A stretch of DNA of 64,000 nt from Bilabrum cf. latius (taxonomy: Eukaryota). The DNA lies in NCBI GenBank assembly GCA_965178125.1, contig OZ237776.1, positions 1 to 64,000 of the forward strand, written 5' to 3'. Shown here piece by piece: positions 1 through 64,000 of the stretch. A program made the translations under genes and the position numbers. Under the pieces are notes generated by a model. That model was given only the letters and a program-made list of their open reading frames with translations. It did no database searches and was not told the origin of the DNA. Position 1 is the stretch's first letter, and each line of letters opens with the position of its first letter.

Positions 1-16
1 GGACATCTCGCAGGCC

Positions 17-943
17 ATGGAGCGGCCGCTGCCTCCCTGCGGGCCGCTCCCAGAGGGGGCCCGCGCGCTGGCCGAGGAGGAAGCCGCCCGCGCGGCGCTC
101 GAGGCCGCTGAGGGTCTGCAGCGGGGGGGCCTGGTGGCGCCCGGGGAGCAGGCGGCGGCGCGGGATGCAGCTGCCCTGCAGGCCTGCGCGCGCGCTGCTG
201 CCGCCGGAGGGGAGGAGCTCTCGGCGCGGCAGGAGAGGCTGGGCGGGGCGGCGGGGGCGCCTCGTGAGGCGGCAGCGGTGGCGGCGGCTCGCTGCGCGGA
301 GGAGCTGCAGGCCATGGAGGCAGAGGACGCGGGGCTGCGGGCGGATGCGTGGGCCAAGGCGGGTATGGGGGTGAGCGGTGGCCTCGTGGACGGGGGGTGG
401 GCCGTGGGTGCTGCTGGATCTCGCGGAGCAGAGGAGGGCTCTCTGGTGTGGGCCGTGCTATCCTCGTGGCAGGCGCTGGCCGTGGCGCTGGTGGTGGCGC
501 TCGCCACTGTGCGCTGGCTGCTGCACCGGCGGGACTCGTGGGCTGGGTGGGCCCCTCGCCTGACCGACTCGTGGGACGTGGCGGCCCTGTGTCTGCTGGT
601 GGTCTGCGGGCTCTATCTCATGGGCTTCAGCTACGTGCCGGTGCTGCGGGGGCTGGGGGTGGGCCTGGGGCCCAGGAGGAGCCAGGCTGGGGGTGCGCAG
701 GGTCCCGTGGCGCGGGCGGGAGGCAAGCTGGCGGCTGACCTGGAGGCGATGCGGTGGACGGACGCAGTGCCCCCGCAGGGGGTGCCCCCACTTCCCCCAG
801 GGGCCGTGGATGGCATGGTGCGGTGGGCAGTGCTGGGCGAGGAAGTTGGTGAGGGGGAGCAGGGAGAGGAGGAGGGAGAGGAGGATGCTGGTGTGCGGTG
901 GAGGGGTGGGAGGGGACAGGAGGAGCAAGTGCATGCCCTCTGA
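17..943 (+). CDS. Hypothetical membrane protein (possibly 5'-truncated by the window edge)
   Basis: 308-aa ORF ending in TGA. It has an Ala/Glu-rich helical N-terminus and two hydrophobic segments (LVWAVLSSWQALAVALVVALATV; VAALCLLVVCGLYLMGFSYV). The frame is open back to position 2. No family recognised. Confidence 0.5.
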   Translation: MERPLPPCGPLPEGARALAEEEAARAALEAAEGLQRGGLVAPGEQAAARDAAALQACARAAAAGGEELSARQERLGGAAGAPREAAAVAAARCAEELQAMEAEDAGLRADAWAKAGMGVSGGLVDGGWAVGAAGSRGAEEGSLVWAVLSSWQALAVALVVALATVRWLLHRRDSWAGWAPRLTDSWDVAALCLLVVCGLYLMGFSYVPVLRGLGVGLGPRRSQAGGAQGPVARAGGKLAADLEAMRWTDAVPPQGVPPLPPGAVDGMVRWAVLGEEVGEGEQGEEEGEEDAGVRWRGGRGQEEQVHAL

Positions 944-1690
944 GCTGAGAGGCGGGAGGATCGGCGAGAAGGAGAAGGGAGGCAATGAGAAACCGTTCTT
1001 GATGGATGGATGGATCTTTGGAACCGCAGCCCAGGGCATCGTCGAGGCAGGCAGTCTGCGACGCAAGCAAACTGATTCTCGCTTCGAGCGATGAACCCGT
1101 GGGGTTGCGCCGGTGCAGCGCGCAGCTGATCCAAACTATACCACGCCCCCGTCCCTGCACCCTTTATTGGGGGTAGCCGGCGGCGGGACGCGTGCGTGGT
1201 GGATGTGCGCGCCGCCCGTCTGTCTGTTACCTAACACATACTGAGTACGCATGGAGCATGTAGATACTTACTTTGGACTTCCTCGAACACCCGCACAGCG
1301 CTGGCACCACTCCTTCGCAGCATGCGCGCCGCAACACAACCCCGGGCCCCAGCCGCCCGCAACAGCCCTCGAGTCATCGGGCCCGGGGCTAGCCTCGGAG
1401 TTGTGCGCCCAGGAGGGGACAAATTCCCGGTCTAACCCGAGACATCAATCGCTAGCGTATTTGGTACTACTTGTCCCCTTCCCTTCCCGATCCAACCATC
1501 GCACGGGCACTGGAGAAGCCCATACGAAAACCACTCCGCGACTTAAAATATCAATGCTGTAGGGATACTGATAAAAATTAAAGCCCAAACCAGTTCTGCA
1601 GATCCAGGTTCCGTTACCACTGGCAATGCGCGGCGGCACATCGAGTGGATCCTTTGCCCACAGTTGCAAATACGATTGGCTCTGAGTGCC

Positions 1691-4118
1691 ATGCAGTACA
1701 CTATTGCACCATGGATTATCACAGTACTTGCAGCAATCTCCTGTGTGAGGCGCAAAAAAGCAGACTCAGTCGCAGCTAGTACCAACAAATGTTCGTCCAA
1801 CCCAATGACGCGTCGTGCACCTATTGGACACCATTTTGCAGAAAGGGGCTACTTCCACCCAACTTGGCGTTGAGTTCGGCGGTGAAATGGCTTTCATAGA
1901 TCAGTGGAAGTTTTCTGGCATGTGGGGAAACCATGCGAACGCAGCACCGCAATTAGTGAACCAAAGTGGCCCGGCTCCAATTGATTGGGACGGCAACCCA
2001 CAGTCCGACTTTTACATGGTAAGAATCATGCCTTAAGCATATGACAGCCACAGTTAACAGTGGGCCCTGACTTGCGAGTTGGATCTTGCTTGCGTGCATA
2101 CTTGCCCATGATGCAGATCGCGATGGACAAGCGGCCTTTCGAGGCGGACGACCCGAGAAACATAGGGGTTTGGGCCCCTGGCACCTGGCAGATGCGGTGG
2201 AAAGGTATCGCAAACGTTTCCGTGTATTCGAACGCCATCGGGCAGAATCCAGGCTGGCATACCACCACGATCCTGTACAACGAGACCTCCAACTGGAGCC
2301 ACATGAACGTCACGCTGCAACCAGAGCACTTCGTGCCTCAGCTTAACTTCTTGCAATTCAAGGTGAGATGACTCAAGATGGTATGAGTAGCGAGTATTTG
2401 CTTGACCACGCGAACTGACCTGACTGCTGGCTTTCTACCACCATTTCCTCTCGCAGTGGGGCAACGCTTCGGGAAGACCAGTTCGTTGCAGTTCAAGCAC
2501 CTGAAGTACTACGATTCGTGCGCTCGTTTTCATTATCTATTCGCAGTTTTACCGAGACTCGGTAGAACATGTCTGCTGAGATCGGGAGCGGAGTCAGCAA
2601 CGTCAGCATGATCATCCCGAACCACACTTTTGCGGATGCAGATCTGGCAACTGGGCAGGTCTTCTCATCTGATTTGCTTGCTGCGATCAAGAGCATCAAG
2701 CACCTAAGTCACGTCCGTTTCATGGGTGTTCTTGGAACCACGTACAAGCCATCGTACTATCGTGAGTTCTCTTCACGGTACGATGTTTCGTCAGGATTGA
2801 TTATGATTGAAGCCTCAAGACAATATGTCATACTGCTGTAGCATGGTCGTACGCAGAGCCGCCCGACTACGGAATCATCGAGTGGGAGCAGCGGACTGAC
2901 CCAAGCAGCGCGAGCTGGCACTACAACGGTCGCAACTCATCCCACACGGCAACGATCCCGTGGGAAGCCATCTCAGCGTTTGCCAGGCAGACAGGAAAGG
3001 ACGTCTGGATCAATATCCCGGTCTCTGCCTCGTCTGGGTGCATGCCCATGCCATCTGATAGCTGTTGGTAGCAGGGGAAGCAGAAGTACGTGGGCCAGCT
3101 CGCCCAGCTCCTCAAGGACACGCTGCCTGATGACACGAACATCTACCTCGAGCATTCGAATGAAGCGTGGAACTGGGGCTTCAAGCCAACTCTGTACAAC
3201 TTCATGAACGCTGCTGGTGAGAGCCCCCACATGCAGGAAGTGTGAGGTACCTCGGTAAAGCCATACACTGGCCATGTTTCCTGACGGACTTGAGTTCCCA
3301 CGTTTTCGCAGACATCTGCAACCGGACCGCCAACAAGTCGTCGATATGCAGCGTGCCATGTCCCAGTCGTCATCACCCGAATGATACTGGGCCATGTCCC
3401 GATCCGATGACCGTTGCACTGCGTCGCCACATGTAGAGGGTGTATGAGATTGTCAGAGAGTTTGCCGAAGTGTTTGGCTACGATGAGATCAACAGCCGCA
3501 TCAGGGGCGTCTACTGCGACTGGACTGAAAGCCCTAGCAACTTCAACCAGTCCCTGACTTGGTTTGAGGCCGTAAACGGCAAGGGATCTGCGCAGAGGTA
3601 TCTGTGGGCGATCTGCCCGAGTGCCTACTTCAACTACAACGCCACCAAGACACTGCCGGCAAAAGCCTCAGTTGCTGAGATAGTCAAGGGGTACCTGAAT
3701 GCTTCTGCCTCGGTCCCCAGTCACACAAACGAGACCCGCCAGATCGCCGATAGTTTTGGGCTCCGGATGGCTGCTTAGTGAGTAGGTCTAGAATTTTCAG
3801 TGGCATCTCGCCGACTATTGTGGTTGATGCCCCAATATCAGCAGTCACTGCGTCCTTCAATCCTTCTTTCGCAGCGAGGGCGGGCCTGGGATGTCTGTCG
3901 GCAACCGCAACGACCTGGCGAACATTCTTCTTGCCGAAGGTGACGACGGCATGACCGACGTGATGAATTCATGGTGGAAAAATTGGGCGAACTACTTCGA
4001 CACCCTGCACCTTTTCCAGCTCGCCGGGTACTGGACTCGATTCGGAGCATGGGGTGCCACTGAGGTCCTATCGGAAACATCCGGCCCCAAGTTCAAGGCT
4101 TTGCAGAACTTTGACTGA
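1691..4118 (+). CDS. Secreted glycoside-hydrolase-like ('cellulose-binding domain protein'-type) protein, multi-exon, with in-frame TAGs
   Basis: Signal-peptide-like MQYTIAPWIITVLAAISC. GT-AG introns at 1745-1841, 2019-2116, 2762-2841, 3217-3311 and 3778-3874; splicing across 2363-2546 is unresolved. Motifs FIDQWK, VRFMG, IPWE..KDVWINIP, IYLEHSNEAWNWGF, RRHMxRVYEI..F..VFG and AYEGGPG. In-frame TAG at 2563, 3069 and 3434; ends in TGA. Confidence 0.7.
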
Positions 4119-4182
4119 GGGTCGGTGGGTCGACGATGATTTTTGCGCGTTATACCATTGCAATACACGTCTGATGTAGATC

Positions 4183-4979
4183 TCATACGATCCCGGATGC
4201 AATCACAGCAGCCGCGATCCAGCCGCCAGCAGCAGCCACCGAGCCCTCTGGCCCGGGGCCAGCCGCTGGGTTGTGCGCCCAGCCACCTGGCACCAGCAAC
4301 ACGGCGCATGCGGCAACCACCCCGCCCCACATGGCCACGCTGCCGGACAACCTATGCAGCCAGTCCACCCATCGCACAACGGGCCAGCGCGCACTAGAGC
4401 ACGGCTTGCGTCCTGTGAACGCACCGAGAGTGTCCAATAAGTACCGCAGTGGAGTTGCTCTTGCCGTACGAAACCAACCCTGCGACACCTGATTCGGCAA
4501 CATGATTGCGATAGTGAATTATTCGGGGGAATGCATGCATTACATCAGGCATTCTGTGGCTAAGCTGTTACACTCACGTACATTGCGTTGCAAGCCATGT
4601 GAGTGACCAATCCTAGGCCTACTTTGCCATGAATAGATGTAAGATGCTCCTTGCCGTGCAAGTTCTTATTGCTCCAAATAACCCAAGCTGCTGCTACCGC
4701 TCCCGCTGCGGCAACAGTCTGCGCTGCCGCGTGGATTCCGAGAAGCACACCACCAGCCCCACGCCAAGATTTCCGCGCCGCAGCTGCCCATACGCCAATA
4801 ATCATAGATCCTAGCGACAAGCTAGTGAGAATAGGGTGAAACACAAATAGAGGAACACCCTCGAGCTCCCCAGATAGGATGCTCGGTAGATGAGGCGAGA
4901 CTGATGGAGCTTTTAGTACAGGCAATACCGCCATTGTGACAGCCAACGCAACACATACAGCAGAGTACTACGGCAGCAT
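4183..4979 (-). CDS. Cytochrome b561 domain membrane protein (spliced)
   Basis: Four heme-ligand-type His motifs in TM helices: FVFHPILT, GIHAAAQ, HLTSIHGKVG and WLHRLSG. First ATG at 4979 is followed by an in-frame TAG at 4970-4968, or a later Met is used. At least one intron near 4490-4580. Ends in TGA at 4183. Confidence 0.75.
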
Positions 4980-7038
4980 TTGTGTGGCCCCACTTAGTCG
5001 CTCCTGTGGAGTATAGTGTGATTTGCAGGCAGAGGCCGGTTTGAATTGGACTCCGAGTCGGAACACTGCTCCTCTGGTCGCTTTCATCAGCTGCATGCAA
5101 GCCAACGCCAGCGACAAGCATGCAACCTGGTGCTCTTGGATCTTGGGTCAACCAGCGTAGATGCCTGCTCCCACGCACGATCCATCTTTAAACTAAACAA
5201 TTTTGTATTTTGTAAAAAGTCGAGAACGGTATCATGTACAAATATGATCCAAACTTTAGTACTTTTCCAGGCTAGGTCACGAAATCCACAAACAAGTCCA
5301 ACACTAGTGTACAATACTTGCACGACAAATTGTATGCACTTTCCTTGCCATGCTACGCGTTGCAGTATTCAAAAGACAAATCAATAATCCTAACGCTGCA
5401 TGGCATTCGATGTTGATGGCAGAGTGAGAGCGCATCTTTTAATGTATGTTTTTGATGCGTGACCACCAGCATGCACTAGGGGTACGCCTTCTTGAGGCTG
5501 ATTTTTCGCAAGCATTATGTAGTTTGGTAATTAGTTTGAATGTGGGATTTACAGGTGCTTGCTATGAACAACCATGATAAAAATACCCGTAAAATATTGA
5601 TTTCAAAGCGGACCAAACGTGCAATAACACGCATCGGCAATTTCTTTTAAAAGGCTTCTATACGACAACTGTAATTTTTTGGCAAGCAATCAATTGGCAA
5701 TATATCGGCTAAAGTTGTGGTTGCCTGTTTCAATCCAGCGCCCCATCATTGGCGATGCGAATCTAGGATACGAATCTTGTTTGTTGATAAGCCGCGCCAT
5801 AGAATTTAGCCTTGCTGCTGGCAGCTACGCTAAATACATTTTGAATTTGAGAATGTGTGCCCAAATTCTTTTAAAAGGATGCTGTCAAAAGTATCAGAGC
5901 ATTTAAATGATGCCTGGGTTTCAACAGAGACCCCATTTATCGCCTCTGTATAGAATGGAGTCAGGTTAGTCAAAGCAAACGCATTTGAAGTCTACCAAGT
6001 CTACATGATGAGCATTCACTACGATACACGAGCTTCATTGTCGTGTCCGGGAGCTACATGTATCGATCGACATCTGCAGTATGCAAAAACAATACTGTGA
6101 CCAGAAAGCTCCTTGCCAACTAAGGTTAAGATTTCAAGCGAACAATCAGCTGTTCTGACGTGGGTTTTGAGTCAAAAACTTCTTTATACTTGCCTATCCC
6201 CTTTCGCCATACATGCAACTTCTTGGTTGGAAGATAAGTAGGGATTCCAATTACAAATAATTTGTCTTTGGTCGCTATGGAGGCTGTCAAATACCAGTAT
6301 AGGCAATGGCGATGATTTCAGTTGAAAGTGGGTTGAACCAGCATTAAAAGGCTCATCAATATTTGTCCTTAGTCCTAATTATATGATAGTCTTGATCCTA
6401 ACCTGGCCTTTCTAAATGTTAGTTGCGTAGGAAGAGTGATCACCATGCTTTTTAACTGATACTACAATGTCAAGGCCCCTATCGAAGAGTACGCATTTCA
6501 TACTTTTCCAACAGAATCTGGAGGCTGATTGATCAGCAATACAAGAGATAAACCCACGTTTTTTGTTCTCTTCTTATAGCAGACCTATAACATGCTACTG
6601 AATGCTGATATGGTGAGGCCGGTTCCAAACTGCTTTAGTCACATAGTGACTGCCTGGACCAAAAAGCTTTACAAATTATCGTTCGGGCGCATGTTCTGTA
6701 AAAGTACTTACATGACAATTGCTTTACAATATTGATATATACTTATTGTGTGATAGAAGTAACCGGTTGTATTGGTTGCACTTTCTAATCGAAAATATAC
6801 TATGCGGAAGAAACTAAAACAGCAGTCAACATTAGCATGTGCTGGAAGCTAGCCGCAGGTTTGGATTGGGTCCGTATTGCGATCTGACCAGATCTTTTTG
6901 AGATCACCGGCTAAAATAGTTGAAAACAAAGTTACCAGGCTTCAAGAAAAGACCATTGGCAAAAATATCATGAAAAAGATACAAACGACGAACCCATAGC
7001 CATACTTCTATATATAAATCAATGAATACACATCGTCC

Positions 7039-8907
7039 TCAAAAGGGGTCTCGCTCTCCTTGGCACATACACTGCAAGAAATCAGCAAAACTGATTCTAC
7101 CATCTTCATCGACATCGCCAGACCGAAGAATGGCATCTGAGTAGTCTGGGTCACCGCATTCACTAACGATGGCGTCCAAGTCGAACTTTGATATGTAGCC
7201 ATCCTTATCGACATCAAGGGTCTCAAACACGGAAATCAACTTCGGGGCATCAAGGTAAAGCTACCTCGGAATAAGAAATGCTTGCAATTCCGCTGCGGTA
7301 ATGGAGCCATCTCGGTTGATGTCGCATGCCGATGCGAGTCTGGTCACAAGCCCCATGTCGATACCAGGCAGTGAGTGGGGCCTGGCTGCTAGAAGAAGGT
7401 CATCGGCTTTCACCGCCTCACCCCCAGATCGAGCCAACTGTCGAAAAATACGGAGTTCTCGTGCCACAACCGACACGGGTAGGCCCTTGGCAAGGACGGC
7501 GAGGGTGACTCGTTTGAGAAGGGGATAGCATGCGAATCGCCGCATCCGCGAAAAGGCCCTCTGCATGTCCCTGCGCTGCGTTAAGTCGTGCAGCACCTCT
7601 CCCTCCATCTGCACCCAGGGGTGCTGCAGGGCTTCCTGCACCGTCAGCCTCCTCGCCGGGTCCCTCGTCAGCAGCGCGCGCACTAGTTCCTTGACCGTGG
7701 AAGACCGGTGCGCCCAGTCATTCTCGGCCAATTGCAGCTCCGAGTTCCTGACCCTGTCGTAGATTTCCGCCTCTGATTCCCCCCAGAACGGCGGGTAGGA
7801 GCACATCATCGTAAATAGGATCACGCCAGCACTCCACATGTCGCATTCCTTTCCGTACCGGCGACCGATCACTTCGGGGGCGATGTAGAACGGCGTCCCG
7901 CACAGCTGCCTGAGCTGCTGTGTGGGTGCGATGTAGGTGGACAGCCCGAAATCGATGATCTTTACGTCTGCATCCAGGTCGCGCTGTCTGAACATCACAT
8001 TCTCGGGCTTTAGGTCTCGATGCACGATCCCGCGCTCGTGCAAGTGCGCGATGCCTTGCAGCAGCCGGCGGAACTGCAGGGAGTTTGAGGGAGACAAAAG
8101 GCCGGAAAAGAGCCTCGTGGCCATGCAAATCGTGCCAGTGGTATCATTTCACTTTCAAACAGGCCCCCGGGGGGTCTGGTGCTCACCACCCTGGCTGCGC
8201 TATTCTCGCGGAAGCGGTAGTCTGGATTCGAAATAGGCTCGAAGAGTTCCCCGCCAGAGCACATTTCAAAAACCATCTTTATATCTGTCTACGACTCGAA
8301 TGCATCGTACAGTCGGACGATGTTGCGGTGGCGCAGCCGCCGGAGCAGCGAGATCTCCTTGCGAAGCATGTCGACGTACACGCGCCTTTTCTTCGTGACA
8401 GATTTAATAGCAACCTTTGTGGGGTTCTTGACACCGCTGATGTAGTCTGACATCTTGATTGCCTGTCGCACTTCGCCGTAGTGACCTGCGTGTGAGGGAG
8501 AGGTTCGCCGTGTGTATGCGTGTTCAAATCGATACTGATATCACAGGATGGTACATGCGCATTCAATTCGTTTTCTTACCTTTACCGACCGCACCAAGTA
8601 GCTTGTAGTGGTCTTCTACGCGGCGCATTCGCATAGTTGGGTTTAGCACAAAATAATCGCTAACGTCTGCATCTCGTGCTCGCCTATGCTTGGCTTCTCT
8701 CGCATCCGTACCTTTGCCACGTTTTCCATGGCTTCCATCGCCTTTTCCTCGCTGCTCTGGATCATCAGAGGCTCGGCCAGACGGAGAGCCGTTCGTGTCG
8801 CGGTCGCCACCACCCCCTGGAGCTGAGCCTCCCCCGCTCGTCCATTCGTTCGGGGGGTCTGGGGGAACATTAGGATTCATATTTCCTGTAGCAGGAGAAT
8901 TTCCCAT
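7039..8907 (-). CDS. CDPK: Calcium-dependent protein kinase (kinase domain plus EF-hands)
   Basis: Exons 8907-8580, 8485-8187 and 8073-7039. Kinase motifs GKGHYGEV, VAIK, HRDLKPEN, DFG, APE and DMWSAG. EF-hands DINRDGSITAAE, DVDKDGYISKFD and DVDEDGRISFAD. MGNS start resembles an N-myristoylation site (an in-frame ATG also lies at 8943). In-frame TAG at 8291-8289 and 7263-7261; TGA stop. Confidence 0.93.
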
Positions 8908-9389
8908 TGTAGCAGCTCCAGTGCACCTTGAATTGTAATCCATTGTTATTGCTCGAGTTTCCGCGATTTGCTGTTCCGGTTTTCATTGGCGATCCACGGG
9001 TGGGGCCAAAGGCTCCTCCAGCGGGGCACTTCTCACACGGGTACGGCTATTCACGAGAAGAGTATCGGAGTATGGCACCAGTAGATCCAGCCGAAGCTCG
9101 TATGGACACCCCCCCATCCCGTCGATCGACTTTGCCTGGCAGCCAATATGGACTGCAGTTCTTTCATAAAGTGCTGCAGATCCGTTTATTCCAATCCTGT
9201 GTGACCTTATAAGTTCAATCAATAGCGGAGGAGGCGAACACGGGAAGAACGATTTGGGTACGCGCACAAGAAAAGACACGATCTCCCAAGCATCCATCGC
9301 GAGCCACGCCAGTCGGCAGCATTTTGGTTCTCTTTCTCACGAAATCGCATCGGACACATACTTCGCCCCTCGGGGCTACTGGGCCAGGT

Positions 9390-12300
9390 ATGGAGAGCGA
9401 TTCAGCTGCAAATAGAATACATACATTGTAGGCCGCGTCTGGAACAGAAGATTTGCGCGATGAATCCGGCTCATAGCCGGCAAAGCGTTCAACGGAAATG
9501 CTATCCGGAGATGCCTAGAGTAGCGCTGCAGTTGCAAAGATTAATGTGTCCGGCAAACTCGGTAACCAGAATAAGATAGATAGCTCAAATGGCTCAGCTG
9601 AATCAAAGTCTCCGGAACGGTCTGGTGAAACGACGAAAGGAATTCGATTTGCTGGAAGCTCGCGAACATCTCAATAGCTCAAAGAAGAGAAGGAGCCGGC
9701 AAACACCACGGACAAGAAACGGAAACATATCCGATTTGCTCGTGCAGAGCCAGAACCGGCCCAGCATGGGGCCAGCCCTCGTCCAGCCCACGGGTAGAAT
9801 TCGGGAGCGTTGCGGCCTCCTGCTTCGAGGCAAGTTCAGGTTCGTGGCCCTGAGCCGCCCAGCCTCCGAATGCGGCTGGCAGCCCATCGATAGGCCTGGG
9901 ATCTGCTTCCCCTGCCGCGTGCCATCTCTGCAGCTAGTGCCAGAGGACCCGCCCGATCACCTGCCCGACAAGGAGCTGGGGGCAACGCGCCTGCCGCTGA
10001 GGATGCGGGGACGAGCGGCCTGTCGCTGCGCCTTTGGAACGACGTCCTTCGATCCACATCGCGGTGGGCACAGGGTGCAATGCACTGCGGCGCGCCGCTC
10101 CCCGTGGCTGTCGGCCGATCCTGCCGGTCGCTTCACAGCGAGCACCGGCGGGGTGCATCGAACGATAGCGCGCCCGGTCCCAGCGACCGCTGGCACGTCA
10201 AATGGTAGCACCAGCCCCGGGCCTCCAGGGGTGCATTGCACGGTAGCGCCCGGGGCTCCTCCAACGACAGCGGTGGGGCGGGCTCGAGCCGCAGCGCGCT
10301 GGACACAACACGATCGGTGGATTCGGGTATGACGAGTGCGGGCGCGGAACAACCGAGCGGCGCCGCGCACGCGATCATCCAGGCAGGCTCGGTGTCCTCC
10401 CCTGTCCTTGTGTGGCTCAGCCGACGACAGGGGCCGTCTGGACCCGCGGCACGGTGGGGCGCCGCTGCGGCTGTGCCTCCGCTGAGCGTGGGGGAGCGGG
10501 CCGGCGTGCATGCATTGCACGGTGGTGCAGGCCCGCGGTCCGCGTCCCCGCCCACCGGCGCCGCGTGGCGCGTGCCCCCAAGCGGCCCCTCGGCCGAGAC
10601 CCGCCCCCGCACTGGGTCCAAGGAGGCCATCACGGAATCCACCGGTGGATTGGACCCGGCCGTGCTGAGTCCAAAGCCGGGAGGGGTGTTCACAGGGGAG
10701 ATACCTCATGCGCATAACCGGAACTAGGGGCAGCAGCACGCCGGGGACGCTGCTGATTCAGCTGCTGCAGCTGGCGGCGTGGTGCGGGTGCAGCTGACCG
10801 TGGCAGAGGCCGGGCCCGGTCCGGCGGGGGGAGCTGGAGTGGGGTCCGGAGGGATGGTGACGAGTGCTTTGTCGAGCTCGGAGGAGATGCCACCTCTTCT
10901 GCTGCGCGGGCGCTCCACGGAGAGTGTAGGTCATGGCCATCACTCCTCCGAGTCATCCGGCACCGAGGTGTGGGGCTGTGTGACGAGCGAGATTCTAAAG
11001 GTGCACGGCACTGCGGTGCAGTAGCAGGCCAAGGACTGGGCCTCGCACGGTTGGGTGGCGGTGGCTGCTGTGTCTGCGCACTCGTCACACATTGTAGCAT
11101 CCAGCTTGCTGCCGCTGGCGCATTCCGATGGTGTGACGGGTGCCCAGCGCCGCCCGTGGGCCCCTCCAACCGACCTGACCGAGGGGGGGCTCGGGGCAGG
11201 AGTGGGAGCGGGCCAATCTCCGCTGCTGCTGGCGGGGGGCGTGCCATCACCGACCACTGCGGGAGTGGGAGTGGGAGGGGGAGGGGGGCGTCCCAGGGGG
11301 GGCGTGGGCGGCATGGGCGGGATGCGCGCGTTCGACTGGAGCGAGGATCTGGGGGGCGGATCTTCTGTGGATGACGAGTGGGACAGGGTACACCGCAATG
11401 CAGTGCATGCGTGCTGTCGGCTCAAGCCCTCACCTGCCAGTGCCAAATTTAGTGCACATGCAGGAAAAGACGAGGCTGGCATCAGCTGGTCTCGGTCGAT
11501 GCAGTCCATCGGTGGACTACCAGATCGGACGCCCTCTCCCGTGCTCGTCACACCTGCTGCTGGAGTGGTTGCGACCGGTGCGGGCAGCTCCGGGCATTCT
11601 AGCCCGGGCCGCGCTGGAGTGATGGTGGTGCTGAGCGCCTCACCGGGAAGATCGGATCAACTGGGATCGGATCAACTGGCGGGGATGGGCCAGACCGGCG
11701 TGCAGATGGAGGTGGTGGGTGCAGCTGGCGGCGGCTCCCAGCGGCGTGCCACGACCAGCCTGTCATCGTCTTCCTCCAGCAGCAGGAACCGGCTGAGGGG
11801 GCACAGGACGGGCACTTCTGGGGAACACAGCAGCATCAGGGGACAGGGGAGCGTCGCATCTGGCCCTAGGCAGAGCAAGCTGCGAGCTGGTGCTGGTGCT
11901 GGTGCTGGTGCCGGGGCTGGGGCCGGTGCCGGTGATGGTGCTGGAGTAAGGCCCTTGCATGCAGCCCAAGGCGATGGTGAGGCCCAGGACCAGGGCCGTG
12001 TGCTGGCGGTGTCGATGAGTGCGAGCAGCAGAGGGCATGAAGGGGGGCAGCAGGGAAGTGCCCGGGGAGTGGCAGTGGGCAGGGGCAGGCTCTATGCACC
12101 TGCTGCAATGAATGGCGTGACCGGAGCTGGAGTTGGAGCTGGAGCTGCTGCTGGAGCTGGAGCTGCTGCTGGAGCTGGTACCGGGGAGGATGAAGATGAA
12201 GATAAAGATGATATCGAAGAGGCGGTAAGCTCGGGATGCATGGGCTGCTTCGGGCTTTTTTCATGGGGAAGCAACACAAGCAACCCGGCGAATCCCAGGG

Positions 12301-15300
12301 CTGTGGGGCAGGCGATGCACTCGTCACACCGAACGGACGCCAGCGAGGCAAGCGGAGGCAACGTGCCGATCCTGCACCACGGGCTGGCCCAGAGAGGGGG
12401 TGACCCCACAGCGGGGGCGGGGTCCATGGGGAGGGCGAGTGGGCTGACAGCGGTGTCTGGGACTGGCGTGGGCATGGGCAGGAGCCATTCAGAGCTGGCG
12501 GCAGCTGCTGGCAGTGCAAGTGCCAATGCCACGGCCCAGCGGATGGAGACTGACGTGGAGGTGTCGCATACCACCCAGGGGAACGCGGGGGACGTGGACA
12601 GCACCCCCAGGGGCGTGGTCCCCAGGGTGGGGGCGCTCCGACTCCCCCTAGTGACGTCCAATTCCCAGGGAACAATGGCCAGCCTGGGGCTCGTGCATGC
12701 TGAGGGGGGAGACTCCACGGCCCGGAGCAGGCTGGTAAGCAAGGACAGCAGCGGAAACAGCGGTGAGAGAGGGGCGGGGGCAAGGGCAAGGGCAAGGGCA
12801 CGGCATGGGGTCGTTGTAGGTGGAGGTGCAGCGATTGCGGGCCACTCGAGGGGTCTGTCCTCGCCCTCCTAGCAGCCCCCCGTACAGCAGGCCCAGATCC
12901 TGCTAGGTGCATCGCACTGCCAGGAGGACCTCCCGAAGGATGCATCGCACGATGGTGCGGCCATCCGTGCCCTGATCCTGTGCGCCGCCCTCTCCGGTCG
13001 AGCCATGGGGCTGGGCGCTGGTATTCCGGTTATCCCTGGGAGATCCGTCCAGCTCGCGTAGGGAAGGAGCGACCACTCGTCCTCCTCGTCCTCGTCGCGG
13101 ACCGAAGGGATGGGGCTGGGCCCGGCTGGCGCGCCGGGGGCGGGGACGCTGGCTATCGAGCGAACTTCCAGGGAACGTTCCTCCGAAGAACCTCAGCCGG
13201 AGGCGGGGCCGATGCTGCACGCGGCCTTGGCGGACTGCGGCGCGCCCCTGCCCCTGCCCCTGCTTCTGACAGGCGATGGTGTTCCGGGCGGCAGCAGCAA
13301 AGTCACCGGAGCCAAGGCGGGTCAAGTTGGTGGCAGTGTGACCCGGGGTGTCGGCGATGGGTTGCCTGCGTGGGTCAATCAGCTGGTGCGACCGCTCGCC
13401 CGGAGGAACTCAACGGACACATCCAGGAGCCTGCAGGCGCTGGCCGTGGCGTGTCGCATCGACGAGGTGGGGCAGGTGCAAGTGCATGGCACTGCAGCAC
13501 CCAGTGACCCAAGCAACGATGCAGGTGCAGGTGCAGGTGCAGGTGCAGGACCTGGAGCGCTCTCTCACCGGCAGCTGTCCCCCGCCGCCAGGGAGCTGCT
13601 GCTGGACGTGCTGGTGGGGCCCGTGAGGCGGGGGGAGCACCTGGGGAGGGCCGTGTGCAGGCTGTGTCTCGTGCTGGCTGGGGGGTGTGCCGCAGATGCG
13701 CTGCAGTGCGATGCATCCAGCGGTGGGCTGCTACCGCCGCGCGTGCGGAACCAGCTGGTGTCCGATGCCGTGGACTTGGCCAAGAAGATGCCCCCCGGCA
13801 GGCTGACGGCTGCACAGGCCTAGTCTCTGGGGGCACTGCTGGCGGCTTGTTCCCTGGCCACTAGCACTTTCCGCTGGGAGGTGGTGAGTGAGGCGGCGCT
13901 GGAGACTGCCATGGTGTTCGGTGTGTCCGTGCCCCCTCTGTTCCCCGCTTGCAGGTGGGTCGATCTCGAGGCGGCAAGGAGCAGGAGGAGGAGAGAAGTG
14001 GAGGGCGGGCTTGGAGGCGGTGATGGTGAAGGGAGTGCCGGCAGCAGCAGACAGGAGCAGCAGCGCAATGCAATGCATGCAGCTGTGCTTCGTGCCGCCT
14101 CCACGCCCCTGTGGTCGATTGCTGCTGCACCGGTGCACCCAGGCAGCGAGGGCGCGACGCATGCCGATGGGATGCTCCATGCTGCACCCTCGGACTGTAC
14201 TGGTGGACAGCCATCGGCAATATCCAGGGAACAGGCAATAGCCCACAGGAAGCGTATGAGGGGGGTCACCTCGTAGTTCGCGAGACTGGCGGCAGGGGCA
14301 GTGGGCTGGCACCTGCCGCTGGCTGCACCTGAGGGGGGGTCCTGGCAGGAGGAGCACGAGCTCGCAGGGGCAGGGGCAGGGGCCATCAGTGGCCCGGGTG
14401 GAGAGGCAGATCACACCGACGGGTAGTATGAAGATGAAGATGGGATCCAAGCTGGCCTAGTGGCGGGTGGGTCCCAGACACGTGACCTGACTACCAGCAG
14501 CGATGGTGCCGGCGAGCCGGGGCTAGAGCCGGGGCCGGGGCGACTATCTGGCACAGGGGCTGGGGCAGATGCTGACGAGGACGCCGTGGAAGTAGGCAGT
14601 CTCTTGGAGTCAGGTGCAGCGCACGACAGTGGCCCAAGTAGCAGCAGCAGCAGCAGCAGCGGGGGTGGGAGCCCCAGCCATCGAGACGGCCTCCCCAGGG
14701 AACACGAGCCGGAGGACAGGGCCGAGGCACAGCAGCGGGCGAGGGAGGAGAAGTGGATGGTGCGCGTGGGTGCAGCGCATGGTCGCGCGGCCGGGAGGAT
14801 GCTCGCAGATTCGGCTCGCAAGGCTCTGGTGGCGATCCAGGCAGTGACCCAATCCACCGGTGGATCCACCACATCATCCGTCGCGATCGAACTGCTCACA
14901 GACCTGCAGGCGCATTGCACTGCAGCGGCGGGCTTGCTGCGAAGGTGTAACGAGGCCTGGATGGACAACGGCGCGGCGAGATCCACCCGTGGATTCGGCA
15001 TACGGTCCGACGCGGCCTGCACCGCGCTGGCTCTCTCCCTGTGCTCGCGGTCCTTCCCCATCGTGGGGCGGGCCCTGGTGCAGGGCACTGCGGTGCATGC
15101 GGGCTAGCAGTGGAGCGGCACCAGCAGCCCAAGCGCAGGGAACAAACTGCTGCGGGATGCAGCGCACTCGTCACACGTTCAGCCCGTGTTCCGCCCCAGC
15201 GCCGGCCTCGCTGCCCTGGCCTGCGAGCTGAGCCGGCCCCTGTACCGGAGCCACGGGATGTGGCCCGTCCTGCTGCACGAGGCGCACTCGTCACACCGAA

Positions 15301-18300
15301 GGGACGGCCCGCCGCTGCTCCGGCACGGGAAGCGGGAAGTGCTGCGGCGAGCGGCGGGGCTGGCTTGGGTTCCGCTGGCGGAGGGCGCCGCGCAGCTGGC
15401 GGCGCTTGCGTGCCTGGCTCAGCCGACCGTGTCTCTTGCCGACGGTGCACTGCACGACAGTGTTTCCGATGGGGACCGCGATGGTGTGACGAGTGCTGTG
15501 GACCGGGTGCTTGCCGCCGGGGCGCCCCTTCTGGCCCTGGGTCGGTGCATGCCCTACACAGGAGCCGGGGCCACGTTCCTGTGTGGCGAGTGGGGCGCGG
15601 ACCCCTGGTCCTTGTCCGACGACTCGAGCATGCGCGCGCTGGCCCGGGATCGAGTGCACGTGGCTCTGCTGCTTCGGCGCGGGTTCTCTGACGCTGAGGG
15701 GATGCCCGGGTCCTTCTCCTCCTCCCAGTCCTCGTCTTCATCGACTTCATCTTCATCGAGGTCCTCGATGCGGGGCAAAGGGTCGAAGGCGAGAGGGACC
15801 GAGGGAACAAGCAGAGGTGCGAGTAGCGGCACTAGCAGCAGCAGCAGCAGACGAGTGCTATTTGCCTCCTCCTCCTCCTCTTCCTCCTCTAGGCCGCTCC
15901 CCTCCCCCCGTGTGCCCCGGGGCCCCCTGCAAGACGCCCTGCAGGAAGTGCAAGCCGTGGCATACGGGGCAAGCGGGGCACTGGCGGGGTCAGGGGCATG
16001 CCTCTCCTTCGCGTTCGGCAGGGGACTCTCATGGTGGATGGGGGACGGGCTGGGGGGCGCCGCGAGGGAACAAGGGCTCACGGTGCTGCGGAACCTGGGC
16101 CAGTCGCGCTATCAGGTCGGGGCACAGCAGGCACAGCCGCAGCCGACGTCCCAGAGCGCACGAACTGACACCTCATCCAAGGGAGCTGCTGCCCTTGGAA
16201 CTGACCCCACGCTCCCCGCAGCTCTCTCGTCACACCTATCAGCGGCCATGCAGACCGACGGCGCTTCCCTCCTGCAGCGAGTGCGATGCAGCGCCTCCCC
16301 TCGGCTCCTGTCCGTGCCAGCCGCGCACGAGGCTGCTCTCCACGGCCTGGCGCTCGATGCCCGGGGAACAAGGGATGGTGCGCTGCCCAGCGGGCTGGCG
16401 GCGGCGGCGGCATTCCTGAGGAACACGCTGAGGCGATTGTAGCGTGCGGTTAGGCGCCCCCTGTCGGTGATGGCGGCGCGGCGTGCACGAAGCGCGCGGC
16501 AGCTGCTGCCCCCGCCGTCCAGCGGTGAGGCCGGGAAAGAGAAGGAGGACAAAGAGGGGGAGGAGCAAGTGGAGGCCCCAGGAACGGCCCGCCCCCCGAA
16601 GACGGCCCGACCCCCAGGCACTGCCCGGCCCAGAAGTGGAAGCACGAGCAACAGCAGCAGAGATGGAGAGGAGGAGGAGAAGGAGGGGGCAGGTTCACCG
16701 GGGCCTCTGGAGGGTGTTGCCGGGCAAGGTCAGGGGCAGGGGCACGGTGAAGTGCCAGTCGGGGTGCTGCAGGAGGCCGGGGCCTCCATGGGCCGAGGTG
16801 GTGGCAGCAGCGGGGAAGGAGGGGGCAAGCAGGGCGTACACAAGGAGGAGGAGGAGCTGCCTCCCTCGCTGAGCCGCACCGTGACCATGGAGGCCCTGCA
16901 GGCAGAGATGGCCAGGGAGGCGGCTAGGCCAGGGAACAAGAGGAATGGGGGTGGAGGTGGGAGCGGGGGAGGGAAGGGGAGGGGGGCGGCTGCATCTGGG
17001 AAGGTGTTCCCTGGAGGACACTCGTCATCCAGTAGCGGCAGCGGGAATGGAAGCGGATCCAGCCACGGGTCCGGCGCGGGCAATGGTGCTGGTACCGGCC
17101 AGCGGGGCAGGAACCGCAGCAGCGATTCCAACCCGAGTTCTGACTCCAAGTCGGTCGCATCCAGCGGTCGCAACAGCGCCGGTGTCGCATCCCCTGCGAC
17201 CAGAAACCGCCGCAAGCCCGCCGCGCTCTCAAAGGGCAAGGCGGGGTCCCACTCTACACTCGTCACACGGGGTGCGGACGGTGCAGGGGCTCCAAGCCCC
17301 GGGTACATATCCGCTACGAGCCAGGGAACCGCGCGGCCGCCCGTGCCCCGACTGGGGGGTGCCTCGGGCCAGGGGCTGCCCGAGGGGGCCTCGAGAGGGG
17401 AGATTCCCGACGAGGTCGGCTCCGGGTCCATCGATCACTCGTCACACGGTGGTTTCTCGTCCGCCTCCGGCAGTCGTTCCCTCGGTGGCAGCGGTTCCCT
17501 GGCCTCCAGCGGGGTCATGTCCAAGGGCAGTCTGGCTGGGAGCAGGGGGTCCCTGGGCAGCAGGAGGGGCACTGGCAGCCCACCCCAGGACAGGGACATG
17601 AATAGGGACAGGGACATGAATAGGGACAGGGACAGGGACAGGGACAGGGAACATGAATAGGATCACGGCATGGAGGGGAAGGAGCACGACACCGGGGAAT
17701 AGGTAGGCAACACCCATCGTCATCATTCTCCTCATCAGCAGGGGCAGGGGCAGGAGCAGGAGGGGCCATCCAAGTCCGTGCCCGCCTCACCCACAGGCAG
17801 CCGAGCCTCGTCCTCCTCCGCTGCCTCCTCCCAGGAGCACAGGAGACCATCGGGCAGAGGCAAGGCCAGGCCCAGGTCAGGCATCCCGAGAGGATTGAAT
17901 CTATCTCTCAACCTTCCAGGGAACAGCGGGTCTAGCGAAGTCGGGCAAGGGCAAGGGCAAGGGCAAGGGCAAGGGGCCCAGGGTGGCGTGAAGCTGGGGC
18001 TGGGCCCGGGGCAATCGGGCACCACGGGGAGCAGCAGCAGTGGGCTGCACCCAGGGTCATCGCCCTCCCTCGCCGGCTCGCTGATGTCCTCATCCGTCTC
18101 GGGGGGGCTCGGCGGGCTGGGGGGCAGCCGTGTGACGAGTGAGGCCCGGGCCAAGCCGGGCATGAGCCGCAGCAGCAGCAGCGGGGGTGCAACGGCCGTG
18201 TCTGCCAGCAGCGAGGGGGAGGCGGGGCGGCCCTCCAGGCGAGGGAACAACGGTGCACAATCCACCGGTGGGCCAGGGAACACCGGTGGGGGTCGGGACC

Positions 18301-21300
18301 TGCCTCCTGCAGGCACGGGCGCACCTCCGGGCGATGCAAGCAGCGGGCCTGATGGCAGCAACGGCGGTGGTGGGGCTGGTGCTGGCAAGGCACCATCTGC
18401 TGAGGGCAGCAGCAGCGAGCTCGGCAGCAGCGACGGCAGCTGGGACTTTTCCATCGGTCCGGGTGCCATCGCGGAGGGTGACGACTACGATCCGGAGCCG
18501 GAAATCAACCCTGGGCCCGCCTCGCCCAAGGCCGGTCAGCCCGGTGAGGCCAAAGTGCCGGTGGCCCTGGACTTGGGCAAAGGCGGGGCCAACAAGGTGG
18601 CCAAAGATGGTGGAATGGGTCCTAGTGGAATGGGTAGTAGCAGCGGAACGGGCACTCGGCTGGGTACATCGCAGGGTGGTGCGTCGAGCCACAGCGGGTA
18701 CGGCTCGATGGACTCGGGCAGTCGAAGCGCGGGCCAGGCGCCCCCCACTGGCCCAGGGGCACACTCGTCATCCGGATCCCACGGTGGGGTGCACTCCGAG
18801 TCGGGCACGCACACGGGGACAGGGACCGGCACAGGCACAAGCCACTCTGGGTCTGGATCGCAGACGAGCAGCCAGAAGCGCATGCAGCAGCAAGCCGGGG
18901 GCAGTGGGGGGCAGGGGAGCAGCAGCGGGGACCAGCCGGGCGCAGGCACCGGGTCTGGCAGCAGCGGCGCGCTGGGCGCCTCTGCCGGCCTCAGGAGTCA
19001 GGCGAGCCAGCGGGGGGTGGAGAGCTCGGGGCAGGTGGGCAGGGAACAAGGGGACCCGGGTAGCGGAACCAAGGAGGCGCCGCGCACTCCGGGCTCCGAC
19101 CAGCGCACTCGTCACACTGGAGGTCCCCAGAACCGCCGCGCCACCGGCACCCCCGCCATCATGCAGGGGATCCAGGGGATGGGCATGGGCGGGGGCAGGC
19201 TCGTGGACGGGGGCATGATAGCCAAAGCTGCGAGGTCGGCGAGACCTCCCCTCCGGCTGCGGCTGTCCATGCCGGAGCCGGGGCAGATCCAGCAGGCTGT
19301 GGCTGCTTCAAGGGCGCTGGCGAGTCCCCCGAGTGGGGGCGGGGTCAGCCCGGGGAAGGCCGGGGGTCTCGCTGCCCCCCTGGGCCTGGCGATCCCATCG
19401 CTCGGCCGGAAGCTGCCTCCCCGCAGGGCGTCCTACCAGGGAACAGAGTACCAGGGAACAGAGGGGCAGGGAACAGATTTGGACGGTGCCAATTCCCAGG
19501 CCAGCGGCACTGCCTCCGCCTCCCCGTCCCCGCAGAGCAGAGACAGGGCCATGTCGTGGGGGAGGTCCACGGCCGAGATGGGGAGGCCCAGGCGAGGGGG
19601 GCGTCAGGGCCATGGATCGGATCAGGGATCGGATCAGGTGGAGAGAAAGTCGGGCGACGAGAGCGGCGGGGAGGACAGAGAGCATGGGATGGTGATGGGG
19701 ACGGGAGGGGAGGGGGCTCCTGAAGTGAGTGCAGGTGCGGGGTCATCATCAGGGGGCGGGATCGCCATGGGCTCAGCCGGGCTCGGCAGCCCGGGGGCAC
19801 CCCCGACGAGCCACCCATCCGCCTCGCCAGGGTTCCGGTTTGGCCCCGGGACGCTTTCGGTGCCTCGAGGTACCCCTGCCTCTGCGGCGAACACGCCCCC
19901 CATGCCCAGGGCCAGGTGGGCCGGTGAGGCCGGGCTGCATCTGAGGCTGGACGGTGGCTCGGGGTCGGGCGGGAAGGGGGCCAGGGAGGGCAAGGGGGAG
20001 GCGGGCAGGTTCAGCAGGGTGCTCGCGCAGAATAACGGCTCCGAGGCGCTGTCCTGGGCGGACTCCCCCTCCGGGACCATCCACGCCGGGCTGGATTCCA
20101 CGCACCTGTCCTCCTCGGCCCACGACCATGGGGAACAGGGGGGTCCCGGGGGCGGGGCCAGCAGGCTGCTGGATTCGGTAGATGTGGGTGACGATCTCGG
20201 CACCGATGACGTGGGGGAGGGAGGGCTGCTTGACGCGCTCGTCGAGACTCACTCGTCACACTCGCGATCCCACTCGGATTCGGAGCGGCAATCCCCCTCC
20301 CAGCAGTCCCTCTTGCTGTAGGCCCACTCCCCCGCGACCGCGATGCGGCAGGGGAGGGGAGGTTTCGGCGTAGGCCGCGGGCAGCAGCACCACCATGCAA
20401 TGCAACCCGATGAACCTTCGCTGCAGCGAAGCCCCTCCCTGGGCCCGTCCCATGGAGCCCCCGGGTCAGCTCACCCGGGGTACCAGTCAGCGGACGGGCC
20501 CCTGAGGAGGGTCGCATCCGAGTCCTCGTCGGTGAGGGGGAACCCACACTGGGCGGCGGTGGCGCGCAGCTCTGGAGATGCATCGCACGGTAACGCGGGG
20601 ATGCATCCCCTTGCGGTGCGGGCTGCCGCGGGGGGCACTCCGGGGCGCGGGAGTGGGCAGGGAATGGCTCTGGTGCCTGCCGCAAGGCGCACCCAGAGTA
20701 TGGGAGTGATGGTCGCTGACTCCACCAGTGGAGTGATGGTCGCTGACTCCACCGGTGGATCGGCCTCGCACCACTTGGCCGGCCACTCTGCCCACCCTCT
20801 CTCTCACCACCGCGTGCACGACCGCACGGAGGTGGGCAATGACACCTACAGGAGCGTGCTCGCCTCCCCCTCTGCAGTGTCCTGGGAGGCGGACAGGCCC
20901 CGGCGCCGCGCTGGGGGCATCCTCGGTGGTGCCTCCTTTGGCTCCAGCAGGGGAGCCAGGAGGCCGTTCCAGGGAAGCCTGTCTCACTCGTCACACGGAG
21001 CCGGAAACGCGGTCTCCGGAGCATCGGCGGCGCACGCGGCCGCACGCGCCGCCACCGAAGAGGACCTCCCACCCGTATTGGGCGTGGCCGCCTGCGTGGC
21101 TCTGGCGGTGCTGGCCAGCATGCGGCCGGATGGGATGGGGCTGCGCCAGGCGGTGGCGCGGCGGTCGGGGCGTCCCGGTGTGGAGGCTTCGCAGGGAACA
21201 GCCGGCGCGGAGGAGGACGACGATGGGGAGGTGGGGTGGGGGGTGGCCAAAGCAGCGGGCAGGGAACAGAGGACGGTGGTCAGAGCCATGCTGGCGGCCG

Positions 21301-24300
21301 GCACCGATCTGAGCGGAACCGGAAATGGCGCAGGGGCCGATGGTGATGCATCGCACGGCGGTGCGGATGCTCCACAGCAGGGCGCCGATGAGGCAAAGCA
21401 GGAGGATTCGGACGAGGGCGACCCCGAATCCACCGGTGGACGGCCCAAGGTTGGCCAGCTGGGCAGCCGCCGCGCCTCCCTTCCCGCGGCGCCGTCCTCA
21501 AGAAGCCTCTTTAGGACCGGTGGTGCTGGAGATGGAGATGGTGATGGAGATGAGGGGGAAGATGAGGAGGATGTCGTTGAGGCCGGCGGGGTGGGGGCAG
21601 GCGGCGATGATGCAGGTGGTATCATGTCGGGCGCGGGGGCACGAGGCAGGGTGAACTCGGGGAGCGCGGAGGCGCCGGGCAGGATGAGGACCGGGGCAAG
21701 TGCCTCGGGGAAACCGCCCGCAGGCACCACCGGCAGTGCCCTCGTCTCGCGCAGGCCGGACAACGTGCGGCTGCCCGAGGACCGTTTCGCGATGACCAAC
21801 ACTCTCCATCCCCAGGGAACAAACGGATTCGGAGCGGCAGGCTCCTCCGAAGGCCCCTCGATCGGCCTGCCCACCTCCCTGGGGGGCGCCCCGCCCACTC
21901 CCGTGGCCGGTGGCGGGGCCGGGGCCGGGCACGCTGGCGCTGGAGAAGCGCCCGGCAGGATGGTGGGGCGCGAGGCATCGGACCCTGCCGGTGTGACGAG
22001 TGGGTTCGACTTCGGGGACAGTGCGGTGAAGGCCCGCGGTCAGGCCGTGCCAGGGAACAATGATGCATCGCACGGTGGTGCTCAGCCCGAGGCCACCGAG
22101 GGCCCTTCCGACGGAGCCTCGAGCGGGGATGGAGACGATGGATCGGGTGTGACGAGTGCGGTTGTGCCGTTCAGCCGCAGGATCCGCCGCGGCCGGCAGT
22201 CCATGCCCGTGCCGGAGCACGTGTCTGACCTGGCGGCGGGTGTGGTGGGCATACAGGAGGACGAGGACGAGGACGAGGACGAGGAAGGCGAGCAGGGAGA
22301 AGAAGAAGAGGACGGGAAGGGGGCCGATAGGAAGGGCAGCCCCCAGGGCGATGGGGGGGTTGAAGGGGACGCAAGTGCTCTGCCTGTGGTAGCCCGACCG
22401 GTTGCAACCGGTGCCCGCGCGCGAAGACCCCCTCGAGGCCGGGTCATGGGCCGCCGCTCCAGCCTGGACCTGGGCCTCCTGTCGAGCCCAGGGAGCAAGA
22501 ACGGCACTGATGGCGGTGGTGCCAGCGGGCCTGGGTTCGGCGGATCCACCGGTGCAGTGGGGGAACACAACAGCGGCGCCGCGGGCGCTCCCAGGGGCGG
22601 AACCGTGTCGGCCGCGGTGTCTGCCAGGTCCAGCGGGCTGGGCACCAGTGGCTCCGGCGGGTCCACGGCCAGGGACGGTGTGACGAGTGGTGGACAGGCC
22701 GAAGGTGGGGCCGGATCCGGCGGAGCGGCCGGCAGCGGGGCTCACTCGTCACACCGCTCGAAGCGCCAGACGGACTCTCCCCCGATGGGTCGGAGCGACG
22801 CGGGCCGCCGGACCAGAGCCGCTCTTGGGAGCGCGCTGTCAGTGTGGCTGGCAGCAGCAGCGGCCGCCGTGCCTCTGGGGGCGGAGCTCAGGGGCAAGGG
22901 GGGGCGGGGGGCCAACGCGACGGACGGATCCCCCTCCTCGGGGGCCTCCTCCTCACACTCGTCACACCGAGGCAAGCGCGGTGGTGCAAGCAGCCGGTCC
23001 CACGCGCACGGCAGTTCCTCCGCCGCGGGCCCCAGCCCGGTGGCCCAGTGGGCTGCCACGGTGTGCGCTTCCCTGCGTGCATGGCTGGCCGGGGCGGGGG
23101 CTCCACTCCCCGCCGGGGTGGGGGGTCCCCCCTGGATGGGGGCAGAGGATGTGACGAGTGCGGGCGGCGGGGCGGGGCGTCGGTCGTCCCCTCGCTTCTT
23201 CAATCCAGCGGTGGAGAGGGGCGATCCATCGGTGGTTCGGATGCTGCCGCTGATCCACCCGCTTGCCGCGCGCGGTGTCCGGCGACTGGTGTGCTGCCTG
23301 TGGCCTGGAGGAGCATCCAGGCCGGTGGTGGCCCCTGGGCTGCCGGGCAGAAGCCCCCTGGACCCGGGGTCTGACCCCTCGAGGATGACCCTGGAGCTGG
23401 GGCCCCACCTGGGGGCCGGGGCCTTTGGCACGGTGAGGGTGGGCTGCTGGAGGAGAAGGACCCCCACGGTGGGGTCGTCCCCCCAGGGGCCCACCTCTCC
23501 GCAGTCGGGAGAGAACCTTCGCGAAGCTCCATTCTGGAAATCGATCGTCGGAGGCTCGTCGGGCGAATCGCCGTCCGGGTCACACTCGTCACACGCCAAC
23601 GGACGGAGCCCGTCGGGGAGCACCGCGCTCCGCGATCAAGTGGGATTCGGTCCCGCGCTGCCCCCCTCGCCCTCGAGCCAGGCACGTGGCGACCACGAGC
23701 ACACCCCTGCTGGTCGCATGATGCCCAGGTGGCCGCTGGCAGTCAAGTCCCTGTCCCTGCCCCAGAGCCTGTGGGAGGAGACGGGCGGGCAGCGGAGAGA
23801 CGCCCACGGGAAGCTGAGGGCCCGGAGGAACAAGAGCGGGCAGGGGCTGGGGGCCCTTGATCCCGCCCTCCGGAACATGTCGCCCAAGGTGAGGGTGCCT
23901 GCCCGCGGTCCACTGGCCGGTGCGCTGGCGGAGGCCTCTGTTTTGGAGGAGGCCGGCGGTCTGCTGCTGGGGGCCATGGGGCACTTTGGGGGGATGGGGG
24001 GGTGGGGGTCTGCTGGTACCGAGGGTCACTTTCCCGATGGGATCGGGGCGGTCCACCGGTGGATGGCTGGGCAGGGGTCACTCTCTCGCTGCCTCAAGGA
24101 GGGCAGCCGCCCGGTGGATCCGCTCAGCCCCGAGCCAGCGCTCCTGGGTCCTCTGGCCCGCATGCCGGGTGCCCCTTGCGCCCCTCTCTTGTCCATAGGC
24201 GCGGCACCAGACGGCGGCTCGCTGCTGCTGGTGATCCCGGCGGCGGCTCTCCTCCGACCCTCGCAGATCGGGGGCATACCGCGGACACCCAGCCAGGGGG

Positions 24301-26927
24301 GACACATGCTGGCTAGTGCGACCAAGACCGCCGCCGTGCGACCGAGGGGTGCGACCCTGCGGGCTGCGGCAGCGCGGGGCGACTGGCGCGCTGCAGTTCT
24401 CGGCTCTGCAGCCGCAGTGGCAGCCAGCGAGCGGCTTCACGCGGGGGGGGTCTGCCACGGGGACTGCAAGGGGGACAACGTGCTCCTGTACTGGAGACAC
24501 CCCCCCATGGTGGGGTCAGAGGGGGCCCCTGGGTCCTCTGTCCCCGGGGCGGGGTACAGCAGGGGGGAAGCCGCCACGGCCCGCGACATCTCTGGCAGCC
24601 TCCATCTGCCGGCGGGCGTGTCCCAGGAGCAAGGCATCGGGTGGGGGCCCAGCCAGTCCTCCGTGGGGCGCATGAGGGCGTGGAGCAGCGCGGGGGCACC
24701 CCCTGGGCCGAACCCCGGGGGTGCGGGGATTTCCCCTGAGATATCGGGGTAGGTTGGACCCCCGTCGGGGTCGAGCGGACCCGGACACCCCAGCGTGCTG
24801 CAGCTCGGCAGCCATCGCCCTCCCGCCGCCGACACGCCTCCGCCGCGGCACCGCATCGCGATGAGGTCGCACTCGTCACGACGCTTGATGCAACACGAAT
24901 CCGCCGAGTCTGGGGCGGGTAGCAGCGTGGCGGGAACGGTGGACACCCTGAGCCGCCCCCACCACGGGGACAACCACCAACCCGAGGACGAGCGCGTCCC
25001 CGTTGCGGGGGCGGCGTGGATTGACGCGGGCGAAGCGGCCGTGGATCTTCGGTGGGCCGCGCTGTACGAGACGCAGTCCCTGGATTCCGGATTTGGTGTG
25101 ACGAGTGAGGACTTGCGGGCGGCGTCCAAGGCCGCCGCAGCCGCCGCTGAGCCCGGTGTGCTGCTGCCCCCCTCGGCGCTGGCCTGCATCGCCTGGCACA
25201 GTCGAGAGGGGGCCCGGGGTGCTCTGGCTCTGCAGGCCCCGGAGGTGCTGATGGCGGGGGCGAGGGGTCCTCTGGCGCAGGCAGTGACTGCCAGCCGAAG
25301 AGACAGGGAGGGTGCGGGAGGCAAGGGCCAGGGCGGGGTACCGAAAGGGGTGCTGCAAGCGATCGGGGCCGGGGGAGAGCGGTCTGGCCTCGATTTGTTC
25401 TCTTTCTCGCCGATGGTGCTGGCCGGGTTGGGCCCCTACAGGCTCGCCAGGCGGCTGGGCTGCGTGCCTGGCCAGCTGCCCGTGGCACTCAACGGACACA
25501 TGGGCATCAGCGGTGCGGCCATCGTTCCCGTCCCCGTGCTGGCAGACCGGTGGGCCCTGGGTCTGCTGCTGCTGGAGGCCGCACTCGGGGGAACACACCC
25601 GCTGGCGCCCGCGATGCTGGCGGCTGATGTGACGAGTGGAAGGAACGTTCGTCGGGTTCCCTGGCTGGAATCGGACGACAAGTCGCCGGGTGCCGGCCTC
25701 GCAGGGAGCAGCGGAGCCTCGTCCGCTGTGGTGCCCAGGCTGCATGCTGTACATGGGGGTGCGCGGGGGCGGGTCATCAACCGAGGGGGCGGAGGGGGCG
25801 GCGGTGTGGCTGGCAGGATGCTGCGGCTGCGGGCCCGTGACACGAGCTTCGAGGTGGGGGCGGCGATGGAGAGCGTGGGGGTGAGCGGGGCGGGGCTGGG
25901 GGACCTGGAGGCACCCCTGGGGGAACTGGGGGACACACCACCAAAGAGTCGGGGTCTTGCGCCCCCGCCGCCTACGGTGTCTCCATCCAACAAGGGCAGT
26001 GGTGGTGGGGGCGGGGGGTTCGGCGGCGGGGGCCTGCTTGATTTCCCCCAGCTGTACCTTCGGGCCACAGGGGCGGGGGGTCAGCACGGGTGGGGGGTGC
26101 CTAAGCTGCTGACCCCAAGGTGGGGGCAGGGGCTCGGAGGGATCCAGGTGGTTCAGGGGTAGTCTCCTGGCATGGGGCGGCGTGCCAAGAACGAAGATGA
26201 AGATGGCGCCGCGCTGCTCCCGTTCCGTCGGCCCGCGGGCGGAGTTGGCCGTCGGTCGGTGAACGGCTCTATCAGTCGCAGCTGCGGTGATTTCCTGGCT
26301 CGTCTGTCGTTCTCCCGGGGCAAAGGCGGCGACATGGCCGGGCTCGGGTTCGGTCTGGATGAGTCGGGGGGTTCTTCGGGGGGGTTGAGGGGGGGGTCGG
26401 GGGAGCGAAGCGGGGGCTGGGGGCAGGGTCAGGAGCAGGGCACGGGAAAAGATGGAGGCAATCCAGTAGACGAGGAGGATGGAGAGGAAGACGATGCCGC
26501 CACTCCACTGCAGCTTCTTCCCCCAGTGGCAATGGAGACACTTCGGGCCACTGCAAGAGTGGCGGTCCGTGCCCGCAGGCAGGGTCTCCTCCCGTGGGAG
26601 GCGGGGCCCATGACGGAGGCAGGGCTGGTGCGTGGCATCCTGACAGCGGCCAGGTCGCTCACTGCTCGACACCCGGCTGCGAGGGCCCCTCTGCTGACTG
26701 CGGTGGATCTGTGGCACTGGGCGTGGAGGACTGGGGCAGGGGATAGGAGGAGGGATGGGGATGGGGATGGGGATGGTGGGGTTGTGCAGGGTGGCAAGGG
26801 TACAGCAGGTGACAGGGGCAGCGAGGGGGCGGATGGGCTGCATCTGTAGAATCATGTTAGCGAGGCATCGGGGTCTGGAGGCGGGGGGGGGGATGAGGGC
26901 TGGTTGGGAGGAGTGCATATGACGTAA
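9390..26927 (+). CDS. Giant (~5,845 aa) low-complexity protein with a C-terminal, insertion-split Ser/Thr kinase domain
   Basis: Twelve listed ORFs (10236 to 26849) share one frame and are separated only by TAG. The frame has no TAA/TGA from 9213 to the TAA at 26925, and contains 22 in-frame TAGs. Kinase motifs in order: LGAGAFGTV (~23410), LAVK (~23740), HGDCKGDNVLL (~24455), DAG (~25023), APE (~25236), DRWALG (~25545). The start is simply the first ATG and is uncertain. Confidence 0.8.
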
Positions 26928-27488
26928 AGATCGGAAATGGTGGTAATTGGAGGTATTCACAGAATTGATAGCCACATCCGGGATTGCCTGTAGGCCTAGT
27001 AGCAAGTCGTGTCTATTTCCAGTGAGTCTCAACCTTTTTTTTTGGACGCCTTGCCCTCTGCACTACAAGCCATTCTTTCCGAGTGCCATATTTTGTGTAT
27101 TGTCCCGCTAGTGGTGCAATCCTATCCGAAAAATAAACCTAAGGGATAACTTCTAGTCTTTACAGCCGAATGGGGTTCGGTATTGGTGGGGTCGCAACCA
27201 GTTCGTGCGACCAAGCCAACGGCTTGCTTTGCGAAGAGGTGGGCATTTCTCGTTGATGTGATAAGGGACGCAGTTTGACTTTTCTTCACTGCGTTCGGGA
27301 GAGGGACGCAGTTTAACATTTGTCGCTGTCAACCCTCCCGACCCACTCAAGCAGCATCTAGTTTCAATCGAATTGCAAACTTTTAACAATAAGGCGATTG
27401 TAACGTGATACAGCCTGAAAGACATTATTTCAAGAAACAATGCAAGCAAATGATGCCCACGGAGGCTCGACTTCAGAAGGCTCTTTAT

Positions 27489-30400
27489 ATGCCTTATAGA
27501 CTCTTATGTTTAATATTGATCGCCTCCGTCGGCTTGTAGCAAAGCGTACCCTGGCCGGCCCGGTAAGTTCTGTCGCATAGCATTGTAGCGTCGGTCAACC
27601 ATGTGCCTTCATGCATGATCGAAGATACAGTGGGAACAATCGCAAATTGATCTGTGTCAGTCTGCAAGTGCACTGCACACTCCAATGTATGGATCATCCG
27701 CACCGCAGATATCCTCCCTTTGCAAGACAGCCCAAAACACGGAAACTCGAAGAGTCGCATTTATCGCGCAATGATGGAGAAATCCAAGGTTGGAACAAAA
27801 TATCTACCATGTATGGTAGCTTTGCAGGCGAACTCAGTGATCAAGACGAGTTTGGAAGTTGCATCGCGGCGCTGGGCGACCTGGATGGGGATGGGGTAGG
27901 AGACATTGCTGTCGGGGCCCCACGAGACGACGATGGAGGTCAAAATCGTGGGGCAGTATGGGTTTTATTCCTATATTCTAATGGAACAGTGAGAAGGCAC
28001 CAGAAAATATCGGATATAGAAGGGGCTTTCACGGGGCATCTGGACAACGCGGACCATCTCGGCAGGTCTGTGACATCGCTGGGCGATATGGATGGCGATG
28101 GTGTGGCGGAGTTAGCTGTAGGCGCGCATTTAGATGCCGATGGCGGTTTTGCACGAGGCGCGGTGTGGATCTTGTTTCTGAGATCCGACGGCACGGTGAA
28201 GCGGCACCAGAAGATCTCTGACACTGAGGGAGGCTTCACTGGGTAGCTGGACGATTCGGATGACTTTGGCACTTCTGTTGAACACACGGGCGATCTGGAC
28301 GGCGATAGGGTACTGGATATGGCCGTAGGCGCACCCTATGATGATGACGGATGCGATGAGAACTGTGGCGCTGTGTGGATCCTGTTTCTACGTGCTAACG
28401 GAACGGTTCGAATACATCAGAAGATATCCCAACTCGAGGGCGACTTCTTTGGCGAGCTGGACGATCAGGACTGGTTCGGATATTCTGTAGCTTCGCTGTC
28501 CGATCTCAATGGCGATGGGGTGGCGGATCTGGCTGTGGGAGCTCTGAATGATGATGATGGCGGTAGCAATCGGGGTGCAGTTTGGGTGCTGTTTCTGCAC
28601 TTCAATGGCACTGTGAGGAGTTATCAGAAGATCTCCGACACGGAAGGGGGTTTCACGGGGCAGTTGGATGATCGAGACAGTTTTGGCTCGTCTGTTGCAT
28701 CTTTGGGCAGCTTGGATGGCGATGGTGTAGTGGACATTGCTGTAGGCGCAGAGAGAGGTGATGACGGTGCATCTGGGAACGACAACCGTGGTGCAGTGTG
28801 GGTGCTTTTCTTGAAATCGGATGGCACGGTGGAACGGCACCAGAAGATATCCGACACGGCGGGATCATTTTCGGGGCCCTTACGAAGCTTTGACTACTTT
28901 GGTTCATCTGTGGCATCCGTTGGCGACCTCGATGGGAACGGCGCGGTGGACATAGGTGTTGGGGCAAAATATGACGATGACGGCGGGTCTGGTGATACCA
29001 ATCGAGGCGCGGTTTGGATGCTGCAGCTCCACAGCTCAGCTCGCAGCGTCTTCCCCGTGCCTGTCCTCAACGGCACCTACACCATCGATCCTGCCCTGCT
29101 GCAGGACCCGTGGAGCACAGGCACAGAGGCACACCAAGTCAACGGATCCATGTACTCTGCCGCATCCGCGACCGTTTCCACCGACAACAGGAGAGTCGTC
29201 CTCACCCAGATGGGCTGTGCTTCCTCCAGCGCCACGCTGCCCCTCGGATACCTACAGGGCAGCGTGCGGGTGCAGCTGCCGTACAACTCGAGCATGAGTG
29301 GGACAGAGGCGGAGGAATTCTACTTCATGCTGGTGGCTGGCGGGCGATTGCTGGACTCCCATCGGGGTGTATTCCCCGTCAAGCGAGTGGCGTGGGCTGA
29401 TCTGTACGCAGAGGGACTCAACGGTACTATGCAGGTGGACCTGCTGCTGCGATTCTGGCCCAGGAACGCGAACGTGTACGGGTGCGACGGCAGGGCCCCT
29501 CACCTGCTGGCTGACCTCCCCTTCCTTACGACGTCCTGCGGGGGCCCGGTGGTGCAGTCGAGGTGTGCCATGGTGACGAGTGGGACCAACTCGATCGAGG
29601 TGCGCCTGGAGGAGGACTCTATCCGGGGGTGGGCTGTAGCTCCTAAGGGCTTTTTGAATATGTCACTGGTGGATGTAAGCGACGATCAGGTGGTGTTTGA
29701 GTTCGGCAATGTGCCTTGTGTTAGTCTAGATGGCTGTCTTGTTGAAGGCTCTACCTGGGACGCATCGTGCGATCGTGTTGTGGCACTGCCGGGTGACAAG
29801 GCAGAGTGCATGATCGACCAGAATGGGGATAATAAGCTTGAGCTGGGATCTGGTGAAGGTGGCAGCGTGTATCTACAGCGAGGGACGGGGCCGCATGTGG
29901 AGCTGCGGACTTGGGTGCAGAGTGACGGTACTGTGAAGTGGCACCAGAAGATCTCCAGTACGCAAGGGGGCTTCACGGGGTAGTTGAACAATGAAGATCG
30001 ATTTGGTATATCTGTTGCATCTCTGGGTGACATTGACGGCGATGGGGTATAGGATATGGCCGTGGGGGCGGGTTTGGATGATGACGGTGCATCTGGCCAA
30101 ACCGACCGTGGTGCGGTATGGATCTTGTTCTTGCAATCGGACGGCACGGTGAAGCGGCACCAGAAGATCTCCGACACTCAAGGGGGCTTTACGGGGCAGC
30201 TTGACATTTCAGATGTGTTTGGCGGGACCGTTGCATCTCTGGGTGACATTGACGGCGATGGGGTATAGGATATGGCCGTGGGGGCGAATTTGGATGATGA
30301 TGGTGCATCTGGTGACAACAACCGTGGTGCGGTATGGATCTTGTTTCTGCAATCGGACGGCACGGTGAAGCGGCACCAGAAGATCTCCGACACTCAAGGG

Positions 30401-33400
30401 GGTTTTACGGGGCAGTTGGACGATCACGATTGGTTTGGCAATTCACTTGATTGTTTAGGCGATCTAGACGGTGATGGGATATAGGACATGGCCGTGGGGT
30501 CACTTTTCGATGACGATGGGGCACCTGGTGAGAACAACCGTGGTGCAGTGTGGATCTTGTTCTTGCAATCGGACGGCACGGTGAAGCTGCACCAGAAGAT
30601 CTCCAGTACGCAAGGGGGCTTCACTGGCGAGCTGGACAACGGTGATTTTTTTGGCGTATCTGTCGTATCTCTAGGGGATCTGAATGGCGATGGGATATAG
30701 GACATGGCTGTGGGGGCACATGAGGATGATGACGGTGGGATTAACAGAGGTGCGGTGTGGATCCTGTTCTTGCGATCCGATGGCACGGTAAGGCGGCATT
30801 AGAAGATCTCCGACACTCAAGGGGGCTTTACGGGGCAGCTGGACGATGATTATAGGTTTGGCCGGTCCGGTGCATCTCTTGGCGACCTTGATGGCAACGG
30901 AGTACCGGACCTGGCTCTAGGAGCTCCACAGGATGGAACTAACAGAGGCGCGGTGTGGATTCTATTCCTGCGATCGGATGGAACTGTGCAGCGGCATCAG
31001 AAGATCTCCGACACGCAAGGGGGCTTCACTGGCGAGCTGGACGATAGTGATTGGTTTGGCTTTTCTGTCGTATCTCTGGGCGACCTAAACGGCGATGGGA
31101 TATAGGATATGGCAGTGGGGGCACAACTAGATGATGACGGTGCGAGTGGCGATAACAACCGTGGAGCAGTGTGGATTCTATCGCTCGCCCCCGTGATAGA
31201 CCCCTCCAGTATCCCACCTGCCCATCGACTCCTCCCCGTCCCTGGCACTGCATCCAGGCCATCCTCGACATCCCCTGCCTGTTTGGAGGCCTCCATCGGG
31301 AGCCTGCAGGCCAGCCAAGGAACGTTCATTCTCATGGAAGGCGAATCCCTGCAGATGGACAAACAGGCGGGCACGGACCCAGGGACGGGGCATCACAGCT
31401 GGGTCAGCATGGGACGGCTGCATGTCAGGGTCGGAGCATTGAATGGATCGGATGCACCTGCTGTTGATCGATCTCCCGCCGGTATGGAGCTGGTCCTGGA
31501 CGGGAGTGCCGTGTGCTCGCTGGGGTCTCTGGGCGCGGGGGATGGATCTGTGTCAGTGCTGGTGGGGGATGCATCGAGGGGGCAGCTGTGGGTGAGTCGG
31601 CTGGGGACGGGCACAGCGGGAGAGAGAGCGGATGACGATGGGGCTGCGGGTGCAGGTTGGACGACTCTGCCGACTGTGGTTGTATCCAATACGACGATTG
31701 CCCGCGGGCCCGTCTCCCTGGGTGCATCGGTGGCGTACCTGGGCCGGTCGATACTCGGCCCCATGCGGCTGCATGCCCCCGTGGTGGCGGCGGGGGCACC
31801 TCAGCAGGGCGAGCTGCACCTGCATGCACTGCATCTAGTGACAGCCAACACCACCAGCAGCAGCACTTCTAACCCGATAACTGCCTGGAATGGGACCAGG
31901 ATCGCTTTGATATCGTCTGTCACGGGTGCAGCTGGCGACAGCTTCGGGGCATCGCTCGAGTACCTGGGCCCAGTGCGGGAGCAGGGGCAGGGGCAGGGGC
32001 AGGGGCAGGCCACGAGCGAGGTGTCGATGCTGGTGGGCGCGCCTGACTGGAGGGACCTGTCGCTGTCGGGAGAGGACAGGCGGTTCGGGGCTGTGGTGCT
32101 GCTGCACCTGGCTGTGGGCGAGACCGAGGCCGGGGCAATGACCATGTCCCTTTCTGACCACCTGCTGCTGTCTCCTGCCCTGATGCCGCTGCGGCTGGCC
32201 GGGCACTGGCCGGGGCAGTTCGAGCGATCCCGCTTCGGGGTCTCGATCGAGCTGCTAGGCTTTGGAACAGACCGCACAATGGACGTGTTCGTGGGTGCCC
32301 CTGGCTTCAACGACTCTGCAGGGGCCGTGATGCAACTGCGGGTGGATCTCAGTGGCCGGCTGGGCCCGACCCAGAACTCGTCATCGGAGGCAGTTGCCGT
32401 GCTGAGCTCGGAGCGGGCAGAGGCTCCTGTCCCCGCGGGCGTGGGGCCCGGCTGCGAGATGGGTGCCGCACTCGTCACACTGGTTGCGACCAACGCGTCC
32501 ATCAGCGAGCAGGAGGTGCACCTGCTGGTGGCATCGCCGGGGTGTGGGGGGCGCGGGCTGGTGGCGTACAGGGCCAACACCACGGGCCTGCACTCGAGGC
32601 CTCCTTGGATGCTGCCCGTGTCACAGGCGCAGTTTGCCTCGCTGGACTGCAGCAGCGAGCAAGCGCTGTGCAAGGGGCTGAATGAGAGTGTGGTGGGCGA
32701 TGGTATGGGTGCAGCTGCCTTGTCTTTAGCAGATGCCACGGCTCTCGGGGCTGCCTTGGATGAGGCTGATGCGGCATCCAGTTGGGGTGGGGGCGCGTTG
32801 ATGCGGCATGTGGCGCAGGCCGGGTGCTTTCTGTCCCGGGGCCGGCTGGGCGTGGTGGCGTCTGGTGGAGCTGTATCAGTCGGCTAGGGTGGTGTGGATT
32901 GGGCGGGGTCGGCCAGCGGCTGTTTGCCTGTCTATCCCGGTGGTGCAAGCGATGGACTGGCAGTGGTGACCAGCCGTGCAATGCACCTGCCCCGTCCATC
33001 GGAGCTCGGCAGGGTGCAGGAGCTGGGGCACGTGTGGGCAGGTGGACTCAGGTGTCCCACGGCCAGCGCGCATGCCATCGATGCAGGGGCGCGGACCGTG
33101 CTGGTGTGTACCCCGGAAAAGCCCCTGCTGCCGGGTCTGGCCGAGGTGCAGGTGCACCTGCCTGGGGCTGATGGTGGCAGTGGAGGCGGGAGCGGCGGGG
33201 CACTGACGGTGTCGAGCGATGACCCGGCGGGATGCGAGCTGGTGCTGCGTGAGCTGGCCAGCGGGCAAGCCATCGCGGGTGCGCCCTCGGGGTCTGGCAT
33301 GGTGCTGTGTGTGGCAGTGGGCATGCAGGGGGCACTGAGGGTGCAGAGCGGGAGCAGCTGGCCGGCGAGTGTGGGGGCCGGCGGGACTCTGGTCATGGAC

Positions 33401-36400
33401 GTGCGGGGGGCGGGCTGGGGCTCTGGAGGCGGGTGGCATGCGAGTGCCCTTGCGCCTGTGGACCGGCTCGGATCCACGGGTGGATTGATCGACCGATGGA
33501 CTCTGCTAGAGGCAGCCGATGTGACTCCTCTGCGACAGCAAGTCACCGGCTCGCTGGGCCCGTATCGATGCGATGGCAATCTGACGGCTGGATCGATGGG
33601 GTCCTCGCTGCAGTGCACTGCACCTGCAGGCATGGTGGGTGGCCCTGCGTCCCTGTCGATGCACCTGCCCGGGCTGTCCTGGCTGGACACTGCCTCGATC
33701 GTGGTGGAGGACAGCGGGTCTGAGCCAGCCGGCAACGCGTCCCAGCTGCAGCCCGCGTGGGTGGATCTGCCGCCTCCCGTGGTGCAGGCCGTGGAGCCTC
33801 CCAGCGTGGATGCGACCGCGCTGATCGAGAGCGAGGTGAGCGGCACCAAGTTCAACCTCACCCTGCGTGGGACTTCACTCGTCACACCTGACATGAAGGT
33901 GCACGTGGGGGCGGTGTATCTGGGCGGGCAGCGGTGCGACCCGCTGGTGGTGCAGTCTGCCACTGAGCTGCGGTGCTCCGTGCTGCCTCACCTGATGCAG
34001 TCGGACGAGGTGCGCGTGGTGTCGCGGTCCCTGGGGGCGGTGAATGCGGCGGTGGAAGCAGACGGTGCAGCAAGGGCGCAGAGACACGCCCGGGAGTGGA
34101 GGCAGCTGTCGTCTGACCCGAGGGAAGGCCTCGAGGCGGGCGTGTGGGACAGCAACGTGGATCCGCCCCATGTGGTGGAATGGACGTCCAACCAGCTGAT
34201 GGCCCGTGTGAATCCCAGGGTGCTCGGCTCCAACCCGTCACTCGTCAGTCCCAGGGGGGGACAGGTCGTGCAGCTGGTGGGGATCCAGCTGGGCGCGTTG
34301 GGGGGCGGGCTGATCGACCGCATTGACGTGGACGGGGCGCCGTGCGCGAATATGTCCGTTGAGTCCGACTTCGTGGTGCAGTGCACGCTGACGGCCAGTC
34401 CAGGGGTAGAGGGGGTTGTGTCCGTGCACACTCCCTGGGGCAAAGTGTACCCCAGCTCTGCCGGCGTGGTGCGGTTCCTGTCTCCCGAGATCGAGTCGGT
34501 GGTGGTTGACCCTGACACGATCTTCAACGACCTGGGGTCTTCCTACAGAGTGACCGTGCGGGGGCAGCACTTCGGGTCTGCTCGGACAGGCGGCAACGGC
34601 ACCTCCCCGCGGATGGTGATCTCGGGCAAGGAGTGTCCCGTGGTGCGCGTGCTGAGCGACTCTGAGATGGAGTGCGAGGACATCGGGCCGGAGTGGACGC
34701 CCGGCGACTTTAGCGTGCGGGTGCTGCTGTCGGGGCGGGAAGCAGTTGCCCCGACCGCGTTTCAGTTCCAGCCCCCCGTGCAGGTGCAGGCCGCGTCACC
34801 CGAGTCAGCGGATGGCGTGCCTGAGGGGCGGTTGTCTGGCGATGGCGGGTGGATCGTGATCGAGGGCAACGGGCTGGGCAACAGCGTGGACACGATCGAC
34901 AGGGTGCAAGTGGGGCCGTACACCTGCACTCAGCTCGAGATGCTGGCGCCTGCCACTCGGCTCAGGTGCCTGTTGCCTCCGGGGGTGGGCACGGGCCACA
35001 GGGTGCAGGTGGTGTCGGTGCGAAACGGCGAGAACTCGATCGACACCGCGCCTGCCGTGGACTACGCCGCCCCTGTGATCACCCGAGCCACATTCGCGGG
35101 AGGCCCAGACCCGGGCATGGCAGGCATGGGCCGTGTCGCGAGCACCAACGGGAGCGATGCAGCCGGCTCCAGCAACAGCAGCAGCAGCGGGATCAGCAGC
35201 AGCAGCAGCAGCAGCACGTATCCCCGTGCAGCGGCCTACCTGCTAGAGAGCGGTCTGGAGCTGCTGCTGGACGTGACCCACGCGGGTGCATCCCTGACTC
35301 AGTGGGACGGTGTGACGAGTGACGGTGCCGGCGTGATACGGTTGGACGGGCAGGGGTGGAACGCCTCGTGCACCAACGCCACCGTGCGCGGCACACGGGC
35401 CAGCGAGACTTCCCCGCAGGAGAGCGTGATTGTCAGGGTGCAGTGCACGGTGCTGGACTGGCGGGCAGCCACAGCGGCTGCATCGGCCCAGTCGCCCGAG
35501 GATGCGCTCCAGCTGGTGTCCGTTCACTTCAGCGTCGGGGGCCAGAGCGCCACGGGGCAGCTGGAGGACGAGGTGCAGGAGTCGAGTCTGCTGCAGGCCG
35601 AGTCTAGCCCGGGCGGGACGGTGCTGCTGGTGGGTCGGCCGGTGGTGCAGGTGCTGAGCCCTCGTCTGTTTCCGTCCAACGGCAGCGCGGATGCGGTGCT
35701 GGCAGGGGCAGCGAGACGGGCCCAGGTGGCGCTTGGGTCGGCCACTACTGCCAAGCAGGAGCTGGATGCTCTGCTGGAGCGGGCAGGGGTGGGCGCAGCA
35801 GCGGCATCCAGCGGTCGTGCGTCTGAGGTGCTGGATGCGGCCGATGTGGGGTAGATCGCTCGCACGCTGGTGGGCGCGCCTTCGTCTGCTGGGCTGCTTC
35901 AGATCCGTGGGGAGGGGCTGGGAGTGGCTCCGTGGGCCGTGGATCGTGTGGAGGTGGGCGGTGTGCCATCTCGGGTGGTGATGTGGGTGTCTGACACTGA
36001 GTTGCTGGCCTACTGCGAGCCTGGGGTGGGCGTGGATGTGCTGGTGGAGGTGCACACGCTGGGCGGGAGCTCTGAACAGGACCAAGGCGATGATGCACAG
36101 CTGCAGCCGCAGCAGCAGCAGCAGCAGGACGACTTCACGCAGCTGTCCACGCAATCCACCGTCAGCTACGAGCGGCCGCTGGTGGAAGAGATCCTACCGC
36201 CGTACAGCCTCACTGGTCCCCAGGTGTCAGCCGATTTCACGGTGCGCGGGGTGCACTTCGGATTCAAGCAGTCCGACGTGGAGGGTGTGACAGTGGGCGG
36301 GCGGCCCTGCAGTGCAGTGCACCTGGTGTCCAGCACGGAGCTCCTGTGCACCGGCGTGAATGGGACCAGCTGGCCCGGCGGGGCCGTGGTGGAGGTGCAG

Positions 36401-39400
36401 GTGGCCCAGCAGACGAGTCCCCGCAACCGGTTCTTCACCGCGCTGGGGCGGCCCGCAGTGACGTCAGTGGCTCCGAGTGGGGCCACGGCGGGGGAGCGCC
36501 TGGTGATTGCGGGCAGCAGCTTGGGCAGGAAGGACGATGACGTGGCTCGGGTGCTGCTGGGGCCGTACGATTGCCTGAACGTGGCGGTGCTGGGCGAGAC
36601 CTCGATCGAGTGCACGGTGCCTGACCTGCAGCAGGACCAGATCGACGGGCTGCAGGTGGTGGTGCAGCAGAGAGGGGGCCTCAGCAGCGACCCGGAGTCT
36701 GCCCCTGTGTTCACGTACGGCGTGATCGGGGATCCATGGCCTGACGTGGCCAGCTCAATCCAGGGGTGGAGGGTGCGGAACGACCGCTTCGAGGTGCGGT
36801 GGGCCTTCCGCGACCCGGGTAGGGTGTCGATCGTGGAGGAGGGGCTGGCGGGTCTGAATGGATTCGAGATACAGTCCAGGCTGCTGGATGCGAGCGGGGC
36901 CAATGTGACGAGTGCGATCCCTGCTGCATCCGCTGGGCAGGACAGCGCCGTGTCGGGGCAAGACGAGGACGAGGCTGCGGCGTTCCGGATCGACCTGGCC
37001 GACATCAGCGTGAGGCCCAGCTCCACCGGTGGATTGACCGCCATGCGCGCGTCCTTCACGGCCATTGATCCCCGCCCCATGGCCCTCCGGATCCGGTCCA
37101 TCAGCGAGGCGGGCCCGGGCCCATTCTCACCCTGGACCCCCGGCGTGCCGTCCACGTGCGCCGCCGGCGAGTTCCTCACCACGCACCTTCCTCCCCACGA
37201 GTGGACCTGCAGGCCATGCCACCAGAAGGGCACTTTGTGCAAGGGCGGGTCTGCCTTCACCCTGGCTGCAGCTTCGGGGTACCAGCGGGTGCCCTGGGCG
37301 CGAGGCAGGACGGCCTTCATTGAGTGCCCCCGGCCGGAATCGTGCCTGTCGCTGGCGGATGAACGCGCATTGGCGGCTGAGACAGCCAGTGCGAGCCCGG
37401 CTCGGAGGCTGGATGGTGTGACGAGTGCACCGATGCAGCAGGGTCGGGTCCTCCAAGAGGAGTCCCAGTGGCCCAGCCTTTCCTCGCTGTACGTGCAGGA
37501 GCCCGCCGTGGAGTCTGCCTCGCTGGTGCGGGCGCGACACGTGCTGCAGTCGATGGCGAACGTGACTCTAGTGCATGGCACTGCAGACGTGCCCTCGCTG
37601 GTGGACGCCGGCGCCCCCGTGTGGGTGGGTGAGACGTGTGCGGACGGGTACGGTGGGCTGCTGTGCGCGAGGTGCCAGCCAGGGTACACGTCGTGGGGTC
37701 CATCGGAGTGCCGCAAGTGTCAGGGCGGGTTTGTGGTTGTGCTGGTGGCAATCCTGGTGTCGATGGCGGTGTTGTTGCTGGCTATCGGACTGGTGCTGAA
37801 TGCCCTGCGGAAGGGGGCACTGGCTGCGATGCGGGTGGATCGAGAGGGGCGAGATGTCCTCGGTGGGGGCCAGCTGGCGGCTGGCATGGACGGGTCAATC
37901 GCTCTGGCAGCGATGCCGGGTCCAGCTGGCGCGGGCTTGAACATGCCCAAGCCCGGTCCAGCACCGTCCGGCAAGCCAGCGGTCAATCCCAAGGGAGTGG
38001 CGGGGCCGCGCGGGCATACCAATCCTCTGGCACTGGTGCTGCACGGCAATCCATCGGCCGCCACTCTGGCGGCCAGACAGCCCGTGCAGTCGGAGCAGCA
38101 GCGGCTGATGGATCTGCTGGGTGACGACAGCTCATCGGACGAGAATGAAGCGGGGCACCAACTCGCCCGTCCGTCTGCCAGCACACGCACTGGAATCGCA
38201 TCCAAAGGCAAGCCAGATGCAGGCGATGCAGAACAGGGCAAGTCCACCAGGCAGCGAGGACACGGGCAGCGGGCCGTGGACCAGAATGTGGGTATGGCCA
38301 CCATCAAGATCCTGTTCTCGCACGTGCAGGTGGTGGCTATCGCTGCGTCCTTCAAGCTCGCATGGCCCGATGAGGTCATTGCCCTGTTCAACACCATGGG
38401 CTCCATGTCCTCGGTCAGCTCAGAGGTGCTGAGCCTGGACTGCATGCTGCAGCAGAGCGCTGGGGAGCTGCCTGAGGCTGGGGCGGTGGACGGACAAGCA
38501 GCCGCGTTGGAGGCATGGACAGCCATCCTGCAGCAGCAGCAGCAGCAGCACGCCATGAGCAGTGGATTGAGCGGTGCAAATGCCACAATAGTAGAAGCGC
38601 ACGACGCATGGCCGGGCACGCAGCTGCAGGACGAGAGGCTGCTGGCACAGGCGCTGGCCATGCACGAAGAGAACGTGCTGGGGGTGGACCTGCAGCGGCA
38701 GCAGAGCGGCCTTGCCGCCAGCATGCCGCACGGGTCTGCGTACTTTTTGCGGACCATCGTGGTGCTGCTGAGTCCGCTGCTGCTTGCGCTTGGCCTGGCC
38801 CTGTTCTGGGTGATCGTGGATGCCATCGACGGGTGCCTGCACGAGCCAGACGGGATCGTCATTGAGGAGCCAGGGGAGGAAGGGGGCCCGGAGGAAGCGG
38901 GCCCGGCGCCGTTTGCAGGTGGCATCTAGAGCGCGAGGCCGGCTGGGGGCAGAGAGGGGAAGCCTGCCCCCGGGCGGATGGCCAAGCAGAGGATGGCATT
39001 CAACCCGCTCGCGAGAGTCAGGCGGGCGGGCGAATCGGTGCTCGCGGAGCCCAGCGTGTCCGGTTCCAAGGGAGTGGTCCGGGGATCGAGCCCGAGTAGG
39101 AGCGCATCCGCCCCCAGGCACTCGGCCGCTGTATCCACTACCAGCAGCAGAGGGATAGGAACAGAGTCTGGCACTGATCCCAGCAGTCCAGCAAATAGCA
39201 CCATGGGCAGGAGCAGGAGTAGGGGCGGTCGTGGCTCTGGTATCGTGCAAAAACGCACCAGCCGGTTCCGCAGCTTGTTGTCTGGATCCAGCGGGGCCTC
39301 AAGCCAAAGCACCGGGGGGGCGTCTGGCCCGCAAAGCACCGGTGCAGTGCCCGCGACCCACGGCGATTCCGTGACCATGGGCCCCTCCCCTGCCGCTGAG

Positions 39401-40594
39401 CTGCCGCCCGCGGCCGAGTACTTCTGGCTCGCGTCCAGCCAGCGCACGGGGACGGTGCTGGGCTGTGTGGGCGTGCCACTGGCCGCTGTGAAGCTCCCGC
39501 TGGGGATGCGGATCCTCTCGGGTCTGACTGTGATTGCCTTCCTGGTGCACCTGACCCTGACCGAGGCATCCTTCGGGCTGCTGTCATGCACCACCCTGGA
39601 GCCGGACGTTGACCTGGCCGAGGACGACGATGAGATGGGCTCGCTGGCAGTGAGTCCGGCGAGGCATGACGAGTGCCGCGAAAAAGAGAACAGGCGGCTG
39701 GTGCTGGACCTGGACGTGTGCTGCAACAATCCCAGCGCGCAGCAGATCATGTATGGCGTCGGCGCACCTGCCATCCTTGTGTTTGCCGTGGGCATCCCGC
39801 TGCTGGCTGGCCTGAGGCTGTGGTGGGTCAGCGACAGGCTGCATGCGCCCGACGTGATCGCCACGATGGGCTTCCTGACGGCGGGATTCAACGAGCACGC
39901 GTACTACTGGGAAGTGGTGATCATGCTGAGGAAGCTGGCCGTGGTGGCCATCACGGTGCTGGTGGAGCCCATGGGCGTGCGCGTGCAGACGTACTCCGCC
40001 ATCGCCGTGATTTTCGCCGCTGCTGTGCTGCACTCGCTGAACCAGCCGTACGAAGCCACGACGCTCAACACGCTGGAGCTGGTGGCGCTGGTGGGCGCTT
40101 TCCTGACGTTCGAGGCGGGTCTGTTCCTGCACGACGAGAAATCGAGCAAAGTGGTGAAGACAGCTGCCACGATGGTTGTGTTCCTTGCCAACCTGAGCGT
40201 GCTGCTGTGGTGCCTGTGGGTGCTCCGGTGGGAGATCCTGGGCAAGGCGCGGGAGGTGTGCTCGTTCGCTGGCTCGCTTGTGGTGGGGGGCGAGCCGGGT
40301 GGTGTAGAGGCTGGCACGGCGGGGGGCTCCAAGGGAATGGGTGCGGGCACGAAGGCTGCCGGGGGAGGGCTCGCTGGTGCAGGTGCAGGTGCAGGTGCAG
40401 GTGCAGGTGCAGGTGCAGGTGCAGGTGCAGGTGCAGGTGCAGGTGCAGGTGCAGGTGCAGGTGCAGGTGCAGGCACGGTGCAGGTGCTGTCCGACTGGGA
40501 GCAGAAGAAGAGCCTCAAGACGAGGTCCACTCGGGCTGGGAACGGAGCTGGCAGCAGTAGCACGAGTGGAGGGTACTAGGGGGAGGAGGCGTGA
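27489..40594 (+). CDS. Giant (~4,320 aa) cell-surface protein: signal peptide, FG-GAP beta-propeller repeats, IPT/TIG-like Ig folds, Cys-rich region, multi-pass TM C-terminus
   Basis: Exon 1 (27489-27562) encodes MPYRLLCLILIASVGLxQSVP, then a GT-AG intron at 27563-27708, then one frame to the TGA at 40592. About 12 repeats of FG-S-LGDLDGDG-D-AVGA-DDDG-RGAVWILFL. TIG-like units (VTSVAPS..G..L.I.G..LG...V.LG...C), CxxC-rich segment (CADGYGGLLCARCQPGY) and TM helices with YYWEVVIMLRK. 13 in-frame TAGs. Confidence 0.85.
27780..29030 (+). repeat. First FG-GAP coding tandem array (~6 units of ~205-216 bp)
   Basis: Recurrent HQKISD.EG.F.G.LD..D.FG and GDLDGDG.D.AVGA units. Confidence 0.85.
29915..31185 (+). 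repeat. Second FG-GAP coding tandem array (~6 units, 216-bp period in its first part)
   Basis: Equivalent TAG codons at 30050, 30266, 30482 and 30698 are exactly 216 bp apart, and adjacent units share long identical DNA stretches. Confidence 0.9.
40376..40471 (+). repeat. (GGTGCA)16 coding microsatellite encoding a Gly-Ala run
   Basis: Perfect hexamer tandem in the C-terminal tail of the FG-GAP gene. Confidence 0.95.
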
Positions 40595-40829
40595 TGGAGT
40601 TCTTTTGGGGATGGAGACGGATATGACGCGCTGGACATGATTTAGATTGCGATGTGTTTTGTGACTTGGTTGGGATGGATCGGGGAGTGCGGGGCACTGC
40701 CAGGCCTCGGTGTGGCCTGCTCTCTGGATCCAAGTTTGCTTTGCTTTGCTAGTAATAACATTTGATATTCAGAACTTGACCTGTATAAGACCTAAACGAC
40801 GGTGTGACGTACACCCCGTATCAGAGGAT

Positions 40830-41451
40830 TGCTGCAGCCGCTGGATCCGGTGCACGGCACCCCGGATCCTTTCTGGTACCCGGGCGGGGCTCCACCATGC
40901 GGCCCTCCCTGGGGCGAGTATCCACCCTGGTATCCAGGCGGCATCTGCCCGCCAATCATCTGCTATTGCATCATCATCCGCATGTAGGATCTGCTGCTGA
41001 TGCTGGGCCTGCTGCTGCTATTGCTGCTGCATTGCCACTGCACGCGCCTGCATCTCCTGCTGCTACCTCTCCGCGAGAGCCACCTGCCTCTGCTGCTCCT
41101 CCAGCACCGGCTGCTGCATGGCCTCTTGTTCCCTGGCCATGGTCGCCTCGTCCACGCGTGGGCGCTTGGCATTGGGGGAGCCCCCGGCCCCTGACCCGGT
41201 GCTGCTGGGTCCAGGTCCAGCCGAGCTGGGCTGTCCTGGGGGGTTGGCGGCGCCAGTGCCAGCTCCAGCTGCAGCCTTTCCTGACTGGGTGCTGCTGTCA
41301 TCCTGGTCCTGGTCCTGCCTGGATCGCTTGCTGCCTGCCCCGGCCGGGGACTTCCGGTAGACGGGGGGCCTGGCCGGCTTGGCTGCTCGGGAACGGGGAG
41401 GGTGAGGGAGGTCCTTTAGGATCCATCATGGATTGGGACGTGCTGGACATG
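40830..41451 (-). pseudogene. Frameshifted Gln/Gly/Pro-rich gene fragment
   Basis: Protein-like text continues across three frames: MSSTSQSMMDPKGPPSPS / SKRSRQDQDQDD...EQQRQVALAERxQQEMQ..QQQxQQQ / YMRMMMQxQMIGGQMPPGYQGGYSPQGG. No intron signals were found to reconcile the frames. Confidence 0.4.
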
Positions 41452-41557
41452 ATCCAGCCTGAGGTATCGGATACTTGCCCTCGTTGGCGTCGGAGCTCGC
41501 TTGAGACTGCTGATGGCGCTTATTTCCCTCGATGTCAGTTTGATTTGATTTCCGGTT

Positions 41558-41581
41558 CCGTCAGGTGCCTCATGACCGGAG
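41558..41581 (+). repeat. Left terminal inverted repeat CCGTCAGGTGCCTCATGACCGGAG
   Basis: Exact reverse complement of 45176-45199. Confidence 0.92.
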
Positions 41582-41903
41582 CCGAAAGCATCAAATCGCC
41601 GCCTGAGACGGTGGCTCGATCATCGTATACTTGGGGTAAAATCATAGCAAAAATCAACTTTATGGATTTATAATATGTTTTTGATTCGACTAGTGGAGTA
41701 TGAAGTCCCAGAAACACTTGTAGCCTGAGATACAGAGGGTCAAAGAGGGGGGCTATGTGCTCCCCGGCCGAAATCGTCACATTCTGGACTGGCAGGACGC
41801 ATGGCCGGAGTCCACTTCTGGGCCATGGTATGTCCCAGTCATCATTTATATTTCACATTGGAGAGAATCAATGTAAATATGTATATTATTTTTATCGTTT
41901 CAC

Positions 41904-44900
41904 TCAAGTAGATTTCGTATTCGTGTCGATTTGAGCGAGCGCTGCTGCTCGAACGCGCTCAGAAACCCAGCGATGGCGTTTGCCAGCTCGGTTTTCGCCA
42001 GTATCGTTGCTTAGCTTACCGCGATTACCGCCAACACCTTCCTTGTGGGGCACATTGTCGACTATGGGGCGGCGACGCTTGTCTCCAGTGAGCACACGTC
42101 GCAGTTCACGAACCTGTTCCTGCAGAGCTTGGTTCTGCTTCTGCAGTTGTCGAGCTTCCCTCTTCTTTTCAGCGAGCTTTCTCTCCGCATCTCGCACCCT
42201 TCTCTTCAACTTGGCATTATCCTTCCCTTGAGCAACTATTTTGGCGCGTAACGCCTTGTTGGTAGTCACCTGCGCTGCATGCTTCTCCGATTCAGCCGAG
42301 GCCTTGGCTTGCTTCTTTCCTGCCCTTGCAATGACTGCTTTGGCTTGGCCATCCGCTGCATCCTCGGCAACAACTAGGCTGTATGTGCTACCATCTTTGA
42401 ATTCCTCGCGGGCGCTGCTCCGGTTCGCGTACTGACGGGCGCCCTCGGCGGCAACGACCGAGATGGCCTGCCTCATGCACTTCAACGTCCCTCCAAGCCT
42501 GAGCTGCCGTCGCTCCAGGTCCATGTTCGTTTTGTCCCGGCATTCCTTCTCAATTGCAATGGCTTCCTTCAAAAAACTGCTTTCAGGCGAATTGAAGCCG
42601 ATATCGCCCAGTTTGACGGTAGGGGTCCCCCCCAACCTACGCCTGCTCGCCCGCTGGTCCCGGGGGGTTGGCGCGGACGACGAGCTGCTTGCTGAGCTGC
42701 TCCCGGGCGCGCTCTCGCCCGGCTGTACTATGGGTAAGCAGGTGGCCTCAATAGTTAGTCCTGCACTTGGACCTGACTTGATGACCTCCGCCATGTGATG
42801 CAGCGGCTTCAGGTACTGGTCGGCGTCGTCGAGGTTGGCGCCCCCGGTGGCCTGCTCAGCATCCCGGCCACCAGCGGCCTCATCTTCAGTCTCGGTGATT
42901 GGCACCCACTCGAACGCCGCTGCAGGACAAACCGGCCATATCCCTGCCTTCCGGAAGCCCGCCTTGATGTTGCTCTCGGTCATCGCACGGTCCACAGCGA
43001 TCTTGACGATCAGGGGAATCCACTCGTCACTGATGGCACGCTCCTTCTCCTCCACCCCATCCACGAGCTCGTACGCTTTACGGATTTGCATTTCTCGAGT
43101 GACACTTTCCCCTGGAAATGGTTTGGCATCTGTAGCATCCTCCAAATCATCATCTTGAGTAAGACTCAGCATGGATTGGTATTCCTGCTAGCGGCGGCTG
43201 CTGGCCTGCTGCTCCTCGAGCCACCGCATCGCCGCCCTGATGGCCTTCTTGAAGGGGGCGAACACCCCGACATCCAGGGGCTGCACGATGTGCGAAAGAT
43301 TCGGGGGCAGTCGTAGGATCTAAATGCCATGCTTCTTGGCAATTTTTTTCCCAGCGGTGTTGAAGTGGGTGTCGTGCCCATCGACCAGCAGGTACGCCGG
43401 GTGGTCCGCCTTCACTCTGCATTCTGCCCTGTATCCTACGAGCCAGGTGCCAAAGTGCTCGAGTAAACAGTTCCACGTGAAGCTGTTTGACCATCCACTT
43501 GGAGTCGACCCGATGATGCATCGTGGGGGGCAAGCCTTTTCGCCATGCATCGCAGTGACGCGGAGCTGGGAGGAGGTAGCATTCCGAGTCCCAGAGTTCA
43601 GCCGATGCTTAAGAATCTGTGCATGCTCCTCCGCTTGCTTCTCTCGAAGCGCCTAACGGGCGCACTTCAGCGCCTTCTACAAGGACTTAATGGTCTAGTC
43701 CAGCTCAGTAGTAGGCGCGGTGTCGTCCTCTTTCGCCCTGGAACTCCTCCTGGTCCTCGCCCTCCGGAGATCTGCCTCCGCCTTGCGAGCGCAGGCCTCA
43801 CCTTCTTGCCTGGCCCGTAAAGCGTTCTGAAGTGAGATGAGATCGGCCTACGCATCGAGACTAGGAACACCACCGTATGCAGCGACCCTCTCCTGTACGC
43901 TTTCGAAATCACGCACCAGCTGTTGCACCGGGGAGAGCGCTGCCGCCGCCGCAGCTGAGCTGGAGGAGCTCGCTGCCGTCCCGCTGCAGTCCTCGTCCAT
44001 GGGAGCCTAGCCGGCCCCGGCCCCGGAGGATGGCTCCCTGGTAGTCCGTCGCTTTCTGGTGAACTTTTGCTGCGCTTGGCGCAGCTGCTTAGCGGCCGCG
44101 TGCAAGTGCTCCTCAGCCCTTGCAGACGCCTCCTCAGCGCGCTAAGCTGCTGCAGCAGACGCCTCACGCTCTTTTTTCGTGACTTCTCCTCCGGCCTAGA
44201 ATATCAACATGCATACAGCAAACGTTCCAGCAGCACTGACTATTGGCAAGAAGGTTGCGGTCTTCTTGTTCCACTCAGGTCTATTCCCATTCACGCGTCC
44301 AAGCTCCTTGCTGGAGATAATTCCTGCCGCAGCGCGGTACAGTTGCAGCATGGTCTCGTCCGCATTGAATATAAATCTAGGATCCACTTTCCGCCGACCG
44401 ATTTTGACTTTGCCCGTCTTTTTATCGATAGAGTACCCGAAAAGGGCGCACAGCTCGACCATGAACTCCTACTGCAACTACGCTGCTTCGGCCTGCTTAC
44501 GGCTTGATTCTTTGTCTTCATCCTTCTTGATAGCAAGACCAAAGTTAACCAGGAAGTTTCGATATGACTTGTAGCTCGGCATCCACTCACGGGATCGCAG
44601 GTGCGCGCGCGTAGCAATCGCAGCAAGTAGTGCTCGTCCTCTCGCTACCGTCACCCCAGCTCCGAACTTTGCTAGCTACTCGAATCCGCAAGCGCACACC
44701 TTCTGAACCCAATAAGGTAAAAATGGGGCCTATCCTCCGTTTTTCTGCATTGGTTTGCCTTGCGCCAGAGCTTCTTGCCACTCGTGATAGCTGGTTTCCG
44801 AAACTGTGTCTGTCTCGTGGTTCCCGTCCGTTGCCCTGACGGTGAACGAAATCGACTTGCATGCCTACTCAATCGTTAATCCATTGGACCCAGTTGTTTG

Positions 44901-45095
44901 TTCACGAATAAATCTATACTTGAATGCCCTCTTGGGAGTCAGAATCATGTCTTCATACATCCTAGCGCCCATCTCATGTTGCTCGATGCCAACAAGCAGC
45001 GCTTCGGCTGCTTGAACAACTCTTTGTACCGCACTCTTCCTAGCACTAGGCAGAGACATTGAAGGTATAACAAAGTTTGAAACAGTGCGCGGCAT
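41904..45095 (-). CDS. pogo/Fot1-like DDE transposase (1,063 aa with TAG=Gln)
   Basis: Single frame from ATG 45095 to TGA 41904 with ~14 in-frame TAGs and no TAA/TGA. Motifs IFNADET, PIVSAAG, STPSGW, LLVDGHDTH, LPPNLSHIVQPLDVGVFAPFK and IKAGFRKAGIWP. 35 residues lie between the second and third catalytic Asp. Confidence 0.9.
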
Positions 45096-45175
45096 CTTGT
45101 TTCGACTGGGTGATTAAGAGCTGATATAATTGGTGTGCAATCCGAACTCCGGCCATGGTGCCTGCCACTGGTCGA

Positions 45176-45199
45176 CTCCGGTCATGAGGCACCTGACGG
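45176..45199 (-). repeat. Right terminal inverted repeat
   Basis: CTCCGGTCATGAGGCACCTGACGG, exact reverse complement of 41558-41581. Confidence 0.92.
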
Positions 45200-45387
45200 T
45201 TCCTCCGGATTTCCCCGTGTTGAACTTTCAAGAAGAAACTGAGAAAGTTGCTCCACAGGTTTCCATAGTGTTTGGAGGATGCAGGTGAGCTTCGAAAGCT
45301 ATCGAGGTATGTTTTGCTTCTTTTTGTACGTATCATGGTGTGCAATAGCGATTACTACCACTAGCTATACATGTTGCGCAGGCAGCC

Positions 45388-46758
45388 GTGCACGATGCAT
45401 GTATTAGGTTCGAGAGTAAGGTAAAGCTGGTTGCCGCCGTCGAGTCGGGTGGGTACCTCGACTATACATCAGCTAGTCGGAGCGGTCTGGCATGGCTACT
45501 GGATCACCCAGATGGAGGACTATCATCATTCGAAACCCTGCTAAGTCGAGGAGCAGATCTAGACATTCGAGACAGCTCAGGAAAAGCACCGCTACAATGG
45601 GCAATTAGATATGGTTTGCCAAAGTTTGTGGAATTACTTCTTCGCGCGGGTTCAGATCCCTGCCTAAATACAACCCCACATCCTGTAAGCCGCCTGAAGC
45701 TGGAGTCGCAGACAACTCGTTCTACGCCACTGCTGCACGGTGCGTCAGCGCTTTGGATTCGAAACGATGTTATATTATGTTGATACACGCAGCGTAGATC
45801 TGAGCCGGCATCTACAATGTCATTCACGAACGAGATTCCAGACGCACCGGCGGCTGAGTGCATCTGCCTTCTAGCTCGATATGGTGCAGACATTGATGAT
45901 CCAGTGAGACGAGGATATCGTGCTAGAGAAACCATCAGCTTGCTATTGCATTGCATCCATTATTAGGATCGCTGGTGCTAAACCCAGCAATCATTACCTG
46001 ACAAGGCTCTATTGGAATATAGGCCACTGTGCACCATGGCCCTGCTGGCCTACGGCGCGAATCTATCTGCTCGAATAGAAAAGCTTCGCACATAGATGTT
46101 GTGGGATCCTGTTGCGCCGAGCCTGTTGGAACGAGGCTCCCCTACGACCTATGCAGATTTCTTCACGAGCACGCTGGACCGGAATTGCACAGACCCGACG
46201 CACTGCCTGAGGCAATTGATGTAGTCCCCTCGTGGCGCGAAGGATGTCCCTAATTTTTCGTGCCTGAGTTTACCCTGTTGGGTTACGAGAGGAATAGAGC
46301 AAACGGGCGCGCTTGTCAGGTTCCGCACCGCCCACGAAGCCAACCGAGACGCGGGCATGGCATTCCTGGCGGCGAGGGACGGCAGGCCCCTGGAGCTAGG
46401 GAAGCGGCTGAGGCTGGGCAAACTGGCAGAAGCACTCACGCGCACGCATGAGCTCAAACTGGTAGTACCATAGGCCTGGCGCCACTTGCAACTGGCGACC
46501 GGCAGCGGCAGGGGCAGTGGCAGTGGCAGTGGCAGCGAAGCGGAGGATGGGCCCCAGCCCGAGCCACCACCTCCGGCTTCCTTGGTCGTTCTTGCCACGC
46601 CGATGGAGGCTGCTTGGGTGGGAGTCCACGAAGAGTGCATGGCATTGCTGTGCAGCGAGATGGGGTTGCGAGCGCCCATGCTTCGCGTTGAATTCGTGGA
46701 GGCCAGAGAGAGGGCGCTGATGGGCTGCTGCACAACAGGGCGATCTAAATTGCGGTGA
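45388..46758 (+). CDS. Ankyrin-repeat protein (multi-exon, boundaries uncertain)
   Basis: LLSRGADLDIRDSSGKAPLQWAIRYGLPKFVELLLRAGSDP and CLLARYGADID ankyrin-like segments with GT donors. A downstream frame (~46290-46758) is open apart from one TAG and may be the last exon. The gene could instead end at TAA 46253. Confidence 0.55.
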
Positions 46759-46920
46759 CCGTTGGAGCGGATCCAGCAGATCCTGGACTTAACCTTAACG
46801 TACTCCAATATTCGGATTGGATTCGAAGGACGCAATCCTATCCTTGGATCTACACTGGCGGACATTCGATACGCAGCTGGCAGTACACTATGCAGATCAG
46901 ATCAGACGAGAAGCCTCACC

Positions 46921-49900
46921 TCACAACCAACCGTCCCCCCCATCGTCCTCCTCCTCCTCCAGCTCCTCCTGCCTCTGGGCCCTGGCCCTCGCCCGCGCCG
47001 CCTCGGCTGCTTCCGCCTCCGCGGCTGCCTCTGCCTCCGCATTCGACCCTCCCCCGTTCATGGCCCCTGCACCTCCATCGCCGGGGACATCCCCACCAGC
47101 CGGCCCCGCACCCGACTTGAGCGAGCCCTACTGCTCCTGCTGCTGGGCGCGCGCCGCAGCCGCCGCCGCCTGCTGCTCCTCCTGCTGCCTCCTGGCCGCC
47201 TGCTGCGCTGCCTCCCGCCCCTCGTGCGCCTCCAAGGCAGCATCCCAGTGGCCCGTAGCAACCCCGCCCGCACCAGACGGTGCGTCGATCCCCCCCGAGG
47301 AGGAGGAGGAGGCCCCCGTGCCGCCACCGCCGCCGCCCCCCAATAGGTCGGCACCGGCACCCGCGTCATCCTCTGCCTGCAAGTGTGACGAGTGCATGGA
47401 CTCGGCCTCCCGCAGCAGCCCCTCGTAGGAGGCGCCTCCTGCACCCCCCCCGCCGCCCTCCTCCCTCCTCTTCTTGCTGGGGGGAGGCTGGGAACCACCG
47501 CTGCCGCCGCCCAGGTGCGCCTGCTGCTGCTACTCGGCGGCGTGCGCCCTGGGGTCCCACTCGTCATCATCCTCCTCCCCCGCCCCGTCCGCGTCCTCCC
47601 CCTCCTCCGTCCAGCGGCGCCGCTTCTGCCCCCTGCCCGCCCTCGCGCCCACACCCGTCGCTGCGGGAGAGGAGGCAGCCCCTGCGGTGACACCGCCAGC
47701 TGCAGAGGAGGACAGGCCCGCCCTCCCGGCATCTGCCTGCTGCTGGGGCCCGTAGTAGGACCCGAGGCACTCGGCCACATACGCCTACAGCTGCCTCAGC
47801 GTGTGCGAGTCCAGCGCGTTCACGTCGAGCTCCACCTCCTCCTCCCCCTTGCCCGCCCCCACGGGCACGAATTCCTGGATGATCGCAAGCACCCGCGAGA
47901 GCTGCTCCGGTTGCAACCGGTGCACCCCGTCGGCGAGGCGCCGCTTCTCCTCCATGGTAAGCGGAACCGAACCACTGGCGTCTGTCGCGGCGCCGGCGCC
48001 AGGAGACGCGGGCACGAGGCTGTGTGACGAGTAGTCTTCCGTGCCGGCAGCCGCGTACGAGTGCAGCCTGCTTCCCCTCGAGGACCCCCCGCCCCCTCGA
48101 CCCCTGCCCCTGCCCCTGCCGCGCCCCCGCCGCCGCCCGCCCCCCCTCTTGGGGGCAGGTGCAGGGGCAGGTGCCTCCTGTTGGATGAACCCCCCCCCGC
48201 CCTTCATGCTTGCGATCTGGTGCTTCAGTTCCCTCAGTTCCTCCATGAGCGCCATCTGGGTGCGCAGGCTCTCGTGGTGCAGCATGAGCGCCTGCTGGGC
48301 GGCGGCGGAGCTGCCCATCCCGCCCATCTGCATCGCGTTGTCCAGGGTCAGCTCTGCCTGGGCCATGGCCTGCTGGGCCTTGGCACCCATCGCTCGGCCC
48401 CTGCCCCTGCCCCCGCCCGATCGCCCCCCCGCGCCCCCGCCCGAGGACTATCTCCTGGGCGCCCTGGGCTCGCTCCCCATGGCCGCTCTCCTCCTCGCCC
48501 GCCTCTCGATCTCCGCTGCTGCAGCCCTGGCCGCCACCTCCTCCTCCTCGGCAATCCCCGCAAAGTCGGCCCGGGCTCTATCCCAGGCCCGCTCGAACTT
48601 CTGGAGGGTCTGTCCCGCGAGCTTGTAGACCCAGTGCACCCTCCCGTTGTACCGCATGGCGTTGGCGAGCACCAGCCGCACGTCGTGCGCGAAGGCGCCG
48701 GGCCCCCAAAGCAGGTGCACCCGCGGCACGGCTGCTCCGCCCGACGATCCACGGGTGGAGTGCTTGCCCCCCTCCTCCTCACCGGAGGCCGATGCACCGG
48801 CCGCCCCCGAGCCCTCGCCCGCCCCCGGCAGTGGGTCGGGGATGGGAGTGACGGTCGTGGCAGCCGATCGGTCAGGCGCGGGGAGGGGGTAGGCCGGTTT
48901 GGGCGCTGCAGCGGGGGCAGGGGCAGGGGCAGGGGCAGGGGCGGACGACCCATCTGCAGGTGCCTGGGCCGGGGTCGCTGCGGGTGCGGCGCCCGCGGGC
49001 GGCGTGACGAGCGGTGGCGCGGGAGGCATGGGCGGCGTGGCGGCCCCTTGTTTTCTCATGCTCCTCGGCTCCCAGGGGCAGCGCCCGGGCAACGGCTGCC
49101 CGTCCGGTCCCTTGGGGATGGCCTCTGGTGCCTCGGGGGGCAGCTGGCTGGAGAGGACCTTGGGCACGCCCCCACCGGGCCTGGCCTCCCACGCGTGCTC
49201 GCACTCGGGGGCTTGTTCCCCGGCGGGGGCTCCTGCTTTCTTGAGCTGTGCCCTCGCCGCCGCTCTGTCTTGTTCCCTGAGGTGTCCCAGCGGACGGACG
49301 GAGGAGCCCCTGTGGCCCGGCTCGTGGAGCAGCTCACTCCGAGCCTGCGCCACATTGCCCACCCCCCGTGAGGAGCCCCCCCCGCCCCTCGACCAGGCGC
49401 GATGGGCAGCGGCCAGCGCATCGTCAGCCCGTCTCAGTGCATCCTCCTGGTCTGCCGAGATCCAGGCGGTGCCCGAGTCGCCCGCCGCCCCCGCCGATGA
49501 TGATGCTGCAGCTGCAGAGGACGAAGAAGAGGAGGAGGAGGAGGAGGCAGAGGATGTCTCGCCCGTGTCGTCCTCCCCGCCGCTGGCAGGGGGCCGCACC
49601 GCCGGCCCCGCCACCTCCCCCTGATCCGCCTCGATCGCATCTGCGTCCTCCCCCGTCCCCGTGACCTCCTCGGGCAGCCACCGCGAGTACACCCCCGACT
49701 GCAGACGGGCCGTGACCCGGGACAGGTCCAGGGGGTGCCTGACCACGTTCCAGTACTGGGGGCACTCGAACCTGGCCGGGTCCACGGCCTCTCCGAACGT
49801 CCCAGCCACGCCGTTCACCTGCCCCAGCTCGTGCAGCACCTGCAGGCACCTCCGCAGGCACCGTGCCTCTGTCCTGGCCCGGGCACCGACCCCCTTCTTC

Positions 49901-51060
49901 ACCATAGCCGCTGCACCGTCGGGGAGAGACACCGCGGGGGAGGCGGACCCAGCCTCCTCGTCCTCGTCTTCGTCCTCGTCCTCGTCGTGCATGGCCATGG
50001 ACACCCGGCCCGCGGCCCGGCCAGACGCCGTCCTGCGGGCGCCCCCTCCCCTGCCGCTCGCCGCCCCCACGGCCTGCAGCGTGGACGCAAGCACGAACTT
50101 CGCCGCGGTTCCGCTGGAGGGAAGACCCGCGGCACCCCTCGCGGGTTTGGCCAGGTACCGCCTCGCCGTCTGCAGCACCTTGGCGGGGCCCGCGGACCCC
50201 GCCGTGGCCGAGGGAGGAGCCACGTCGCCCCCAGTGTGGGGGGCACCTCCCGCGGAGGAGGAGGAGGCTCCGCTGCCAGAGGCGGCCCGCCCGGAGGACT
50301 GCCTCCTCGATCGCGCGGCGCCGGTTCCGCTTCCCCCGGAACTTGCGCGGCGCCCCTTGTTGCCCCCGCCGCGGGGTCGTGCCGCCGCGGCCGCCGCTTT
50401 GGGGGGCACCCTGAACGCCTTGTGCAGCCACAGGCAACCGGTCACCTGCCCCTGGGCGGGGGCGGGCTGGGCATCGGTGGGCGCTCCCTCTGGACCGCCT
50501 GCCCCCACACCGGGGGCGGGAGCGAGGGCACCCCCCACCACGAACCGGCCGAAGAGGTTCTGGCCCCAGCCCGAGACGGCGAGGAGCCCGCCGGCCCCTG
50601 ATTCGCCGGTTCCAGCGAACGTTCCTGCGCTCACCCCCTCTCCCCTGGCCAGTGGCCCGGGCGCCCTTGCGGCCGGGGGCAGCGCCTCACCCAGCGAGGC
50701 CGGCATGCGGTTGGCAACGACGAGCCCCTTCCCGCTCTCGTCTCCCGCGGCCGCTTCGGCTTCCCCCGCCTGTGCCGCGGCCTGCTCCGGCAGCACCGCT
50801 CCGCCGTCCTGTCCAATGAATAATGTGGATGGTCCTTCGCTATATTTGACCGGCTGCCCCTTGTTTTGGTAATGGAACCAGCCGCTGAGCGAACACTTTC
50901 CGGCGGGCAGACGAGCCCCGTTGGCGGGGCCGGTCAGGCTGTACTGGAATTCCGACGTGATGGCGTGACCGGGGGAAATGGCCCAACGTCCTTGCCAAGT
51001 CCAGCTGTGCTATCCTGGATTATCGGCGGAAGCTTCCCCAGCATACGAGAGCTCGCCCAT
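46921..51060 (-). CDS. BET/GTE-type bromodomain plus extra-terminal (ET) domain protein (~1,379 aa)
   Basis: One frame from ATG 51060 to TGA 46921 with TAGs at 51010, 48448, 47785, 47530 and 47128. Bromodomain halves FGEAVDP..CPQYWNVVRHPLDLSRV..RL and FAHDVRLVLANAMRYN..VYKLA..L..FE. ET domain LTMEEKRRL..L..EQLSRVLAII..EVELDVNALDSHTLRQLxAYV. Confidence 0.85.
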
Positions 51061-51695
51061 GAGCAGAGCGGCCGGGGGACCGCCACCGCTCGACATGTCG
51101 CTGCGAACAGGGTATCAGGATTCAAATCATACAAGAACATGACATTTGAATATATAGTATACTTGTGGCCATCTTCAATCAGCCACACAGCGAGATGCAA
51201 GCGCGAATCGTGGCGACCGTTTGGCCCTGACAAGCCCAAACCTCCCTGCTCGCCTGGCCCGGGCCATTGTAGAGTCCACGAGGCGGTAAGGGGCAGGTAC
51301 ATCGGTGCAAATGCATCCTATTGACGCTCAACATAGCACTGGAGCGTTCTGCTGCGGTTCAAAATCCATACGAGCACTTGCTCATGCGCAACCAAACCGA
51401 AAGTACGGAGCCGATGACAAGCTTGCGCTCGGCGGCGCCCGCATTTCAACCTGGAATATCTCAATAATGGTCGCGCAGAATTCAACAAATCCAAGACATA
51501 AAATCTCACAATTCTGTCAATATTTATGTGAAGGGGTCCAGATTAGGCTCAGGCCCTGGGGAACCTTCACTCTGGTCGAGTTTGTGGCTGGCGGCTGGCC
51601 GACAGCAACGTCTGGATTTCAAAGTTAAGTGCACGCTACCGGAATTCACAAATGATGCAGCCCCTCAACTGCAACAGGGGCGATTTCATCCAAGT

Positions 51696-51860
51696 ATGCC
51701 GGAAGATTCCACCTTTGTACTTCGACCGAAGGCAGTATCATCCAAGCAGATTACATCGTCGGCGGCGCTCGCAAGTTTTGCGGGGTCTGTCGCACTGTTT
51801 GCTGGTGGCATCCTTGCTTTGCGAGTAATTTCGACCTACACAAAGAAGCCTCAGTCATGA
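51696..51860 (+). CDS. Possible small single-pass membrane protein (54 aa, or last exon of a longer gene)
   Basis: MPEDSTF...ALASFAGSVALFAGGILALRVISTYTKKPQS then TGA. The only support is a hydrophobic helix followed by a basic tail. Confidence 0.25.
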   Translation: MPEDSTFVLRPKAVSSKQITSSAALASFAGSVALFAGGILALRVISTYTKKPQS

Positions 51861-52393
51861 ATGCCCAATAAATATCGCTATATATAATACTTGTCTGTAC
51901 GCACAGGACTGTCGGTGCTTGCAGACTACAGGTGCCATGCAGACAAGAGAAGACGTCTGGAGCCTGTGAAGTGGAGGGAAGTCTGGTGAATGCTAAGCCA
52001 AATAACGGCAATGGCCAAGGAATGAGAGAATCAGGAGTCGCCCATTACGATTTGGCGCGCTGTCAGCGGGAGGGAAGAAGCTGGGTATTCACCTGCACGT
52101 TCGTTCGATGGGCCCACGAGCGCAGGGCTTTAAGAGTTGTGAAATGGATTTGAACAGGATATAGACCGTCTGGTAGATGTTTGCATGTGCTTCCATTGCA
52201 GCGAGATTCTATCATGCACAACGCAAGAGGTGTAGATGTCACGCCGACCAGCCGCCGTCACGCACATCCACCTACTCCTAATCTCGGCCTGCAAATCGCC
52301 CGATTCTCTGGCACTCGTCAGCACGCATTAGCCGCGCGCCTCTTAGCACCCATACCATGGATCTAGTCGCCCGATTCAACACGCTCGTTCCGC

Positions 52394-53503
52394 TCACTGC
52401 CCCTCGGCCTCGAGCATGGCAAGAGCCTCCTGCATCTTGGCCTTCTGGGGAAGCGGCCCGTGCGCGGCGATGTACCTCACATGGGTACCGTCGTACTGCA
52501 GGCGGGCGCCGCCCTCGAGCCATTTGGCCTCCTCCTCATTGGCGGCGGCGCGGCGGCCGGTCATGACCTCGAACTGGTCGCGGTTGTAGGGGGTGAAGCC
52601 CCACTTCCTGGAGAGCACGATCTTCTGGCGACCGGGGAACTTGAACTTGGCGCGCCTGAGGGCCTCCACGGCGGTGGACTGGTGGGGGTCGCGCACGCGC
52701 ACGGACATGAGGATCTGACCGATGCTCACGCGGGCCACCTTGCCGTCGGGCTTTCCGTAGGCGCCACGCATACCGGTCTGGAGACGATCGGCACCGGCGC
52801 AGGAAAGCATCTTGTTGATACGCAGCACGTGGTAAGGGTGCGCCCTGATGCGCATGTGGAACCCCTCACGGCCGGCGAACTTGACAAGGCACTTGTTGGC
52901 GGCGATGCGCGCCGCCTCGAGGGCCTCACTCGAGATCTGCTCGCGCTCATCGGACACAAGGTGCACAACGCAAGGGAACTCAAACACGCTAGTCTTCCTG
53001 GAACCAACGTCATAGATGCGGATCTTGGCATCGGGCACACCACGGCAGAACCTAGACTTGATGAAAGGCTTGTTCTTGCAATAGCGGTAGCAGCGCGCCG
53101 GGCCTGCGAACGGGGGTTTTGACGACTAGACCATAAAATTACCAGATACTAGCATCAAGGTTACGACAGAGATGTGCAGCCTACACACCAGACCTTTGAC
53201 ATGATCGAGCAGCAAGTGATGCACTTCGGGACGTGGACGGGAACCAAACCAGTTCCCACCACACTGTAAATCCCAGCCATCCAGTCGGTATTGATACTTG
53301 CACTTATACAAAAGCAAAAAAAAGCAGCCATTATCAAGCAGCCCTCAGTTCCAAGTCTGAGAGGGTATCCGAACCAGCCACGGGACCTTATTGGTGCCGT
53401 CACCAACTCTTTCACCGTAATCAAAGCGGTCCTACGGCATCAAACAAAATTTAACACCATTTCGTAACAGAATAAGGCATATGGTAAACTCACGGCGTCC
53501 CAT
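52394..53503 (-). CDS. RPL10: 60S ribosomal protein L10 (uL16)
   Basis: Exon 1 53503-53494 (ATGGGACGCC), intron 53493-53104, exon 2 53103-52394. Gives [28 protein letters not shown]...[27 protein letters not shown] stop. Confidence 0.98.
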
Positions 53504-53871
53504 GGCGACGATAAAGGTTGATTATGATTCGATTTCGATCGCATGGTGATCGGATCGAATGTGCAGTAGCGTGTAGATAGCACCCCACCACCAGTTCGCT
53601 ACGACCACTCAAGTCGCCAGTAGGGCAGAAGTTAGAGTGAGGCAGCACCCGCAGTCATGGTTTTGGACTAATATTCGTATTGAAGTCATATGTTGTCGTG
53701 ATACAGCGCAATAATAGGTTATATGGCTATGAACCGTGCCCTCGATTTTGATCACCGTGTTGCAGCCGTGTCCAAGTGCACTCAATATGCGCGATCCTTG
53801 CTGAAAGATCAGATTTGTTGTAAATATCTATCTTCAATACATATGTTGCCCATTCTCTTGCGAACGCAGAT
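53504..53871. promoter_or_regulatory. Likely bidirectional promoter region between RPL10 and RPL15
   Basis: Divergent start codons 368 bp apart in lower-GC sequence. A pyrimidine tract plus CAG just before the RPL15 ATG suggests a 5'-UTR intron. Confidence 0.55.
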
Positions 53872-54495
53872 ATGGGTGCTTACAAGTACGTGAACGAGGT
53901 GTGGAGGAAGAAGCAGACCACGGTCATGCGCTACTTGCTGCGCCTGCGCGCATGGGAGTACCGCCAGATGCCCAAGATCGTGCGTCTGAACCGCCCCTCC
54001 CGCCCTGACAAGGCCCGCACGCTCGGATACAAGGCCAAGCAGTGCTACAGCGTGTTCCGTGTGGCTGTGCGCCGCGGTGGGCGCAAGCGCCAGAACAAGA
54101 AGGGAATCGTTTACGGAAAGCCCAAGCACCACGGCATCAACCAGCTCAAGTTCGTGCGCTCGCTTCGCAGCGTCGCCGAGGAGCGCATCGGCCGGCGCGC
54201 CACCAACCTGCGCGTGCTGAACAGCTACTGGGTGAACTCGGACTCCACCTACAAGTACTTCGAGGTGATCATGGCCGATCCCCAGCACCCCGCCCTGCGC
54301 AACGACCCCCGCCGCAACTGGCTGGCAGCGCCCGTGCAGAAGCACCGCGAGCTCCGCGGCCTGACCGGCGCCGGCAAGACGAGCCGAGGCCTGCGCAAGC
54401 GCATCAGCAGCCACAACTCCAACAAGGTGCGTGGCGGCTCTTGGCGCAAGAACTGGCTGCGCCGCAACACCCTGAGCCTGCGCCGCTACAGGTAA
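53872..54495 (+). CDS. RPL15: 60S ribosomal protein L15 (eL15)
   Basis: MGAYKY..E.WRKKQ...[14 protein letters not shown]...LRVLNSYWV...KHRELRGLT...TLSLRRYR. The conserved C-terminus is followed directly by TAA. Confidence 0.99.
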
Positions 54496-55002
54496 GTGGC
54501 TTGAGTTGTGGTGGATGGTTGGGTGTGGTGGAGAATCGTGGCGGGTGAATTGCTCGCAGCTTGGAGGCTGGCCCGTGATGGGCGAGAGCCTGTGCAGTGA
54601 GGGATTTACCATTGGGGAACTGGGGAGGGGGTGCCGACAGCTTGTGCTTTTATCGGCTGCAACTGCAAAGAAAACGAACGCTCCTTTCCTTACCTTTGTG
54701 TAATCGACCCAAAGCTATCTACGCGACCATTGTGTTGCGTGCGGTTTGCCAAATCGAATTATTCGCTGAAATTGGCAAGCGTGCAAACCACCGTATAGCA
54801 TCTCGGCAAGGAGGGGCCAGCTCAGTGAGTGCAAATGTATTGCGTATTGCTGCATGTATCGCCCCAAGGTTGCCACCACAGCAACTAGCCTCTGAGGGGC
54901 GTCGGACCACCACCAGCTGCCACGGGTTCCGGGAAAACTACTTCATCGTGCTCAATTTCTTGGTATAGTGCAATTCCCTGGCGCAGATACAGTGTTACCA
55001 AT

Positions 55003-57679
55003 ATGGGTGGTGCTAAATCTGGGAAACGAGGCAAACAGGGCAAAGCTAAAGGCTCCAAGGCCCCCACCGATCCGAAGCCCAAAGAGAGCCCAGAGGAGGC
55101 CCCTACCGGCCGAGCGGCGCGTAGGCGATACCTGACCACCCCGCATAGTGCAGCACTACTTCGTCGCACGCGTAGGGATGATGAATCTATGGAATATCCC
55201 CAGGGTCCGTGCGCCTAGGATCCCTGGTTCATCTGGTGGGACGGGTGCGGAGTCTCCTGCTTCCTATTTGTAAGTATTTCGCAATCATTGGCATGCACCA
55301 GTGGATTTATACAATTACTTGTTTGTGGCTGCCCGATGATAACTGCGGTCCGCGGGATTCTTCCCCCTTGGTCGGCCAGTCGCTCACTGGCACGTTGCGT
55401 GATCTCGCTGGCCTAGCCTACTCTACCGAGGCGAATCCGAGACCAAGTGGCCCTATCAGACAAGCCATGTTAATAAAGCGTTGTGTGCGTGCGTCACGCA
55501 AGCTATCTGCTGTCAATTCAGCTGCGGAGCTACCCACTTTGCAGCACCCCCACCCATCCATCTCTACCGAGCATTCGCAGGGACAGGGAGTCGTCTGGTA
55601 CGCCAACGCGCTGACCACCTTCGTGGTACTACCGTTGTTGTTCGGGCCCAGAAACGCAGACGGCAGCGGCGGGGAGGTACCGCTCCCCATCGTGGGCATG
55701 GGCCCCTGGCAGCTCTTCCACACGGTCGTGTTCGAGTGCATCATCGCGCTCGTGGTGGGCGCTCATTTCATGGCAGCCACCACCCGCCCGGGGCACACGC
55801 GGAAGGGTAGCGCTCAGCAGGGCGATGCCATGTCACTGTACGCGTGGATGCTCCCCCGGGAAATGGACCATGGATGCAGGGCACTCAAGCCGAGTAGGCA
55901 CCACCACTGCCGGATCTGCGACCACTGCGTGAGGAACAGAGGGAGGGCATGCCCTTTCTATCCCCCGAACTCATCTTCACCTGAGACCCATCGCACTGGT
56001 CACACGCACTGCGCCCACCACTCGTTATTCGTCACACCCGCCCGCAGGTGTCCAAGATGGACCACCACTGCCCCTGGATCAACAACTGCCTGGGGCAGAA
56101 CAACCACAAGTTCTTCCTGCAGTTCTGCTTTTACGTGCTTGTAGGGTGCACTTACGCGGGCATCCTGGCCCTGTGCCTGGCCTGGAGGTGCGTGGCTGCG
56201 GGCGCAATGGCGGGGCTGAGCGGGCCGTCGGGCAGGGGCCGGGCCAGGTTCTCCTCCCGCAGTCTGCCCAAGGTGACTGACCCGAGCTGTGCGGACCTGA
56301 GCCCAGTGCTGGTGATCATGCTGGTGGTAAGCGTGGTGCTGGAGCTCTTCTTTGCCATCTTCGTCACAGCGATGCTATGCGACCAGAGCGATGCGCTTGC
56401 CACCGACACCACTGGGATCGAGTCCATGAAGCGCTGGCCCATGAGGCAGCAGGCCACCCCGCCCGGCCGACACACGCCCCCGCACGCCCGCCCCGGCCTG
56501 TGGGCAGGCCTCCACAGGGCACTGGGCTCGGAATTCGGAATCAAATGGTTCCTGCCGGTGACCATAGACCCGCAGTTCGCGTACCAGTGGAGGCATGGGG
56601 AGGGTGACGCTGCGGTGAGAGACGAGGAGATAGAGGAGGGCGAGGACGGGACCAGGCCAGAGCCTGTGGGTCGTGACCCGCTCGCTGACGTCACTGGGGT
56701 AGACGAGGGCTGCATTCTCGACGTGATTGACTCCCGGGAGCCCAGGTACCGGAACCACTGCGACGATTTGGAGCGCCAGGTGGAGAACTGGGCGAGGGAG
56801 TGCGAGGCCAAGGAGGCTGCGCTCAGGGCGGCCATGGGCAGGGCGGCGGGGGACGTGCTCACCACGCGGGAGTTTGACCCGAGCCACGAGTCGTTCGAAT
56901 GGGAGTACGAGCGGAGGGTGGTCAAAGAGGTGCTGGAGCCGCTGCCCGAGACTGTGGCCCCAGCCGAGATGCGGCGGGCCTTCTTCGAGATGGGCCGGAC
57001 CGTGACCGAGACGGATCTGGATGACGAGTGCGCGGCTAAGCTGCGGGAGGCCCGCGCCAAGTTCGAGGACAAGTGGGAGCGGTGCCCCGACCTGCTCAAG
57101 GGGTCCATCACGGAAGTGCTGCCATCCGCCGTGCAGCCCAAGAAGGACGAGGACGAGTAGGACGGAAAGAAGAAGAAGAAGAAGAACAAGAAGGGCGAGG
57201 ACGAGGCGCCCAAGCCGACGAGGAGGACGAGGAGGAGATATGCAGACTGGGAGGAGCTGCCCGGCGTGTACGTGCTGGAGGCCACGGACGGGCAGCCGAT
57301 CAAGGAGGGGGAGGAGCTGCACGACGAGGATGAGAAAGACGAGGAGGGCAGGCGCAGGCCGAGGGTTTGGGTCATCGACCCGGAGGCTCTGCCCTACGGT
57401 CGCAACCCGAGGACTGGGAGCCTGTCGCCCTGGCTGGGGTGGGTGCGGGTGCGGCGGGCCGTCTTCATCCCCGACGGCGAGGTGCAGTCCATTGCGGGGG
57501 GGACGCAGCTGCAGGCGTGTCAGCTGTGGAGGGAGCTCCGCCGCGTGTTCGGCAAGTACAACTCGTTGGACGCCAAGATGAGGGACGTGCAGCAGGACCC
57601 GGCCGCAGCTGCGAGGCTCCGGAGGGCCCAGGCGCAGATGGAGCCGCAGCAGGGGACAGGCCAGGGTGAGAGAGTCTGA
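55003..57679 (+). CDS. DHHC-type palmitoyltransferase
   Basis: Exons 55003-55269, 55581-55928 and 56048-57679. Contains WFIWWDGCG, TM helices and [41 protein letters not shown]. In-frame TAG at 55216 and 57158; TGA stop. Confidence 0.9.
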
Positions 57680-58127
57680 CCGTGCGGTGAGTGAGAACCA
57701 ACTTGATGAGGACCTGCGCATGATGGATGAGCTTTTCACCACTTTCACACACTACGATTGTTTTCTGTCCGAGGATCCTACAAATAACAGAGAGGCTTAA
57801 CCTGAACCGCAAAAGTTGATCTTGAAGCGCATTCATAACAAATCCACGCCCAGAACCAGCTAATTGCGGCCGTTCTGCTGCTCGCGCCTGGTCACAAAGT
57901 CACACCACCGGGAACTCAGCGCATGTGGCGTGCCACTCGGCCCAGCTCCTGGTGTGACCCACGCGCCCAGTCGCATCAAACGAGCGGCGGCACGCCCGAG
58001 GGAAGCGATCAGTAGTCCCATCGACCTCGACCTCCCATTCCATCGGCGCCCACCGCCTTTCCACCCTCTCTCACGTACTACCCATCGTAGCGTTGCATTG
58101 GATCCATTAAACATCCGATTGCGCCGC

Positions 58128-60192
58128 TCACAGCTCGTCCTTGCCCTCGTCGTCCTCGTCCAGCTCGAACTCGTTGGTGGCGTTCTCCTCGATGAACTGC
58201 ACCATGGAATCCAGGTCCCGGCCGCCCTCGAAGTTCACGGCCTTCTTGTCCGCGCCGCCCTTGCCGGCGGGGAAGAACAGGATCGTGGGGAACCCGCGCA
58301 CGTTCACGCCGGGGTGCTCCACCTCGTTGGCGGTCGCGTCGATCTTGGCGATGGTCACGCCCTCCACGTCAGCGAACTTGGAGCCGAGCTTCTCGTACGT
58401 GGGCGCCAGCTGCTTGCAGTGCCCGCACCAGGGGGCGTAGAACTCGAGGAGCACGTCCTTGTCCTCGGCCAGCACGATGTCGGCGAAGGACTTGCCCTTG
58501 ACCACCACCACGTCTCCCTCGGTGTCCTCGGGGGTCACCTCCTCGGACTTGAGCACAGGCTTGAGCTCACCATCCAGGAACTTCTTGGCGAACCCGCTGA
58601 GGCCGCCTTCCTGGGTGACGTCTCCGTCGAAGGGAAACTTCTTCATGGGTGCATCGGCGGGCATGGATACGAGCACTGCCGCGGGCAGGTCGTCCTTGGT
58701 CACCTCGAAGTATCCCATGACGCGGTCCTCCTCCGGGGGCACGTGGATGGCCAGGATCTCGCCCTTGTGGGCCTTGCCCACGGCGGTCAGCTGGGCCAGC
58801 ACGGCCTCGTGGGTCTCCGTGTCGTCGTCGTCGGAGAAGACGAGGAAGTGGGTCTTGACGGGCCCACCGAAGATCTTGGGTGCGCTCTCCGGGGTGAACT
58901 TGACCACGGTGGGGAGGGAGGCGCCGCGCGCCCACGTCTCGATCGCGGAGGCGTCGTCCTCCTCGCCCTCGTAGTCGCTCCGGCCCTCGTCGAACTCGGT
59001 GTACATCACGATGGCGGGCGCCCGCACCTCGGCCTTCTTGGCGGCCTCCTCGTCGGCGATGATGGCGAAGTCCACGTCGTCCACGTTGGCGGCTGCCTCC
59101 AGGTACGCGGCGGCGGCGGCGTCCTTGGCTCCGTCCACGTCATGCACGTACGCCACGGCCACGGCGTCGCCACCGTTGGCCACGAACTTGGTCACGTCGG
59201 CGGCAGAGTTGAGCGTGGTGGCGGCGGGCCCGGAGTTCTTCTTGACCCATGCGGCGATGCCGGCGGCCTCGCGCGGGCCCTTGTACTCGCGGGCCTTGCC
59301 GCCCTTGAAGAACTTGAGGGTGGGGAATCCCTGCACCTCGAATCGAGAGGCGAGCTCCTTCTCCTCGGTGGCGTCCACCTTGGCGAGCGCTGCGTCGATG
59401 TCCTGCTTCTCCAGCATACCGGCGGCCTGGGAGTACTCGGGGGCAAGCTTCTTGCAGTGGCCGCACCAGGGAGCGTAGAACTCGACAAGGATGTTCTCGT
59501 TCTCGGCGATGGCGTCGTCAAAGTTGTCGTCCGTCAGGACGAGCACGCCGTCCTCCACGTCGGGAGCCTGCGAAAGAGGAAAGGGAGACAAAACAAAGAC
59601 AGGCGCGAGAGATACTTGAAAGCACGTTATCACTGCGTGACAGCAGCAAAGTGTAAGTTTGTGTGCCCCGATCAAATGGTATAGCCGACAAGCACAAGGG
59701 GAGCGGACATCACGGCAGGACGTGCTTCCACGTGCCCGCGTTTTCGATGCAATCTCCGCACTGTGCGGTTCCGGTTGGATGCCAATGTACCACTCAATCA
59801 ATTGATAATACTATACATTACATCGAAACACCGGCGGCTGAGGGACACTTGAAGCAACGCAGAAGACCTTGCGCACTTGCGGTTTCGAGCGCAAAGATCA
59901 CGGATCCGCGAAAGGGATGTCCCAAGTCTGTTCGTAACCAGAAACGCTAGATCCAACGGCACAGAGATTGAAAATGGGTGTACTACATACACCACCTCGG
60001 CAGCCCAGTGTTTCACTTGGCAGTCAAGGATGATGCTACACACGTTGCGTCGAGTGCTCGCACGAAGTGAAGCAACGCTTCATCCGCCAGATACAAGCAT
60101 CCTTCGCACAAAAGCCAACCATTGCACATTCTCACAGCATATACTGCCGACATCGCCACAGCTCCAGCGACAACTGCGAAGACCGTTCGCAT
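58128..60192 (-). CDS. PDI: Protein disulfide-isomerase (a-b-b'-a', ER-retained)
   Basis: Exon 1 60192-60136 encodes signal peptide MRTVFAVVAGAVAMSAVYA, intron 60135-59568, exon 2 59567-58128. Two FYAPWCGHCK sites and a C-terminal KDEL followed by TGA. Confidence 0.97.
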
Positions 60193-61151
60193 CTTGAGGG
60201 CAAAAACCTAGAATGGTGGGAGGCGCCACCGGCTCTAATGTACCGTGTGAATATGTTCAGAAAATCTGCTTAATGTCTGCATCGTTACGCCCGTGAACGT
60301 CGAATAGCGAAGAATCCACGGCCTTCCAGCTCAGGAAGCGCTTGTTTTATTGCTTTATTGAGTTGAAGTTTGTGTATAGCTGCGACCTGATCGGCTTCAG
60401 ATCAAGTCATATCGCAGCATTGGCGAAGCCTGGAGCCATCGCAACAGACCACTGCAAGGTGAGCCCATGTGCGACGCCGTGCCGGGTGAAATCGGCAAGG
60501 TCGCGAACAGGCATGCCTGCCAGTCGAGTGTAGATCGTGTTTTAATTAATTATGGTATTTATATTTGCGCTTCCGATGGATGTTTCTCGGCTAAACCGGA
60601 GGTCCCGACGTTGCTTCGGTTGGGGGCTGGTACAATCGCCCTCTGGCCTCCATAGAGACAAGGTGCCGCCTCTGCAATCCCGGTGCAGTCCATAGTGATC
60701 ACCTATCTGTTTGACTATTTGTTTGCTCTTCACCTCCTGGTCGGTCTCTCGTGGTTGGAAGCCATGAACGAAAAAAGGGCTCAGGTTCGATGTCGCTCCT
60801 TGGCCATTCAAATATCAAGGAAGGCCGAATTCAGAGGCGCCGCAATCTTCGGGGCAACAAGGCATAGTGTGCCTGTAGCTCAATCGAACTTTCGATATTC
60901 CTTTTGCGGTTGTCATCCGCGGTTCGTAGTGGGGGCCGACTGGGCGAAGACTTTCGGTTGATGGCGGCTTGCCCTGTCAACTCCTACTGCCCAGGCTTTG
61001 CGATCGGGCTATGGGCACACGGCCTGCAACAACTTGTGTGCACTTGCAGTAGCATTTGATACACTTGCCAAGCCGCTTCCTGACAACACGCTGTCACCGC
61101 CGTATCGCAGTGCTGAACAAGCAGGAGCCGAGCATTACACCGCTGTGAAAG

Positions 61152-64000
61152 ATGCCGAGGCGCAGAATCTTAGACCCCGACGAGGAAGATGAGGATTATA
61201 AAGGCGGAGGCGGCGCGGGAGCGGCCCCCATGGCCGCTGGCCCCTACGACCAGGACACACTCGCCCAGGCGCAGGCAGCCGGCGTGGACGGGTGAGCACT
61301 GGCACCAGCGCGCGCATTTGGCACGAAACATCTCTTCCGCGACCCCAGTACATCAGGACGACAGCCCATACCCACCATCGCTCCCCCACACCCCCTTCCC
61401 CCCGCAGCCGCCCCAAGCGCCAAAGGACGGGCAAGAGGAGATCCTACGCAGAGCCGGATTCGGACGACCTCGACGGAGACGACGACGATGAAGACGAAGA
61501 TGAGGACGAGGACGAATACGGCGCCCGCAAGGCAGCAGCTCCCAAGAAGCCCAAACAGCCCAAAGCCAAGAAACCGGCCGCCGCTGCCGCCGCCGCCGCG
61601 CAGGAAGAGGAGGAGGAGGAGCAATACGCGGCCCCCGTCCCCTCCCGTCTGGACGGCATCATCAGCCGCAGGTGGGTGGACCCCCACGAGGAGCTCCGCA
61701 GGGAACAGGCGGAGCGGCGGAGGGAGACGCACAGGTGGTCCCAGGAAGATGCCGAGCTCCCTGTGGCCGCCTCGAGGAGGGCCATGCAGCAGGCGGGTGT
61801 CCTGAGGGACCAGAGGGGGGCCGCCTTGAGCCAGCTGTAGCAGTCGCAGGTGCTGGTGCAGCAGTGGCAGCAGGAGGCCGAGCAGCGGGCCAGCACGCTG
61901 CCGGCACAGAAGCAGCAGATGGAGCAGCAGTTCGCAATGCAGATGCAGCAGCAGCAGAGCAATCTCCAGCAGCAGCTCCAGGTGATGGCACAGCAGGCGC
62001 AGCAAACCATGCCCCCAGACCAGGCCCAGGCCCAGATCCAGCAGATGCACCACCAGGCAGAGCAGCAGCTGCAGAACATCAACGCCGCCATGCAGCAGCA
62101 GCTGCAGCAGCAGCTCCAGAACATCGATGCATCGGCGCACCCCCCGGAGCTGGACCAGGCCAGGCAGCGGGAGGACGCACTGCAGAAGCACCTGCAGTCC
62201 ATTGACACGCAGATCGCGAGGATCGAGGCCAACCTGCCGGCCCAGCAGCAGGCCGCCAGCGAGGTGGCCAGCGGGTCCTCCTCTTCCTCCTCTTCGTCAG
62301 CTGCAGCCGCGGGCGGTCAGGCGCCCATGGACGGAAGCAGCGGCGCCGCAGCGGGCTCAGGCGCGGGCCCCGGCTCGCCCTCCCGCCAGGACAGCGGCGC
62401 CTCTGACCTCGCAGCGATGGACGAAGACGACGAGGTGGCTCAGGCCATGGTGATGTATCCCCGCGGGGTGCGTCCCCGGTTGCTGAGCGGCGGGACTGCA
62501 CCCTTCTGGCTGTACCTGGTCAAGCTGAAGGGCAGGTCCATGCAGCACTGCGAGTGGTGGACAAAGGAGGAGATCGAGGGGGACAAGCCGCCGTACGGGA
62601 GCGCTCGCCTGCGCAGGTTCGAGACCCGCTGCGGCAAGCTCGCGGAGGAGAGCGGGCTTCCCTTCGTGCAGGACCCCATCGAGCTGCAGCAGCACATCGA
62701 CCTCACGAGGGCCAAGGCCAAGGACGCGGCGTACGAGGCGAGGTTCCGCAGGTGGGAGCGGGAGGTGCAGGAGAAGCTGATGCCGGGGGCGAGCGAGCCC
62801 AGCGAGGAGCAGCTCGAGGAGGGCAGGCGACTGGCGAGGGCCGCCGGGGAGGCAGCCTCCAACGATGCGGTGGATCCCATCCTGGAGACTGCGCTGGCGA
62901 GCGTGCCCGAGTCCACCGAGCTCGAGGACCACGTGGAGGGCGGTGAGGGGCTGCAGCCGGAGTGCGTCTGGGCGATCGAGCCTCTTTCCTGTCCCGGGGT
63001 GATCCCCCGAGCCGGGGCTCACGGGGGGCTGGCCGCGTGGGAGGACGAGGAGAAGTCGAGGCAGCAGGAAGAGGAGGACAGGGTCTCGGGGGGGAGGGTC
63101 AAAACCGCGGCGCAAATCGCAGCTGCGGCAGCCCGCACCGCCCGGCCGGCCCCCGCGCCCTACTCCTACCTGCCCCCTTTGCCCCCCGCCACTGACACGG
63201 ACCACCTGCAGGCTATCGAGCAGAGGTGCATGGAGCTCACAATGCTGGACCTGCTTGACGCCATCGAGAGGACCAGGGTCGGTGGCCAGCCCGCGGGCTT
63301 CCCCTTCATGCAGCCGGTGGACCCCGAGCTGGACGGTGTTCCCCAGTACCACGAGCTCATTGACAAGCACCTGGAGGCATCCGACCTGGGGACCATCCGG
63401 GCGAGGCTGGAGGGCCGCACCAAGACGTACGAGGGAGTGCCGCTGCAGCCGTGGATCCCCAAAGGGGTGTCCGTGGAGGAGGCCCGGGCCATCGCCAAGG
63501 AAGACGCGGGCATGGACTGGAGCCCCCCACCAGGGGTGGCACCAAAGGGCCCGAGGAACCACCTCGCGGAGCAAGCCGCTGCTAGGCTGCCCCCCCTGGG
63601 GTCGTGCTCGGAGGTCAGGTATCCCAGCGCGCGGGCGGTGGCGCTTGACCTCGCCTGGGTATGGAGGTGCGCCCGTCGGTTCAACGCGGAGCCGGAAAAC
63701 GACGTCCGGGTCATGGCGGAGGCCCTCGCGACCGAGTTCAGGAGGCAGTGGGCGAGGGTGCAGAGGAGGCTCGGGGTGGTGGGCGGCAGGTTCGCCGACA
63801 TGTTCCCGCCCGGCGGCCCCCGCCGCGTGCTGGTCCGCTGGAAGGGAGTGCCCCCCGCAGAGGCCACTTGGGAGAGGGAGGAGGAGCTCGGGGAGGACGA
63901 CCTGGTTAGCGAGTGCGCCAGCGTGCAGGCGCGGCAGACCTGGGGCCCGAGGCCGCGGAGGAGGCAGTACCCCGCGGGTGCTGGCGCGCAGACGGTGTAC
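61152..64000 (+). CDS. Chromodomain plus bromodomain protein, probably a CHD-type remodeller (runs off the window)
   Basis: Exon 1 61152-61291, intron 61292-61407, then open to the window end except for TAG 61838, which sits at the start of a Gln-rich tract. Chromo motifs YLVKLKGRSMQHCEW and VLVRWKGVPPAEATWE. Bromodomain PFMQPVDP..VPQYHELI..DLGTIRARL..DLAWVWRCARRFN. Confidence 0.8.

What the first reader, a model, noticed from the sequence alone, without database searches (positions are those of the whole stretch)
11079..47394. Hyper-abundant 12-mer CACTCGTCACAC / GTGTGACGAGTG embedded in coding DNA on both strands and in several frames
Seen: 23 exact copies by eye. CACTCGTCACAC at 11079, 12318, 15165, 15285, 17257, 17436, 19106, 20250, 20985, 22743, 22956, 23583, 32469 and 33876. 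The reverse complement at 15484, 18130, 21991, 22147, 22678, 25096, 35310, 37416 and 47383. Many 1-2 mismatch copies also occur (e.g. 10856, 23149, 25627, 29572, 36903, 48022). Uniform-base expectation for a given 12-mer on both strands of 64 kb is about 0.008. It is translated as HSSH, (T/A/S)LVT, RTRHT or GVTS with no synonymous variation, so the constraint is on DNA, not protein. Spacing is irregular, flanks are unrelated, and no exact copy was seen in RPL10, RPL15, PDI or intergenic DNA. Inference: a eukaryotic analogue of bacterial HIP1, Chi or uptake-sequence skews. It could be a binding site for a chromatin, recombination or replication factor, or a product of methylation or repair-driven motif creation, accumulating where low-complexity protein tolerates it. 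The TGACG core resembles a bZIP half-site.
Basis: partly seen in the sequence, partly recalled or inferred. Interest (0 to 1): 0.85.

Follow-up and report, generated by a model that had tools for sequence, protein, structure and literature searches.

The report
Hyper-abundant 12-base word in algal genes
One exact 12-base word is written about two thousand times more often than chance into the GC-rich protein-coding DNA of this eukaryote, on both strands and by base changes in place, which resembles bacterial uptake sequences and has no eukaryotic counterpart that I could find.

Summary
All 23 exact copies of CACTCGTCACAC sit at the stated coordinates, against 0.01 expected. A shuffle that keeps the proteins and codon usage gives 0.13 copies. 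Contigs of four public runs from four studies match the laid stretch without a changed letter, so this is neither codon bias nor an assembly artefact.

New results:
- All 11 HSSH peptides use the same 12 bases.
- At 3 of 3 testable sites, orthologue fragments from relatives align without a 4-residue gap. The word is made by substitutions in place, not by a 12-bp insertion.
- All 33 copies with at most one mismatch lie in GC-rich coding DNA. None lies in 15.8 kb of non-coding or unassigned DNA.
- Density falls as protein conservation rises.

My best reading is that something reads this word on double-stranded DNA and favours its fixation, either by selection or by a conversion drive. Protein tolerance then limits where copies persist. 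I could not resolve the mechanism, and the restriction to exons is unexplained. Only this one 64-kb window was available.

In passing: TAG appears to be a sense codon, probably Gln, while TAA and TGA remain stops.

The parts
9213..26927 (+). ORF1, the host gene. It is a 5904-codon frame open when TAG is read as sense, low-complexity, with no Pfam family and a kinase-like C-terminal part. It carries 18 exact, 7 one-mismatch and 6 two-mismatch copies, or 1.41 copies with <=1 mismatch per kb.
27419..40594 (+). ORF2, a host gene. It is a 4391-codon frame with FG-GAP repeats, TIG domains and a TRP-like membrane part. It carries 4 exact copies, all in the GC-rich part 31701-40594; the lower-GC FG-GAP part has none.
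46921..51114 (-). BET-type bromodomain gene, a host gene. It carries 1 exact and 1 one-mismatch copy, both in sense orientation.
11079..11090 (+). exact copy, sense, phase 0, HSSH (ORF1)
12318..12329 (+). exact copy, sense, phase 0, HSSH (ORF1)
15165..15176 (+). exact copy, sense, phase 0, HSSH (ORF1)
15285..15296 (+). exact copy, sense, phase 0, HSSH (ORF1)
15484..15495 (-). exact copy, antisense to ORF1, read as GVTS
17257..17268 (+). exact copy, sense, phase 1, LVT (ORF1)
17436..17447 (+). exact copy, sense, phase 0, HSSH (ORF1)
18130..18141 (-). exact copy, antisense to ORF1, read as RVTS
19106..19117 (+). exact copy, sense, phase 2, TRHT (ORF1)
20250..20261 (+). exact copy, sense, phase 0, HSSH (ORF1)
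20985..20996 (+). exact copy, sense, phase 0, HSSH (ORF1)
21991..22002 (-). exact copy, antisense to ORF1, GVTS
22147..22158 (-). exact copy, antisense to ORF1, GVTS
22678..22689 (-). exact copy, antisense to ORF1, GVTS; 53 bp from the inverted copy at 22743
22743..22754 (+). exact copy, sense, phase 0, HSSH (ORF1)
22956..22967 (+). exact copy, sense, phase 0, HSSH (ORF1)
23583..23594 (+). exact copy, sense, phase 0, HSSH (ORF1)
25096..25107 (-). exact copy, antisense to ORF1, GVTS
32469..32480 (+). exact copy, sense, phase 1, ALVTL (ORF2). Orthologue fragments read ALATF, ALVST and SLTTT, with no gap.
33876..33887 (+). exact copy, sense, phase 1, SLVTP in a TIG-like domain (ORF2). Orthologue fragments read RLVTP, ALVTS and TIVTP, with no gap.
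35310..35321 (-). exact copy, antisense to ORF2, DGVTSD. Orthologue fragments read DRVPSG and NVVAPS; there is no 4-residue gap.
37416..37427 (-). exact copy, antisense to ORF2, GVTS; no orthologue found to test it
47383..47394 (-). exact copy, sense in the minus-strand BET gene, HSSH
10327..10338 (-). 1-mismatch copy (position 10 C>T), antisense, MTS (ORF1)
10978..10989 (-). 1-mismatch copy (position 2), antisense, CVTS (ORF1)
11131..11142 (-). 1-mismatch copy (position 4), antisense, GVTG (ORF1)
15581..15592 (-). 1-mismatch copy (position 7), antisense, phase 2 (ORF1)
16224..16235 (+). 1-mismatch copy (position 2), sense, LSSH (ORF1)
23149..23160 (-). 1-mismatch copy (position 12 C>T), antisense, DVTS (ORF1)
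25627..25638 (-). 1-mismatch copy (position 12 C>T), antisense, DVTS (ORF1)
36903..36914 (-). 1-mismatch copy (position 12 C>T), antisense, NVTS (ORF2)
48022..48033 (-). 1-mismatch copy (position 1), sense, YSSH (BET gene)
55994..56005 (+). 1-mismatch copy (position 5), sense frame of the DHHC gene ORF, HWSH

Best explanation
CACTCGTCACAC is a word selected or driven at the level of double-stranded DNA.

Shown:
- Copies arise in place, by ordinary base substitutions at sites in GC-rich coding DNA. They are not insertions.
- They are kept letter-perfect regardless of strand, reading frame, amino acid or codon preference.
- Their density is highest where the protein is least conserved.

Inferred: some factor that reads these 12 base pairs on duplex DNA gives alleles carrying the word an advantage. 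That factor could be a sequence-specific protein, for example an array of four zinc fingers or a repeat protein, or less likely a guide nucleic acid. Mutations towards the word then get fixed and mutations away from it get removed, and purifying selection on the protein decides which sites can be used. This is the logic worked out for bacterial uptake sequences, with an unknown reader in place of the uptake machinery.

Within this reading I split my odds about evenly:
(a) A selected function in gene bodies, such as a chromatin, transcription or 'own gene' mark. This fits the restriction to exons and the absence from the transposase gene.
(b) A transmission drive, meaning biased repair or gene conversion in favour of the word.

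For: DNA level, not protein:
- 11 of 11 HSSH peptides use one spelling, 13 of 19 VTS use GTGACGAGT, and 4 of 7 LVT use CTCGTCACA.
- A shuffle that keeps the proteins gives 0.13 copies against 23.
- The word uses the two rarest Ser codons, TCA and AGT.
- Peptide HSSH is seen 11 times only because of the word.

Duplex DNA:
- 15 sense and 8 antisense copies occur within the same genes.
- The one frame with a stop (TGA) is empty.

Made in place:
- At 32469, 33876 and 35310, orthologue fragments of 66%, 49% and 72% identity, plus further fragments, align colinearly with no 4-residue gap. They differ by single residues: ALATF, RLVTP, DRVPSG.

Mismatch halo and sharpness, observed against codon-shuffle expectation in the three ORFs:
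- 0 mismatches: 23 against 0.00.
- 1 mismatch: 9 against 0.14.
- 2 mismatches: 11 against 2.4.
- 3 mismatches: 21 against 27.
- Window-wide, the one-mismatch forms (10 copies) are 8 transitions and 2 transversions, spread over 8 of the 12 positions.

Limited by protein tolerance, in copies with <=1 mismatch per kb:
- ORF1, which has no homologues: 1.41.
- The GC-rich part of ORF2: 0.56.
- BET: 0.48.
- PDI, RPL10, RPL15, the CDPK exon and the FG-GAP array: 0.
- Frame use roughly follows codon compatibility, with the same two frames on top.

Real:
- Contigs from four runs in four studies are identical to the window.

Parallel: the abstracts of PMC2817400 and PMC1939737 describe the same set of properties for uptake sequences.
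Against: - No reader is identified and nothing about binding, modification or recombination could be tested.
- A tolerance-limited process should be commonest in non-coding DNA. Yet 0 of 33 copies with <=1 mismatch lie in the 15.8 kb of unassigned or non-coding DNA, where about 8 would be expected if copies were spread evenly. Bacterial uptake sequences are not excluded from intergenic DNA.
- GC-rich coding DNA of the chromo-domain gene, the 5' ORF, PDI, RPL10 and RPL15 (7.1 kb) has no copy either.
- No significant depletion of 3- and 4-mismatch forms was seen after removing the copies: 18 against 21.9 +/- 4.3, and 149 against 167 +/- 12. A gradual pull from near-matches is therefore not demonstrated.
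- Sense copies are more frequent than the crude codon model predicts: 15 of 23 against about 6. This leaves some room for an RNA-level effect.
- Everything rests on one 64-kb window of one strain. Genome-wide abundance is unknown.
- Only 3 of 23 sites could be compared with orthologues, and those comparisons were at protein level only.
Confidence: 0.55

Rival explanations
1. The word comes from a mutational process without any reader. A short patch of about 12 bases is repeatedly copied from a common template, such as an abundant RNA or DNA or another copy, into near-matching sites. Copies would then be born exact and simply decay.
For: - Copies replace sequence without changing length.
- The counts of 23 exact, 9 one-mismatch and about 9 excess two-mismatch copies, with no excess at three mismatches, fit 'born exact, then decay'.
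- Decay variants are mostly transitions.
- Restriction to exons could follow if the template acts through mRNA or cDNA. The host genes are long uninterrupted ORFs.
Against: - No template is known, and no tRNA or Rfam RNA lies in the window.
- Twelve bases are too few for homology-guided copying as known from established repair pathways (my own knowledge).
- The flanks show no shared sequence that could guide pairing.
- At 33876 the peptide LVT is shared by three orthologue fragments, so that site needed only a few base changes.
Confidence: 0.12
2. The word is an RNA-level signal in mRNA, such as a binding site for an RNA-binding protein or small RNA, and the antisense copies are incidental.
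For: - 15 of 23 copies are in sense orientation, more than the codon model predicts.
- All copies lie in exons.
Against: - Eight exact copies and most one-mismatch copies are antisense within the same genes and are just as exact.
- No run on record as RNA was available to test transcripts.
Confidence: 0.05
3. The word is a footprint or micro-insertion. A 12-bp unit, which preserves the reading frame, would be inserted by or left behind by a mobile element or by excision of eliminated DNA.
For: - The length is a multiple of three.
- The borders are sharp.
- Both orientations occur, and the flanks are unrelated.
Against: - At 3 of 3 testable sites there is no 4-residue insertion relative to orthologue fragments.
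- By eye, the bases flanking the copies are not duplicated, so there is no target-site duplication.
- Frame use is far from even: 11, 8, 3, 1, 0 over the five stop-free frames.
- There are no copies in non-coding DNA, where insertions cost least.
Confidence: 0.03
4. The word is an assembly, polishing, adapter or contamination artefact.
For: All holders found carry an identical sequence, so independence of strain is not shown.
Against: - Short contigs of four runs from four studies, under four organism labels, carry the copies inside otherwise identical sequence with no changed letters.
- All copies keep long reading frames open.
- The stop-containing frame is avoided.
- The paper search for the word returned only listings with unrelated titles, which I did not open.
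Confidence: 0.02
5. The word reflects a protein-level motif, with HSSH or GVTS peptides selected for function, or plain codon bias.
For: HSSH and VTS are far commoner than composition predicts.
Against: - There is one spelling for 11 of 11 HSSH peptides.
- The same bases are read as four different peptides on two strands.
- Rare codons are used.
- The shuffle that keeps the proteins gives 0.13 copies.
Confidence: 0.01

Closest known systems
DNA uptake sequences of Neisseriaceae (DUS) and Pasteurellaceae (USS)
   Same: - A short exact non-palindromic word, hyper-abundant on both strands. That the extended DUS is also 12 bases is recalled, not checked.
- Embedded in coding DNA in several frames.
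- It raises the frequency of the peptides it encodes.
- It shows frame bias and a preference for poorly conserved proteins and positions.
- It has a graded halo of mismatched forms.
- It is absent from recently arrived genes; here the transposase gene has none.
(Abstracts of PMC2817400 and PMC1939737; window data.)
   Different: - This is a eukaryotic nuclear genome, for which no sequence-specific DNA uptake is known (my own knowledge), so the drive would have to be something else.
- There are no copies in non-coding DNA.
- Only one close inverted pair exists (22678/22743), so there is no terminator-like pairing.
Chi sites (crossover hotspot instigator) of bacteria
   Same: An over-represented oriented word in coding DNA, read on DNA by a repair machine and acting as a mark of own DNA (recalled).
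   Different: - Chi is 8 bases, is read by RecBCD or AddAB, and is skewed with replication direction (recalled). Eukaryotic nuclei lack RecBCD.
- Here the strand split is 14 to 9.
- A clear halo of one-mismatch forms exists.
HIP1 (GCGATCGC) of cyanobacteria
   Same: A hyper-abundant word at about one per gene, of unresolved function, maintained by selection (search listing and abstracts of PMC5861425 and PMC4390886 as shown).
   Different: HIP1 is a palindrome tied to cognate methyltransferases. This word is not palindromic, contains no methylase-type palindromic core, and is 12 bases long (sequence itself).
Chromosome-marking recruitment motifs, such as the 12-bp motif enriched on the C. elegans X for the dosage compensation complex (recalled from memory, not checked here)
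   Same: A eukaryotic 12-bp DNA word whose abundance in a genomic compartment is maintained for recruitment of a chromatin complex.
   Different: - Those motifs are degenerate, lie mostly in non-coding DNA, and are enriched only a few-fold.
- Here the word is exact, lies only in exons, and is enriched about 2000-fold in this window.
- Chromosome specificity could not be tested without the genome.
Repeat-laden coding DNA of Eimeria (CAG and telomere-like heptamer repeats in genes; recalled, not checked here)
   Same: A DNA-level repeat written through protein-coding regions of a eukaryote and tolerated as low-complexity peptide.
   Different: Those are tandem arrays. This word occurs as dispersed single copies with unrelated flanks.

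Membership tests
Bacterial DNA uptake sequences (DUS/USS) | Short exact word, strongly over-represented on both strands, with a graded excess of mismatched forms | tested here: met
   23 exact copies against 0.01 expected. Observed against expected for 0, 1 and 2 mismatches: 23/0.00, 9/0.14, 11/2.4.
Bacterial DNA uptake sequences (DUS/USS) | Copies in coding DNA arise in place, are frame-biased, and sit in poorly conserved proteins or positions | tested here: met
   Colinear with orthologues at 3 of 3 sites. Frame counts are 11/8/3/1/0/0. There is a density gradient with conservation.
Bacterial DNA uptake sequences (DUS/USS) | Word is preferentially taken up by a competence machinery that recognises it | not testable with these tools
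   No genome is held, and the organism is a eukaryote. This is the feature that would make it a member, so I do not file it as one.
Bacterial DNA uptake sequences (DUS/USS) | Also frequent in intergenic DNA, often as inverted pairs (recalled) | tested here: not met
   0 copies with <=1 mismatch in 15.8 kb outside the ORFs. There is one close inverted pair only.
Chi-type repair signals | Strand orientation skewed with replication or transcription | tested here: inconclusive
   14 + and 9 -; 15 sense and 8 antisense. One window cannot show replication direction.
HIP1-type iterated palindromes | Palindromic word matching a methyltransferase site | tested here: not met
   The reverse complement GTGTGACGAGTG differs from the word.
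Transposon footprint or micro-insertion | Extra length relative to orthologous sequence | tested here: not met
   No 4-residue gap at 32469, 33876 or 35310. The other 20 sites are untested because no orthologues were found.
Transposon footprint or micro-insertion | Target-site duplication beside the unit | tested here: not met
   By eye, the bases flanking the 23 copies on the two sides do not repeat each other. Position counts show only weak preferences at -2 and -1.
Tandem or low-complexity coding repeat | Head-to-tail arrays | tested here: not met
   All copies are single. The nearest neighbours are 65 bases apart start to start and inverted. The k-mer census excluded periodic words.
bZIP (TGACG) transcription factor site | Conservation confined to a 5-8 bp core, usually with an ACGT centre (recalled) | tested here: not met
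   All 12 positions are conserved. Among 39 copies of the first 9 bases, positions 10-12 are C, A, C in 30, 27 and 30. Among 27 copies of the last 10 bases, positions 1-2 are C, A in 25 and 24. The word has ACGA, not ACGT.
bZIP (TGACG) transcription factor site | Bound by a bZIP protein | not testable with these tools
   No binding data.

The most novel reading that the evidence does not exclude
A eukaryotic nucleus harbours a sequence-specific transmission drive. A factor that reads this 12-mer biases break formation or heteroduplex repair in favour of the chromosome that carries the word. The word then spreads by gene conversion through the genes of the species, at some cost to its proteins. 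This would be a nuclear counterpart of the uptake-sequence drive and the mirror image of hotspot-motif erosion. An equally new variant is that the word is an 'own gene' licence mark, read on DNA, that long GC-rich genes carry and incoming elements lack.
Probability: 0.25. Interest if true: 0.9.

Novelty: new variant of a known kind. Interest (0 to 1): 0.8.

Why it matters
Hyper-abundant exact words kept at the DNA level are known from bacteria, where each one led to a piece of machinery: the uptake receptor, RecBCD, methylases.

I found no description of an exact, dispersed, coding-embedded word of this kind in a eukaryotic nucleus. The search for the word itself returned only listings with unrelated titles, which I did not open. 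Two topical searches listed only bacterial cases. These searches cover open-access papers only.

If the word is genome-wide, it points to an unknown factor with 12-bp specificity acting on gene bodies. It would also offer a clean system to measure how far a DNA-level force can override protein coding in a eukaryote. The word makes an easy handle for pull-downs, for modified-base calling and for population tests of biased transmission.

Tried and rejected

Searches for orthologues or relatives that found nothing usable:
- Orthologues for the ORF1 stretch 20322-24749, which has 7 exact copies: no hit at near or shorter lengths. The candidate lists were probably swamped by low-complexity words.
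- Orthologues for ORF2 36455-37954 (sites 36903 and 37416): none.
- DNA of relatives: the metagenome scan with PDI gave 80 loci of at most 49% identity, with 0 copies of the word in 176 kb.
- The 14-base form in viral contigs gave 120 stretches with one match each, as chance predicts.
- Protein scans of genome contigs and viral contigs found no relative.

Other checks without a useful result:
- No RNA holder listed, so nothing can be said on transcripts.
- No tRNA and no Rfam family in the window.
- The Atlas search of the ORF1 C-terminal part gave only weak kinase-like leads.
- A test for depletion of 3- and 4-mismatch forms, which would show a pull towards the word, was not significant.
- I looked by eye for a target-site duplication in the flanks and saw none; position counts show only weak flank preferences.
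- Peptide counts in 75 homologous proteins showed no general excess of HSSH, VTS or LVT: totals 0, 66 and 50 against 0.23, 62.6 and 41.8 expected. The exception is P0037, which at 28% identity is too distant to test for insertions.

Literature: the search on the word and its complement returned 91 papers, of which 20 were listed, all with unrelated titles and none opened. Searches for a description of the TAG-only code in an alga listed none (listings only). Supplementary files were not consulted.

Full report
**Observation**

Dinucleotide-preserving shuffles give 0.01. Allowing up to two mismatches gives 49 copies against 5.49 +/- 2.35 expected.

The word is the commonest 12-mer of the window. 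It is also the only dispersed frequent word that is not low-complexity. The other frequent words belong to the paralogous FG-GAP repeats of one gene.

The 40 bases on either side of the copies share nothing. Position counts show only weak preferences next to the word: C at -2 in 14 of 23 copies, and G or T at -1 in 18 of 23. The unit is therefore 12 bases with sharp borders.

**Setting**

The window is eukaryotic. Pfam finds:
- a BET bromodomain gene (46921-51114, -);
- a DDE_1 transposase (41904-45113, -);
- a kinase plus EF-hand exon (7039-8148, -);
- a DHHC palmitoyltransferase and a chromo-domain gene;
- PDI ending in KDEL, ribosomal protein uL16/L10e and eL15;
- a giant FG-GAP/TIG/TRP-like protein.

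eL15 scores marginally best against plant ribosome chains. One run with a small share of the words is labelled as an algal metagenome. I did not try to name the organism.

When TAG is read as sense, two frames of 5904 and 4391 codons open. They hold 22 of the 23 exact copies, and the BET gene holds the last.

**Is it more than codon bias or an artefact?**

I shuffled synonymous codons within the three host ORFs, which keeps every protein and the codon usage. This gives 0.13 copies on average, with a largest value of 2 in 500 shuffles. Shuffling whole codons gives 0.0. The observed number is 23.

All 11 HSSH peptides are spelled with the same 12 bases. Thirteen of 19 VTS are GTGACGAGT, and 4 of 7 LVT are CTCGTCACA. 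The word uses TCA and AGT, the two rarest serine codons in these ORFs.

The same bases are read as HSSH (11), LVT (3) and TRH (1) in sense orientation, and as (G/R)VTS (8) in antisense. The antisense frame that would give TGA is empty, and so is the Cys-Asp-Glu frame. A simple codon-frequency model ranks the same two frames on top, although it predicts more antisense than sense copies.

On independent data: eight listed runs from four studies hold half or more of the sampled words of the 19000-25500 stretch. I laid contigs of X1, X5, X6 and X8 on 10900-25900. They show no other letters, and the only length difference is a 5-letter deletion at 16921 in one X1 contig.

The listed pieces of X1 cover 18 of the 18 exact copies in that stretch. 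Pieces of X5, X6 or X8 cover 16 of the 18. X1 may be the sample the window came from. All holders carry the same sequence, so this shows the copies are real DNA, but it says nothing about variation between strains.

**Insertion or substitution?**

This was the most informative test. A full HMMER search with ORF2 residues encoded by 32369-35851 found fragmentary relatives. On BLASTP re-comparison the best are 49% (P0001), 72% (P0002) and 66% (P0003) identical. Pairwise and multiple alignments show the following at the three exact copies in this stretch:

| Site | Window | Relatives |
|---|---|---|
| 32469 | GAALVTLVA | GTALATFAQ, GAALVSTSS, GTSLTTTAR |
| 33876 | RGTSLVTPDM | RGSRLVTPSG, RGTALVTSRM, KGDTIVTPGL |
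| 35310 | QWDGVTSDG | QWDRVPSGG, QWNVVAPST |

At none of the three sites is there a four-residue gap, so the word occupies pre-existing codons. At 33876 the peptide LVT is shared by the relatives, so only a few base changes were needed there.

Nine of the 15 residues touched by the word are identical to the closest fragment. That is about the same as the flanking identity of 55-77%.

The remaining 20 sites could not be tested, because no orthologue was found. The comparison is at protein level only, because no DNA of relatives could be reached.

**Where it is and is not**

Copies with at most one mismatch number 33. Their distribution is as follows:

| Region | Copies with <=1 mismatch | Per kb | GC |
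|---|---|---|---|
| ORF1 | 25 | 1.41 | 0.69 |
| ORF2, GC-rich part | 5 | 0.56 | 0.67 |
| BET gene | 2 | 0.48 | 0.73 |
| DHHC gene | 1 | 0.59 | 0.66 |

None lies in PDI, RPL10, RPL15, the kinase exon, the chromo-domain gene, the lower-GC FG-GAP array (4.3 kb, GC 0.56) or the transposase gene (3.2 kb, GC 0.56).

None lies in the 15.8 kb outside these ORFs (GC 0.52). An even spread would put about 8 there, and the probability of none is about 1e-4 by my own arithmetic.

I cannot separate 'coding' from 'GC-rich', because all GC-rich DNA here is ORF.

**Shape of the family**

In the three ORFs, observed against codon-shuffle expected counts are:
- 0 mismatches: 23 / 0.00
- 1 mismatch: 9 / 0.14
- 2 mismatches: 11 / 2.4
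- 3 mismatches: 21 / 27
- 4 mismatches: 156 / 194

After the copies themselves are removed, the deficits at 3 and 4 mismatches are not significant against the synonymous null.

The one-mismatch forms are 8 transitions and 2 transversions, spread over positions 1, 2, 4, 5, 7, 10 and 12. Neither CpG transition product of the TCG in the word was seen. Two-mismatch forms differ mostly at positions 10-12.

**Interpretation**

Several readings are excluded or made unlikely:
- a protein motif and codon bias;
- an artefact;
- a 12-bp insertion or footprint;
- a tandem repeat;
- a plain bZIP half-site, which does not explain 12 conserved positions.

What remains is a word that is favoured on duplex DNA, built by substitutions, and thinned out by selection on proteins. 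This is the combination described for uptake sequences in bacterial genes: peptides enriched, frame bias, a preference for poorly conserved genes and positions, absence from newly arrived genes, and a graded halo. I read only the abstracts of PMC2817400 and PMC1939737 for this.

I therefore commit to a reader-dependent advantage, with overall confidence of about one half. I split that about evenly between two versions:
- a selected gene-body function, which fits the exon restriction and the empty transposase gene;
- a conversion or repair drive.

A reader-free templated patch process is the main rival. It would fit the 'born exact' shape but lacks any known template.

It is not a member of the uptake-sequence family, because the defining uptake step cannot apply as far as is known. 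The resemblance is in how it behaves in the genome.

**Limits**

- One window, one strain, and no genome.
- Three of 23 sites were compared with relatives.
- There are no data on RNA, binding, modification or recombination.
- One distant homologue from the protein library (P0037, 28% identical) carries GVTS, SVTS, TRHT, LVTS and AVTS. This is a lead that the word exists outside this window or in a relative. Without its DNA this is not evidence.

**Side observation: TAG**

TAG behaves as a sense codon.
- The two giant frames contain 36 in-frame TAG and no internal TAA or TGA in about 10,300 codons. With CAG:CAA at 321:71, about 8 TAA would be expected if TAA were read the same way.
- PDI ends KDEL-TGA. 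eL15 ends at its usual C-terminus with TAA, although reading on would add only three residues before a TGA.
- In the FG-GAP repeats, TAG occupies a position where paralogous units have CAG (4) or GAG (3). It occupies another position where the others have CAG. Five units share a TAG at one position.
- The transposase frame of 1069 codons is broken only by 14 TAG.
- Fragments P0003 and P0002 of relatives end one residue before a CAG glutamine of the window protein, and P0008 starts just after the first of these. This is what a standard gene caller would do at a TAG.

Glutamine is the likeliest meaning. Searches of the open literature listed TAG-only reassignments in a rhizarian, a fornicate and ciliates, but none in an alga (listings only).

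Noticed in passing
whole window, e.g. TAG at 28244-28246, 29981-29983, 32885-32887; ORFs 9213-26927 and 27419-40594: TAG appears to be a sense codon, probably Gln, while TAA and TGA stay stops. There are 36 in-frame TAG and no internal TAA or TGA in about 10,300 codons. TAG sits where paralogous FG-GAP repeats have CAG. PDI ends KDEL-TGA and eL15 ends with TAA. Fragments from relatives break where the window has CAG. No description of such a code in an alga turned up in the listings.
   Followed up: partly
41904-45113 (-): A DDE_1 transposase frame of 1069 codons is interrupted only by 14 TAG, about four times the TAG density of the host genes. It has no copy of the 12-mer with <=1 mismatch. 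The element seems adapted to the TAG-sense code but lacks the host word.
   Followed up: partly
9213-26927 (+) and 27419-40594 (+): Two uninterrupted frames of 17.7 kb and 13.2 kb. The first is almost wholly low-complexity, has no Pfam family and found no homologue, apart from a kinase-like C-terminal part.
   Followed up: partly
whole window: Two-compartment composition with sharp borders. ORF DNA mostly has GC 0.64-0.73, while DNA between ORFs has 0.47-0.58. Inside ORF2, the FG-GAP array (0.56) differs from the rest (0.67).
   Followed up: no
27419-31700 (+): An array of at least 11 FG-GAP units. Five share a TAG codon at the same position (DGDG[VI]-TAG-DMAVGA), so that TAG predates the duplications.
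   Followed up: no
about 12000-12400 and 40400-40560, among others: Hexamer tandem repeats encoding (Ala-Gly)n and (Gly-Gln)n give the next most frequent 12-mers (CCTGCACCTGCA and CAGGGGCAGGGG types). Read depth summed over contigs is very high at 11902-12402 in all four runs, which suggests a repeat shared across the genome.
   Followed up: no
16921: One contig of run X1 lacks 5 letters here (depth 12.8 of 28.9). This would shift the ORF1 frame. It could be a variant, a second copy or an assembly error.
   Followed up: no
protein P0037 (library protein, not in the window): A distant homologue of the middle of ORF2 carries GVTS, SVTS, TRHT, LVTS and AVTS. VTS occurs 4 times against 0.46 expected. 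This hints that the same DNA word occurs in another gene or in a relative.
   Followed up: partly
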